Shown here: in pieces, positions 1 to 64,000 of the stretch
How the letters are laid out: the number at the start of each line of letters is the position of its first letter
How positions within the stretch are numbered: position 1 is the stretch's first letter
Origin: Candidatus Latescibacterota bacterium
GTDB lineage: Bacteria; Latescibacterota; UBA2968; UBA8231
Direction of reading: 5' to 3'
Assembly: GCA_965197905.1 (NCBI GenBank)
Contig: CBDAOB010000005.1
Location: 2,613,161 to 2,677,160 of the forward strand
DNA: 64,000 bases
The notes under the pieces: model-generated
What the model saw: only the letters and a program-made list of their open reading frames with translations
The model's database searches: none
What the model was told of the DNA's origin: nothing
Translations under genes and position numbers: made by a program

Positions 1-1518
1 TCGTCCAAAATTTTAGTCATTAGCCGCATTCCTGCTTCTTTGTCTCCGTCGGCAGCTTCGTAAAGTTGCCCAATTCCAGTCTTCCCCCGCACTACGTAGA
101 AACGCATGAAGTTGGCGGCAAACCGGAAACTGGGCGATGCCATGGGCATACCGTTGTAGACCGTTCGCTCGCCATCATGCGCCGACCCATCGTTGATCGT
201 TCCCCTCCGGGCCCAATAGTTCAGGCTATACCCGTGGTCCCACCAAGCCCATATTATGGCGTCCCCAGGCGTGCTCGCGGAAATTTGATCCATGGCAGCC
301 ACGTAGTACCCGAGTTCCTTAGGTTGGAGAACCTGACGCATGTCGTGACGGATCAACGGCCACAAAAGAACCCCGCCGATGATTGGAGCGACAAAAGCAA
401 GCTTCCTCCGGTCCTTGCACCGGCGCCAAATCTCATTCAGGAGAAATCCGATTCCCAGACCAATCACCGGAACCAGGAAGATGAGGAACCGCATTGCCAA
501 GATGGAAAGCGCTCCGAGTGACAGCAATACGAGGAGCAACAGAAAGTCACGACGGTGACGGGCGGCGCACCATATGAGACCCGCTACCGCGATTACAAAA
601 TGGAACCAACCGTGCGCGGCTAGGTCGACGATAGCACGAAGATTTGCCCCTTCCTGTTCGAGCACCGACACCCCTATGTTCGGAAACGCTTCCCTCTTTG
701 CCTCGACGATGTACCCCAACGACGCGGCGATCGATTGTAGAAACAGCGCAGGCAGATCGAACCCTAGCGTAGCCAGTGCGATCATTGCTGCGCAGCCGCA
801 AGCGCCCGAGAAAAATCAAACCTTCCCGGCGTTTGGGGCGATAGTGGAGGACCAATGACAATACAAGTGCCATCGCGGAGATAGCGACGACAGCATGCTC
901 GGCTTGATCCCACCACCAGATGAACAATCCTGCACTGGTTATTGCGGCGCAGAAATAGGCGTAACGCCGAACTGAGGTCTCCACGGCGAAGCGTAGAAGG
1001 AAATACAGAATCAGCAAAGTCCATGTTACGTTCAGACAATCGGTGTCAAACCAACCGAAACCGGTCCTGTAAGCGTACAAAGGGGAAAATACGGCAAACA
1101 ACCCAGCCGTGACTCCTATCGATGTGCCGCCGTAAAACCGGCCCAGAGCGAAAAGTGGCACGGCGATGAAGGACCCGAGCACGGTCGGTAGAACCGCGGC
1201 AATCCAGGGCATGGAAAAGGGCGTCGCGACATTGAGAAGGGCGGCGATGCAGGAAAGCAATGGGGGCACGACAGGTCGCGGCGCGAAATCGGGAACAGCC
1301 CGATGTGTATCCACCGGAGAATAGGTACCCTCCACGAGATCCCGCGCCAGGCTCATATAGAAGGGAGCGTCGAACGTGGTCAGCATCGGCTCTCCGTCGT
1401 GAAAATAGATTTCCGGATGCTTTTTCCACTCGTGGATATCCGCCAGCCGAGTGCCAGCCCCGCACGAGACGATGGCCAGTAGTACCAGGACGTGTTTCCA
1501 GAACCGGCTGGTACTCAC
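1..1518 (-). CDS. pglB: PglB/STT3-family oligosaccharyltransferase; runs off the window start; +1 frameshift near 805-815
   Basis: ORF 547..1518 has STT3 N-terminal motifs (TFDAPFY; YRTGFGWFDTD). Shifting frame at ~807 gives FPNIGVSVLEQ, hydrophobic helices with 'AMRFLIF', then AIIWAWWDHGYSLNYWARRGTINDGSAH (~175-260) and AANFMRFY. This matches the WWDxG catalytic-domain motif. Confidence 0.85.
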
Positions 1519-2304
1519 TTACCAGGCCGTCCAGCCACCGTCGATCGGCACGATGGCTCCGTTGACGTAAGCGCTCGCTTGAGAAGCCAGAAACAACAGA
1601 GCTGTGGCCAACTCGGTTGGACGTCCGAACCGGTGCTGTGGTGTCAGCGAGCCAAGAGTGGTGTTTGCTTTCCTGTTGGCCAGCAGCGAGCTGGTCATCT
1701 CCGTTTCGAAGTAACCCGGTGCGATGGCGTTCGAGGTGATTCCAAACTCCGCCCACTCCACCGCCTGAGATCTCGTGAGCCCGATCAAGGCATGCTTGCT
1801 TACGGTATAAGCGCCTAAGCCGTCGATCGGGGCGGCGCTCATCCCGTGCACCGACGCGATGTTGATGATGCGCCCTGAACCTGTTTCTGAGAGGAGCGGG
1901 AAGAGAGCTTTGGCCAACAACCATTGGGATGTGACGTTAAGATCGACTACGTCGTTGAACCTAGATTCCTGCATTTCTTCCAATCTAGCCCGGTCGGCGA
2001 TTCCCGCATTCGCCACCAGAATGTCGCAGCCGCTGAGACGGGCGGTCGCGCACTCGGCGACACGAGCGATTTCTCCCCGATCGGAGAGATCGGCGGTGAA
2101 GGTAAAAACACGCCCCTCGAACTCTTCCAGCTCGGCAGCGAGCATCTCGAGTCGTTCGGACCTCCGGGCTACGATCAACGTGTCCGCGCCGGCACTGACC
2201 AGTGCTCTCGCCATTTCCCGCCCGAGTCCGCTGGACGCTCCGGTGACGATCGCTTTACGTCCCTTGCATCCGAAAAGGGAGTAGAGGTAATCCGCACTAT
2301 TCAT
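1519..2304 (-). CDS. SDR-family NAD(P)-dependent oxidoreductase
   Basis: TGASSGLG Rossmann motif, NAG, YTVSK catalytic YxxxK, C-terminal DGG; 261 aa. Confidence 0.93.
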   Translation of the reverse strand: MNSADYLYSLFGCKGRKAIVTGASSGLGREMARALVSAGADTLIVARRSERLEMLAAELEEFEGRVFTFTADLSDRGEIARVAECATARLSGCDILVANAGIADRARLEEMQESRFNDVVDLNVTSQWLLAKALFPLLSETGSGRIINIASVHGMSAAPIDGLGAYTVSKHALIGLTRSQAVEWAEFGITSNAIAPGYFETEMTSSLLANRKANTTLGSLTPQHRFGRPTELATALLFLASQASAYVNGAIVPIDGGWTAW

Positions 2305-2318
2305 TAGAGCTGTCGGTG

Positions 2319-3620
2319 TCAGACGGGCGCCCTGAACCGAGCGAAATGGATCTGATCATCTAGCAGTGTCAAAGCGGTGAAGCTCTGGATGTCGGTGCGG
2401 GTTGAATCGAGATGGGCAACCGCGTTGCGGAGAAATCGCCATTGCCCCTCACTGGATGGACCCCGGTTCTGGAGTTTCCGATTGAACGCGACGATCTCGT
2501 CCTCTGGCTTGTCCAATCGCGCTCCGAGCCAATCAGCTACCGATTCGTCCGTATCTCCGTTGTCCAGCCCTGTAAGAAACTCATCCTGAGTGAGACCGAG
2601 AAACTCCAGTACGGCCCGGTCGATGCCCGACTCGTCGCCGAACCAGTACCCGCCCAAGGCATCGGACCGGACGGCCCTGGCCTTGTCGATCATCCGTGCG
2701 AGTCCGGTCAGACCTCCCACCTCGGTATCATATGGACTTCTGGGCGGCCGGCGATTCAGGTCCACGATCCCAAAGTTATTCTGGTCATCATAATCGATCA
2801 GATCAAACACGCGATCGATCTCGACCCGCTCCGGACACAGTCGGGACCGCAGCAGGTTCAATCGCTCTCGACCCTGCCCGGATAATCCGAAACGGGTGCG
2901 TTCCGCATTGAAGATCGAAATCTCCGTCGCTGTTCGCCGCGTTTGCGAGCGCACCCATTCTCCCAGCTCACCATCGTTCGGGTTCTCGTAGGCAGCCTCG
3001 GTAAATGTCTCGACTTCGATTCCGAGAAATTCCATGGCGCGGCGATCGAAGCCTGAGTTCTCGCCGTACTTGTAGTCACCGATCTTGCCGACTTTGAAGG
3101 CACGGGCCTTGTCAGACATCCTGGCAAGGGTTACAACTCCTGCGACGGAACGCAGATAAGGGCTGCGGGGAGGACGCCGCGTCAGATCGCGATCGCGGAA
3201 GGACCCCCAATCATCGAGCTCGATGGATTGCAGCACCGTCGTGATCTCGGTGCTCCCCGGCGCATACTTGGCCACCCGCTCCTGTAGCAATCGGCGATGC
3301 AGATCATCCTGGGGCTCGAGCTCGAAGTATCCCCGATTGAACGATGCGATCTCCTCAGGCGACCTCTGTAACCGTTTCGTGATTTCAGACTCAAGCGCCT
3401 CCTCATCCAGATCGGAGGCGAGATCGGCGAACTCGTCGGCTTGCATTCCGATAAATGCCAATACGTTGGCATCGAGCCCGGAGTTCGCTCCGTATTTGTA
3501 CTCGCCGAGCGTCTCGTCGCGCTCTGCCCCGGCTTTGTCAGTCAGTCTCGCGAGGCCGACTATCCCTGCCATGCTCGTGTTGGTTGGCCTCCGAGGCGGT
3601 TGTTTCGAAAGGTCCATCAT
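2319..3620 (-). CDS. Protein of three tandem DUF5069-like domains
   Basis: Three ~140 aa repeats with DLxxxPPRxP...GxxxLARxxDKAxA...GxYxxGxxSGxD..LxFxG. The family name is recalled from the motif, not searched. Confidence 0.75.
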   Translation of the reverse strand: MMDLSKQPPRRPTNTSMAGIVGLARLTDKAGAERDETLGEYKYGANSGLDANVLAFIGMQADEFADLASDLDEEALESEITKRLQRSPEEIASFNRGYFELEPQDDLHRRLLQERVAKYAPGSTEITTVLQSIELDDWGSFRDRDLTRRPPRSPYLRSVAGVVTLARMSDKARAFKVGKIGDYKYGENSGFDRRAMEFLGIEVETFTEAAYENPNDGELGEWVRSQTRRTATEISIFNAERTRFGLSGQGRERLNLLRSRLCPERVEIDRVFDLIDYDDQNNFGIVDLNRRPPRSPYDTEVGGLTGLARMIDKARAVRSDALGGYWFGDESGIDRAVLEFLGLTQDEFLTGLDNGDTDESVADWLGARLDKPEDEIVAFNRKLQNRGPSSEGQWRFLRNAVAHLDSTRTDIQSFTALTLLDDQIHFARFRAPV

Positions 3621-3727
3621 CAACTCCGTGAGGTTAATCGTGGGGAATTTTGTAAGCTAAATCAGACTAATTGCGCCCACAACCGGCCGATTGACGACGA
3701 CGTGGACGGCCGATATTTTTGCTGCCC

Positions 3728-4537
3728 ATGCCCGAACTCCCCGAAGTCGAGACCGTTCGCTCTGCAATGGCCCGGCATCTGATAGGCCGCACGATCATCT
3801 CTGTCGACTTCTCTGGAAAGCCCCTTCGCGAACCACTGCCCGAAGACCGCCTTTTGGAGCTCGCAGGGCGGCGGTTTTTACAGGCGCGCCGGCGCGCCAA
3901 ATACCTGATCTTATCGCTGGACGATGGAAGCTCCCTCCTGATTCACCTTGGGATGAGCGGGAATCTGCTTTTCAGGGACGTAGGCGAGTTGCACGATCAC
4001 GCGGTCTTCTATCTGGATCGCGGCCCGACGCTCGTTTTCAACGATCCCCGTCGTTTCGGCCTGCTGCTGGTGCTAAAGCCGGGCGAAGAAATCTCCTGCC
4101 CTTACCTATGCGATCTAGGGGTCGAACCACTGCAAGCGGAATTCGATAGCGACTATCTACACTCGTTCTGCAAGCATAGATCGCGCCCCATCAAGAACCT
4201 GATCATGGATAGCAGGATTGTTGCCGGGGTCGGCAATATTTATGCCAGCGAAGCGCTATTCCGGGCTGGCATAAGACCGACGATACAGGGCAAACGATTG
4301 AGTCGGCGGCGCGTCGAGTTGCTGGTGGACGAGATCAAACAGGTTCTTGCGGAGGCGATCGAAGCGGGAGGTACGACTGTAAACGATTACAAAGGATCCG
4401 GACAGGGAGGACGATTCCAGCAGCAACTGGCGGTCTACGGAAGGGCCGACGAAAACTGCCTGGTTTGCGATAGCCCCATACAGAATCGAGTTCTGGCCGG
4501 CCGCAGCAGTTTCTATTGCACAACCTGCCAGAAATAG
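3728..4537 (+). CDS. mutM: Formamidopyrimidine-DNA glycosylase (Fpg)
   Basis: N-terminal MPELPEVE, HLGMSG, DPRRFG, GVGNIYASEALF, C-terminal zinc finger CxxC...CxxCQ. Confidence 0.97.
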   Translation: MPELPEVETVRSAMARHLIGRTIISVDFSGKPLREPLPEDRLLELAGRRFLQARRRAKYLILSLDDGSSLLIHLGMSGNLLFRDVGELHDHAVFYLDRGPTLVFNDPRRFGLLLVLKPGEEISCPYLCDLGVEPLQAEFDSDYLHSFCKHRSRPIKNLIMDSRIVAGVGNIYASEALFRAGIRPTIQGKRLSRRRVELLVDEIKQVLAEAIEAGGTTVNDYKGSGQGGRFQQQLAVYGRADENCLVCDSPIQNRVLAGRSSFYCTTCQK

Positions 4538-4552
4538 AGACGTACCTCGGGG

Positions 4553-5152
4553 CTATTTTCCGTTTCTTGAGGGGGCCGTGGTGGTGATTATGTCGTCGAT
4601 CAGCCCGTACTCTTTTGCTTCCTCGGCAGACATGAAGAAGTCGCGGTCGGTGTCATTGGAGATCTTGTCGATCTCCTGCCCGGTGTGCTCGGCGTAGATT
4701 TCGTTAATTTCGTCCCGCAGGCGTACGATCTCTTTCGCCCGAATATCGAGATCCGTAGAAGTGCCGGTCACCGTTCCCATGATCAGCGGTTGGTGAATCA
4801 TGATGCGGGCGTGCGGCCAGGCGAAGCGGCGATTCTTTTCGCCGGCTGCAAGAAGCACCGATCCCATACTGGCTGCCATGCCCATACAGATGGTGGAAAC
4901 AGGCGACCGAATCGCCTGCATGGCGTCGTATACCGCCATTCCGTCCGAGGCCGAACCGCCGGGGCTGTTGATGTAAAACATGATTTCCTTGCCGGCGTCT
5001 TCAGTTTCCAGAGCGAGGAGCCTGGTGACGACCGCCTTGGCCGACTCGTCGTTTACGTCCGACCACAGAAAAATCTTGCGCTCCCTGAAGAGGGTCATCT
5101 CCAGATTTTTTTCTTGCAGATTCTTGAGTAGGTCTTCTTGCTCCTCGGCCAT
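4553..5152 (-). CDS. clpP: ATP-dependent Clp protease proteolytic subunit
   Basis: YINSPGG, AASMGS (catalytic Ser), MIHQP (His), DRDFFMSAEEAKEYGLID. Confidence 0.97.
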   Translation of the reverse strand: MAEEQEDLLKNLQEKNLEMTLFRERKIFLWSDVNDESAKAVVTRLLALETEDAGKEIMFYINSPGGSASDGMAVYDAMQAIRSPVSTICMGMAASMGSVLLAAGEKNRRFAWPHARIMIHQPLIMGTVTGTSTDLDIRAKEIVRLRDEINEIYAEHTGQEIDKISNDTDRDFFMSAEEAKEYGLIDDIITTTAPSRNGK

Positions 5153-5181
5153 CGTTTCGCTCCCGTTAGGTAGATAGAGTT

Positions 5182-6714
5182 TTGAATATACTTGGAGCCA
5201 TTGGGGCCGTCAATCGAAGTCGCGTCCTATTGTTGACGGCGCTTCTGATTCACGCTTTGGTGAAACTTTGGTTCGTAGCGGGTGTGGAGTTGGGCAAGGA
5301 TGAAGCGGCGTATTGGTACTGGAGTCAGCACCCGGATGCGTCCTACGCACTGATTCCGTTGGCAGCAATAAAGCTCCTGAATCTCCTGCTTCCCGGCAGC
5401 GAATCGATGCTGCGCCTCGGGTCGGTTCTGATGGGCAGCGGATCGGTGCTCCTGGTCTACCTTCTTGGCAGAAGATCAGAGTTGGACGCGAAGCATTGTA
5501 TGTGGGGGGCAACGGTGTTTGCCACCTGCCATTGGACATGGCATACCAGCTCTTTTTTGCATCCCGACGGGTTCCTCATTTTTTTCTGGTTGCTTACCCT
5601 AGAAAGGACGATTGCCTGGCGCCGCCACCTGACGATACCACGCCTGGCTGCGATCGGATTGCTGGCAGGCATGGCCGTTCTGTGCAAGTATTCAGGTTCG
5701 TTCCTCGCCGGTGGCCTGTTCCTTTGGCTCCTCCTCGCCCACGGTCCCAGGCACTTCGGAGTCGCGTTGCTTCCTTTCCTGCTTGCGGTTTCTCCCCTGG
5801 CCGTCGTGCAGATAGAGACCCTCTTTCACCTCCCCAGAACGCTCAGCACCCTGTCGCAGATCGCACCGGACAGCAATCCTGCGATTCAAGTTTTGATCTT
5901 TCTGGTCAGTCCGATCTTTTTCGTCTCGCCGTTGTTATTGTGGATGCTGTACCGATCTCTATTGCATGCGGGACAGGAGTTGCGACGAAACCTAGATCGC
6001 GATCTGGCTTTGTTTGTGCTCCCAGCCCTTTGTTTGGTTGGCGCCTTCGCCTTCTTCGCGCTCTATCGCGGACAGATCAAGGGAAACTGGATCCTTCCTG
6101 CCTTCCTCGCGTTGTGGCCGTTCGCTTTTGATCCTCGCACCTACCTCGGCGGCATCGGCCCTACGTTCCTGCGATCGACCCTGGCTACGAGCATGCTACA
6201 GACCCTGCTGATCGCAGTTTTGCTCAAGTTTCCGGCACTGGCTGCGGCGATCGCTGAGACCGATACCCTGGCAGGCCTGAACAACAGCTATAGAGAGCTT
6301 GTGTCGGCGTCGGACCAAAGGCGCGAGAGCTCGCGGTCGTGGACCGAGCGCGTCTGCGAGTACCACGGATGGGAGGACTGGGTCGAGAGAATGGAGGCGG
6401 TCGCTTCTCGCAGCGGTCTCAACGGTGTTCCGCTGGTCAGCCATCAGTACGCGGTGACCTTTGGGGTTGCGTTTTACACCAATACGAACCGGGAGGTATT
6501 TACGGTCGCCGACCCGCGTTTTCGCGATACCAGCGATCTGTTTCACCAACGGAAGGAAGAAACGTCGCCTATCCTCTTCGTGGCGAGGGTGGATGCCCCC
6601 ATACCACACATTCTCGATGCGAATTATCCCATTCAGCACCGACTCGTCGAGGTTGCACGGCGGTCTGAAGGCTGCTCGTCAGAGTATTACAGCCTGGTGC
6701 TGCTCAGCAGATGA
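5182..6714 (+). CDS. ArnT/PMT_2-like GT-C membrane glycosyltransferase
   Basis: DEAAYWYWSQH motif after TM1, 'LAGMAVLCKYSG', many TM helices, soluble C-terminal domain. Confidence 0.8.
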   Translation: MNILGAIGAVNRSRVLLLTALLIHALVKLWFVAGVELGKDEAAYWYWSQHPDASYALIPLAAIKLLNLLLPGSESMLRLGSVLMGSGSVLLVYLLGRRSELDAKHCMWGATVFATCHWTWHTSSFLHPDGFLIFFWLLTLERTIAWRRHLTIPRLAAIGLLAGMAVLCKYSGSFLAGGLFLWLLLAHGPRHFGVALLPFLLAVSPLAVVQIETLFHLPRTLSTLSQIAPDSNPAIQVLIFLVSPIFFVSPLLLWMLYRSLLHAGQELRRNLDRDLALFVLPALCLVGAFAFFALYRGQIKGNWILPAFLALWPFAFDPRTYLGGIGPTFLRSTLATSMLQTLLIAVLLKFPALAAAIAETDTLAGLNNSYRELVSASDQRRESSRSWTERVCEYHGWEDWVERMEAVASRSGLNGVPLVSHQYAVTFGVAFYTNTNREVFTVADPRFRDTSDLFHQRKEETSPILFVARVDAPIPHILDANYPIQHRLVEVARRSEGCSSEYYSLVLLSR

Positions 6715-6723
6715 CGGGAGAGG

Positions 6724-9700
6724 TTAGCCAGCCGGCTCATCGACCGCGGCAGAGGCCGGAGGCGATGCGGAAGCGGTAATTGCGACGCGGCGCGCGAGAA
6801 TGCGAAGGTCGTCGAAGAAGGTGTAGCAAAGCGGAACGATAACCAGCGTCAACACCGTCGATGCCAGCAGGCCACCAATCATGGTGCGCCCAAGTGGGGC
6901 GTACGGCATGCCTATCATTTTTGCGTTTCCCGCCGCCATGGGGATCAAGCCGCAAACAGTAGTGAACGTGGTCATCAGGATCGGTCGGAAACGATGCCTA
7001 CCGGCTTCCAGCAGGGCATCGAAACGCGTGACCCCGTCTGCACGCAACCGATTGGCAAGATCTATGAGCACGATGGCGTTGTTGACCACGACGCCAATCA
7101 GAATCACCGTGCCGATTACCGCCAGGAACTCGTAGTTGGTGTCGGTCAAATACAAGGTCCAGAATACGCCGAGGAAGGAGAACGGTATTGCCACGATCAC
7201 CGAAAGGGGAAGGACGAACGACTCGAATAGCACTCCCATCAATAGAAAAACGAATATTACCGCCATGATAACAGCGAACTTCTGGGAGCGATCCGTTTCC
7301 TCCATGCGCAGATATCGGGCCCCTTTGTCCCAGCGATAACCACGGGGCAGCTCGAACCCGTCCATAGCGCTGTCCATCTGCTCAAACAGCGACTTCGCAT
7401 CATCCTTGTCCGCAGTCGCCGTTATTCGAAGCACCGTTTGCCGATTCTCGCGCCTGATGTTGTTCAGAGTGCGGCTGACGTAGAATGTTCCCAGCGCTTC
7501 GAGAGGTATTTCGCCGTCCGCGGCGGTGGTGAAGGTAAGCTTTCTCAACTGTTCAATGCTCTCCCGGTCCCCTTCCTCCGCCCACATGCGAATATTTAGC
7601 TCTCTTCCCTCTTCCGCCGCTTGAAAGGTGCTCACGACCGTCCCCTCCATGCGGTACGCAATGCTGCCCGAAATGGCCCGGGGATCGAGGCCGTGCAGGC
7701 GAATCTGGTCGTAATCCAGTCGGATCTGCACCTCTTGACTTCCCCTCTCGATGTCGGTTTGGACCGAAAGAAACCCAGGGACGTCGGCCAAACGTCGCTC
7801 AACTTCTGACGCCAGGCCGACCAGCGTCTCGGTGTTTTCCCCGTAGAGGTTCAGATTCACCGAGGCCTCCTGTCCAGCCTCTTCGCGGTCGATGCGCAGG
7901 ATCATTCCAGGTTCCAGTGGCAGGCGCTTCTTAATATCTGCGGAGATTTCCTTGTAGGTAAGGAATTCCTTCTCCTTGAAACCAAATCTTATCGCCAGAT
8001 TGTCTAACGCGACGCGATACCAATCCAACGATTCTTCCTCCTTGAAGAGAAGCTCGAACGTGGCGTGACCCGTGCGGTACCAGGTCCTCACTGCCTTTAC
8101 GTGGTATTCGTAGATGTGGTTGATCAGGGTGTCCTCGACCGTGGCGACAAATCGATCGGCCTGCGATTGGGTCTGTCCGGTGGGCATCTCGACTTCCAAT
8201 CGCAGCCGACGCGAGTTGCCCTGTCCTTCGTCCGTCTTCTTCATCCCGGCCAACGGTAGCTGGATGCTCGCCATGGCAAGGAGCATGACGATGAGGGTGT
8301 CGAGTCGATGATGGAGAACCCACTTCAGAGAACGCAGATACCTCTCCTGCAGCCAGGCCAAGAAACGGGAATCTGCTTTTCCTTCTTGGACGGGAAGCCG
8401 CTGGGCAGCCACGGGGATGAAGATCATGGCTATGATCAGGGAAGCGACCAGTCCCACTATTACCGGCATACCTATACGAATCATCCAAAACGAAAAACGT
8501 TCGTCATCGCTCATCAGCATGAGGGGCAGGAAAACAACAACCGTAGTCAACGTGGCCATGGTAACGGCGAGGCTGACTTCCCCGGTGCCCTCGACGGAAG
8601 CGTTGCGCGGATTCGCCCCTGACTGGCGCTTGCGGTAGATGTTCTCGACGATCACGATGGCATTGTCGACGACGAGGCCGAGGCTGAGCATGAGTCCCAT
8701 CATGGTGGCCAGATTCAAGGACCATCCGACGAAATAGAGCGCCGTTACGGTAACCAGAATAGACAGAGGTATGGCGAGGGTGATGATGAGGGTCATGCGC
8801 AGCGCGCGCAGGAAAAAAAGCAGCACCAGCGCGGCAAAAAGGCCACCCCAGAGTCCAGAAGTCTTCAGGTTATCTACCGACTCTCGCACATGTTTCCCTT
8901 GATCCCAAAACACCTCGACATCGATGCCCTGCAATTCGGGTCGCGCCAGCACGCGGTCCAGCGTCTCGTGCACCTGGCGAGTGACCTGTACCAGATTGGC
9001 TCCTGAAGTGCGCCAGATGCCGATACCGAGGGACTGATTGCCGTTGACGTGATGCGTCCACGAGCTTCTGACCCGGCCCAGTTCGATCTTGGCGATATCG
9101 GCCAGCCGCAGATTGTGCTGCGCGTCGACGACGGTTTCCCGAATCTGATCAACGGATTCGAACCTTCCGGCAGAGCGCACCATCAGTCTGCGTCCCCCTT
9201 CGCGAACCTGCCCCCCGGAAAGGGCGAAGTTCTGGCTGCGCAGGTTTCGCACAACCGTAAAGAGATCGATCCCGTGCCCTCTGACTCGATCTTCATCGAT
9301 CTCGATCAGCACCTCGGGCCGGCCGTCACCCCACACCTCAACCTGTCCGACACCATCCAATCGCTGGAGTGCAGGCTGCACGTAGTTTTCCATCAGAAAA
9401 ATCGGATCGATGATGCCCGTGTCGAAGGTGACACCCATCCACATGATAGGACTGTCGTTGGCATCCCAGTGACGGGCGCGCACCTGCTCCACGGCTTCTG
9501 GGAGTTCCGGCCGCACTCGATCGAGGCGATCCCGAACCTCGGCATACACCTGATCCATGTCCGTTCCGGGTAGAAACTCAATAGTGACTGACGCGCCGCC
9601 CCGGTCGCTACTCGCCTGGATCTGCTTAACCCGGCTTACAGTGGCGAGGGCTTCCTCGATAGGCAGCGTTACCTTGCGCTCGACCTCGATCGGTGTAGCG

Positions 9701-9879
9701 TTGGGATAACTCACCCATATGAATAAGCGATCGGACTCGATTCCTTCGGGAATGAGATTTAGCGGGATCCGGCTGTAGGCGATGTACCCCACCACCAAAG
9801 CGGCAACCAGAAGCATCACCACAGAGACCGGACGATCAACGGAGATTCGTGGAAGGAGATACTTGCGCGATTCGGACAT
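6724..9879 (-). CDS. RND efflux permease (AcrB/AcrD/AcrF family)
   Basis: 1051 aa; RPVSV..; GLVVDNAIVIVENI; GVVVNNAIVLID; RFRPILMTT. Confidence 0.96.
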   Translation of the reverse strand: MSESRKYLLPRISVDRPVSVVMLLVAALVVGYIAYSRIPLNLIPEGIESDRLFIWVSYPNATPIEVERKVTLPIEEALATVSRVKQIQASSDRGGASVTIEFLPGTDMDQVYAEVRDRLDRVRPELPEAVEQVRARHWDANDSPIMWMGVTFDTGIIDPIFLMENYVQPALQRLDGVGQVEVWGDGRPEVLIEIDEDRVRGHGIDLFTVVRNLRSQNFALSGGQVREGGRRLMVRSAGRFESVDQIRETVVDAQHNLRLADIAKIELGRVRSSWTHHVNGNQSLGIGIWRTSGANLVQVTRQVHETLDRVLARPELQGIDVEVFWDQGKHVRESVDNLKTSGLWGGLFAALVLLFFLRALRMTLIITLAIPLSILVTVTALYFVGWSLNLATMMGLMLSLGLVVDNAIVIVENIYRKRQSGANPRNASVEGTGEVSLAVTMATLTTVVVFLPLMLMSDDERFSFWMIRIGMPVIVGLVASLIIAMIFIPVAAQRLPVQEGKADSRFLAWLQERYLRSLKWVLHHRLDTLIVMLLAMASIQLPLAGMKKTDEGQGNSRRLRLEVEMPTGQTQSQADRFVATVEDTLINHIYEYHVKAVRTWYRTGHATFELLFKEEESLDWYRVALDNLAIRFGFKEKEFLTYKEISADIKKRLPLEPGMILRIDREEAGQEASVNLNLYGENTETLVGLASEVERRLADVPGFLSVQTDIERGSQEVQIRLDYDQIRLHGLDPRAISGSIAYRMEGTVVSTFQAAEEGRELNIRMWAEEGDRESIEQLRKLTFTTAADGEIPLEALGTFYVSRTLNNIRRENRQTVLRITATADKDDAKSLFEQMDSAMDGFELPRGYRWDKGARYLRMEETDRSQKFAVIMAVIFVFLLMGVLFESFVLPLSVIVAIPFSFLGVFWTLYLTDTNYEFLAVIGTVILIGVVVNNAIVLIDLANRLRADGVTRFDALLEAGRHRFRPILMTTFTTVCGLIPMAAGNAKMIGMPYAPLGRTMIGGLLASTVLTLVIVPLCYTFFDDLRILARRVAITASASPPASAAVDEPAG

Positions 9880-10037
9880 TGCTGGGTAAAGACCGGCTCC
9901 GCTGTGGTCTCAATCAGATGGTTCAGCGTCGATGGGCGCCGGGGCATGAGCCGCGGATTACATCGCAACAGTTGAACGGAGAATCTACGAATGATTTCGC
10001 TTGAGAGCAGTACGCCGGTCGGTGGGGTTCTGCGGCG

Positions 10038-13000
10038 CTACCGTCGACGATCGACCAAGGAGTAGACGGTTGGGATCACGATCAAGGTGAGAAAGGTGGA
10101 GCTGGTGAGGCCGGCGATTACGGTGAGCGCCATCGGAGTGCGAATCTCCGCTCCCTCCCCCAACCCCAGAGCCATCGGCAGCAATGCCAGTATGGTGGTC
10201 AGGGTAGTCATGATTATGGGACGCAGGCGAACTGTGCCCGCTTGCACGATCGCCTCCATGTGCTCCAGACCCGATTGTTTCAAAGTGTTGATGTAATCCA
10301 CCAGGACGATGGCATTGTTCACGACAATGCCCGCGAGCATTATGAGACCCAGGAATACGACGATGCTCAAGGCAATGTCGGCCACGAAGAGCACCGCGAT
10401 CACACCCACGAGAGCCAGGGGCACCGTGAACATGATCACGAGCGGATGAATCAGCGACTCGAACTGGCTGGCCATTACGATGTACACCAGGAAGATCGCC
10501 AGCGCCAAAGCGACGAAGAGACTGTGGAGAGAGGTCTCCATCTCGCGCTTCTGTCCGCTGATGAGGTAGGAGAAGCCGAGCGGAAAATCCATGCCCTGGC
10601 GCAGGGCGGTAACGATGTTCTGCGAGGCGGTCCCCAGATCGATGTCGCGAATGTTCGCCGTGATGAGCGCGGTCCTTTGCTGGTCTATGCGACGGATTTC
10701 GCTCGGTCCCTCACTGACGCCGATGTCGGCGATGGCCCCCAGCGGAATCGGCACCTCGCCGTCGGGATTCACCACCAGGCGATTGAGTTCCTGAATGCCC
10801 AGGCGATCCTCCTCTTGGAGTCGCACCAGAATCCGGACCTGGCGCTCCTCCTCCCGAAATTCGGTGGCAACCTTGCCCTGAACCTTGTTGCGCACGAGCT
10901 CGGCCACCGTGCGCATGTTGAGTCCGTACCCGGCCAGGCGCTCCCGGTTGTAGTTTAACTGAAGCTCGGGATTGCCCGATTTCAACGACGACTTTACATC
11001 CACCAATCCAGGGAGCGCAGAAAGCATCTCCACCGCCTGCTGGCTCAACCGGCGCAGGAGATGCAGGTCGTGACCGCGAATCTCCAGCTCTATCGGTGTC
11101 TTGAAGCTGAACAGGGCCGGATGTGATACCTCCATGTCGGTTTCAGGCAGATCCCGCAGCAGGGCTCGCAGCCGTTGGATCAGGTCGTGCTCCACGCGAG
11201 CGTCGGACCCTTCGTTCAGACGAAGTGTCAACCTGCCAGAGTGTTCCCCTTCTTCCGCTTTTGTAGTGGCGGTTTTATCGGCGCCAACTGTGGTGGTTAC
11301 CCGCATCACCTCCGGTTGCTCCATAACCACCGCTTCGATCTTCCCAAGCACCTCCGCCGTCTTGTTCAGCGGCGATCCCACCGGTAACGCCACCTCGAGA
11401 TTGAATTCGCCCTGATGTACTTGCGGGATTAACTCGCGGCCCAGCTGTGGAAAAATCTGTAAAAAACAAAAAGCGAAAGAGGCAATAGCTGCCGACACGA
11501 CCAAAAGCCGTTGGCCCAGCGCCCATCGTAGCAGAGGTGGGTACGCCCGCTGCACCTTGTCGAAGAGAAACTCGAAAACGACCAGAATCGGGGTCACGAG
11601 TGGGAGAAGCACCAGGCCTAACAAGAAGAAGATCGACAGGAGAACCAGCGCAGCCAGCAGAATGGCCGTCAACAAGACGATGCCGACCAGGCGCACGACC
11701 GTTTGAAAGACGAACCGCAGCAGCAGGTAGATGAGAGCAAGCGGAAATGTGATGGCTCTGGCGACCACCCACATCCATCGCGGCCCGGCGATCCACTGAC
11801 AGTAGACTTGCATCGAATTGGACAATGACGTGGCGGCCCCCATGGTTAGGATATCGGGCCACAACCGATCGAAGAAACCCCAGCGTCCCAGGTTTGCAGA
11901 CTCGCACCAGCCAACCACAACGGCCTGGAACGTGCGATCGGGTTTGATCCAAAGTTTTTCAAGCGGTTTGGCCAGGCACCACAACAGTTCGAAGAGCACC
12001 ATAACCACCGCCTTGAGCAAGGCGACAACAATGGTGACGGCAGCCAGGAGAACCCTCCACCCCAGTTCGTATAGGAGGTATGGCACCGATCCTGCTCCGC
12101 GCCCGAGCCGCACAAACAAACTCCCGTCGGAATCTGCCAGGGCATTACGTGCTCGTTCCATCGATTTGAGCTTGAGGAAATCGGTCCGTTGCACACCCAA
12201 GGAACCTGGCGAATCGGAATCCTTGATTCGGCGAGAGGCGAGCATCGGTATGAAGAACAGGGCCACGGCCAGGGATGCCGTAAGCGAGAATACCACCGTG
12301 AGAGCCATGTCCCCGAAAACCTGACCCGCAATACCCTCGACAAATACGATCGGAAAAAACACAGCAATCGTGGTCAGCGTGGATGCGAATACGGCACTAC
12401 CCACCTCGCCGGTACCTCGGATCGTCGCGCTGACCAGATCGTCGCCCTCCTCGCGACAACGGAAGATGCTCTCCAGGACGACGATCGAATTATCCACCAA
12501 CATGCCGATGCCAAGAGCGAGCCCACCCAGCGACATGATGTTGAGGGAAACGTCGAAGATGTGCATCGGGGCGAAGGTGGCGATGATCGAGATCGGAATC
12601 GTAATGCCGACGATGAAGGTGTGCATCACGTTTCGCAGAAACAGAAACAACACGAGGATGGCCATCGCCCCCCCGATCAGAGCACTCTTTTGAACCTCAT
12701 CGATGGAGTTGACGATAAAGACCGACTGATCGGAAAGAACCTCCAGCTCCATATCGGCCGGGAGCTGGTGGGTGATGAAGTCGGTAAGACGCAGATGCTC
12801 CATCGTGCGCACCGCCGCCTCGCGCTTCTTCTCCTTCAGAATCTTCGCCGAGTCTTTTGTCTTCTCCTCTTCTTCTTCCTCCTCCTCGGTCTCCTCCGTC
12901 TCCTCTTTGGCCTTTTCCGCTACCAGTTTTTTTATGTAATCGCGTTGTTCTGGAAGGCCGTAGATTTGGTTGTGCACCTTTCTCGAAACGGTAACGAGGT

Positions 13001-13877
13001 TGGCGTCCGCCTCCTTAAACAGCTCCAGCTCTACGCTCTCAATTCCGTTGACCCGGGTGATGGTCTCGCGATCCCGGAACGATCGGCTGATCTTGGCAAC
13101 GTCCCGCAGACGGATGTCCGCTTCATCATGCCGCGCTACCACAAGCTTGGCGATGTCTTCCAGCGAGGTGAATTCGTTCAAGGTGCGGATCAGGTACTCC
13201 ACCTGCCCCTCGCGTAGCCGGCCGCCGGGCAGGTTCACGTTTCCCTGCTCGAGCCGACGGATAACCTCGGCGATGTCGAGTCCGATGAGCGCCAGCTGCC
13301 GCTCGTTCAGCGCGACGTGAATCTCCTCCTCCAAACCTCCCTTGACCTTTACAGCGGCAATGCCGGGAACTCGTTCGAGCTCGCGCTTGATTTCATTCTC
13401 GGCGAGAAAACGTAGATCGTAGAGACTGTGGTCCCCGAACAGTCCGATCCGCATGAACGGATCAAGCGACGGATCGTACCTCAGCAATAGCGGCTTTGCG
13501 ACATCCAGCGGCAGATTGACACGGTCGATCTTCTCGCGGATATCCTGGGAAGCCGCGTCCATGTCCGTATCCCAATTGAACTCGAGGATGACATCCGATT
13601 GATCCGCCTTTGAAATGGAGCTGATACTTACGAGGTGCCTCACAACGCCCAGGGTTTGTTCCAGGGGCCGTGAAATCAGGGTCTCGATCTCCTCGGGCGC
13701 GGTACCCGGAAACTCCGTGCGCACGGTCAGGGTCGGGTAGCTGATCTCGGGCATGAGGCTCAGGGTGAGCTGCTGGTAGGAAACCGAGCCGAAAACGCAG
13801 ATCGCCATCACCACCATCAGGATGGCGACGGGTCGTCGGGTAGTGATGGAAAAACGAGGACTAACGGGTTCTTCCAT
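10038..13877 (-). CDS. RND efflux permease (AcrB family) with a large central hydrophobic insertion
   Basis: 1279 aa; GMLVDNSIVVLESI; GIVVNNAIVLVD; RLRPIIMTT; extra ~220 aa between the two halves. Confidence 0.95.
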   Translation of the reverse strand: MEEPVSPRFSITTRRPVAILMVVMAICVFGSVSYQQLTLSLMPEISYPTLTVRTEFPGTAPEEIETLISRPLEQTLGVVRHLVSISSISKADQSDVILEFNWDTDMDAASQDIREKIDRVNLPLDVAKPLLLRYDPSLDPFMRIGLFGDHSLYDLRFLAENEIKRELERVPGIAAVKVKGGLEEEIHVALNERQLALIGLDIAEVIRRLEQGNVNLPGGRLREGQVEYLIRTLNEFTSLEDIAKLVVARHDEADIRLRDVAKISRSFRDRETITRVNGIESVELELFKEADANLVTVSRKVHNQIYGLPEQRDYIKKLVAEKAKEETEETEEEEEEEEKTKDSAKILKEKKREAAVRTMEHLRLTDFITHQLPADMELEVLSDQSVFIVNSIDEVQKSALIGGAMAILVLFLFLRNVMHTFIVGITIPISIIATFAPMHIFDVSLNIMSLGGLALGIGMLVDNSIVVLESIFRCREEGDDLVSATIRGTGEVGSAVFASTLTTIAVFFPIVFVEGIAGQVFGDMALTVVFSLTASLAVALFFIPMLASRRIKDSDSPGSLGVQRTDFLKLKSMERARNALADSDGSLFVRLGRGAGSVPYLLYELGWRVLLAAVTIVVALLKAVVMVLFELLWCLAKPLEKLWIKPDRTFQAVVVGWCESANLGRWGFFDRLWPDILTMGAATSLSNSMQVYCQWIAGPRWMWVVARAITFPLALIYLLLRFVFQTVVRLVGIVLLTAILLAALVLLSIFFLLGLVLLPLVTPILVVFEFLFDKVQRAYPPLLRWALGQRLLVVSAAIASFAFCFLQIFPQLGRELIPQVHQGEFNLEVALPVGSPLNKTAEVLGKIEAVVMEQPEVMRVTTTVGADKTATTKAEEGEHSGRLTLRLNEGSDARVEHDLIQRLRALLRDLPETDMEVSHPALFSFKTPIELEIRGHDLHLLRRLSQQAVEMLSALPGLVDVKSSLKSGNPELQLNYNRERLAGYGLNMRTVAELVRNKVQGKVATEFREEERQVRILVRLQEEDRLGIQELNRLVVNPDGEVPIPLGAIADIGVSEGPSEIRRIDQQRTALITANIRDIDLGTASQNIVTALRQGMDFPLGFSYLISGQKREMETSLHSLFVALALAIFLVYIVMASQFESLIHPLVIMFTVPLALVGVIAVLFVADIALSIVVFLGLIMLAGIVVNNAIVLVDYINTLKQSGLEHMEAIVQAGTVRLRPIIMTTLTTILALLPMALGLGEGAEIRTPMALTVIAGLTSSTFLTLIVIPTVYSLVDRRR

Positions 13878-13966
13878 CTCTATGCGTTTGGGAATGGAGA
13901 GTGGTTAGAAAAGGGTTCACGCCGGGGCTCGGCGTAAAAAACTGCATCTGCCATTCAGGAGATAGC

Positions 13967-15124
13967 TCAGCCCTCGTCGGCGCTGGAACCGTCAGCTCCA
14001 ACGGTTTCGTCCTCTGCCTCCTGGGCATTGACGATCTTGACCCGGGCCTTGTCTCTGAGGCCGTTCTGGCCTACGACGATGACATCCGTCTCCGGTTCGA
14101 TGAGCGACAGCGACTCGACGAATTTGCTGTCTTCGAAACCGGCGTCGAGCTTGACGCGCGTGGCCGTGCTATCTTCGACGATGAAAATGAAACGATCGCC
14201 CCCATCGTAGACCACTGCTTCCTTGGGAACCAGTACGGCGTCTAAGTGGGTGTCGGTCACCACGCGGACATCGACGAATATCCCCGGTCGCAGGTAGTCC
14301 CACCGATCCTCGATGCCTATGGTCACCTTGAACGTGCCGCTTTTCGGATCCACCACCGGGCTGATTCGCTTCACGAACCCGTTGAAGGACATCTCCTTGA
14401 GGAACTCGGAGGTAATCACGGCTTCCTGTTTTTCTCGAATGGTGGTCAGGTACTGTCCGGGCACGAACACCCGCGCGATCATGTCCTCGAGCTTGATCAG
14501 ATCGAACAACTTGCTGCCTGCGGTTACGCGACTGCCAGTCTGGACACTGCGTTCGGTTATGACACCCGAAAAAGGCGCCCGTATTACCGCGTGCTCCAGC
14601 TCCATCTGCGCTTTACGATTCCGCAGATTCGCCTGTTCTAGCTGAAATTTCTTTTCTTCATACTCTTGATCGCTAATGAGCTTGCGCCGAAACATCTGCT
14701 CGGTCCGATCGTACCCGACCTGCAGATGCCGAAGATCGACTTCGGTCTCCTGAGCGGCAACACGAAGCTCCTCATCCTCTATCCAGACCAGGGTATCCCC
14801 CGCTCCCACCCGGTCCCCTTCCTCCACGCGGACCGACTTCACCAGGTAGCCGCTCAATTGGGAGTGCACCTCGACAGCGGCTTCTGTTTCGATTGTGGAG
14901 TTGAAGAAGAGGAACGCGGATATGTCGCCGCTGGTAGCCGGTGATGTCTCTACCGGAACCGCATCTACGACAACCGCTTTCGTGGTGTCGGTGGCCGTGC
15001 TGTCCGCACCGGTGCTATCGGAGCTGGCAGTGCCGTCCTTGTCGGAGGATCCGAATTTCTCGCAGCCGGAAATAATGAAGAAACTGAAAGCGACAATGAG
15101 GGGTCGAAAAGCTGCTAAACGCAT
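13967..15124 (-). CDS. RND periplasmic adaptor (membrane fusion protein), probable lipoprotein
   Basis: Lipobox-like IISGC; V-EGDRV..GD.L; IRAPFSGVI; RISPVVDPKSGT; upstream of two RND genes. Confidence 0.93.
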   Translation of the reverse strand: MRLAAFRPLIVAFSFFIISGCEKFGSSDKDGTASSDSTGADSTATDTTKAVVVDAVPVETSPATSGDISAFLFFNSTIETEAAVEVHSQLSGYLVKSVRVEEGDRVGAGDTLVWIEDEELRVAAQETEVDLRHLQVGYDRTEQMFRRKLISDQEYEEKKFQLEQANLRNRKAQMELEHAVIRAPFSGVITERSVQTGSRVTAGSKLFDLIKLEDMIARVFVPGQYLTTIREKQEAVITSEFLKEMSFNGFVKRISPVVDPKSGTFKVTIGIEDRWDYLRPGIFVDVRVVTDTHLDAVLVPKEAVVYDGGDRFIFIVEDSTATRVKLDAGFEDSKFVESLSLIEPETDVIVVGQNGLRDKARVKIVNAQEAEDETVGADGSSADEG

Positions 15125-15243
15125 TGGATCTCGGCCCTTCGACGGTGTAGCGAGGGTTGTCTATCCCTTAGGAAATAATACATTAAGGTCGATTGGGAGA
15201 ACGCGTTCGACCATAGATTCCCAATAATGGTGGACAGTGTCAA

Positions 15244-16162
15244 GTGCAGGTGCAGCTCGGCTCCATTATCGTCGCGGTTCTCCTTTCGGCCGCATTTACT
15301 CGGTTTCTTCGCCAGGCCGAGATCCTAGCCGGGTTTCGGCTCGGCCTCGTCCAACGGATTCCTATCCTTGGCAAGGTCATCAGTTGTCCCCACTGTCTAT
15401 CGTTCTGGCTCGCGATCGTAACTAGGCGCGCTGCTAGCCCATGACCTGCTGAACTTCGGAATCATCGTTTTGCTCGGTTGGCGAGGCGCCTTCTTTCTGA
15501 ACCGGTTACTGGACGCCACGATTGCCGCCGCAGCCCCAGACCCGCTTTCGGGGACGGACTGTCAGGTCTGTGGCGCTAGTTTCAGGAAGGATTTTCTAGA
15601 GCGGCGCGGGCATCTATTCTGCTCCTATCGGTGTTGGTTCGACTTTCTCAAGGCACGCGAGCAGTCGTTTCGCGCATCCGAATCGTTGCTGGATGAATTC
15701 GGAGATTTCGTAAGGCAGGAGATATATCCGATGAGTTACAAGAACGTGAAACCTGGAGAAGCCAGAGAACTCCTGGAAGGCGACGGCGGTTATACCTATG
15801 TCGACGTCCGGTCACAGGAAGAATACGAGAGCGGTCACCCAACGGGAGCGGTGAATGTGCCCGTCATGCACCGATCCACAATGGGAATGGTCCCGAATGC
15901 GGAGTTCCTCTCGGTGATGGATCGCAGTTTCGAGAAGGGCGATCTGGTGATCATCGGGTGCCAGTCCGGGGCTCGCTCCCTACGTGCCGCTGAAGGATTG
16001 GTAGCTGCAGGCTTCACCAATGTCCTACACATGGATGGGGGGTTCGGCGGAACTCAAAACGAGCTCGGCGAAGTTATCGAGCCGGGTTGGTCCGAACTGG
16101 GATTGCCGGTGAACCACGGATCCACAGATGGCGATTACGAGAAGCTTCGCACCGCGCGATAA
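15244..16162 (+). CDS. Membrane CxxC (DUF1360-like) + Cys4 zinc-finger + rhodanese fusion; +1 frameshift at ~15420
   Basis: Removing one A at 15420-15421 joins ORF 15244..15444 (ISCPHCLSFW) to 15470..16162 via LGALLAHDLLNFGIIVLLGWRG. Then CQVC-x12-FCSYRC and a rhodanese (YVDVRS..EY..GH; GCQSGARS). Confidence 0.7.
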
Positions 16163-16179
16163 CGCGATAACAGGTAGAT

Positions 16180-16842
16180 GTGACGGAACCTCTCAATCCG
16201 TATTTCCAGGTCGGCCTCGATGTTCTCGACAAAACCTGCCTCGTCGTGGGGGGTGGCTCCGAGGCGGCAGAGAAGAGCGGCCGCCTTCTTCGCGCCGGAG
16301 CCCGCGTTCGCCTGGTAAGTCCGAAAGTCGTTCCCGAGCTGAAAGAGCGGTGCGCCGAGAACCGCATAGAGCATCGGCCGCGAAGGTTCGAGGTCGCCGA
16401 TCTGGAGGAAGTCTTTCTGGTTCTCAACACGGTAGGAACTGACCCCGTGCTGGCCAAGGAGGTCTTCGCCTTGACGCACGACCGCAACATCCTGCTCAAC
16501 ACCTACGATCAGCCGGGGCTTTCGAACATCGGCATGGCCGCCCTGGTCGACCCGGGGCACCTGCGGCTGAGCATCAGCACGTCCAACGCCAGCCCGGCGC
16601 TAGCCCGCCGTCTCCGACAGGATCTGGAAAGCCTGTTCGACGGGGAATTCGTGGAGTACCTCGAACGCCTGGCCGAGGTTCGTCAGCACCTCAAAACGAG
16701 CGAGGCAGACGGTCGCAAACGACGCGAGAAGCTGCGATCGACCGTGGGGGACTTCCGCGTCGAGGGCCGTTTGCATTATCCACGGGATTGGCGTCGGCGA
16801 CTGGAAGAGCTCGCGGGCGGCGATGGTAATCGACGAAAATAG
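16180..16842 (+). CDS. Precorrin-2 dehydrogenase/sirohydrochlorin ferrochelatase (SirC/Met8, CysG N-terminal-like)
   Basis: CLVVGGGSEAAEK, VRLVSP, ISTSNASPALARRLR. Confidence 0.88.
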   Translation: MTEPLNPYFQVGLDVLDKTCLVVGGGSEAAEKSGRLLRAGARVRLVSPKVVPELKERCAENRIEHRPRRFEVADLEEVFLVLNTVGTDPVLAKEVFALTHDRNILLNTYDQPGLSNIGMAALVDPGHLRLSISTSNASPALARRLRQDLESLFDGEFVEYLERLAEVRQHLKTSEADGRKRREKLRSTVGDFRVEGRLHYPRDWRRRLEELAGGDGNRRK

Positions 16843-16853
16843 CTGCGACTTAC

Positions 16854-18866
16854 CTACCGCACGACCGTCAGTTTGCCTTTTTCCAGGGTTGTTCCATCCG
16901 CGTCCGTAATCACGTAGATGTAGACCCCGCCGGTCACCTCGAAACCGCTGGCGTTCAGTCCGCGCCAACGCACCTCGCGACTGAGGGACCCCTGTCGCTC
17001 TTCTCGGGCGCTCCACACGGTGGCCCCATCCATCCCGAAGATTTTCACCGTCGAATGCAGCGGTACGCCGGAAAAGGAAACAAAGCTATTCCTTCCGACG
17101 CGGTACGGATTCGGAAAAACCAATACCCCGTCGACGGGAACGCGACGAAGACGCTGGACGGCGCGATTGTCTTCCTCCGATACCTCGGCTATCGCGTTCT
17201 CGACATCGACGTCGAACTGAAAAACCGACTCGCCGAAACGATCCCACGGCACGGCAAGATCGCGGACATCTCCAGGGGCGAGATCGAGCTCGATCGAGGT
17301 CTCGTAGATGGGGACGCAGCTGCTCGTGTCGAGCGCACACTGCTCTAACCGCACGCGGACCACACCCACCGCCACTCCAAGACCGATGTTGCTGACCCTA
17401 AGGCGGAGGGTGTTTGTGCCGGTGGTCTTCAAGTCGCCCCCAAAAACAGCCAGATTCGGCAGACCGGAGGGCCGCGCGAACTGCCCGAGGAAGGCGATAG
17501 CCAGGCTGCTGCTGCGCTTTACGAGCTCCCAGTTGATGCTGTCGGGCACGTCGGCAACCGTGTGATACTGGCTGTTGACGCGATAAAGGCCTCTCCGCAC
17601 CGCCGTGGAGGTGGAATCGGTGGGCAGATAGTTCTCGATGGCGAGGATGGCGTCGTAACCCCGAGCCCAGAACGGCGCGTGATCGCTCAATAGAGCCGCC
17701 GCGTCCTCCAGCAGCTCCATCTCGAGGCCGATGCCGAACCGTTGATTGGTTTCGATCAGCAGTTGGGCGATCCACCTCGATGCCGGATTCGCCACTACAT
17801 GCAGCCGGTGACTGCGGTCGTTGAATCCCACCATGTCAAAATTCAACACGCCGAGGATTCGGTCATCCCGATCCATCGCCTGCTCCGCAAACGCGCGGCT
17901 GCCCCACAGCCCGATCTCCTCGCCCGAGAACGCGATGAACCGCACCGACCAGGGAAGTTCCTGTCGTGCCAGGACCCTGGCGCTTTCAAGAACCAGGGCT
18001 ACACCGGTGCCGTTATCGTCGGCCCCTGGGGCCGGATCGGTATCTGGGTTCCATCCGTCGCGGGAGCGCGCTCCTGTGGCGTCATAGTGGGCGCAGACCA
18101 CGTAATATCCGCCCGCCGGATCGGCACCGGGTAGCAAACCGACGACGTTGAACATTTCGCTCCCAGCCACTTCAAATAGGTGGGTCTGCACCAGGTCGTC
18201 GCCCAGGTATTCCTCCATGCATTCGCGAATGTACCGCGTAGATTCCAAGGTTTCTGGGCGAAAGGCGTACCGGGTGCGCAGGTTCTCTGGCTCGCTATCC
18301 GTGGAAGGATCCAGCAGGGCGAGTTTTCGAACATGTTCCCTCAAAAGCGCGGAATCGACCTCCTCAAGCATAGCGTCGACGAGATCCTGAGGCGCTGTTT
18401 GCCCGGGCTTCTTGCTGGGTTCTGCCTGCCGCAGGCCCCGCAGACTGTATGCTTCCGGAAGCGGCCAGAGGAATCCCTGTTTTAGAGCCACTTCCAGGTT
18501 TCTGTCCGCGACACGAACCAGAGCCCAGCCGGCTGCGTCCTGGTAAACGACGTCCGCCAGGGAATCGTGCAGGTGCTCGATCAGAAAATAGGTCTCCCCT
18601 GGATCGGCTGTGTCCGCAAAGATAGGGGAGCCCGTAACAGCCAAGGTGGTTTCAATGATACTGTCGTCCACAGCTGCAAGCGCAATGGTTGAGGTAACGA
18701 AACGAAATCTCGCCCCGGAAGCATCCAGGTCCTCCAGTTGGGCGAGCCGATTCCACCGGAACCCGAGCAGGGTTTCAGCCGCGGAAGTACCCGAAAGGAT
18801 TGAAAATATGAGAGTTATAAAAAGAAGAGGCGTATGGCGCGGAACCGACAGCGGAAGCGTCCGCAA
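16854..18866 (-). CDS. Secreted M28 metallopeptidase with CARDB-like and FlgD-Ig/T9SS-type C-terminal domains
   Basis: CAHYDA, PGADDNGTG, FSGEEIGLWGS, NFDMVG, SDHAPF, YHTVAD; C-terminal VFPNPY...GVYIY...GKLTVVR. Start is uncertain (ORF is open to 18959; TTG at 18866 precedes a signal peptide). Confidence 0.88.
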   Translation of the reverse strand: MRTLPLSVPRHTPLLFITLIFSILSGTSAAETLLGFRWNRLAQLEDLDASGARFRFVTSTIALAAVDDSIIETTLAVTGSPIFADTADPGETYFLIEHLHDSLADVVYQDAAGWALVRVADRNLEVALKQGFLWPLPEAYSLRGLRQAEPSKKPGQTAPQDLVDAMLEEVDSALLREHVRKLALLDPSTDSEPENLRTRYAFRPETLESTRYIRECMEEYLGDDLVQTHLFEVAGSEMFNVVGLLPGADPAGGYYVVCAHYDATGARSRDGWNPDTDPAPGADDNGTGVALVLESARVLARQELPWSVRFIAFSGEEIGLWGSRAFAEQAMDRDDRILGVLNFDMVGFNDRSHRLHVVANPASRWIAQLLIETNQRFGIGLEMELLEDAAALLSDHAPFWARGYDAILAIENYLPTDSTSTAVRRGLYRVNSQYHTVADVPDSINWELVKRSSSLAIAFLGQFARPSGLPNLAVFGGDLKTTGTNTLRLRVSNIGLGVAVGVVRVRLEQCALDTSSCVPIYETSIELDLAPGDVRDLAVPWDRFGESVFQFDVDVENAIAEVSEEDNRAVQRLRRVPVDGVLVFPNPYRVGRNSFVSFSGVPLHSTVKIFGMDGATVWSAREERQGSLSREVRWRGLNASGFEVTGGVYIYVITDADGTTLEKGKLTVVR

Positions 18867-18888
18867 TCGGCCGAAGGGTGCCCGTGGG

Positions 18889-19278
18889 TTACTCGGCGTC
18901 CCGCTGAACCGATTGATCCTGCGGGGGAACGGAGGCAGGCTGCGAGGATTTCTCTTCAACAGTCAACTCTGGAGCAGCAGCGCCATCACGGTTCTGGTGA
19001 AGTGCTTCCTTCAGCAGTCGGCCGGGTTTGAAATGGGTCTTGCGCCGCGCCGGAACGTAGATGATCTCTCCGGTGCGGGGGTTCCTGGCAGCCGGTTTTG
19101 GCCGGGTATCCTTGACCTGAAATACCCCGAATCCACGAATTTCAATCCGGTTTCCCTGGATAAGGCTGTCGCGCATGGCCACAAAAAGGCTGTCGACCAT
19201 TTTGGCGGCCAAATTCTTCTTGCAGCCGGTGCTACGACTGACCAGGAGGGCCAGATCTTTCTTCGTAATCGTAGCCAA
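18889..19278 (-). CDS. HU/IHF-family DNA-binding protein (IHF-beta-like) with C-terminal extension
   Basis: TKKDL...RIEIRGFGVF...ARNPRTGE...FKPGRLLKE; TTG start preceded by GGAGG. Confidence 0.93.
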   Translation of the reverse strand: MATITKKDLALLVSRSTGCKKNLAAKMVDSLFVAMRDSLIQGNRIEIRGFGVFQVKDTRPKPAARNPRTGEIIYVPARRKTHFKPGRLLKEALHQNRDGAAAPELTVEEKSSQPASVPPQDQSVQRDAE

Positions 19279-19375
19279 GAGCCAACCTCCTGACCTCTGA
19301 ATCCTTGCGGTGCTGCCCCAGCCTGTCAGCGGGGCGAAATCACGCCATTAGTCATTGGGAAATAAAGCGTTATGG

Positions 19376-19506
19376 AAAATAGGCCGCACCCATACCTGTG
19401 TCAAGAAAAAATTGAAAAAGCGCTTATTTTTCTTGGCATTTACAGAAAAAACGGCCTTCTTGGTCGAATTGCCTTTTTTGCCGTCCCGAATCACCTTTTC
19501 TATACT
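19376..19506. promoter_or_regulatory. Divergent sigma70-type promoters for the IHF/HU gene (-) and the UbiA gene (+)
   Basis: Minus strand: TTGACA (19404-19399), 17 nt, TATTTT. Plus strand: TTGCCG (19478-19483), 17 nt, TATACT (19501-19506), ahead of ATG 19532. Confidence 0.45.
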
Positions 19507-19531
19507 GTTTGAGCTCAAATCCTCGGCCTAC

Positions 19532-20377
19532 ATGTTGACAGATCAGATCTTAGCTTTTATTCGCCTGATACGCCCGCTGAACGGCTTTATTACGGCCCTT
19601 TCGGTATGTGTCGGGGCTCTTACCGCCGGTGTTTTCCCCCCCGACTTGAATATTCTGCTCGCCGCCACCTCCGCTTCCCTGGTGGCAGCAGCCGGCTACG
19701 CCTTCAACGACGTGGTAGATCTGAATATTGATCGGTTGAATCGGCCAGCAAGGCCTTTGCCGGCGGGCCGGATTTCGCTGAAAACCGCCACCCTGGGGGC
19801 CCAGTTTCTGGCACTGCTCGGCCTCTTCATGGCGTGGTGGCTGAATCCGACCCTTGGATTCTTCGCCAGCGTCGTGGCCGGATCTCTTTTCCTTTACAGC
19901 GTGTACTTAAAGGTAAAACCCCTGTGGGGCAACTTGATGGTGGCCGTTCTGGCCGCCTCCGCCTTTCCGTACGGAGCGCTCGCCGGCGGCGGTTGGGGCA
20001 GGTCCTGGATCCCGGCACTTTTCGCGTTCCTCTTTCACCTGGGGCGTGAGATTGTCAAAGACCTGGAGGACATGGAGGGCGACCGTCGCAACGGCGCACA
20101 AACCCTGCCGATACAATGGGGTCCGGCACGCGCTGGCATGCTGGCCACGATCGTATTCCTCTTCCTGGCGCCCGTCGTACTCGTCCCGTGGTTTTCGGGT
20201 CTCTACAGCTGGCATTACCTGCTCCCCGTGCTACTGGTCAACGCCCTGACCGGAATGGCGTTGCTCAAGCTCTGGAAGGCACGCTTCGATCCGGTAGATA
20301 CCAAGGTCAGCCGGCTTCTCACCGGCGGCATGTTTCTCGGTCTCGCCGCCATCGTCGTGGGCGAGCTGATGTCGTAA
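19532..20377 (+). CDS. UbiA-family prenyltransferase, DGGGP synthase-like
   Basis: LIRPLN..., AAGYAFNDVVDLNIDRLNRPARPLPAGRIS, LKxxPLWGNLMVA, REIVKDLEDMEGDRRNGAQTLPI. Confidence 0.85.
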   Translation: MLTDQILAFIRLIRPLNGFITALSVCVGALTAGVFPPDLNILLAATSASLVAAAGYAFNDVVDLNIDRLNRPARPLPAGRISLKTATLGAQFLALLGLFMAWWLNPTLGFFASVVAGSLFLYSVYLKVKPLWGNLMVAVLAASAFPYGALAGGGWGRSWIPALFAFLFHLGREIVKDLEDMEGDRRNGAQTLPIQWGPARAGMLATIVFLFLAPVVLVPWFSGLYSWHYLLPVLLVNALTGMALLKLWKARFDPVDTKVSRLLTGGMFLGLAAIVVGELMS

Positions 20378-20481
20378 GCGAGTAGACGCTTTCGCATGTT
20401 CGACTTTTTCCGTTGTTTCTTGCTCGCGAAGATCCAACCTACTCTTTCGGCAAGTAGAAATTCGAGCGTATCATGTGCGCA

Positions 20482-21741
20482 ATGAAACTCACACCGCCGC
20501 GGGGCACGCGGGACTTCTTTCCCGATGAAATGCGCCAACGCTCGTGGCTTTTCGGTCATTTCCGCGAGGTTTCACGGCTTTTCGGGTTTGCGGAGTACGA
20601 TGCACCGATGGTGGAATCGGAAGAGCTCTTTACGCGCAAGGCGGGTGAAGAGATCGTCGACCAGCTCTACAGCTTTGAAGACAAGAGCGGGCGCCGGTTG
20701 GCGCTGCGACCGGAGATGACACCTTCGCTCGCCCGGTTGGTCCTGCAGAAAGGGACTTCGCTGGCCCTGCCCATAAAGTGGTTCAGCATTCCCCAGTGCT
20801 GGCGTTACGAACGCATGACGAGAGGGCGCCGTCGCGAACACTTTCAGTGGAACCTGGATATCGTCGGAGTCCAGGGCGTCGAAGCCGAGGCCGAGCTCAT
20901 CGCGGCGGTGGTGACCTTCTTTGCCCGCGTGGGATTAGGAGCCGAGGATGTGGGAATCAAGGTCTCCAATCGCAAGATTCTGGAAACCGCTTTGTCCACA
21001 GCAAACGTGCCGACGGAGAAATTTCCGCAGGTCTGCATCCTGGTCGACAAGCTGGACAAGATTTCGCGGGAAGTGGTTGAAGAGGAAATGTCCGCGGCGG
21101 GCCTTGAAGCGGACCAGGTCAAGGCGATCCTTGATCTGCTCTCACTCGATTCACTCGACGCTGTGGCTGAGGTCGTTGGTGACGACCACCAGGGCATCGC
21201 CGAGCTGAGGCAGCTCTTCGAGCTCGCCGAATGCTACGGGTCGGAAGAGTGGCTCAGCTTTGATGCCGGGCTGGTTCGCGGACTGGCCTATTACACGGGC
21301 ATCGTGTTCGAGGCGTTTGCTCGCGACGCCACCCTCCGGGCGATCTGCGGCGGCGGCCGCTACGATCGACTGTTGTCCACCTTCGGAGGTTCCGATCTGC
21401 CGGCCTGTGGATTGGGGTTTGGCGATGCCGTCATCTTCGAGTTGCTCAAAGACAGATCGCAGATCCCGCAGCTGAAAGGCGAAGTGGACGACGTGGTTTT
21501 TGCTTTCGATGCGACGTTACGCCCTGCGGCCATCGAGGTTGCCCGGCACCTCCGCGGCAAAGGACGCACCGTCGATTTGATTCTCGAAGAGAAAAAGATG
21601 AAGTGGGCTTTTCGCCATGCCGATCAGAATGGCGCCGCGCGGTTGGTTCTCCTGGCCCCCGATGAATGGGCGTCGGGAAAGGTGCGCGTGAAGGAATTGG
21701 GATCGGGCACTGAGAGCAACCTGACCCTGGAGGAATTATGA
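20482..21741 (+). CDS. hisS: Histidine--tRNA ligase
   Basis: PPRGTRDF, LRPEMTPSLAR, WRYER, RGLAYYTG, GGGRYD, anticodon-binding C-terminal domain. Confidence 0.97.
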   Translation: MKLTPPRGTRDFFPDEMRQRSWLFGHFREVSRLFGFAEYDAPMVESEELFTRKAGEEIVDQLYSFEDKSGRRLALRPEMTPSLARLVLQKGTSLALPIKWFSIPQCWRYERMTRGRRREHFQWNLDIVGVQGVEAEAELIAAVVTFFARVGLGAEDVGIKVSNRKILETALSTANVPTEKFPQVCILVDKLDKISREVVEEEMSAAGLEADQVKAILDLLSLDSLDAVAEVVGDDHQGIAELRQLFELAECYGSEEWLSFDAGLVRGLAYYTGIVFEAFARDATLRAICGGGRYDRLLSTFGGSDLPACGLGFGDAVIFELLKDRSQIPQLKGEVDDVVFAFDATLRPAAIEVARHLRGKGRTVDLILEEKKMKWAFRHADQNGAARLVLLAPDEWASGKVRVKELGSGTESNLTLEEL

Positions 21742-22764
21742 GCCCCCACCCAGAATCTCCAGTTGATCGATCTTTTCTGGACCGACGATCCGGTTGTGGA
21801 GCTCGCCGATGCCTCCGGAGAAACGAAGGCGCAGCTCGTCGCCGACCTGCAAACCGTCGCTGAGGTCCGCCTCCGAAAAAACGATCGGGGTTCCCCAGAA
21901 CAAAGCCAGCAGCATTCCAGGCTCCAGAGGAATCCGGGAAAGCAGCGTCCTCTCCATGTGGAATAGACCGTCAGGCATGTTGAGGCTGCCGCGGCCCGTT
22001 TTTCCTTCCTTGAAGCCGACCCTTCGTCCGTTGCGAACGATCTCGCAGGAAACGGTGACCTCGCCGTCATCGAACTCGTCGGCCGTTACCAGCAGCGGTC
22101 CCATGCTCGCGCACCCCCCGGTCCAGTTCTTCGCCTGCGGCAGATTGAGCGGATTCGCCGCCTCGATCCCGTTGTCGGTGACATCGTTTCCGCCGGTATA
22201 ACCCAACCGCTCCACGTGACCGTTGCAATTGAGGCCGTACACGCTGACGAGCTCCGTTTCGGGTACCAATCGGAGCGTATCTTCTGGACGGGTCAAGTCG
22301 CCGCCATGACCTACCACTGACTCCGGTTCGCCCTTTGCAAACAGCTCCGGCCGACCTCCCTTGGCACACTCCCGGTACTTGAGCTCGTACACGTTTACCG
22401 GGTCGCCGGTCGCCTGCTTCGCCTCGATCTCTCTCAACTTGGCGCTGTCCTCATGGGTCACCCCGGCAAGCCAAACCCGCAGACCGTGGGGATTTTCCGG
22501 AGGGCCACAGACCGGCTTGGTCAATCGACCGCCACCCGCCACCCCACCAAGAAGCGGCTTCGTCTCCAACCGGTGGGCATTATCCGCTTGGCAGAGGCGC
22601 TCCGTCACAGACACCAATCCCTCCACATCTCCCCCATGCTCATAATAGAGACTCCAGACCGAGTCGGGTCCGGAACCAGTCGAGGTCAGGTCGACCACCT
22701 CGGAGCCGCGCACCATGCCCACATGCTGCTGATCCTTGGAATCTACAAACTGGACGAGCTTCAT
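21736..22764 (-). CDS. Fumarylacetoacetate-hydrolase-family protein
   Basis: VWLAGVTH.DS..., RPELFAKG, VPETEL, GYTGGNDVT..IEAANPLNLPQAK, GPLLVT. Confidence 0.8.
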   Translation of the reverse strand: MKLVQFVDSKDQQHVGMVRGSEVVDLTSTGSGPDSVWSLYYEHGGDVEGLVSVTERLCQADNAHRLETKPLLGGVAGGGRLTKPVCGPPENPHGLRVWLAGVTHEDSAKLREIEAKQATGDPVNVYELKYRECAKGGRPELFAKGEPESVVGHGGDLTRPEDTLRLVPETELVSVYGLNCNGHVERLGYTGGNDVTDNGIEAANPLNLPQAKNWTGGCASMGPLLVTADEFDDGEVTVSCEIVRNGRRVGFKEGKTGRGSLNMPDGLFHMERTLLSRIPLEPGMLLALFWGTPIVFSEADLSDGLQVGDELRLRFSGGIGELHNRIVGPEKIDQLEILGGGS

Positions 22765-22768
22765 CTTC

Positions 22769-23614
22769 TCAACTCCGATCTTCGCCCAACGCAAAAAGCG
22801 GTTTGTCGCAGCGGTCGACGATGCCGGCCGCTTCCGCCCGATCGAGCATCTCTCGAATTGCCGCTTCCCCGTCCGTTCCATAGTTGGATGTGTACTGGTT
22901 GACGTAGAGATCGATCTGCGCTTCGATCATCTCTTCCGACATCTCTGGGGCCAGTTGCCGGATATACGGTAGGGTCTTGCTTCGGGCTTTGACGGCTTGA
23001 CCGATGCTGGCGTCGACGGCGTTTTCCGCCCGCTCAAGGAGCGCTCTGTCGAGATCTCGCCGTGCCGCGATGCCCGCCAGCGGAATCGGATACCCGGTCG
23101 TTTCCTCCCACCACTTACCGAGGTCGACCACAATCTGTAGCCCGTACTCGGGATAGGTGAGGCGACTCTCGTGAATGATTACGCCGGCGGCAACCGCGCC
23201 CTGCTGCACGGCGGGCATGATCTCGTGATACGCCAATACAGAAAGGTTGTGCAGCGCTGGATCGAAAAGCTGGGTCAACAGCGCCGCGCTCGTCAACCGT
23301 CCCGGGATGGCAATATCCTGGTCGCGCAGTTCCTCCGGGCACACCCGCTCGCGGGACACGAGCAGCGGCCCACAGCCACGGCCCATCGCCCCCCCTGAGT
23401 GCAACAAGCCGTACCGATGTCGCACCAAACCGAGCGCGTTGAAAGACACCTTGACCAGATCCAACCTCCCATCGACGGCAAGGTGGTTGAGGGCTTCGAT
23501 GTCCCGCACCACAGGTTCGAAGCGCGGAGCGCCCCGGATCAGGTCGTGGGCCAGCGCGTGGAAGATATGGGTGTCGTTAGGGGAGGGTGAGTACCCCAAG
23601 CTCAGTGCCCGCAC
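22769..23614 (-). CDS. mqnD: 1,4-dihydroxy-6-naphthoate synthase (futalosine menaquinone pathway)
   Basis: LGYSPSPNDTHIFHAL, GGAMGRGCGPLL, IIHESR, DLGKWWE...PIPL, IDLYVNQYT; adjacent to mqnB. Confidence 0.93.
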   Translation of the reverse strand: MRALSLGYSPSPNDTHIFHALAHDLIRGAPRFEPVVRDIEALNHLAVDGRLDLVKVSFNALGLVRHRYGLLHSGGAMGRGCGPLLVSRERVCPEELRDQDIAIPGRLTSAALLTQLFDPALHNLSVLAYHEIMPAVQQGAVAAGVIIHESRLTYPEYGLQIVVDLGKWWEETTGYPIPLAGIAARRDLDRALLERAENAVDASIGQAVKARSKTLPYIRQLAPEMSEEMIEAQIDLYVNQYTSNYGTDGEAAIREMLDRAEAAGIVDRCDKPLFALGEDRS

Positions 23615-23615
23615 A

Positions 23616-24350
23616 TCACCTCTGTAGCGTCTCCACAAGGTGCCAGCCGGCCTCCTGGGCCACCCCCGCTGCCCGCGGGATCTCCCACCGCTCCGTCCGG
23701 CGGTCCTCCACCATGTTGCTGATACCGCGGATCTCCAGGAAAGGGACGTCGAAGAGGCGACAAACGTGCGCTCCCGCCGCGCCTTCCATATTCTCGCAGA
23801 TAGCTGCGAAGCGACGGGCCCGTTCGTTTCCCAGCTCGGTGGTGCCGGAGGATTCCTGCACCGTCACGAAAGGACCGGCGCGCAGACCTTGAGCAACCGA
23901 GCCGTTCCGGTTGGCCAGCATCTGGCGGGCGCTGGCTACCAGGTTGCAATCCAGAGGAAAGTGGTTGTAATAGTCGACATCTCCCCGGATCACTGGAATG
24001 CCGATGAGCTCGCTCGACTCCCACCCTTGTGGAGTCCGCACCCCCAGGTCACCGTAGTTCTCCGCCTCGGCCAGGGCGAGGTCGCCAACTTCCAGGCCGG
24101 CGTTTGGGTACGCCCCACCCACCCCCAGCTGCAGCACCAGATCCGGTCTCCAACTCTGTAGGGCACAGCTCAACGCGTGCGCTGTGTTGACGCCTCCCAG
24201 TCCCCCTTCCACCAGACGTACCGCGGCCTGGCCGCTGCTACCTGTGATCCACCTTTTCCCCGAGACGGTTTGGCGGATAGGTGATTCCAACCGCCGAGCC
24301 AGCGTAGATTGCTCAAGCTCGGTGGCCGAGAGGATGAGGAATTCTCGCAT
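23616..24350 (-). CDS. mqnB: Futalosine hydrolase
   Basis: PNP/UDP fold: GLGGVNTA, GVGGAY, YGDLG, ENMEGAAGAH, EIRGISNMVEDR...W. Confidence 0.92.
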   Translation of the reverse strand: MREFLILSATELEQSTLARRLESPIRQTVSGKRWITGSSGQAAVRLVEGGLGGVNTAHALSCALQSWRPDLVLQLGVGGAYPNAGLEVGDLALAEAENYGDLGVRTPQGWESSELIGIPVIRGDVDYYNHFPLDCNLVASARQMLANRNGSVAQGLRAGPFVTVQESSGTTELGNERARRFAAICENMEGAAGAHVCRLFDVPFLEIRGISNMVEDRRTERWEIPRAAGVAQEAGWHLVETLQR

Positions 24351-24394
24351 GCGTGTGCGAAGGAGGGCGGAGATTGGATCGGTGGGACGGGCGC

Positions 24395-25716
24395 CTACCG
24401 GCGCATGCGCTCCGTGCGTTCACCACGCGACCCCACATCTTCCATGATCTTCTCGATGTCGAGGCCTATCTGATCGGGGTCGAGAACCTTGACGATCTCT
24501 CGGCCTTCCGCTTCGGACCTCCGAGAGAGATTGACGATGAAGGGCGCCGCCCGGGGTTTCTGGTTGGCCATGGTCAGAATACCGAGGGTCGGCTTGCGCG
24601 AATCCGCCGGATTGGGCTCGAATACCACGGCCTGCTCCTTGTTATTCAGCTCGACCAGACTGCCTACCGGATACAACCCGAGTGCGCGAACGAACAGATC
24701 GACGGCACGTTCTTCGAACTCGGTACCCTTGTTCTGATGAATGCGGAGTAGCGCCTGGTACATCGGCATCGCGGGCTTGTACACCCGTTTCGCCGTGAGC
24801 GCATCGTAGACGTCGGCCACCGCCGTCAGACGCGCGTACGGATGGATATCGTCCCCCCCCTGAGGGACAGCGGATACCCGCTTCCGTCCATCATTTCATG
24901 GTGCTGTGTGGCAATGGCGATCGCCTCCTCCGTGAATCCACCCATCTCCTGCATGATATCGCCGCTGTAGGTGGCGTGGCGCCGCATTTCGGCCAGCTCC
25001 TCGGGCTCGAACCGCCCGGGTTTGTTCAGCACCTCCAGAGGAACTCTGGTTTTGCCCACATCGTGCAGCAGAGTAGCTGTCGTTATGAGTGAAAGGAGAC
25101 TCGGGTCGACGCCGTCCGCCATGGCCATCGCCACCACTAGGGTGCACACGTTCATGCAGTGCATCGCGGTATAAGGATCGTGTTGTTTGATCCGGGTCAG
25201 GCTGACCATGGCATCTACATTGCGCACGATGCTCTCGGAGATCACCTCTCCGGCCTCGTCGATCTTTCCCTTGTCGAGATCCTTGCCGGTAGCCACGTCG
25301 TCCAGAGCGTTCTTGAGGGTATCGGCTGTTTCGTTGCGAATCTCCTTGGCGCGCTCGATCTCTTCATCGTAATGACACAAACGTCCTTCGGGAGGCGGTT
25401 TACGGCTGGGGTCGGTGAGCGGCTTGACCGTCTCGGGTACGTCGCCCCCTTTGTCCGTATCGATAGTGATCGATTTGTAACCGATCTGCTTCAGGCTGTT
25501 GATGATGGCGTCGGAATTGATAAGCAAGCCGCCGGCGGCCTTGATCTTCGCACCCATCTGTCCGGTGAGTCGGGCCCTCTTGGCGCTGGCTCCGGTGCAG
25601 ACAGCATTCTGCGGCACCAGAAACTGCTGCTCATCGCCGTTGTGGCTTTCCGCGACGACCTCGGCGTCGACGAACATTCCGGCGCTGAGATCGTTAATAG
25701 AGATCAGTTTTTTCAT
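24395..25716 (-). CDS. HD-GYP cyclic di-GMP phosphodiesterase, split by a frameshift in a G8 tract (24853-24860)
   Basis: HDPYTAMH, LLHDVGK, QHHEMMDGSGYP; after the frame change DDIHPYARLTAVADVYDALTAKRVYK and GLYPVGSLVEL. Confidence 0.88.
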
Positions 25717-25754
25717 CGCAGACTTTGAAATTTCGGAAAAAGCGTTAACGACAA

Positions 25755-25784
25755 AGTTTAAATTGCCGCCCTAGTCCGTGTCAA
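25755..25784 (-). promoter_or_regulatory. Putative sigma70 promoter for the HD-GYP-mqnB-mqnD-FAH run
   Basis: TTGACA (25784-25779), 18 nt, TAAACT (25760-25755), about 40 nt upstream of ATG 25716. Confidence 0.4.
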
Positions 25785-26036
25785 GATTTTACTCCAAAAA
25801 GGCCGTAAAAACAAGGCTTTGGAAGTCCGATTTCCGCCTCCGGCAGGCCTGACCAAGAGGCGGGACCGAAACCGGAATCGGCCACCGATGCAACTTGAAA
25901 ATCGGAATGTATTAATGTATGATTACGACCGGATTCACCAGACGGGCTTGTCCAAGTGCCTCAACGACCAGTCCGATGCACCGAGTAGAGCAGCCGAGCT
26001 CAAATTCCGAAAATCACCCCACTCAGGAGTCAGAGA

Positions 26037-27140
26037 ATGCCAAGGATTTTTGGTAAAAACTACACCCGACAACAGCTCAAGGAGCTTACCGGCGACATGA
26101 GTCAGCTGGCGGGTGCGCGACGGGCTGAGCTGGTCGAAGGAAACGAGCGCGGAGCGGATCTGGTAGAGGTGTTCAACGCGTCGGGGCTTTCCTTTTCGGT
26201 GTTACCCGGCCGCGCGTTGGACATCGCCTCTGCGAGCTACAAGGGCATGTCGCTCTGTTTTCGCAGCTCGACCGGTGACGTCGGACCCGCTTTCTACGAA
26301 CCACAGGGTTTCGGGTGGCTCCGTGGTTTCTACGGCGGCTTGGTCTGCACCTGCGGTCTCATCTTCGCGGGGCATCCCGAAACCGATCCCGAAGAGAAAA
26401 ACGAGGAGCTGCCCCTCCATGGTCGCGTGTCCTACATAGCGGCGAAGAACGTCACGGCGGAGGGCGCATGGGAGGATGAGGAGTATACCGTCCGGGTGCG
26501 GGGCAAGATACGGGAAGCAGTGGTTTTCGGAACCAATCTGGAGATGACCCGGGAAATCTCGACCACGCTGGGCGAGAAGTGTTTACGCATTCACGATCGC
26601 GTCGAGAACCTCAGCGTCGATCCTTCGCCACTGATGGTTGTCTACCACACCAACCCCGGATTCCCCGTGCTGGACTCTGGATCGAGACTGTTCATTCAGA
26701 GCCGCAGGAGCGCAGATCTCGAAACCGATGTCGAGGTGGACCCGAAGCGATACGAGACGGCCACGGCACCCCGCAAAACCCTTCCCTCGAGCAACGTCGT
26801 TGTGCACCACCCCAAAGCAGATCGACAGGGCAACTCTCACGTCGCCCTGATAAACGACCGTCTCGAGCTCGGACTCTATTGGAAGTTCAGCCGCCGTGAA
26901 ATTCCGATCGTTAGCTCGTGGCACAATTTCCATCGGGGCACCTACGTGATGGGCATCGAACCCGGTAACTGCAGCGTTGCCGGGAGGATTTCGAACCGCA
27001 AGCACGGAACGCTGGAGCACATAGCGCCGGGCGAGGTGCGGGATTTCCACCTCGAAATAGGAGTATTGGAAGGTGCCCGCGAGATACGCGCGTTCGAGCG
27101 CGCAGTCAAGCAGGGGGTGAAAACCGCCCGCAAGGCTTGA
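26037..27140 (+). CDS. Aldose 1-epimerase-like (DUF4432-type) protein
   Basis: GNERG...SGLSFSVLPGRALDI, WLRGFYGGLVCTCGL, LHGRVS, YHTNPGFP, YVMGIEPGN. Confidence 0.85.
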   Translation: MPRIFGKNYTRQQLKELTGDMSQLAGARRAELVEGNERGADLVEVFNASGLSFSVLPGRALDIASASYKGMSLCFRSSTGDVGPAFYEPQGFGWLRGFYGGLVCTCGLIFAGHPETDPEEKNEELPLHGRVSYIAAKNVTAEGAWEDEEYTVRVRGKIREAVVFGTNLEMTREISTTLGEKCLRIHDRVENLSVDPSPLMVVYHTNPGFPVLDSGSRLFIQSRRSADLETDVEVDPKRYETATAPRKTLPSSNVVVHHPKADRQGNSHVALINDRLELGLYWKFSRREIPIVSSWHNFHRGTYVMGIEPGNCSVAGRISNRKHGTLEHIAPGEVRDFHLEIGVLEGAREIRAFERAVKQGVKTARKA

Positions 27141-27158
27141 AAACGGGTGAAACCCAGC

Positions 27159-28382
27159 TCAACAGCGACGCGTGGTCAGCATCTTTTCGTAACTGGCGGC
27201 GACGCGGCGGCTGGTGGCCTCTTCGGTGTAGCTCTCGGTCACTCGCAGTCTCGCCGCCTCGCCCATCCGCCGGCGCCCAGGGTTATTGTCGATCAGCGAT
27301 TCTACTGCGGCCACCAAGGAATCGACCTCCTTCAGCGGAAACAGCAGCCCGTTCCTTCCCGCTTCCACAACCTCTCGACAACCGCGGATATCGCTTACTA
27401 CCAGCGGCAACGCCATCGCTGCCGCCTCCAACAGCGAACGCGAGATTCCCTCGCGATGGGAAGCCAGCACAAAGATATCCATACAGGCGTAGATCTCGCG
27501 GGTGATGATGGATGGCTCGATAAGAACGCACCTATCATCGATCCCGTGTGCGGCGATCAGCGCCTTTGGATCAAGCGCGTCGGACTGTTCCTGTTCGGCG
27601 CTACCGGCAATAAGAAACCGCACCTTGTCTCGCTTCCGCGCGATGCGAGCGGCCATCTCGAAGTACTCCGGGTACCCCTTCTCCTCCACGAACCGACCGA
27701 CGGTACCCACCACTAGATGGTGCGGCTCGATTCCCAACGCTTGTCTGGTCTCATTGCGGCTGGCTGCTTGACTCTCGGGATCGAAAAAACGCGGATCGAT
27801 ACCGTTGCCCACCAGGTGGAGTTCGTCCTCCCGCTTCAAGTGACACTTGCGCGCGTAGGAGTAATCCTCGGCACTCTGAAAGAGCAGATGATCGCACCAC
27901 AGGGCTGTCCATCGTTCGGCCCCGTGGGCGAGAAGATGGTGCAGTCCGCGGCTGTTTTCGTTGAACAGAAATCCGTGGACGGTGTGAGCAACCACCGGCG
28001 TCCGGGCCAAACGGGCGATAACCGGTCCCAGCAGACCGCCCTTGGGATTGTGGGAATGAACGATATCAAAGCGTTCGCGGCGCAGCGTGGCCAGCAGGGA
28101 GCGGGCGCACCGCAGATCGGTCCGGGGATCGATCTCGCGGGCAAACGGGATGTGCAGCACCTGCAACCCCGACTCCCGAAGCTTTTCGCCGTATCCCATA
28201 TCGCCGCAAATAACGGTGACGTCGAAACCTGCCTCCTGGAGCAGACTCAGCCGGCCGCGCAACAGGAGATACGCGATCCGATCGGTCGGCACTATGTGGG
28301 CGATCCTGGCTCTGGGGGGTTTGCCAGGTTTCGTCGAAACCATGACCGTCTCCCTACGGGGTTGAATTGCCATTTTTGTCAA
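27159..28382 (-). CDS. Glycosyltransferase family 4
   Basis: HSHNPKGG, GNGID, VGRFVEEKG, FVLASHREGISRSLLEAAA, SDIRGCREVV. Confidence 0.93.
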   Translation of the reverse strand: MTKMAIQPRRETVMVSTKPGKPPRARIAHIVPTDRIAYLLLRGRLSLLQEAGFDVTVICGDMGYGEKLRESGLQVLHIPFAREIDPRTDLRCARSLLATLRRERFDIVHSHNPKGGLLGPVIARLARTPVVAHTVHGFLFNENSRGLHHLLAHGAERWTALWCDHLLFQSAEDYSYARKCHLKREDELHLVGNGIDPRFFDPESQAASRNETRQALGIEPHHLVVGTVGRFVEEKGYPEYFEMAARIARKRDKVRFLIAGSAEQEQSDALDPKALIAAHGIDDRCVLIEPSIITREIYACMDIFVLASHREGISRSLLEAAAMALPLVVSDIRGCREVVEAGRNGLLFPLKEVDSLVAAVESLIDNNPGRRRMGEAARLRVTESYTEEATSRRVAASYEKMLTTRRC

Positions 28383-28445
28383 ACGCCATCACGAGAGCGG
28401 AATATACAAATATAGTTGCCGCGGCGTCCACGGTGGCTGTTATGA

Positions 28446-28473
28446 TTGACATCCTTTGTCATATGGATACAAT
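28446..28473 (+). promoter_or_regulatory. Putative sigma70 promoter of ppk1 with an overlapping inverted repeat
   Basis: TTGACA (28446-28451), 16 nt, TACAAT (28468-28473); TGACA-N5-TGTCA palindrome over the -35. Confidence 0.5.
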
Positions 28474-28512
28474 TAAGTCAATACTGCCCAACGAAAAACC
28501 ATCTGCCTGAAA

Positions 28513-30642
28513 ATGAGTGAAGACCTCGAAAATCCTGCCTTTTTTATAAATCGAGAGCTCTCCTGGCTCGATTTCAACGTCCGGGTGCTGGAGGAAGCCC
28601 AGGATCCGCGCAATCCGCTCCTCGAGCGGGTAAAGTTCCTCGCCATCGTCGCCAACAATCTCGACGAGTTCTTCGAGGTGCGCGTAGCTGGGCTCCTGCA
28701 GTTGCGACAGGGCGGATCCCTCTCGTCGGGCCCCGACCAGCTAACGCCCGAAGACCTGTTGGAGCGGATTGCGGAGAAGGCACACCGTCAGGTAGAGGAT
28801 CAGTACGAATGCTGGAACGAGGATTTACTTCCGGCGCTGTCCGCTGAAAATATCCACCTGCTGGAAGAACAGGCCCTGAACGAAACCCATCTGAATTTCA
28901 TCACACGTTATTGGCGGGAGGAACTGGAACCAATTTTGACGCCGATCGTGGTCGATCCTGCGCACCCGTTCCCCCACGTCATCAACAAGGCGCTCTGCAT
29001 CGGGGCATTGTTGCAATCGGAAGGGACCGATGTTCTCGGGGTCGTGACAGTGCCCCGCGTGTTGCCCCGAATCCTACGGCTGCCTGACAACGGAAAAGGC
29101 ATCAACTTCGTCACCCTAGCCGACATCATGGACACGCTAATCAAGGAGCTGTTCAGCGGTCATAGGGTGCTGGCATCGGCCGCGTTTCGAGTCACGCGCA
29201 ACAGCGAGCTCTACGTCAACGAGGAAGAGGCGGATAACCTCATGGAGGAGATCGCTGAACAGCTGAAGAATCAGCTGAAGGGGGATAGCGTTCGACTGGA
29301 GATTGCCTCGGATGCGCCGAACAGGTTGTTGAATCTCTTGCAACGGCAGTTCCATCTGGATGATGACCAGATCTATCGGGCCAATGGACCGGTCAATCTC
29401 CATCGAGTGCTGACGCTCTATGATGAGGTGCCGCGTCCCGACCTCAAGTTCAAGCCGTTTTCGCCGGTAGTTCGCGACCTACCGAGAGAACCGGAGCCTT
29501 TCTTTGATTCGTTGCGACGCAAAGACATCCTCGTGCATCATCCCTACGAATCGTTCGACACGGTTATCGATTTCATCAAAATGGCTGCCATCGACCCCAA
29601 GGTGTTGGCGATCAAACAGACACTCTATCGGACAGGTGACGATTCTCAGGTGGCCCAGGTCCTGATCGACGCCGCCGGACGAGGAAAAGAGGTCACCGTG
29701 CTGGTGGAGCTAAAAGCGCGAGGTGACGAAGCGGCCAATATCGAATGGGCTAAGAGGCTCGAGGATTCGGGCGTGCACGTCGTCTACGGGGTGATGGGAC
29801 TGAAGACCCATTGCAAGCTGTCGATGTTGGTGCGTCGAGATTTCGACCGCCTGCGTCGCTACGCGCATCTGGGCACCGGCAACTACAACCAAACGACGGC
29901 TCGGTTCTACACCGATCTCGGCTTGATCACGGCGAGACCGGACATCACCGAAGAGGTCGCGGATGTCTTCAATCTGCTGACGACCCACTCGCACGGGGCA
30001 TCGTTCAAGAAACTAATGGTCGCTCCTTCAACGTTGCTGCGGGGCACGCGAGACCGCATTCAACGGGAGATCGATTTCGCCAGTGCGGGAAAACCAGCCG
30101 CCGTTATCGCGAAGATGAACGGCCTCATGGATCCCGAGATAATCAGGGACCTTTACCGGGCCTCGCAGGCCGGGGTGCAGATAGATCTCGTAGTTCGCGG
30201 CATCTGTTGCCTGCGACCGGGCTTGAAGGGGATAAGCGACAACATTCGAGTCTACAGTATCATCGGCCGTTTTCTGGAACACAGCCGGATCTTCTATTTC
30301 GCCAACGGCGGTGATATGGAGATCTGGATGGGCAGCGCCGACTGGATGAATCGGAATCTTCGCGGCAGGGTGGAGGTGGTGTTCCCGGTGGAAGACGAGG
30401 AACTGAAACGGCGGACCTATCGAGAGTTAGTCGAGCTGTGCTTGAGCGATCGGCTCAAATCCCGGGAACTGGACGCCGAAGGCGGCTACGCCCGTCGCAC
30501 CGCGAGAAACGGGGAGGCCCAAGTCAACCTCCAGGAAGCTCTGATGCAGATCGCCCAGGGTCGACAGCCGGAATTTCCGGTAGCGACAATGAAGGAGGAA
30601 AACGGTCGGCACGGGAAGACCGGACCCGCCGTCACCCGCTGA
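28513..30642 (+). CDS. ppk1: Polyphosphate kinase 1
   Basis: FINRELSWLDFN.RVL, NLDEFFEVRV, HHPYESF, KTHCK, HLGTGNYN, GRFLEHSR, SADWMNRN. Confidence 0.97.
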   Translation: MSEDLENPAFFINRELSWLDFNVRVLEEAQDPRNPLLERVKFLAIVANNLDEFFEVRVAGLLQLRQGGSLSSGPDQLTPEDLLERIAEKAHRQVEDQYECWNEDLLPALSAENIHLLEEQALNETHLNFITRYWREELEPILTPIVVDPAHPFPHVINKALCIGALLQSEGTDVLGVVTVPRVLPRILRLPDNGKGINFVTLADIMDTLIKELFSGHRVLASAAFRVTRNSELYVNEEEADNLMEEIAEQLKNQLKGDSVRLEIASDAPNRLLNLLQRQFHLDDDQIYRANGPVNLHRVLTLYDEVPRPDLKFKPFSPVVRDLPREPEPFFDSLRRKDILVHHPYESFDTVIDFIKMAAIDPKVLAIKQTLYRTGDDSQVAQVLIDAAGRGKEVTVLVELKARGDEAANIEWAKRLEDSGVHVVYGVMGLKTHCKLSMLVRRDFDRLRRYAHLGTGNYNQTTARFYTDLGLITARPDITEEVADVFNLLTTHSHGASFKKLMVAPSTLLRGTRDRIQREIDFASAGKPAAVIAKMNGLMDPEIIRDLYRASQAGVQIDLVVRGICCLRPGLKGISDNIRVYSIIGRFLEHSRIFYFANGGDMEIWMGSADWMNRNLRGRVEVVFPVEDEELKRRTYRELVELCLSDRLKSRELDAEGGYARRTARNGEAQVNLQEALMQIAQGRQPEFPVATMKEENGRHGKTGPAVTR

Positions 30643-30648
30643 GGTCGC

Positions 30649-33168
30649 TTACTTAAAGACCGGGAAAACCATGGGGCCGCCCTCGTCCGAGCGGACACAC
30701 CCGTTGATGAGCTCGCTTGGGGAACCGCAGAATAGTTGGTTCGTGCGACCCACCGTGAAGAGGTACTTCCTTCCCGTTTGCAGTTCCTCCGTACCCTCTG
30801 CATCCGCCTTCTTTTTGGCAGCGGCATGGACGCGGCTCGGCTTGTATTCCCGCATCTCGAAAAGATCAACGAAGCTGCCATCTTCGTACCCGTCGACGGT
30901 GGCCAACTGGCCTTTGTCGTCCACTCTGACGTAATACTCCCGCAGGTTGGGATTCTCGGCGACCTTCTCCAGGCTGACAACCGACAGGGCGAAGGAAGGT
31001 TTCTCCTGGTGGCGCCGGTTCTCTGCTTCGAATTCCAGACTGCCCACCAGAATCTCGCGCATCGCCGTCTTGAGCTTTCCCATCACCTCTTCCGGCTTGT
31101 GTGCCGGACTTAGCAGCGCCCAGGACTGACTCGCGAGATACTTGTAAGCGGTGTCGAAGATGTCACCGTAACCAGTTGGCATGAGCATCTCGGCAGGAAT
31201 CTGACCAGGTGGCGGTGAAGGCGGTTCGATCTCCTCGAATTGCAAAGGATCCTCAGCGAACCCCTCCTTCAGCCCGGACAGGGTTTTCGTGCTACCTTCC
31301 GAATGCAGGCCTACCAGGTAGGACTTGCACGTCTGTATCACCTCCTCGACGAACTTTTCCGCCTGGAACTGCTCGAACAAGGAGCGCGTGTCCGTATCGG
31401 CTTTTTGTCGTGCCAATCCAAGGAGATCGCCGTCGTTCACCTGGTCCGTAATGGAGCGCAACGCCTCTTCGTAATACTTCGTAACGCCCTCAGCCGAATA
31501 CTCATCCGGATGCTCGTCGGAGAAGCTGAAATTGGTCTTGAGGGCCTCCAGGCGGACCAAGGTAACTGCGGCGTGATCCAGTATTTTTTGAGAGGACCCA
31601 ATGCGCGGTCCCCCGCCTCGAATGTCTTGTTGCCGCTGGCGACGGTGTTCATGAATCCGCTCACCTCGATAGTGAAGTTGCGGTTCTTCACTACCCGCTG
31701 ATCCTGACCATGGAGTAGCTGTCCGGCGCTGTGATATTGGGCAATCTTCTTGATCACGCTGTAAGCCTTGTTGCTGCCCGTCGTCGATGTTGTGATGGTT
31801 CTCGCGGCGCCACGCAGATTCTTGAAATCGGTCCCGGGCTCCAGAAATAGGCTCCAGATCTCCTGATCCGACGACTCGATGGAGGACAACAAGCGCGCAA
31901 TCTCCTGGGCACGTGCGCTGAGTTCCGGCAGGCTCGTTTCCGCGGATTCAACGATATCGGCCGCCGAGACGTCGACGCCAGAATCGACGTCACCAGTCTC
32001 TATAAATCCACTCCGGTTGCCCGTCTTTTTGCCTCCACCCTGGGACTTGATGATCGCGGACGCACGCTCCGTTGAACTCATGCCACTCGTCGCTCCCGCT
32101 GCGCCCCCAGCAGATCCCCCTCCCGCAGCGCCGCCACCACCACCTCCTCCACCACCAGCACCACCTCCGCCACCGAGGCTACTCACCGCAGGACCGCCTG
32201 AGCTGCGCCCAGAGGAAATCTTACGCGGTTTGCCCGCGTTCTGTGCCGCCTCGATGCGTTTTGCGATAGCCTGGGCTTCTTCCATGGAAGGAATATTCGC
32301 CCCCATGGGCCTGAAGAGGCCTACGGCTTTTGCGCGGTGATCGAGCAGAGCGGAAGCGCTCTCGTCCACCTCATCCTCGTCTCCGGCGGCAGCCTCCACT
32401 TGGTAGATCTCTTGTAATGCATTTTTGAACCTTGTCAGGAACTCGTCGAAGCGATCGTCGTCATCTTCATCGTCATCGTCGTCCTCATCATCGTCGTCAT
32501 CCTCATCCTCATCAACGTCATCCTCATCCTCATCATCGTCGTCTTCGTCATGCGCCTCAGCGGCACTGTTCTGATCGTCAGTGGAATCCGTACCATCCAG
32601 ACAGCTCCTGACCGCGTCGGCAAAGCTCGACGTGCCAAGCGACTTCAACCCGAGTCCAACAATCTGCTCGATGTTTCCCCTTTTCTCGATCACCGGCTTC
32701 AACACGCCGCTCAAGCTGATGCTGGCGCCGGGCAACACCTTCGCAACCAAAACCGCAGAACAAACCGCCGTCAGGAAGCGTTCGACGAAGGCGTAGGTAT
32801 GCTCGTCCGGAGGAGCTTCTGCTACGGCTCTCTTAATAGTACTGCAGCAAGGAACTTTTGATCTTCCCCTTGGTTAGCCGTTCGTCCTTCAGAGAGTAAA
32901 GGAAGGTGACCGTGTGGAGGATCTTGGAGACCTCCTCCTTGAAGTCGAAGAGATCGAGGTCGAGCCGTGCCGCCCGCATCTGCAGTATGTAGGCAACCTC
33001 GGGAATCTTGCGGGTGGCGATGAAGATCGGTTGGCAGATTTCCTCCCACACATCGACGGCGTCGGAGGGATCCACTTCGAGCATCGTGCACCATTGCCGC
33101 CAGGTGCGCGCGGGAATTCGGCTTTGGCTCTGAAGTCGCGAGAGACCGTCAGTTTCAGTTTTCGACAT
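30649..33168 (-). CDS. Hypothetical ~840 aa protein with poly-Asp/Glu and Gly-rich tracts; three ORF pieces joined across two frameshifts
   Basis: ORF 32833..33168 joins 31437..32750 by removing one base at ~32835 (LLQYY-KRAVAEAPP). That piece joins 30649..31560 by adding one A at T6 31584-31589 (PLKK-ILDHAAVTLVRLE). Confidence 0.6.
32455..32552 (-). repeat. Low-complexity GAY/GAR codon run encoding an acidic tract
   Basis: About 30 nearly uninterrupted Asp/Glu codons (DEDDDDEDEDDVDEDEDDDDDEDDDDDEDDDD). Confidence 0.85.
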
Positions 33169-33489
33169 AGACAGAGAAGCGTGTTTGTGGGACTTGTAGA
33201 AACATTAGAATATAACCTGCCACGCAAAAAGAAACCAAGTTACAATCCAACCAACTGTTGCTGACTAGGTATTGCGGGTTCGAGAGATTAATTTTTAGAT
33301 AAAAATCATGATTTTGGATAATATAGGAACCGTGTCGAAGAGCCAGAGATTGGTGCATATCATGCCCGTAACGGCGTGACTCATGCGGAATTTTTGCAGG
33401 CCTACAGAGGCCTTTTTCTCGAGTAGCGCGGAAGCCTTTTCTAATGTATATTCTTCGTTGACATGACATTATTCGCCGGGAAGCGGGGC

Positions 33490-34269
33490 ATGAATCAGGA
33501 CATCGGTGATCTGCTGAATGACTGGCCGTTTGATCCGAACGAATTCACCGCCCGCCGTATTGCCGCCAAGGATGGTTCTGAAAAACTCCAGATTCGTATG
33601 GATCTCGGCATCATGCAACTGGAGGTCGAAGGTCGGCCCGACGGGCAACGCCCCGAAGGCTTCTCATCCCTCCTAGAATTCTGCGAAAACACCCGGGACG
33701 ATGCCTCAAACTCCGACAATGACGAGTTCGTACTCAACGAATCGGAGTGCGAGGATCTCTTCCAGGAAGCCTGGCAGTACTATCACCGCTACTTGAGTCT
33801 GTTCTATCTCGAGGATTACTCCGGCGTCGTGCGCAACACTGATCATATCCTCAATATCTTCAGCTTGGTCCAGGAGTTCGCCGACAACGACGAGGTGAAG
33901 TGGTATTTCGATCAGTATTATGCCCACGCCATCATGATGCAGACGCGGGCAAAAGCGATGGCCGCGCTGGCAGATTCCGACTATCCCAACGCCCTGAGCG
34001 AGATCGAGTCAGGTATCGGAGACTTGGAGCGTTACGTCGAGGATTGGGAAGGGGATGTGATGGAAGAAGACCTGCCCGAGCTTTCTTTCCTGCGCGACTG
34101 GCAGGAAGAGTTGGAGCAGAAGAGACCGTTATCCAAACGGGAGCAACTCGAGCGAGATTTGAACGTGGCGGTGGAGAGCGAAAACTTCGAAGAAGCAGCC
34201 CGTCTGCGGGACAAGATCAGCACCACATGGCCCCATGGTCCAAGACGCCACTTCAGGCCTGAACGCTAA
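33490..34269 (+). CDS. UvrB/UvrC (UVR) motif-containing conserved hypothetical protein
   Basis: KLQIRMDLGIMQLEVEGRPDGQRP N-terminus; C-terminal LxxAVESENFEEAARLRDKI UVR motif. Confidence 0.82.
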   Translation: MNQDIGDLLNDWPFDPNEFTARRIAAKDGSEKLQIRMDLGIMQLEVEGRPDGQRPEGFSSLLEFCENTRDDASNSDNDEFVLNESECEDLFQEAWQYYHRYLSLFYLEDYSGVVRNTDHILNIFSLVQEFADNDEVKWYFDQYYAHAIMMQTRAKAMAALADSDYPNALSEIESGIGDLERYVEDWEGDVMEEDLPELSFLRDWQEELEQKRPLSKREQLERDLNVAVESENFEEAARLRDKISTTWPHGPRRHFRPER

Positions 34270-34304
34270 TTCTCACCTAGTACGAACGCACTCCAAAGCA
34301 ACAC

Positions 34305-35105
34305 CTACAACCCCAGCACATCGAACATCGAGTAGAACCCCGGTTGGGCGCCGGCCGCGAAGTGCACCGCCCTCAGGGCCCCGAGAGCGAAAGCGTCGCG
34401 GCTCGTGGCGTGGTGGCGCAGCTCGAGAAATTCGCCCGGTGCACCGAAAAAGACCGAGTGATCCCCGGCGACATCCCCGAGGCGCAACGCGTGCATGCCG
34501 ATCTCTTGTCGAGTACGCTCGCCGGTGAACCCGTCGCGTCCATGGACCACGACTTCGGAAAGATTTCGCTGCAACCCCTCAGCCGCTTTTTCGGCAAGCC
34601 TTAGAGCCGATCCGCTAGGTGCATCCACCTTCAACCGGTGATGCGCTTCAACGACTTCCACATCGTACTCATCACCGAGGATGCGCGCCGCTTCCTCCAC
34701 CAGCTTGAACAGCACGTTCATGGCCGTACTGTAGTTGGGTGCGAAAACGCAGGGAACGTCGGCTACGGTGCTTTTGAACTCTACAAGCTGATCTTCCGTC
34801 AAGCCAGTGGTTCCCACCACCATGGCGGCCCCTTTTTCGGCGCATACAATGGCATCCGCCAAGGTTGCCTCCGGCGCCGTAAAGGCGATGGCGACCTGGT
34901 CTTTTCTCAAGATCGACGACAACTCGCTCGTCACGGTCAGACCAAGCGCGCTCGCGCTGATGGTCGTACCCACATCGGTTCCCACCGCTGCGTGGGTCGG
35001 CGACTCGGTACCTCCGGCCAGCTTCAGCTGTTCATCGGCCAGGGCGAGATGAGCCAACCGCTGGCCCATACGCCCGGCTACTCCGCATACGACGACTTCA
35101 GTCAC
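34305..35105 (-). CDS. dapB: 4-hydroxy-tetrahydrodipicolinate reductase
   Basis: GVAGRMG, VVGTTG, APNYS, EAHHRLKVDAPSG, FALGAL. Confidence 0.96.
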   Translation of the reverse strand: MTEVVVCGVAGRMGQRLAHLALADEQLKLAGGTESPTHAAVGTDVGTTISASALGLTVTSELSSILRKDQVAIAFTAPEATLADAIVCAEKGAAMVVGTTGLTEDQLVEFKSTVADVPCVFAPNYSTAMNVLFKLVEEAARILGDEYDVEVVEAHHRLKVDAPSGSALRLAEKAAEGLQRNLSEVVVHGRDGFTGERTRQEIGMHALRLGDVAGDHSVFFGAPGEFLELRHHATSRDAFALGALRAVHFAAGAQPGFYSMFDVLGL

Positions 35106-35141
35106 GGACGCGATTCTCCTGGTGCCTGTTTAGCGGCACTG

Positions 35142-36179
35142 TTAGTAGGAAGCGTAGGTCAGGCGATCGACCAGGCTGGTGTCAGCGAGCCTGCTATCGA
35201 TGTCAACGTCGAAGGCTTCAGCTATGGGTGCAAGTGCACCCGAATCGGCGCTCTGAACCTTCCTGGCGGCATCGACGACTACCTGTATTCCTGCCTTCGT
35301 CATCTTGCCCAGAGGCCGGCGACATGGGCCCGAAGGCATACCGAGAACATTCATGAGGGTCTTTATGCCCAGCGGATTGCGCGCCTTGCACAGCACCGGA
35401 CCCCGAGAGCTCTCCTCGGTCGTGGAGACCGTTACGATCTGAAAGAGCGGCTGGAGATCGGAGGCCAGCTTGTCGGCCGTTTCGAGGTCGCCTGCCGACA
35501 ACAGCTCGGTGAGCTTTTGGATGGGGCCGGGTATCACGTTGGAAGCTACCGATATCACACCCTGCGCCTCGATGTCGGAACTCTTCATCATAGCAACCGT
35601 CATGTCGTCGTCGCCGGAAAGGATATCGAAATCGTCCCCGCACACTTTCCGGGTCTTGGCCATGTTTTCCAGGTCGCCCGTCGCCTCCTTTACGGAGGAG
35701 ACATTGTCGTACTGGTCCGCCAGAATGGCGAGATCCTCCACCTGCATCATGCAGCCGGTGCGACCGGGAATGATGTACGGAATCACCTGAACGCCGGGAA
35801 AACCGGCTGCGACCGGCTCGACATACTCGCGCCGAATCTCCAGCGAGCTGGGACCGTTGTAATACGGATCCACCAGCAACAAGGCGTCGGCGCCGGCATG
35901 GGCCGCGTGCTCGCTCGCTTCCATGGTCTCCTGGGTCGAGTTGCTCCCGGTACCCGCAATGGACAAGGAGCGGCCCTTGGTCCGCTTGCAGGTGCGGTCT
36001 ATAAGCTCATTGTGCTCCTCCCAATTAAGCGTCGGACTCTCACCGGTGGTGCCCGCCGCCAGAATGCCCTGGCATTTGTTGGCGATCTGGAAATCGATCA
36101 GCTTTTCGACCCCGGAATAGTCGATGCTTCCGTCCTCCTGCATCGGCGTCACCAACGCCGTATAACATCCTTTGAACAT
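35142..36179 (-). CDS. dapA: 4-hydroxy-tetrahydrodipicolinate synthase
   Basis: TALVTP, AGTTGESPTL, GTGSNST, PYYN, Y.IPGRTG, KEATG, SGDD; adjacent to dapB. Confidence 0.95.
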   Translation of the reverse strand: MFKGCYTALVTPMQEDGSIDYSGVEKLIDFQIANKCQGILAAGTTGESPTLNWEEHNELIDRTCKRTKGRSLSIAGTGSNSTQETMEASEHAAHAGADALLLVDPYYNGPSSLEIRREYVEPVAAGFPGVQVIPYIIPGRTGCMMQVEDLAILADQYDNVSSVKEATGDLENMAKTRKVCGDDFDILSGDDDMTVAMMKSSDIEAQGVISVASNVIPGPIQKLTELLSAGDLETADKLASDLQPLFQIVTVSTTEESSRGPVLCKARNPLGIKTLMNVLGMPSGPCRRPLGKMTKAGIQVVVDAARKVQSADSGALAPIAEAFDVDIDSRLADTSLVDRLTYASY

Positions 36180-36258
36180 GATTCACACCTCGTTCGGTGG
36201 ACCTTGCGGCGAGGTCCTGAAAACGTCTATTTCGATCGGGGATTGACCAGCGTCGGAA

Positions 36259-36287
36259 ACAATAACGCGACCGAAATTCAATGTCAA
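36259..36287 (-). promoter_or_regulatory. Putative sigma70 promoter for dapA-dapB
   Basis: TTGACA (36287-36282), 17 nt, TATTGT (36264-36259). Confidence 0.45.
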
Positions 36288-36306
36288 CCGAAGGAGGTGA
36301 GCAGGA

Positions 36307-37482
36307 ATGCCTACTGAACTGAGCATGCGTTACGGGTGCAATCCAAACCAGGGCGACGCCCGCGTTTTCATGCCCGGCGGTGGGAACCTTCCCCTTGAAG
36401 TGCTAAACGGCGCGCCCAGCTACATCAACATGATGGACGCTCTGAACTCCTGGCAGCTGGTGCGTGACCTGCGAAGAGCCCTCGAGCAACCTGCAGCGGC
36501 TTCCTTCAAGCATGTTAGCCCCGCGGGCGCAGCGGTAGCCGTGCCGTTGGACGATGCCCTGCGTGAGGCGTATTTCGTCGCCGACATGGAGCTGAGCCCG
36601 CTGGCCACTGCCTACGCCCGGGCGCGCGGTGCGGACCGGCTGGCGGCGTTTGGAGATTGGGTTGCGCTCAGCGACGAGGTGGACGAATCCACCGCCCGGC
36701 TGATCAAACGGGAGGTTTCGGACGGAGTTATCGCACCGAGCTATTCCGCGACAGCCATCGAGTTGTTGAAAACGAAAAAAGGGGGAAATTACCCCGTTTT
36801 TCAGATCGATCCCGACTTCGGACCAGGGCCGCTTGAGCAGCGTGAGCTGTTCGGCATGGCGCTGCAACAGGAACGCAACACATTTCTACCAGACGACAGC
36901 TTCTTCGCGAACATCGTCACGGTGAACCGGGAACTCTCTGAACAGGCACGTCGGGATCTGACCGTGGCTACGATCGCGGTGAAGTACACGCAATCCAATT
37001 CCGTCTGCCTGGCGTTCGATGGTCAGGTCATCGGCAACGGAGCTGGACAGCAGTCCCGGGTGCATTGCGTGCGTCTGGCGGCTTCCAAAGCAGACAACTG
37101 GTATCTACGGCAGCACCCGCACGTCCGCGCCTTGAGGTTCAAGAAGGGCGTCAAGAGGTCGGAACGCATCAACGCCATCGACCTGTTTCTCCAGGAAGAA
37201 GCTACACCCACGGAGCTGCGCGCCTGGGAGCAAAATTTCGCCGAAGTGCCCCAGCGTCTGAACGCCGAAGAGAAGCGGAGCTGGCTAGATAGGTTGGAAG
37301 GGGTCGCCCTGAGCTCGGACGCGTTCTTTCCCTTTCGCGACAACCTGGACCGCGCTTTCCGCAGCGGCGTTAAATACGTGGTTCAGGCGGGGGGCTCAAT
37401 CCAGGACGCCGAAGTCGTTGCCGCCGCCGACGAATACGAAATGGTGATGATTCATTCCGGCGTGCGCCTGTTTCACCATTGA
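36307..37482 (+). CDS. purH: AICAR transformylase (PurH-like, lacking the IMP cyclohydrolase domain)
   Basis: RYGCNPNQ, SFKHVSPAGAA, KYTQSNSV, GAGQQSR, SSDAFFPFRD, RLFHH; only 391 aa. Confidence 0.9.
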   Translation: MPTELSMRYGCNPNQGDARVFMPGGGNLPLEVLNGAPSYINMMDALNSWQLVRDLRRALEQPAAASFKHVSPAGAAVAVPLDDALREAYFVADMELSPLATAYARARGADRLAAFGDWVALSDEVDESTARLIKREVSDGVIAPSYSATAIELLKTKKGGNYPVFQIDPDFGPGPLEQRELFGMALQQERNTFLPDDSFFANIVTVNRELSEQARRDLTVATIAVKYTQSNSVCLAFDGQVIGNGAGQQSRVHCVRLAASKADNWYLRQHPHVRALRFKKGVKRSERINAIDLFLQEEATPTELRAWEQNFAEVPQRLNAEEKRSWLDRLEGVALSSDAFFPFRDNLDRAFRSGVKYVVQAGGSIQDAEVVAAADEYEMVMIHSGVRLFHH

Positions 37483-37485
37483 TCG

Positions 37486-39438
37486 CTACTGCGTCACCAC
37501 CTCACGACCGAAGCTGTCGGCGAAGATAAAGAAGTCGTCGAAATCCACAGTGCCGTTGCCGTTCAGGTCGAACAACGGGTCGAAGCCCCCATCCTGAAGC
37601 GACGCACCGAAGTTGTCAGCAAACAGGAAGAAGTCGTCGAAGTCCACCACCGGATCGTCATTGAAGAGACCCTGGACCGGCCTGCCTTCTGCGTCCCGGG
37701 GCAGTTCGGGCTCACCAATAACGACGGTACGCCTGCGGTCTCCCGCAGTTCCTCCGCGAATGACCTCCTCCGCCAGGTTGTCCCGATCTTTAGCCAGTAC
37801 TTTGTAGCGGTAGGTACCATCGTCGGAAACCGGTGCGTCCACATACTCGCCGAAGCCGACCCCCACATCGGTCAAATGTTCGAACAAGGCGTCGTCGACG
37901 CTGCGGTAGATGCTGTAGCCGGTGATGGCAACCCGCTGCACTCGGCGGCCGTTGAACACGAACCACATCACCTGACCGTCCCCTTCCGGCAGAGTCCAAG
38001 TCAAAGTAACTGCATCGTCCGCCCACTGCGCCAACAGATCGATTGGCGGTTGCGGCGGCAGATTGTCCCGGCCGGCAGCGCGCCCGCCGCTCACTGTCAG
38101 ACCGCTGGGCGGGGTCGAGAGCACGACCGGTGTGACTATGTCCAGCCGGCTCCTTCGTTCGGCTGCCCGCACCTGAGCACTGACCACCAACGCCGTATCC
38201 TGTCCTATCAGTCGAACGCTGGTGCGCGCAACTCCGGCGGATGGAACGACCACCGATGGACCCACGACGACGCCGGCCCCGCTGGCGACGCGAAAAACCA
38301 CATCACTGGAATCCTCCACGGCAGGCTCGCCAAAGGTGTCGAAGAGCTCTGCCACCACCTCCACCAGGTTGGAGTCCTCCACCGCTCGCGCAAGCGACAG
38401 ACCGATATTCGTGGCCGGAGCTACCACCCCCACCGTAAGCGCCACAGACTGCAATCCGGAAAGCTGCGCCTCGATCCGTACTGCTGTACTCGGAATCCCC
38501 TCGAACACCGCATCGACCACGCCGGCGGTCACGATCTGTCGGGTCCCCTCTGAGAAGACCCCCTCTCCTTGCACATCAAACACGATCTGAGAATGATCGT
38601 TGGTCGACAGAGCTTCCCCGGCGCGATTCTGAACCACCACCCGGAAAACCAGCTCGATGTCGCCGGCATCGGTGAGCCGTTCCTCCACGAGCTCCAATCC
38701 CAGCTGGTACGGTACGCCGGTTCGAGGCGCACCCGAAGCCAGCGCCGCCAACTCCGCCGGATCCATGTCGAAGCTATCCAGAAGCTCCCCACTGTCCGGA
38801 TCGAGCACGGCCAGAATCCCGGCTTCGAAATCGGTGACGAACAGGCGATCGCCGATCAGAGCCAGCCCGGTAGGCAGCTCCAACTCCGTTTCCAGCTCAT
38901 TGATCACCATGCCGTCTTCCGGGTCGATCTCGAAGATCTTTCCTGGGCGAATTCGGCTGGCAAATACCCGATCGCTGCCCGCCCCCAAACCCCCAACGAG
39001 ATCCACGCCCGGCTCCAATATATCCACCACGGTTCCGTTCTTCGAATCGAGCTTGTAGATCCGGTCTTCCAGGAAACTCACGGCATATAGCTGGTCGCCG
39101 CAGTAGGCCAGTCCATCGACGGAATTGGTCGGCGACGGAATACTGTTCCAAATTGTACCGTCTTGTGGATTCAGTTCGTAGATTCGTTGATCCGGATCGG
39201 TGGCGTCGGCGAAGTACAGGCTCGTACCCGAATACGCCAGACCGCAAGGACCCTCCGGTCTGCACAGAACCGGAGTGGGAAAGGATTCGAGGACACTGCC
39301 ATCCTCCGAGTCGATCAGCAAGATCTGGCTGTTTGCGGCATCCAACCCGAACAACCGCTCCTGACCCGCAACGCCGGCGGGTAGCGCCAGGAGACCAACC
39401 ACCGCGAAAAGCCGTAGCCTCGTCATGATAACCTGCAT
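37486..39438 (-). CDS. Secreted beta-propeller + Ig-like + FN3 + C-terminal dockerin/EF-hand protein
   Basis: Signal peptide (..LPAGVAG/Q); propeller blades (GLAYSGTSLYF, GLAYCGDQLY, GLALIGDRLF; DPxDG turns); FN3 (PPQPP..LTW..GYSIYR..YRYKV); twin DFDDFFxFADxFG motifs. Confidence 0.8.
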   Translation of the reverse strand: MQVIMTRLRLFAVVGLLALPAGVAGQERLFGLDAANSQILLIDSEDGSVLESFPTPVLCRPEGPCGLAYSGTSLYFADATDPDQRIYELNPQDGTIWNSIPSPTNSVDGLAYCGDQLYAVSFLEDRIYKLDSKNGTVVDILEPGVDLVGGLGAGSDRVFASRIRPGKIFEIDPEDGMVINELETELELPTGLALIGDRLFVTDFEAGILAVLDPDSGELLDSFDMDPAELAALASGAPRTGVPYQLGLELVEERLTDAGDIELVFRVVVQNRAGEALSTNDHSQIVFDVQGEGVFSEGTRQIVTAGVVDAVFEGIPSTAVRIEAQLSGLQSVALTVGVVAPATNIGLSLARAVEDSNLVEVVAELFDTFGEPAVEDSSDVVFRVASGAGVVVGPSVVVPSAGVARTSVRLIGQDTALVVSAQVRAAERRSRLDIVTPVVLSTPPSGLTVSGGRAAGRDNLPPQPPIDLLAQWADDAVTLTWTLPEGDGQVMWFVFNGRRVQRVAITGYSIYRSVDDALFEHLTDVGVGFGEYVDAPVSDDGTYRYKVLAKDRDNLAEEVIRGGTAGDRRRTVVIGEPELPRDAEGRPVQGLFNDDPVVDFDDFFLFADNFGASLQDGGFDPLFDLNGNGTVDFDDFFIFADSFGREVVTQ

Positions 39439-39450
39439 CCCTCCACTGGT

Positions 39451-42400
39451 TTAGCACAGCAACAGAAGCTTGCGGGTTTGATCGAACCTGCCCGCCCTGA
39501 GACGCACCATGTACACGCCGCTGGCCGCCGATCGGCCACCATCGTCGAACCCGTCCCACTGCACAGAGTGGAATCCGGGTTCCCAGCCGTTCAAGTTCCA
39601 TGTTCGCATTCTCTGTCCGAGCACGTTGTATATACTCAGCTCGATATTGGGTTCCTCCGCGGAACTGGTCAAGGAGGGAACCGCGACCGGCAGGGTGGTG
39701 CTGGGATTGAACGGATTGGGATAGTTCGGATGTAACGCAAATGCGGTCGGGACTACTTTGGCAAATGCCAGTTGCTCCACTCTCCACGCGCGCCCTGCGC
39801 CGCGCCCTACGAGACCTTCTTCCACCACGAATTCCACGTTTCGCGGTGGTCCCTGGAGCCGGAAGAGCAGATCGACGCCAACGTCGTTGCCCAGCTCAAC
39901 GGCGGACTGCCGCCCTTTGACGTGGTCGGCAAAAGCGAAAACGCCGCCTTCCTCATGTACGAGATGGAGGCGCGTCTCGCGGCCACCCAATGCGAGCGCC
40001 GTGTCGACCGTTCCCACGTACTGCAGGATCGGAGGATCTGTTCGTACCGAAAACCCGTAACCCGTGAGTTTCGGCAGCTCGTGGAGGCGCAAACGCAAAG
40101 CCACCTGCCCATCATGGAACGCCTCCGCCCGCAGCTGAAGATTCGAACCTTTGGCGACTTCCGCCCCTTGAGAATTGGCCAGCTTGCTGGTGTTGGTTTC
40201 TCCGAACTTCTGCTTGAGAATGCCCAGATCGGAGGACCCGACTTGTCCGTCCCGATCCAGGTCGAGAATAGGATCTGCGCTGCCGAAACCGTTCGCCAGA
40301 ATGAAGAAATCCCCGAAGGACACGCGGCCGTCGCCGTTGAAATCCTCGAAGGTGAGAGCGGCTGACGCCTGATTGGGCCTCAACCGGACAGGCTCACTCC
40401 ACGGCCCCTCGAACTGCCCGTCGAAAACGCGGGCGCGCCACCAGTAGGAGCGCGTCCGCACCAGATCCTTGTCGACCCGCCAACGGGTGGAACCTCCGAA
40501 CCCTTCCGGGATATTCCCCTCCCTTGCGACGATGGTCGTGAAGTTCGAGCTCGTGGAGATGTGCACGGTGTAGGTCAGTTCCGCCCCGGCATCTACCGGA
40601 ACGGCGTTCTGGATCACGAGAATCGGCCGCTGCGGCTCAGCACCTTGCTCGAGGCCGAGAATCATCGGCGTGCCGGAGACCAGATCGACCGACGGCGTAC
40701 CTTCGGCAATCGAGCTCTGCTCGCTTTCGTTGGGAGGTGACTGGTTGTCGGAAGCGGAAATGCGGTAGCGATAGACCTGACCGTCCACCAGTCCCTGATC
40801 TAGGAACCGCGGTTCCGTAAGATTGGTGGCCACGGCTTCGAAGGTTCCGTTCTGCTCGCGGTAGACGCTGTATCCGGTGAGATCCTCCTCGGTGTTGGGC
40901 TCCCAAACCACCAGATTTGCCCCGGAACCCGGAAGCACGGAAACGGCGTCGGGAATCGCGGGAGGCTCCCCATCCGGATCGGATCTGGTAGCGAAGCTCA
41001 TCACGGCAGTTACCGTAGGTCCGTTGCCGGCGCGGTCCGATGAGCCAACTCGGTAATGATAAGTAGTATTGGGCTCGAGATTCGTCAGCAGCACCCTGTG
41101 TTGCACGTCGTCCACTGGGTCGCCGATTACGGAGCCCAGATAGGGAGACTCGTCGAAGTCGACATACGAGTCGGCGAGCTCGTCGGTGGTCCAGGTGATG
41201 GTGGCGCTTCGGTCGGTTATGGCGACTTCATGGGGACCGTCCACGATGCGCGGTGGCTCCAGATCGGGGCCGGAATCCGTCTGCGTGCGGACCAGAAACG
41301 GTTCCGGTGTCTCGTTCTGGCTGGCGTCGACGAAACTCATTCTAAACACGTACTCCGTATTTGCGGTCAGGTTGGTAATTGTGGTCTGCTGGACGTTTTG
41401 CCGCACAATGACCTCGTGAGTGAACAGCTCGCCCTCTGCGTCTTCGTACTCGATGGTGGCGGCAGCGGCCTCGTCCGTGCGCCACGCCAGCACTACTTCA
41501 TCATCGGTTTGCGCGACCACCCGCGGCTCTTCGACCAGTCTTGGCGGTGAGAAGTCGGTTTCCACGCCGGTAGATACGATCGCCTTGGAACTGGTAGCCG
41601 CTCCGTTCCCGGAAGGATCGGTGGATTCCGCCTGGAAGTGGTAGCGTTGGCCGGACGTCAGGTTGGTCAGGGTCACCACATGGCTTTGCACGTCCTGAGC
41701 GTTTCCAACGATCTGATCCAGCTCTTCGGTGGTGCCGAAACGGATGAAACTGTCGGCTACCTCGTCCGTTTCCCACGCTACCGTAAAGGAGTCGGCGGTT
41801 TTTTCAAGAATTCTAGGAGCGCCGGTTATAATCGGCAGCTGGGTGTCGGCGAAGCTGTCCGTGACGAAGAAACCGTCACCACCCGGCGGTTGCAGGATCT
41901 TGCCGGACCCTCCCTCTATCAGCTTTTGCAGAAACTGCGATTGCCCTCGTCGGGCGCGGTTGCCGGCACGGTCGCGACATTCGATGATGAAGTTGTATCC
42001 CGTTCGAGGACGGAGCTTGGTGAGACGCAGGCTGTGATCGGTCACGAACTCATTGCTGGACACCTGGCCGCGAATCAAACCTCTTCGCGAGAAACCGAAG
42101 AACCTAACTCGCGAGGTAGCGCGCTCATTGGTCTTCCAGCGTATGACGGCCGTCCGATTCGTCCAGTTGACCTTCATTCTCCCGATGTGGGGGGCTTGCG
42201 GTCCGGAAGAGACTGGGTCCGGAATCGCAGCTCGACGCTGTGCAGCTCGGTGCCAGCAGGATCGGAGCTCGCCAGATTTCCGGACAGGTCTGCGCTGGAG
42301 ACGACAGCCTCGTATTCGGTGCCTGGCTCCAGGTTCGGAATGACCATCCGATGCCTCTGGACCTGGGCCCCGTTTTCCAGGCGTCCGCTGCGCCCGCCGG

Positions 42401-45400
42401 CCTGTTCGGCCTCATCGGTGTCTACTACTTTGGCGGAGGGGCCCAGGGCGTTCCATTCCACGATCGACGAGGACGGTTCGTCCGTATCCCACACGACCGT
42501 TACGCCGTTGGGGGTCCGCGCCACGAAACGTGCCGGCGGCGAGGAGATGATCGCCGGTGGGGTCGTGTCCGGAATCGACTTCGTCTTGAAGCCGATCGGT
42601 CCGCTGCTGGTCTTGTTGCCAGCCACATCGGTGACCTCAACCGTCGCGCTGTATTCCCGATCCGGCTCCAAGGGTGAAAGGACCAGTCGGTGAGTGGTCC
42701 GAAAGTTTGGATCGACTGTGGTCCTGCTGTGGCCGTCCAGGACATAAGGCAGCGCAATGGCGGCGGGCTCGTCGGTGCTGGTCTCGATAACGGCGTCGCT
42801 GGTCGTGGTGGAGACGACGATGGGGCCGGTGTTTATATCGGGCGGATCGGCGTCCGGCCCCGGATTGGTGGTGACCGTAAAAGCTTCCGCCTGCTGCGCT
42901 GCGGCGATCTTTGCCGAAGCGAGAACGGGAAACAAGGTTGGGCCGTTGCCGGCGGCATCGACCACGCTTACCTGCACATGGTAGGTGGTTCCCGGCTTCA
43001 GTCCGACGACCCGGAACTTGTGATCCGATGTCAGCCCCGGCGAAACCAGATGACCTGACCCGGATGCGGAGGTGACTCCGTAGTCGACGGTGGCGGAGGT
43101 GGGTTCGTCGGTGCCGAAATCGAGCTCGAAGTTTTCGTGGGACAGACCTTCGACGATAGGTGGTCGCGTATAGACCGGCGCGATGATGTCGGGTGCTTCG
43201 AGGGTCGAGAACGTGAAATTCGTGCGCGTGCTCGAGTTGTCCGACGGATCTGTAGACCCCACGGAACCTGAGTAGGTGGTGTTCGTTTGCAGGTTAGTTG
43301 CCTCGATGGCATGCGCCGTCACATCCGCCGGATCCGTTAAGGTGAGCTCTTCGCCCTGCCGGGGTCGTAGCCGGACGTGGCTGTCCGCAACCTCGTTTGT
43401 CCTCCAGGTAATGGTTACGCGATCGTGCTTGCGGTCCGAGATGATCGGCAGTCCCAGAACCTCAGGCGCCACCACATCGGCCTCGGCTTCCGTAGTAAAC
43501 CGGCCCGTCGCTTGGGAGGAGCCGGAAACCACGTATTCGTACTCGGTCGCGGGGGTCAGGTTGGTCGCCAACAGGGAAGGTTCGTCATCTAGGTCGGAGA
43601 CCACGGTGACTCGATTATCTGGAGCGTCGACCGGATAGTAGGTCAAAGAGGCGTTTGTCGGCCGGTTGAAACGCACGAAAATGGTCGCCCGGTCGTGACT
43701 GACCTGCTGCGTGGCAGGGCCGGCCGTTATCTCGACCGGTGCCGCCGGCTCCCCGAGCGTCTTGAAGCTCAGAACCTCTGATACCGTGGCGTTGCGGTTG
43801 AGGTCGGAGGCCGTCACCTGGAAGAAGTATTCTGTCGCGGTCGTCAAGCCGGTGACATTGAAGCTCTGCTGCTTCTGGCGCACGGTCGTGCTGAAGGGCG
43901 CCAGCGGATCGCTCAAATTGCCGTTGGTGCTTATGACGACGAGACCGTCCGCCGGCTCATCCGCTTCCCAGCGTATCCTTGCGCGGTCGATTCCGATGTC
44001 GTTGGCAGCCGGCAACAGAGTAAACACCGGACCCTCCACGTCGGGCGTTCCCCTGGTGGTGAAGGTGACCGTTTTGGGTGGAGCGACGTTGCCAGCAGCA
44101 TCCTTCGCCACCAGCTCCACCTGGTAGGTCGTCCCGGACTCGAGCCGGGTCAGGTTCACCCTCTTTTTCCGCTTGCGCTCGGTCAGGGCCACCTGATCCC
44201 TCCCAGGATTCGCCGTCGTGCCATAGGTCGCGGTCAACTCAACCGGCTCGTTGTAATCGACGGCAATCGTCACGCCCGATTCCGAAAGGCCTTGGAGATC
44301 AGGTCCTATTTCTACCAGCGGTAGATTCTCATCCAACGCGGTCGTGGTCTCGAACCCCGTACTGCCCTCTGCCACGTTCCCCTGTGGATCCCGTAGGGTC
44401 ACATGCCCGGCGTACCTGGTGCCAAGGGTCAACCGGGTGACCTCCACCCGGTGCTCTGTTGCAAGATCGGTAAACTCGATGCGCCTTGTTTCGCCGGCGG
44501 CGAGGACCTTGGCATTCAGCTCCGGCGTGACCTCGAGGGTTCCAGTAGTCGGCTCGTTGGAGCGGACCAGCATCGTCGCTCGATCGGTGCCGATGCCCTC
44601 GGCGAAAAATTCCTCGATTTCGGGAGGCGTCTGATCACGCCCATCAAGAGTGCGGAATTGACCACGAAACGGGGGCGTACTGTTTTGAAAACGATCTTGG
44701 ACCTGTACTTCGAAGAAGTGGGTAGTGCCGGGATCCAGGTTGGAGAAACGCACGGAATGGCTCGATCTCAGGTCCAGGCTTTCCCCCTGAATCGCCTCCG
44801 ACAGATCGCTCCGTTGCGACAGCAGCACCCTCATCCGGGTGGGCTCGTCGGTCTCGGCGGTGATGGTCGCTTCGTCGTCGGCCAAACCGACGGCAGCCGG
44901 ACCCGCAGCGAATCGGGCGGGATCGGTATCGGGCCCATCCCTGGTGACGATTTCGATCGGATCGGAAGAGCGCTCGTTACCACTCAAGTCCCGAATGAAG
45001 ACGCGCAGAAAGTAGCTCGTACTTGCGCTGAGTCCCGAGAGGGTGATTGCGTGCACCGTGCTCGTTTGGGTGCCGGAGGCGAACAGCCCGTCGCTGAGAT
45101 CCTGGTCGGTATCGTAGCGGATCCAGGATGTGGTGAGTTCATCCGATGAGAATTCGAAGATCGCGCCGACATCGCTCAAGCCCCGAAAAGCGGGTCCCGC
45201 CGTGAAGCTGGGCAAGATAAGGTCGGCTACCGCGTCCGTGGTGAACGCCCCCGAGCGAATCTCGGAACGAAGACCGACCCCATCCTCCGATTGCGCTTCG
45301 AATTCGTAGGTGGTCGCGGGATCCAGACCGGCAATCTGCAGGGCGGGATTTTCATCGAGCTGGTCCGACCGTACCTCCTCGAACTGCTGCATAGTAGCGC

Positions 45401-48400
45401 CCGCCTTTGCCGCAACCGCCGGCCGATAGCGCACGACGTTCTTGGTCGGTTCGCTCATCTTCCAGCGCACGACGGCGCCGTCATCGGTGATGCCCTCGAC
45501 GAAGGGATCGATTACAAACGCCGGCGGAGTCGTATCGGGTGCCAGGAGGGTCAGGGTGGTTCCCTCGAACGGCTCGGTCGTGTTTCCGGCAGCGTCCCGG
45601 GAGGTGAGCGAGTAGCGGTATTGCGTCGCCGGGCTCAGTCCGCCCACCGTGACCTCATGGTCTAAGACGAGATCCGCAACAATCTCGCCAAACTCCTCGG
45701 TGGATCCCGGGCTTGCGTCCATCAGGTTGACGACGCTGTTGGAGCGCTCATTGGTGCGCCAGGAGAAGGTGACGAAATCGGCTCCCGGGCCCGTCTGGAC
45801 GAAGGAGATTTCCGGCGCTTTCCGATCGGCCTCGGTCTCGAAGGTGGCCGAATACTCGGCCGTCAGGCCATCTGGATCCGTTGCCACCATGCGCACGGTA
45901 TAGGAGGTTCCCGGATCCAGCCCGCGGGCGTTATAAACGGGCGCGCTCGCACCCGCTGCGACCTGCTGAGGAGCTTGCCCGGTAATGCCAAGAAAGATAT
46001 CGAAGGTCAGTGGGTCGCCATCTACATCGCCGGCCGCCCCGGTGATCTGCGGATTCAGGCGAACCTCGGTTGCCCCGTCCAAAGGAAATTCCGCGGCGAT
46101 CGTCGGAGGATCGTTCACCGGAGTCCATTCGAGGGTGATGGTCTGGGTAGCGGCTGAGCCGGTGGCGGGATCCGTAAGGGTAATGGTCGCCGGCGTGCTG
46201 CCGAACTGGTCCTTCACCGGAGTAAATATGAGGCTGCCGACGGCGACGTTGGACACCAACCCGCTGTTGTAGTCAATGGCGTTGAATACCAGGGTGGTCT
46301 CATCCCCATCCAAGTCCTTGCCGTGCCCCGCAGTCACCAGTGTGAGCGGAGTATCTTCCGTAGTCACATGGTTTGCGTCGAACGGGGGATCGATCTGCGG
46401 AGGATCATCGACACTGGTGACGGTCAGGGATACCGCTGCCACGTTGCTGTCGGAGGTGCCGTCATTCACCTTGAAGGTAAAACTGTCGGCGCCGTGGAAA
46501 TTCGGGTTGGGCGTGTAGGTGACGTTGGGCGGGGCTCCCGTCAGGGTGCCGTTGGTCGGGTTGGTCACGATCGTATATGAAACCGCAGCCCCCTCGGGAT
46601 CGGCTCCCTTCAACACAACCGCCACGGCCACATCCTCCGCCGTTTCCACGTTTTGCGGATCGGCCGTGGGCGGCTTGTTGATCTGGATCGACACGGAAGC
46701 CTGGCTCTGCCCCCCCGGCCCGGCCACGAACGCAGTTGCGGTACCAGAATCGTCGTACTTTGCAGTCATCGTGTAGGTGATGGAGGTGGTCAGGGCGTGG
46801 CTCCTGTCCAGCTTTTGACCGGTGGCATCGTTCGACTCGACAAAGGTGGTCTGCGAATACCCGGTCACCTGTACCGTGAGTGTGACCATGACGCCCGGGG
46901 TGCCGGAGGAAGGGCTCGCCGAGATCGAGACCTGAGGAGCAGCCGGGGCGTGGATCGTCAGTGTCTTAGAAGCACTGCCCGAATATACCGCGTCACTGAT
47001 GCTGGCAGTAACACCGTAGACACCTGGTGCCGTCGGTGGTCCACCGATGCCCTGATTGTTCTGTGTATAGGTGTAGATGAATGCGACACTGATCGCTTGA
47101 CCGTTGAACGTGGCAGTGGCTCCGCTGGCCGCAATCGGCGAGCCGGTAAATCCGGCCGATTGCTCCGGCAGTGTAACGGTCGCTTCGGGGACATCGATGG
47201 TTACCTTGTTAGCCGAGCTGGCGATGACCGCGGAGCCAAAGCCACCGGCGCTGGTAACGAGAAATCCCGCCGCCGCCCCGACGGTAAATGACCTGCCGTC
47301 GTCGGGGATTCCACTCCCGATACAGACCACGGCAATGTAGAAGATCTCCGTGGTGGGTATGGTCTCCGTCGCCGAAGGCATAATTGCACTTGGACTGTCT
47401 ACGGCGGCGACAGCCGAGCCAATCAAGCCATCATCCGAGCTGAAGGTGTTGTCGGTGCTTTTGTATAGTTCGATTCTTACCAGGTGAGTGGAGAGAATCG
47501 GATTGGGTGTGGAGCCGCTGATGGTAATCGCGAAAGAGGTGAGGGTCGTGGCCCCATCGCCGGTTACCCCGACAGCCATCACCTGAACCTTGTCGCCCGG
47601 GAATTTGGTTATGGTGCCGGCAAGCCCCGTTGCCGCGGTGCTTTCTGAAATGGTCACGAAGGTGACTTTGCGCAGCCGATCGTTCGCGTTGTCAGCGATG
47701 AACATGGCGATCTCGACGCCGTTGGATGTGGTGCAGTACAACCCCTGCGGATCCGCCAAATTACCAAGGAGGGCATCAAGGGCGTCTAGGTAAGTCCAAC
47801 CCGATGAACCCGAGAACGTGAACTGGCCGGCGACTCTCGAGATGATGCCGGCAAAGATGAACTTCCGCACGACGTTATTGTAAGAATCCGAAACAGCGAT
47901 CGTCGAACCGGTGCCGGTTACGAAAACACCGCCCGGCATTTGCAGCTCAGCCGCCGTCGCCAGCCCACCATCTCCAGAAAATGCGCCCACACCTGTACCG
48001 GCTGCCGTGGTGATGAAACCGGTCCCGAAATCATATCGACGAATGCGGTTGTTCCCCTGATCGGCGATATACAAATAGGTGTCGGAATCATCCACCTCCA
48101 CATCGTACGGATCGCTCAGGGTGGCCGAGGTCGCCGCGCCGCCGTCGCCGGAGAAGCTGCCATTGCCAAATCCGGTGGCGCCGCTTCCAATTATGGTGGT
48201 TATGATGCCGGAGACAAGGTCGATCTTGCGGATGCGATGGTTGTTGGTGTCGGCGAAATAGAGATTCGTGCCGATAACGATGAGTCCTCGCGGATCGTCG
48301 ACGTTGGCTGACGTGGCCGCACCCCCAACTCCGGCGAATCCAGAAGTACCTGTACCGCCGATGGTGGTGATGATGCCCGTGCTCAGGTCGACCTTCCTGA

Positions 48401-49871
48401 TCCGGTAATTCCCAGAGTCGGAGATATACAATGCGGTGGAGGTCAGAAATATGCCCTTCGGGTTGCAGATGGCGGCGCTGGTCGCCTGCCCACCGTCCCC
48501 GCTAAACGCACCACTTCCATTCCCGGCGACGGTGGAGATGAGCCTGGTCACAGCGTCAACCTTGCGAATGCGATGATTCTGATCGTCGGCGATGAACTGG
48601 TTGCCTGACGCATCCAGCCACACGTCCTTGGGGTTAGATAGGACTGCGTTTGTGGCCAGCAGTCCGTCACCGACCCCGCCGCCGGCAACGGTGCTTATGA
48701 GTCCACTGCCGTTGTCTATCTTGCGAATGCGGCCGTTCGAAGAATCTGCGATGAAGACGTTGCCCGACCCATCCACAAACACGCCGCCCGGGAACGCTAT
48801 GGCGGCAGCCGTAGCAGCAATGCCGTCGCCGTTGTAGAAAGCCGAGCCGATACCGGCGATGGTGCTTATGAACCCCGTGCCGACATCTACTTTTCTAATG
48901 TAGTTGCTGCCATCGACGCCGATCCAGAAGTCGCCGGCGTTATTGGCAAAGATTCCCACCGGACCGCTCATGTTGGCCGAGGTCGCTGCTCCGCCGTCGC
49001 CGCTATGCCCACCGGTTCCGGTTCCAGCCACCGTGTTGATGGTGCCACCGGTTACTTTTCGAATGCGGTTGTTGCTCGTATCTGCTATATAGATGTTCCC
49101 CGATGAGTCAACCCACAAACCTTCCGGACTGTCGAGGGTGGCGCTGGTGGCGGCACCCGCATCGCCAGAAAAGGAGCCGTTGCCCAATCCGGTGGCGCCG
49201 CTGCCAGCCACCGTCGTGATAATACCGGTTCCCGCATCGACCTTGCGAATGCGGTGGTTGTTTCGATCGGCGATGTAGAGATCGCCCGTCGAAGTCACCC
49301 GAACATCCATCGGATTGTCGAGGGTGGCACTTGTCGCCGCCCCACCGTCACCCGTGAAACCGGATGAGCCCCCAGTTCCGGCAACTACATTGATTATGCC
49401 CGTCGTTGCGTCTACCTTGCGCACGACATGAGCAAATCTTTCAGTGAGATAGATATTTCCGGCCGCATCGACATCGACGCCGTAGGGATTTGATAGAAAT
49501 GTGTCTGTTGCCGGAACGCCGTCGAGGGAGTTAGCAGTTAGGCTCCCGGCCACCGTCCTGATGATGCCGGTGCTTACTGTGACTTTGCGGATCAGGCCAT
49601 TGAAAACATCGGCTATGAAAATATCTCCAGATGCGTCGACAATTACCCGGCGAGGAAAACTCAGGCTGGCGTTGGTCGCCTGGGCGTTGTCGCCGACCCC
49701 ACCACCGGCGACGGTCGATAGCTCGTACGGCTGTGACCCAGCAGGTTTGATTGCGGAAGAGCAAAGTAGAACGATCGCGGCCAGCAGACCAGCGCTCGAT
49801 ATCGATCCCGTGCCGCTGTGTCTTTTGTGCGACATTGGTCGAAACATCGTGGCCCCGCGTGTTTCCATCAT
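39451..49871 (-). CDS. Giant (~3,470 aa) secreted protein: NHL propellers, MBG/Ig/cadherin-like domains, 16 FN3-like repeats, dockerin, cohesin-like domain, FlgD-Ig/T9SS CTD; -1 frameshift at G6 42189-42194
   Basis: ORFs 42174..49871 and 39451..42177 join when one C is added (DRKPP-HIGR-MKVNW), matching the intact paralog (DETPPMFRPRPNLVW). NHL repeats IADxxNHRIRKVD; CTD NYPNPFNPSTT...SGVY...RKLLL. Confidence 0.85.
47650..49730 (-). repeat. NHL repeat array (~12 units of ~56 aa, probably two six-bladed propellers)
   Basis: Repeating ITTVAG.G..GFSGDGGAATSA.L..P..V.VD..GN.YIAD..N.RIRKVD. Confidence 0.85.
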
Positions 49872-50048
49872 CTCGACGCCTGTATTGCAGTCATGCTGTC
49901 TGGAGCGATCTCCTAACCAGAGCGATTTCCTATTGCTCCGGGTCGTTATTTATGCGCAACAAGATACGAAACGGAGGCAAACGTTCCAACAGAAATAGTG
50001 GCGGTTTTGACTTTACCCGACCCACTGAAGTATTGAGCCACATTGCAG

Positions 50049-53000
50049 TTACCTCACCAACAGCATCTTGCCGGTCTGCTCGAAGCCGCTGGCCTCCAAC
50101 TTCATGAAGTAGACTCCGCTGCCGCTGCTGCGGCCGGCATCGTCTTCGCCATCCCAGGTGACGGCGTGGAACCCCGCTTCGCGCTGATCGAGCTTCCATG
50201 TTCTCACCGGTTGGCCCAAGATGTTATAAAGCACCAGCGACGCGGACCCCGCCATTCCCGGAGGAATCGCCAGCGGAATCGTGGTCGACGGATTGAACGG
50301 ATTCGGGTAGTTGGGGAAAAGTGCATAGCTGCGCGGCAACACCCGCGCCGTGCCCAGCTCGGCGACGCTCCAGGCACGGCCGGCCCCCTTGCTGACGTAG
50401 GCTTCGTAGAGCTGCAATTCGATGTTGCGCGGTGCCCCTTTCATCTCGAACAGCAGATCCACGCCCAGCTCGTCTTCTATGCTCACGCCGGGTTGGCGGC
50501 CCTGCACATGCTCGGCGAACACGAACAGGTCACCCATCTCATGGTCAAGCTGCAATGCGGCTTGCGGGCCACCCAGATAAGCCACCGAATCCACCCTGCT
50601 GCGGAAAGCCAGGATCGGCGGATCCGCGCGCACCCCCAACCCGTATCCCAACAGCTGGGGCACCCCTGTGAGCCGCAGTCGCACCACCACGTGCCTGCCC
50701 ATCGCATCCGCCGCCACCTTCATATGCGAATCCTCGGCCACCTCCATCTTCTGGGTAAACATGAGCTTCCTCGCGGCTCGTTCCCCGAAGCTCGTCTTCA
50801 GCAAGGCGAGATCACCCTGCCCGACCCGGCCGTTCCGGTCCAGATCGAGGGTCGGGTCGGCGCTCCCGAAACCACTGGCAAAAATGAAGAAATCGGCAAA
50901 GGAAACATTGCCGTCGCCGTTGAAGTCGCGGGAGGCCAGCGCCGGAACCGTCGCCTGGCGGGGACGCAGTCGCAACGGCTCGCTCCACGGTCCGGTAAAA
51001 CGGCCGTCGGTGGCCCGCACCCGCCACCAGTAGAAGCGGCTGGTGACCAGCTCGCGACTCACCCGCCAGCGGGTCAGTCCGAACCCTTCGTCGATATTGC
51101 CGCCGCGGCCAACCACATCGGCGAACGCGGAGCTGGTGGAGATCTGCACGGTGTAGGTCAACGGCTCTCCCATCTCCACCGATTCAGCGTTCTGGATGAC
51201 CAGGATCGGGCGACTGGCGGTAGCTCCCTGCTCCAACCCGAGAATTGCGGGCGCCCTGGGGACGTTGTCGGGATCAGGCGTCCCGGATGAGATCTCACTG
51301 GCCAGGCTTTCGTTCGGAACCGCCTCGCGATCCACCGCCGTAACCTGGTAGCGATAGAGCCGACCGTCTTCAAGGCCTTGATCAAGGAATCGGTTTTCTT
51401 GCACCTGGGTAGCGATGGGGGCGAACGAACCGTCGTCGTCGCGGTAGATCGTATAACCGCCCAGATCCGCCTCGCCGTTCATCGTCCATTCCAGCAGGTT
51501 CTCGCCGCTCCCGGGGAATACCACCAGACCCTCGGGCGCCAGCGGCGGGGTTTGGTCCGGTTCCCCCAAGGTGGTGAAGGTGGAAACAGAGCTCAGGACC
51601 GGACCGTTCTCCGAGCGATCCGTGGAGCCCACCCTGTAGTAGTAGGTGGTAGAAGGGTCCAGATTGGTGATGATCACGCGATGGTCCAAGCGATCCGAGA
51701 GACTGCCGACAACCGTGCCCAGATACGGCGACGGGCCCAATTCCACATGGGAATCAGCCAGCTCATCCGTCCTCCAGGTCAACGTGGCACTCTGATCGGT
51801 CAAGGCGACCATATCGGGTCCACTTAGGATCCGCGGCAGCTCGAGATCCGGCCCCCGGTCGGTAACGAGGCGCAGGACGAACGGATCCTGGGTCTCGTTG
51901 CGGCTGGCATCGCTGACGAAGATGCGCAGGGCGTATTCGGTGTCCGCCTGCAGGTGATTGAGAACGACCTGCTGATCCGCACGACGCTGATCCACCTGGC
52001 TGGTCAGGGTTTCACCGCCGCTTTCGTACTCGATGCGGGCGGCGGCGGCTTCGTCCGTATGCCAGCCGACAACCACTTCCGCGTCGGTGCGCGCCACAAC
52101 CTGAGGCTCGCTCTCGAAGCGGGGCGGCGACAGGTCGACCTCCGCCGCAGTGGCGGCGATAGCGAGGGGACTCAACGATGGTCCATTGTCCGACGGATCG
52201 GTCGACTCGACCCGGTAGAAACACTTCTGACCGGGGACCAGGTTGGTCAGGGTAACCCGGTGCTGTCGCACGTCGCGAGCCGAGCCCACCGAGCGATCGA
52301 CGGCTTCCGTAGAGCCGAAACGGACGAAACTGTCCGCAAGCTCATCGGTTTCCCACATGATGGTCAAGCTCTGGTTGGTGCGCTCGCTGATCCACGGTCC
52401 GGCAGTGATCGCCGGTGCCGTCATGTCCGGATTCACCTCGGTAACGAAGATGCCCTCTCCTCCCGATACCTGCAGCAGTTTCGCGGCCGCCTCCGTTAGC
52501 GGCTTGTTCAGAACCCGGGAGGCGCCCGCGATCGCGACGTTTCCAGCTTGATCGACGGAGGTGATGCGGAACTGGTAATAGCTGCGCGGCACTAGATTCG
52601 TAAGAGTTATGCTGTGGTTCTGCGCCAGCGCGTTGATCTCCTCGAACTGCGGCTGCTCGTTCTGCGATACCCTGATGTAGTCCACTCTCGAGGTTGCCGG
52701 CTCGTCGGTGCCCCAGAAAATGACCGCTGTTTGATTGGTCCAGACGAGATTTGGCCGCGGCCTGAACATGGGTGGGGTTTCGTCCGGTTCGGCCAGGGTG
52801 GTAAAGGCATGGTCGACGCTGTGCAGCTCGGTGCCTGCCGGATCGGTGCTAAACTCGTTGCCCGCCAGGTCGCGGCCACTGACCTTGAAGTGGTAGGTAG
52901 TGCTGCGATTCAGGTTGGACACGGTGAACGAGTGCTGCTGCTGCAACCCGCCGCGGTCGATATGCACCCCGTACTGGGCGTTCAGACCGTAGTCGATGAT

Positions 53001-56000
53001 CGTAGAGGCCGACTCGTCCGTGGTCCAGGCGATCGTCGCCTCGGTGTCGCTCTTGCCATAGACCGTGGGACCGGTGTCGATCTTCGGCGCCTCTTCATCC
53101 GGCGCGCCTTCGGTGGAGAAGCTGAAGCCGGTCCGCACCGTCGTGTTGCCCGCCGCATCCTCGAGCTCGAGCTCGTAGGTGTAGTCGCTGTCGAGCTCCA
53201 GGTTGGACAGCACCACCCGGTGAAAATCGAGGTAGCTGGCTAGCGGCACCGTCTCGGAGACACCGGCCAGGTGGTGCGTGAGTCGCAGCTGGGCGGGCTC
53301 GTCCAAGGTCACCTCGATCACCGCCTCGTTGTGGGTCGTCGATACGGCCAGCGGACCGCTGCTGATGAGCGGCGGAGCCGCATCCGGCTCCATCTCGGTG
53401 TTAACCGTCACGTCTCCCGAGCAGGCCGGGCCGTTGCCCACCCCGTCCGTGGCGCACACCCGCACGTGATACGTGGCGGCAGGGGCCAAGCCCACCAGCT
53501 GCCACTCGTGGCTGGGCACCAGATCGGCTCGGGGAAGATTCCCCAGCTCGTATCCCGCCGTCAGACCGTACTCCAGCACTGCGGTGGTCGCTTCGCTGGT
53601 GGTGGCGGCCACGGTGGCGCGGTCGTAACCGACGTCCAGTATCGCAATACCGCCAATGAATTCAGGAGGCGTCAGATCGGGTTCCGCCGGCGTAGTGAAT
53701 GACAGCGCCAGGCTGGCCACGGGACCGTTCCCGGCCGCGTCCGTGGAAAACGCCTGGAAGGAGTAGGTGGCGTCCCCTTCCAGATTGGTGAGCGCCAGGT
53801 CGTGGTCGAACAGGTCGACGGCATTCACCACCGATTGCTCTATCCCGTCCGGGCCGGTGAACCGCACCTCCGCGTCCGCCGGCTCGCTGGTGCGCCACTG
53901 TATTCGTGCCCGGTTGAACTGCAGGTCGGCTACCGAGGGCTGACCCTGAAAGGCGGGCGCCGTCACGTCGGCCATGTCGGTGGTCATGAAGGTTCCCCCG
54001 TTTGGTCCGGAGACCAAGCCGCCGCCGTTCATCGAGCGCACCGCGTAGGTGTACTCGGTGTCGGGAGAAAGATTGGTCAACACCAGGTTGTGCTCGGTGT
54101 CGGGGGTGCCCCTGGTCTCGATGAAGGATTCAGCCGGGTCGGCGGTGGGATAGTAGGTCACCTCGGCATCGGTGGCCTGGTCGGTCTGCCAGTAGATCGT
54201 AGCCCGGTCCAGGCCGACACCCTGCTCGATTGGCCCCGCGGTAACGGTCGGTGGCGTGCTGGGTGCTGCCGCCAGGGTATGGAAGCTCACAATCTCGGAG
54301 ATCGCCGTGTTTCCGGTGGCGTCCGTTGATGATACTTGCAGGAAATAGTCCGTGTCGGCGGTCAGGTCGGTGAGGTCGATGGAGTGACTCTGCTGCCGGA
54401 TCAGATTGCGCAGGGCCAGCTCGCCGCACTCAGATCCGAGTTCATACTGAGGATCACCTCGCCGTCCGCCGGCTCATCCAGGCTCCACAACACCCGGGCG
54501 CGGTCGATCTGCACGTCTGAGGTATACGGCAACACCGTGAACACCGGCGCCGCGACGTCGGCGTCCGTCTCGGTGACAAAAGAAAAGGTGATCTCACTCG
54601 TGGCGTTGCCGGCGGCATCCCGCGCCACCAGGCCCGCGTGATAGGTTGTTCCCGCTTCCAACCCGCTCAAGCCCTCGCGATGATCCTGCCGCCGAGTGCT
54701 CACCGGCCGCACCTCCGCCCCAGTCAAATCCGGATTGACCGAGTACCGCAGGGTCAATTCCACCGGCTCGTCATAGCTCACCTCGATGGTCGCGCCGGAA
54801 ACGGTGATGCCCTGCGCCACCGGCCCCGTTACTACCTGGGGCAGATCCAAATCTTCCATGCGCAGGGTGGTAAAGGAACCCACCCCGGCGTCGGAACTGT
54901 TGCCCTGGGCATCCTGGGCGAGAACAAACAGATCGTAGGTCGTATCCGGCGCCAGCTGGGTCAACGACACCCGGTGCTCGGTGGACGGCGTGATCTGGAA
55001 CAGGATGCCACCCTCCGCCAGGCTGTTGATCTTGGCGTTGCCGAACGTGGCGTAGCTGAGGCTGCCGATGGTCAGCTCGTTAGTGCAATAGACGATGGTC
55101 GCCCCGGTGGCGCCGATGCCTTCCGCGTACGGCCCCTTCACCAGCTGAGGCGGGGTCAGATCCTGCTCCGCCAGGGTCGAGAACTCACCCCGCACCGCCG
55201 GCGTTTCATTGCCCGCCCCATCGCGGGCGACCACCTCGTAGAAGTACGGCGTGTCCGGCTCCAGATTGGTCAATGAAACGCTGTGATCGGCTTGCAGGGT
55301 AGCGCTCTCGCGCAGCACCGGATTGTCGAGGTTGGCGCTGGTGGACAGCAAAACTTGAAGTCGCACCGGCTCGTCGGCTCCCAGAACCAGAATGCCGCTC
55401 TGCTCGGTCAACCCCTCGATGGCGGGACCTATGAGAAACGACGCTGCCTGCAGATCCGGTCCGGCACGAGTGTCGAAGGAGCGCGCATCCGAAATCGTCT
55501 CGTTGCCGCTGCCATCCTGAATGAAGACCCGGTAGTGGTATGTGGTTTCCGCCAGCAGCCCGGCCAGGGTGATCTGGTGGCTACCCGAGGGCTGGGTGCC
55601 CGCGGCCAGGCGCCCGTCACCCAGATCGATGTCGGTGTCGAAGCGCACCTGGGCGTTTGTCGGCTCGTCGGTTCCAAACTCGATCTGCGCCGATGCCTCG
55701 GTAACGCTGAGAGCCGCTGGTCCGTGCACGAAACCTGGCTCTACCTGATCGGCTTCGGCCTCTGTGGTGAAGAAACCAACCTCCACCACCGACGGATTAC
55801 CCACCGCGTCGTGGGATTCCACCTCGATGCGGTAATCCGTATCCACCGACAGGCCGCTCAGGCCAACCGCGTGGTCCTCGAGCAAACCCGGGTCGATGAT
55901 CTCGCCGCCCGTCTGTTGCGTCTCCACCACCTTGGCCACACCCTGAGGTTGCCAGCGCACCCGGCTGTCGCTCAATTCATCGGTTCGCCAGCGCACCACG

Positions 56001-58615
56001 GCGCTCTGCTCGGTGATCCCTTCCACGTACGGCGACACCAAGAACTGAGGCGGATCTTCGTCCGGTGCCGCCAGGGTCAGTGCCTGGCCGCTGACCGGAT
56101 CGGAGGTATTGCCCGCCTCGTCCGTTGAGCGGAGCTCGTAGTCGTACCAGGTGGCCGACGACAGGCCCTCCAGCGTGACGCTGTGCTCGGTAACAAAGGC
56201 TCCCTCCACCACGTCGAAGACGGTCTGCTGCTGGGTGGCAACCACCTTGGCAGGGGGAGCATCCTCTGCGGCGTGGACGGCCGTGTTGCCCGGCTCGTCG
56301 GTGGACCAGCTCAGGGTCAGCATATCGTGGGTTACGGCAGCCCGCACGTTGGACAGCACCGGCGGGCGCAGATCCTGTTCGGTGGTGAAGCCAAAGGAGG
56401 CTGCAGCCGTAGCGCCGGCGGGATCACGGGCGGTCACACTCCAGCCGTAACCGACGCCCGGATCGAGATCCATGGCGCTGTAGGTGGTGGCGCTGGTGCC
56501 CCCGGCCACCGAGGATTCTGCTCCAGCCGGACCGAGCGAAACGTCGTAGACCAGGCTCTCGCCATCGACATCGACCGCGCTCCATGACAGCAGCGGCGAG
56601 AGGGTGACTTCGGTGGCGCCGTTGGCGGGGAAATTGGCGACCGGGACGGAAGGCGGATCGTTGATCGGGTTCCAGGTGAGGATCACGGCCTGGGTAGCTT
56701 CGTTCCCCGTGGACGGATCGGTGAGATGAATGGTGGCGGCGGTAAAGCCATGGGCGTTAGCGACGGGCGTGAAATCGATGCCGGCACTGCCCCCCGCGGC
56801 GGCGCCAACCAGGCCGGCGTCGAACCCGGAAGCAGACCAGACCAGGGTGCCCACGTCGGTGTCTACGTCCGCCGCATTGCCGGCCCCGGCCACTTGCAGA
56901 CCTATGTCCTCGTCCGCCTCGAAGTTGCCCGCCAGTGCCGTGATTTCGGGCGGATCGTCCACGGCTGTCCAGGTGAGATTCACCGACTGCTCTGTGCTCA
57001 AGCCGTAGACGTTGGTGCGGGTTATGGTCACCGCATCATTGCCGGATGCGTTGGTTACGGGCGTGAACTGGATCATGTCACCCACCACCGCAACACCGGA
57101 AATGAGAATGACATCAGTATCGCTCACGCTCCAGGTTCCCGCCTGCGGGTCCTTGCCCATTAGATCCAGCTCCAGAACACGGTCCTCCAGCTCCGTTGCG
57201 GCGGCGATGACATCCACCTGTGGTACGCTGTTGACCGTGATCGACTGACTCACCTGCACCACGTGTTCGCCCAGGCTCTTGGGGCCGCGCACGGTCAGCA
57301 GGGCTTCGTGGCTCCCTGGCGTGGAATAGGTCACCGCCACCGATTTGGTGAACGAAATCCCCGCGCCATAGGTGTTGTCGGAAATGGCTCCCCCATCGGT
57401 ATTGGTCTCCAGAAACGCCGCATAGGAATACCCGGTCACCTGAATAGTGAAGGTGACACCGAATGGCGGATTCCCCTGAGTAGCCGAAGCAGACAAGGTC
57501 ACCACCGGAGCCGGCGGGTCGTTGATGGTCAGGGTTCCAACCGTATTGCCGCTGTAGTTGGCGTCACTGATGGTAGCGGTCAATCCGTAGACGCCAGGGG
57601 CGGATGGCGGTCCTCCCAACGGCAGCAGGTCTTTGGTATAGCTGAAGCCGACTGACAACCCCGCTGGCGTGGTGGTAGCCCCGCCGGCCTTGGCGGTGCC
57701 GTCGTAGGACGCGGTGAGATTGTTCAGCGCGATGATAGCGGTCGCCTGGGCCACCGAAAAGCTGCTGGAGGTAGCCGGGGTCAAACCCGAGACTGTCGTG
57801 GCCATGATGGTGCGACCGGATCCCGCGCCCGATACGGTCAGATCGGTGAAGACCGCCACGCCGTTGACGAAGGATACCGTGGTGCTCGACAGGGAGCCTG
57901 ACGGACTGAGCTCGAGGGTCACCGTGCCGGTAAAACCTACATCTGTGTTGCCGGCGGCGTCCTGCGCCGCGACGCCGATAGTAAAGGGCGACAGGTGGAC
58001 GACGCCGCTGGGCTGGTTGGTAAATGCCAGCTTGCTGGCGGTGACGTTCGACATGACCGTGCTGGATGTAGCGGTGGGCAGATCGGTGCCGACACCATCC
58101 TGGTCATTGGCGATAAGAGCGAAGTCTTCGCTGCCTCCGGACGCGGTATAGATCAGGTTAACGAAGGTCGCGACCCCGTTGAGAGCGGTGATGACGTTGT
58201 TGGTGAGAAATCCTGCTGCTGATTCGGTAAGGGTTATGGTCTCCTGGAAGTCGAGATCGACGTTGCCCTCGGCGTCCTGAGCCTGTACCAGCGGCTGCGT
58301 CATGAGCGCTTCGCTGCTGACCGAGCCCGCGGGTTGGGTGGAGAAAGCGAGCTTGGTGGCGGTGATGTCCAGTTGGGGCAGGAATCCGACGCGGATGCCA
58401 TAGGTCGTGCTAGCCGGCTGAGTCGCGCCCTGCGCCGGCGCCGCCGGTGCGACGGATCGCAGCTTGTAGGTGGTGCTGAGATTGTTGACCGAGACGACGC
58501 TGCTGACGGCGCTGGACTTGAGCTGGTAGGTGGTGCTGCTCGCATCCTGGGCGAAGGAGGCGGAGAACCAGCAGATCGAGGCGGAGAGGAGCAGCAAGAT
58601 CGTGCGCGCACTCAT
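50049..58615 (-). CDS. Giant (~2,850 aa) secreted paralog: triple-STTY N-terminal module, Ig/MBG/cadherin-like domains, 16 FN3-like repeats, dockerin, cohesin-like domain, FlgD-Ig/T9SS CTD; -1 frameshift near 54420
   Basis: GGAGG RBS then ATG 58615 (MSARTILLLLSASICWFSASFA/Q). The frame change at ~54420 continues as ELALRNLIRQQSHSIDLTDLTADTDYF into ORF 50049..54290. CTD NYPNPFNPSTT...GKMLLVR. Confidence 0.85.
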
Positions 58616-58661
58616 GATTTCGCCTCCCGTGGAGGGACGGTTTTCACATTGACGCGCCATG

Positions 58662-60288
58662 TCAATCTCGATTCTCTTGGTGGACGGCGAACTCGCGTCG
58701 AACTGATGGTGGCGCCGAGGTGTCCATTGATAATCGTTCCTCGAGAGCAGCCAGTCGCGCTTCCAGGCGTTCGGTGCGTTGCTCCAGCACCTCGATGCGC
58801 TCGTCCTTCGAAGCGGACTCCTGCTGCAGGACCTCGATCTGTTCTTCTTTCTCCTCGACAATCTCGCTCAGCCCCTGGATCGCCGCGAGGGCAACTCCGG
58901 ATGGATCGATGGTGGAGATGGTAGTGTCGCTCTCGCCAACTGCGAAGGCAGCGTAGAAATCCTGTGCCATCGGACCGATGTGTTCGATGCTCGGATCCTG
59001 GCCATCGAAGCTCCATTGCTTGATCGGAACCTGGAGGAGCTGCTCGAGGACCCTGCGATGGTCGACGGTACGGATGTTGCGCTTGCGAGTGCTGTCGGAG
59101 ACGCCGGCCCAGGCGCTGGCGCCGGCAGCGAGGGTTACACCCTGGGTGAGGCCGGCGTTGGAGAAGATGCGGGTGCCTCCCGAAGCACGGACGTTGAACT
59201 CGTCGGCGACTGTGGAAGAAAAATTGGTGGCAGAATTATCCGACCATACGAAGGATCCGTTGTGCCAGGCTTGGGCTTCCCGCCCTGCAGCTAAGGAATA
59301 ATCGCCTTGGGATATGTTACTTAGACCGCCGGAGATCACGGCGTACTGGCCGCTGGCGATGTTGACATTACCACCACCAATTGCCGAGTAGTCGCCACTC
59401 GCAGTGTTGCCATTTGGTGCGAAGGGTGCACCTCCTCCCGAAACGGTTGAGCTTTGGCCACTGGCAGTATTTCTTCTTCCACCGCCCACGCTGGATTCAA
59501 TCCCGGTTGCGCTGTTCTCCTGTCCACCGCCAACCGTCGATCTCACTCCTTGTGCAAGATTCAGGCTGCCGCCGCTTACAGTTGCGTCTCCACCGCTGGC
59601 AGTATTGGACATGCCGCCCCCAACGGAAGCGGCTTGACCTGCAAGATTATTGGACCCGCCGGCAACAGTAGCCCGCGCACCTTGGGTATCGTTCGAAAAA
59701 CCACCACCTACAGTGGCCCAGTTGAAAAGCGCAGAGTTGTCAAATCCTCCACTCACGACTGCATAATCCGCTGAGGCGGTATTGCTAGAGCCGCCGGTGA
59801 TGACCGCTAGAAGGCCGGAAGCGATGTTGTTTTCGCCACCACCAACAACCGACGAACTACCGACGGCGTCGTTGCTGTGGCCGCCGCTGATAACCGAGTA
59901 TGGGCCGCTGGCCGCATTGGCTTGTGCAGCGACCAATCCCCCCCCTCCCCCTACCGTTGAGTACTGGCCACTAGCCGCGTTGGCGGCACCTCCTCCTACA
60001 GTCGCAAAGTTGGCAGTAGCAGTGTTAACTTGCCCTCCCCCTATGGTTGCCACTAATACCACTGACTGTGTTGTTGAATCCTCCCCCAACGGTGGATTGG
60101 GACCCACTTGCGGTATTACCATCGCCTCCACTTACCGTCGCCCAAAAATTGGTGGCTGAATTTCCGTCGCCTCCACCAACGGTTGAATTGCCTCCGCTAG
60201 CCGTGTTGCTCTGGCCCCCACCAACTGCATCAAACCCACCACTTGCAGTATTGCTCTGACCACCGCTAACAGTGCTATGACCGCCGTT
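58662..60288 (-). pseudogene. Tail-fibre-like protein: Gly/Asn 14-aa repeats + peptidase S74 intramolecular chaperone + coiled coil; 5' end removed by IS256; +1 frameshift near 60050
   Basis: Repeats (T/V)VGGGxxNxAxGxxS run in frame from 60288 (NGGHSTVSGGQSNTASGG...) right up to the IS end. The C-terminus has W..VSD...KRNI, HIGPMAQDF, ALAAIQGL and a heptad coil. Confidence 0.8.
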
Positions 60289-60396
60289 GAGCTATAATCA
60301 AAAGGTGTGGAAATACACAGAAGGCGATCCTACCCTTCCTTTGTAATTAGACATTACACGCGCCGGGGCTGTCCCGGCAGGAAGAGGAGAATCGCC

Positions 60397-63300
60397 ATGC
60401 CACAACCTAAGCTGAGCACCGCGGAAATGTCCATGCCCACGTTCGAAACGTTGGAAGCGTGGACGCGGTCGCAGATTCAGTCTTTGATGCAGTCGGTTTT
60501 GGATGAAGAAGTGACGCAGGTGCTGGGGCGGTCGCGCTACCAGCGTCAGGCCCCGTTGGACGCACCCGGCGGCTATCGAAATGGCTACGGGAAGCGGCGG
60601 CGACTGTCCTGTACCTCGGGCACGATCGAGGTAAAACGTCCACGCGTGCGAGGTCTGGAAGAGCGCTTCGAGAGCGCCATTCTGCCGCTGTTTGCGCGGC
60701 GTACGAAGGAGGTGGGTCAGCTGTTGCCGGAACTGTATCTGCACGGTCTGTCCCAAGGCGACTTCGAGCTGGCGCTGCGCGGCCTGCTGGGAGCGGGAGC
60801 GCCGCTGTCGCCGTCCTCAATCGCGCGTTTGCGGGATAAGTGGATCGTCGAATACCACGCCTGGCGCAGCCGACGGCTGGATGACCGCGAGCTGGTGTAC
60901 GCCTGGGCCGACGGGATCGTGCGCCACGAGGCGCCAGAGAACCGGGTGGGATGCAAGGACCCACCAACGGGCTGTCGCAGCAGCCCGTTGAAGCTGGAGG
61001 CAGCCTGACCCTGGGAGCGCAGGGGAAGGTGGAAGCAGCCTCGACAACGACAGAGTGGAGTGGCACCTCCAGACACTCCACGTCTGGCAAGCAAGACGGA
61101 ATGGTGTAACCCGAAGTGAACCAGTGATGGAACCCCCTTTAGCGGCCCGCCAACCCAAACCTGGTGGGTAAGGGTTGGTACGCAACGCACGTGGTCGGAT
61201 ATATGACCGACTGCGACTCTGGGGAGGTGTGATACCCACCGAAGCAGAGGCCTTGGAGAATGCCTGCGGCGTACCCAAGGCGAAGTTGCAGGGGAAAAGC
61301 TGGGCCCCTCCCCCGTCAAACGGTTCATGGTGAACGTGGGAACCGAGCCGAGTCCGACCGTTATCGGGGCAGCGCGCTGTCCGCTGTGGGGCTTGGCAAG
61401 GGACGGAGCCTCTGTAGTAGTCCGCGAGCGGGAAAGCCGCTTACATGGCGAAGGGAGGCAGCAAGTTGCGCAGTGGGGTACTGGAAAAACAGGAGGACGC
61501 CGGTGAATGCCAGCGCTTCGTGGCCCGAGGCAGAACAAGCCCGTAATCGAGTACTGGAAATCCAGACCAAACTGCACCGTTGGGCTGTAGAGGATCGAAG
61601 CAAGTGCTTCGACGACCTGTTCAACCTGGTGTGTGACCCGGCGTTTTTGAGTGTAGCCTGGCGTCGGGTGCGCAGCAACAAGGGTGCTCGTTCGGCCGGA
61701 GTGGACGGACAAACGGCCTACTCTGTGGAGACGGAACGCGGCGAGGAGGCCTTTCTCGCCGAGGTGCGGGTTGATCTGAAGACCCGCAGTTTCCGGCCTC
61801 TGCCCGTACGCGAGCGGTTGATTCCGAAACCTGGCACAACGAAGAAGCGCCGGCTCGGCATCCCAACCGCTCGGGACCGAGTGGTCCAAGCCGCACTCAA
61901 GCTGGTGCTCGAACCGATCTTCGAAGCGGACTTCAAGCCGTGCTCCTACGGCTTCCGCCCGAATCGGCGGGCTCAGGACGCCATCGCCGAGATTCATCAA
62001 TTCTGCTCCCGCTCTTATGAGTGGGTGGTGGAGGGCGATATCCGTGCTTGTTTCGATGAGATTGATCACGCAGCCCTCTTGGACCGCGTGCGTCGACGTA
62101 TCGGTGATAAGCATGTTCTGAGGCTTGTAAAAGCGTTCTGCAAGGCCGGTGTCCTCACGGAACAATCGGTGTTGCAAGAAAGCACTTCGGGCACTCCGCA
62201 AGGCGGTATTCTCTCACCGCTGGTGGCAAATATCGCCTTATCCGTCCTCGACGATTATTTCACTGAGGTCTGGAGAAAGGTGGGCGCTACCTCCAGTGCG
62301 CGACAAGCGCATCGGCGCAAGGGGCTACCGACTTGTCGGCTTGTCCGTTACGCTGACGATTTCGTGCTGCTGGTGGCGGGCACCGAAGCTGCAGCGTATG
62401 ACCTGCGCGACCAAGCGGGGGTGACTCTCACCCCCATGGGTCTGCACCTGTCGGAGACGAAGACCGCCATCACGCACATCAGCCGTGGCTTCGATTTCCT
62501 GGGTTTTCGCATTCAGAAGCGACGGAAACCGGGCCCGGTTGGCGCACGCATCTATACGTGGCCAAGAAAGGAATCTCTGGCCCGGTTGAAGAGCACGGTG
62601 CGCGCAGTCACGAGAACGGGTCGGCAGAGGCCGTTGAAGAGCCTTCTGCGCCAACTCAATCCGGTGTTGCGGGGGTGGGCCAACTACTTTCAGTACGGGG
62701 GTGTCGAAGGCCACTTTCAACTACGTGCGGGGCTTCACTTGGCGCCGCGTAGTGCATTGGCTGCGCCGCAAGCACCCGCGCTTTAATTGGAGGAAGCTGA
62801 AACGCCGCTACCTGCCAGGATGGTGGCCCACCGAGGACGGGATTGCTCTTTACAACGTCGGCGAAGTAGCAGTGACTCGTTACCGCTATCGATCGGCGCG
62901 GATCCCTTCTCCCTGGCCTGCGACAACCGGATGAGACTCTGCGGTCACACGGCACCTTGTGGAGAGCCGGATGCGTGGTAACGCGCACGTCCGGTTCGGA
63001 GGGCGGGCCGGAGAAACCCACATCACGCGTGTGGCGCAGGGCGCTCCGGTCCGACCCTACTACGTCAAAGCCGGGCTCGAGAAAGAAAAGGCCGCTCTCC
63101 TGGTGGTCATCGGCGCCATGAGCGATGGGCGCAAGGAAGTCTTGACGATTGTCCCAGGCTATCGCGAATCGAAGGAGTCGTGGACGAGCGTGCTGCGCGA
63201 TTTGCGTGACCGCGGACTGAGCGCGGCGAAGTTGTTGGTGGCGGATGGGCACCTGGGTATTTGGGCCGCCCTGGCGCAGGTCTGGCCGGAGACGGCGGAA

Positions 63301-63777
63301 CAGCGGTGCTGGAATCACCGCCTCCTGAACGTGTTGGATAAGCTGCCTAAACGCGTGCAGGCCGAAGCGCGGCAACTGCTGACACAGATCCCCTACGCGC
63401 CGACCCGTCAAGACGCGACCAAACGCCGCGATCAATTCGCCAAACGATTCCACCGCGAATGCCCAGACGCCGTAGATATCCTCGAGCGCGATTGGGACCG
63501 TATGGTGGCATTCTACGACTTTCCCGAGGCCCACTGGCAACACCTGCGCACTACCAACGTCGTTGAAAGTCCCTTCGCTTCGGTACGGCTGCGAACCAAT
63601 GCGGCCAAGCGCTACAAGAAGGTGGCCAATGCCACCGCCCTCATATGGCGGGTACTGATGGTGGCCGAGAAACGATTTCGCCGACTCCGTGCACCGCATC
63701 TTATGGCTGACGTGTACGCCAATGTGCGCTACGAAAATGGATCACACATCGCGCAAAGGAAGAAGATTGCCGCCTGA
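60397..63777 (+). CDS. IS256-family DDE transposase, two exons (60397-60918 + 63061-63777), 412 aa when spliced
   Basis: YRNGY..R, LYLHGLSQGDF, YAWADGI|YVKAGLEKEK, LLVADGHLG, QRCWNH, LRTTNVVESPF; GAGGAG RBS. Confidence 0.92.
60919..63060 (+). mobile_element. Group II intron (2142 nt)
   Basis: 5' GTGCG at 60919; domain V GAGCCGGATGCGTGGTAACGCGCACGTCCGGTTC (62964-62997); domain VI with bulged A ending CCGACCCTAC at 63060. Removal restores the transposase frame exactly. Confidence 0.95.
61503..62934 (+). CDS. ltrA: Group II intron reverse transcriptase/maturase (no endonuclease domain); +1 frameshift at G5 62697-62701
   Basis: AGGAGG then GTG 61503; GVDG, RRLGIPT..DRVVQ, SYGFRP, GDI..CFD, GTPQGGILSP, VRYADD, FDFLGF, domain X LNPVLRGWANYF continuing YG-VSKATF...WLRRKH. 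Confidence 0.93.
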
Positions 63778-64000
63778 GTCGTTTACACACCATTTGACCC
63801 CAGCTCGTCCCCGAACCCGCCGCAGGCGGGTTGCAGCGGAGGCCCGGCAGGGCCCGAAGCCGGGGACACGATGTTATAGGCCGTGCCCCACACGGCCTCA
63901 GGAATGACCCTTCCGCGCGAGTTACGGAGCCCCTGAATCCGCTCCCGTCGGCTGGAAAAGCTGCTCAGGCACACTGACCGTGATACTACTACAGGAGGTC

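Follow-up and report, generated by a model that had tools for sequence, protein, structure and literature searches.

A giant stalk protein of a Latescibacterota bacterium with a predicted three-strand clamp for trimeric MAT-like fibres

Mosaic adhesive trimer (MAT) fibres are an S74 subfamily described in Bdellovibrio bacteriovorus (Caulton et al. 2024, PMC10769870), and in the accessible text of this family-defining paper the surface element bound by their N-terminal domain awaits identification. A tail fibre-like gene is conserved beside the pam operon of CPR bacteria, and the accessible part of that report does not link the Pam pilus tip protein PamT to a fibre (Troman et al., PMC13278184). 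Here we analyzed a 64,000-nucleotide stretch of a Latescibacterota genome (the window), in which a MAT-like fibre gene adjoins the gene for a giant protein, giant A, that carries a type A-like type IX secretion system (T9SS) C-terminal domain (CTD). Our best explanation is that giant A is a surface stalk, exported by a T9SS-type route, that displays trimeric MAT-like fibres by a predicted 3:1 clamp; we give this reading a probability of about 0.68. A search of the openly accessible literature yielded no description of this clamp or locus.

The cluster comprises four co-oriented minus-strand genes with intergenic gaps of 46, 177 and 12 bp, adjoined at the fibre end by an insertion element:

60289..63806, plus strand: IS256-type element that a group II intron interrupts; its Mutator transposase is split into two parts
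58662..60288, minus strand: S74-chaperoned MAT-like trimeric fibre, 3' fragment, with a frame break near 60,050
58944..59099, minus strand: Peptidase_S74 intramolecular chaperone domain of the fibre (PF13884, over cut-off)
50049..58615, minus strand: giant A, ~2,850 codons, with a frame break near 54,420
58364..58549, minus strand: predicted fibre clamp of giant A (PamT profile positions 7-79; complex model)
51564..56629, minus strand: Fn3 rod of giant A with some 17 tandem units, the frame break falling inside one of them
50778..50933, minus strand: EF-hand pair of giant A resembling a dockerin (PF00404 below cut-off at E 0.0026; helices in the model)
50334..50747, minus strand: cohesin-fold domain of giant A (model pLDDT 88.6)
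50052..50333, minus strand: T9SS type A-like CTD of giant A (TIGR04183, over cut-off)
39451..49871, minus strand: giant B, ~3,470 codons, with a frame break near 42,190
47664-49733, minus strand: NHL beta-propellers of giant B, after the signal peptide
40981-45992, minus strand: Fn3 array of giant B, 17 repeats; Ig/MBG/cadherin-like domains are also present in giant B
40195-40350, minus strand: dockerin of giant B
39754-40167, minus strand: cohesin-like domain of giant B
39460-39750, minus strand: CTD of giant B (TIGR04183, over cut-off)
37486..39438, minus strand: protein C, 650 aa, a propeller protein with a terminal symmetric dockerin and no CTD

A sequence-only reading had described these genes as a single ~23 kb cluster. 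The genes, their orientation and gaps, and the two giant sizes (as codon spans) were confirmed, as were the S74 domain (E 9e-9), Fn3 arrays, NHL repeats, dockerins and FlgD-Ig/T9SS tails; corrections concern the completeness of the fibre, the frame breaks in the fibre and both giants, and the dockerin subtype. That reading had recognised no catalytic CAZyme or protease domain in the four genes, and Pfam and NCBIfam scans likewise revealed no catalytic domain. Hidden phosphatase activity was rejected, the Pur_ac_phosph_N and PhoD_N matches being Fn3-type domains only. The cluster itself proved to be the terminal part of a bigger island, the rest of which sits at the start of contig C1; the two contigs together carry at least four S74 fibres and three Fn3-stalk giants.

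Contig C1 contains three longer paralogues of the window fibre (45-51% identical), all over the PF13884 cut-off, which combine a signal peptide with a MAT-N-like domain, a shaft of repeats and the S74 chaperone and have no CTD. They resemble the MAT fibres of B. bacteriovorus in their signal peptide, a candidate for the invariant N-terminal domain, long shaft, S74 chaperone and presence as several paralogues in one genome. They differ in that the host is Latescibacterota-like with T9SS parts, in that the match of a C1 paralogue to NF053851 (E 1.2e-9, 38 bits) is below the cut-off of 60, and in that a candidate partner of the N-terminal domain is encoded in the adjoining gene. The MAT-N-like domain is abundant, with 61,640 cluster representatives at E<=0.001, and also occurs in Patescibacteria proteins; its profile found nothing better than E 0.77 among PDB sequences, and a genome_contigs scan with one N-terminal domain returned just 2 loci. 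We rejected the idea that the fibre derives from a phage, given the signal peptides of the paralogues and the lack of any match in a viral_contigs scan with the N-terminal domain.

The 5' part of the window fibre is severed at 60288/60289 by the IS256-type element (PF00872 at 60307-61005 and 62959-63774; RVT_1/GIIM at 61260-62783 and RF00029 at 62962-63060 within it). The fragment retains Gly/Asn/Ser-rich repeats, a coiled coil and the S74 domain and has neither signal peptide nor N-terminal domain. One possibility, compatible with the best explanation, is that the window holds a decaying island copy from whose genes no stalk is displayed. Consistent with decay, a search of the assembly for the missing 5' part revealed no matching IS partner flank and no fourth N-terminal domain, a repeat element interrupts the CTD of the C1 giant as well, and the frame state at ~42,190 and ~60,050 is identical in contigs from two samples of two studies; the giant A and B frameshifts are also present in public contigs. 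Several observations weigh on the other side. The public runs contain private indels and have no recorded library type, so a long-read error could be shared; the giant B break falls in a run of C; ordinary C1 and C3 orthologues also differ in frame from G002 (at least 4 changes), indels being frequent in this assembly; and the missing fibre part may sit in the gap between contigs C1 and C5. We regard decay as quite possible and, on balance, somewhat doubtful. With the window fibre truncated in this genome copy, it is its paralogues in the C1 part of the island that would be usable.

Giant A begins with a signal peptide and the putative clamp, followed by two Ig-like domains, an MBG domain, PKD/cadherin-like domains, the Fn3 array, further Fn3/Ig domains, dockerin, cohesin and CTD (signal peptide and PKD-like domain were assigned by eye). 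The clamp, the first ~55 residues, contains three S-T-T-Y-x-L/I strands with Gly-Phe at the end. Analysis with the PamT profile (NF058579) revealed only 4 matches at E<=0.01 in 168 genomes of the phylum, all adjacent to fibres; two of these are giant A and the C1 giant, which stands after three fibre genes, and no other giant in the source genome was picked. The two giants are sisters in the tree (support 100/100). The likeness to PamT is that an N-terminal profile segment matches the clamp motif. Unlike in CPR PamT, the match is restricted to that segment (positions 7-79, about 7-80, of 241), lies far below the cut-off (19-22 bits versus 240), and is accompanied by neither pilin nor chaperone; a full-length PamT, which would have a truncated Ig domain and lie in a pam operon, was not found here.

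At the sequence level the giant A tip is divergent from the canonical motifs. Without its signal peptide it gave no PamT match at E<=1, it was not found by canonical-motif profiles searched genome-wide at E<=10, and G000 gave no match in one canonical-motif search. Direct comparison with the canonical motif was equalled by 9 of 500 shuffles (hhalign probability 2.8%), and with 45 motifs by 83 of 500; a search for close relatives of the tip returned Ig-domain matches only. This weak similarity would fit a view in which the genes are independent adhesins collected in a variable island, the tip is a low-complexity leader resembling the motif, and the fibre is anchored otherwise. The island is indeed absent from a closed genome of the same genus, and the S74 domain is present in only 4 of 40 relatives. 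Against this stand the fibre adjacency of all PamT-profile matches and the order of fibre, motif, Fn3 stalk and dockerin repeated in G015 and G107, together with the threefold register of the modelled complex described below. We consider independent adhesins very unlikely.

The clamp hypothesis was written down before any complex model was computed. Modelling of the giant A tip with three fibre N-terminal domains, taken from a C1 paralogue since the window fibre has none left, gave a score of 0.71 (runs 0.68-0.72), compared with 0.01 for the best of 3 controls; 116 of 157 solved pairs came up to the score mark, as did 2 of 215 mismatched ones, a calibration only roughly valid for this job. The runs share at least 90% of contacts, with partner pLDDT of at least 71. 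The modelled tip spans all three N-terminal domains with one Tyr-x-Leu/Ile strand per domain, and residues 8-10, 28-30 and 50-52 each contact the same surface on different fibre copies. The input alignments were our own and themselves placed the tip in register with the canonical motifs, a point against the model. The tip of giant A is thereby predicted to clamp the base of the fibre trimer, one strand per subunit. If real, this clamp would explain how a tag-less adhesive fibre is displayed, provide surface display with a compact module that couples 3:1, and predict a fibre at the CPR pilus tip. It also suggests how the widespread MAT-like fibres stay on the cell surface, and a peptide of 62 residues and a domain of 130, both small enough for recombinant production, make the MAT-N partner question testable.

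We also surveyed related motifs beside MAT-N domains elsewhere. A related motif is present in 36 of 75 metagenome MAT-N loci. Among the 38 loci with enough downstream DNA it lies in the next gene in 25 and anywhere in the locus in 29, leaving 9 without it by threshold; controls gave 0 and 1 matches, and after clustering at 70% the motif was found in 11 of 20 and 14 of 20. The carriers are usually tiny CTD proteins adjoining MAT-like fibres, and 34 of 37 motif proteins bear a CTD. MAT-N loci that lack the motif weigh against the clamp reading: within the phylum, it was also absent next door to 25 of 39 MAT-N matches outside G000, including 13 short proteins and 7 G015 fibres. Of 251 genomes sampled from another phylum around one labelled Gemmatimonadetes, 4 had the N-terminal domain and 0 the motif, whose search had no positive control. 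Whether a ~55-residue pseudo-threefold beta-clamp is a general receptor for MAT-type trimers across bacteria, grafted on tiny T9SS adaptors and on dockerin proteins as well as on giant Fn3 stalks like giant A and on the CPR tip pilin PamT, is a tentative proposal that falls just short of an even call. If it were true, CTD-less trimeric fibres would gain a way through, or onto, the T9SS, and CPR Pam pili would end in a phage-like host-recognition fibre.

Display by a T9SS-type route was supported by the export genes: SprA, PorU and PorV were all over cut-off in the source genome, with about ten PorV-family matches. Queries for GldM and GldN, run without a positive control, gave no match in this 91% complete genome. 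Like Bacteroidota T9SS type A cargo, which takes the SprA/PorV/PorU route, both giants have a TIGR04183 CTD and a signal peptide (by eye), and the giant A CTD model aligns to PorU chain 6za2_B (Z 10.8, rmsd 2.6, 94 aligned). Unlike that cargo, the giants have dockerin and cohesin between stalk and CTD, and giant A is predicted to carry a CTD-less trimer. The proposed non-enzymatic surface display on long stalks thus agrees with the domains, the CTD fold and the export genes. Giant A and the fibre would both cross by Sec, S74 would fold the fibre trimer and then self-cleave, and the CTD would take giant A out via SprA/PorV, with PorU anchoring it. One giant A tip would wrap the three N-terminal domains in a pseudo-threefold 3:1 arrangement. 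The clamp would hold the fibre, which has no tag of its own, and perhaps also carry it out, at the end of a rod very roughly 90 nm long (an estimate, at about 4 nm per domain).

The domain after the giant A dockerin was correctly read as cohesin-like. Its fold, modelled with an alignment after a single-sequence model of the C-terminal module reached pLDDT 38.5, had cohesins in all of its best 15 VIA-align rows (Z 13.7-11.5; best match rmsd 2.7, 131 aligned), and the PF00963 profile itself had no match in giant A or B. Cohesin fold, dockerins, CTD-based surface attachment and a non-cellulolytic setting are shared with the Ca. Stygibacter CTD scaffoldin (PMC8542988) and the 'planctosome' (PMC6461901), as the accessible parts of those reports describe them; unlike in those systems, each giant has one cohesin-like domain, not tandem copies, with a dockerin in cis and no enzyme domain detected. 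The four products had been read as forming a single complex, non-enzymatic and cellulosome-like; protein C would dock in it by its dockerin on the giant A or B cohesin. The confirmed cohesin fold, the gap of only 12 bp between giant B and protein C, and the need of the CTD-less protein C for a carrier favour such a complex, and cohesin-CTD scaffolds have been proposed in Cloacimonadota (PMC8542988, accessible text). However, the single cohesin with its neighbouring dockerin is no multi-cohesin scaffold, the fibre has no dockerin, and the enzyme scan, limited to the four genes, revealed no dockerin-bearing catalytic family.

The dockerins also failed to bear out a shared type. The protein C dockerin matches that of giant A at E 7.7e-5 and other dockerins of the genome down to 2.6e-14, and the second helix of the giant dockerins is degenerate, which marks a different subtype. 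The source genome encodes 29 dockerin ORFs spread genome-wide, 13 terminal and 13 with a CTD tail after the dockerin, as well as eleven tails of cohesin size, and a specific complex of the four products was not supported. Because dockerins and cohesin-CTD tails occur genome-wide, protein C has no proven partner in giants A and B. Five relatives have a full protein C orthologue, and in 2 of them (G016 and G024) a giant directly precedes it; those giants do not group with giant B. A deletion scar marks a third, G002, which retains giant B's last codons in front of a protein C that persists without giants, and G014 and G006 have no giant upstream. The four genes as a fixed unit were rejected, giant-to-propeller adjacency being only partly kept, and we judge the cellulosome-like complex unlikely. 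Under the stalk-and-clamp explanation, protein C probably belongs to a large set of dockerin-only passengers and docks on some cohesin-CTD protein, which need not be giant A or B. It consists of a signal peptide, beta-propeller, Ig-like region, Fn3-like domain and dockerin (borders partly set by eye), and its local conservation extends to places from which the island has been lost.

The expectation of interchangeable tips was right in spirit and differed in mechanism. Across seven paralogous giants, tips are exchanged by gene fusion and are FG-GAP-type or NHL propellers, and giant B and the C3 paralogues would present the same rod with propeller tips fused on; giant A and its C1 sister instead carry the short predicted clamp.

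The four co-oriented genes of the sequence-only reading were borne out on the minus strand:

37,486-60,288, minus strand: fibre, giant A (50,049-58,615), giant B (39,451-49,871) and protein C (37,486-39,438), in that order, with gaps of 46, 177 and 12 bp

In Pfam and NCBIfam searches, the fibre matched an S74 chaperone domain, both giants matched Fn3-type repeats as well as MBG and cadherin-like domains, giant B began with NHL repeats, and protein C contained a propeller. Both giants ended in a dockerin and, over the cut-off, a T9SS type A tail, and none of the four genes matched a catalytic family. An iterated profile revealed ~17 core Fn3 units per giant, A and B alike.

The fibre gene retained its S74 part but proved to be a 3' fragment, which that reading missed, with an insertion element starting at its 5' edge:

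60,289-63,806 of the window: IS256-type element whose transposase is interrupted by a group II intron

The genome contains several near-identical copies of this composite. On its right side, the window element's flanking sequence matched that on the left side of another copy, located on contig C3. Flanks failed to pair between the copies in the window, on C2 and on C3, a sign of rearrangement or misjoining where the contig ends. None of the IS256 copies carried the partner flank of the window fibre. Only three fibre N-terminal domains were identified in the genome, all on contig C1. One apparent frame break was also present in each of the fibre, giant A and giant B. Contigs X1-X4 come from public runs with no recorded library type, one of which may be the assembly's own source. 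Their frame state agreed with that of the window at ~42,190 (X1, X2 and X3) and ~60,050 (X1-X4) in two samples from two studies, and at ~54,420 (X1 and X3) in one sample. Relative to G002, the closed genome of a relative, breaks also affected four or more ordinary orthologues of C1 and C3; the seven matched ORFs adjoining protein C were unbroken.

Further fibres and giants were found on two other contigs of the source genome (G000):

G000:C1:110-19367 (L003), start of C1: three tandem S74 fibres (one frameshifted), then a giant of A's build
G000:C3:688000-722000 and 1169000-1200348 (L004): four further giants, one of which is an almost identical duplicate located where the contig ends

Each C1 fibre has a signal peptide and a common N-terminal domain; these domains are nearly identical and the shafts differ. 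The C1 giant is the sister of giant A (100/100), and its CTD (T9SS-type C-terminal domain) is interrupted by a repeated element. In G002, the gene upstream of the C1 fibres sits ~200 bp from protein C, with the last codons of giant B still in front of protein C; the C1 start and the window are therefore most likely two ends of one island, with four or more fibres and a minimum of three giants, that was lost from G002. The C3 giants (up to 4,500+ aa) have the same stalk and base as A and B under FG-GAP-type propellers, a repeat named by eye, so that tips are swapped by fusion. Of the interchangeable tips proposed earlier, exchange itself thus stood, as gene fusions among giants sharing stalk and base. 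The syntenic array in G002 carries other tips.

We modelled three copies of the N-terminal 130 residues of a C1 fibre, a paralogue of the window fibre, with the 62-residue tip of giant A (58,364-58,549), using a custom alignment for each. The complex scored 0.71 (0.68, 0.71, 0.72) versus 0.01 for the best control; 116 of the 157 solved pairs and 2 of the 215 mismatched ones attained the score mark, counts only roughly valid for this complex. Contact agreement between runs was at least 90% and partner pLDDT at least 71. The best-resolved contacts joined tip residues 8-10, 28-30 and 50-52 to copies 1, 2 and 3, respectively. These residues form three Tyr-x-Leu/Ile strands, each meeting the same fibre-domain surface (residues 11-15, 83-85 and 92-94). 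No PDB sequence matched the fibre N-terminal domain better than E 0.77; the model is thus less likely to reproduce a complex of known structure, though a fold-level likeness may exist. The model supports binding of the tip to the fibre trimer as a predicted 3:1 clamp.

The fibre N-terminal domain (61,640 representatives) matched the N-terminal domain model of the Bdellovibrio mosaic adhesive trimers (MAT-N) with E 1.2e-9, under the cut-off. MAT fibres are known, and the available text of Caulton et al. (PMC10769870) states that this domain would presumably bind some element of the cell surface that still awaited identification. Across 168 genomes of the phylum, the domain occurred at 42 places in 28 genomes. 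Among the matches listed, 14 of 39 places outside the source genome had a neighbour with a short N-terminal motif of three strands that closes with Gly-Phe; these 14 were picked by eye and then used to train a motif profile, and are thus not a test. No such neighbour was found for 13 short proteins, 7 fibres of relative G015 and 2 others, and 3 more places were cut or disrupted. In an independent test, the 12-row profile matched 15 places across the phylum, of which 12 were rows used to train it; two of the three new places lay directly behind the end of a fibre-type gene and one at a contig start. In 75 metagenome MAT-N loci drawn from the best 80 of 436 relatives, the motif was present in 36. 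Where at least 450 bp lay downstream, it was in the next gene at 25 of 38 loci and in the locus at 29 of 38 (11 and 14 of 20 after 70% clustering). Reversed ORFs gave 0 matches and the whole source genome 1. A CTD was carried by 34 of 37 metagenome motif proteins, most of them under 300 residues. G015 and G107 show the window's order of fibre, motif, Fn3 stalk and dockerin. G015 also carries four tandem MAT-N fibres without an adjoining clamp gene (L058-L059; G015:C2:216000-238000) and one clamp-like stalk gene elsewhere, so that pairing may occur there in trans. The short MAT-N proteins (316-388 aa; L113-L128, e.g. L119:6210-7175) form a conserved class that occurs in a housekeeping context in 13 genomes of the phylum, with neither an S74 match nor an adjoining clamp gene.

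Canonical motif profiles failed to separate giant A's tip from shuffles (9/500 as good, 83/500 in a second test; hhalign 2.8%), and by direct comparison the tip is only tentatively a canonical motif. The profile of the CPR Pam pilus tip protein PamT (NF058579) matched 7 of 10 canonical motif queries at positions ~7-80. It also matched giant A and the C1 giant with signal peptides included (E 1.1e-4 each), its only two matches in the source genome; A's mature tip alone gave no match. Its 4 matches in the 168 genomes all lay beside fibre genes. At the level of sequence profiles, PamT, which is an outside profile, bridges the gap between A's tip and the canonical motifs. The PamT preprint (PMC13278184) reports that a tail fibre-like gene is conserved in the neighbourhood of the pam operon, and its available text draws no link between that gene and PamT. 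A MAT-N-like domain is present in Patescibacteria proteins.

The C-terminal 301 residues of giant A gave a predicted fold with pLDDT 88.6 and pTM 0.84 (34-row alignment). Structural comparison of this base model placed cohesins in all top 15 of 48,161 chains (best Z 13.7, rmsd 2.7, 131 aligned), in agreement with Foldseek and with the cohesin-like domain proposed behind the dockerin; the tail aligned to PorU (Z 10.8). The best named relatives of the module came from Latescibacterota and Handelsmanbacteria, and non-cellulosomal cohesins are known from the available texts of PMC8542988 and PMC6461901. Dockerins were spread genome-wide over 29 ORFs, lying at the terminus in 13, ahead of a CTD tail in 13 and in another arrangement in 3. 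The dockerin of protein C resembled others of the genome more closely than it did the dockerin of either giant. Full-length protein C was found in 5 of 40 relatives, behind a giant in 2, behind a scar in 1 and with no giant in 2. Of the four-product dockerin assembly first proposed, the cohesin and dockerins stood, and protein C was not supported as a specific partner; protein C is plausibly a passenger, but nothing assigns it specifically to giant A or giant B. The T9SS core genes SprA, PorU and PorV, sought for the proposed export route, were present over the cut-off; GldM and GldN gave no match in the genome in searches run without a positive control. porU adjoins porV ~67 kb from protein C (G000:C5:2579330-2583670, L002), and the genome holds ~10 PorV-family matches over the cut-off and 61 ORFs with the CTD motif.

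In T9SS, the CTD guides export and anchoring of cargo, a known kind of protein, and S74 domains aid trimer folding with self-cleavage. By analogy, the products would be exported by Sec, S74 would assist trimer folding and then cleave itself, the CTD would guide export and anchoring of the stalk, and the tip would clamp the fibre trimer 3:1 as modelled. The openly accessible main texts that were searched contained no description of such a clamp.

Elsewhere in the window, 6724-15124 contains a tandem array of one membrane-fusion gene and two genes of the AcrB family, of 1051 aa and an unusually long 1279 aa. A protein of 434 aa (2319-3623) carries three DUF5069 repeats; its neighbours are an STT3-like gene and a short-chain dehydrogenase.
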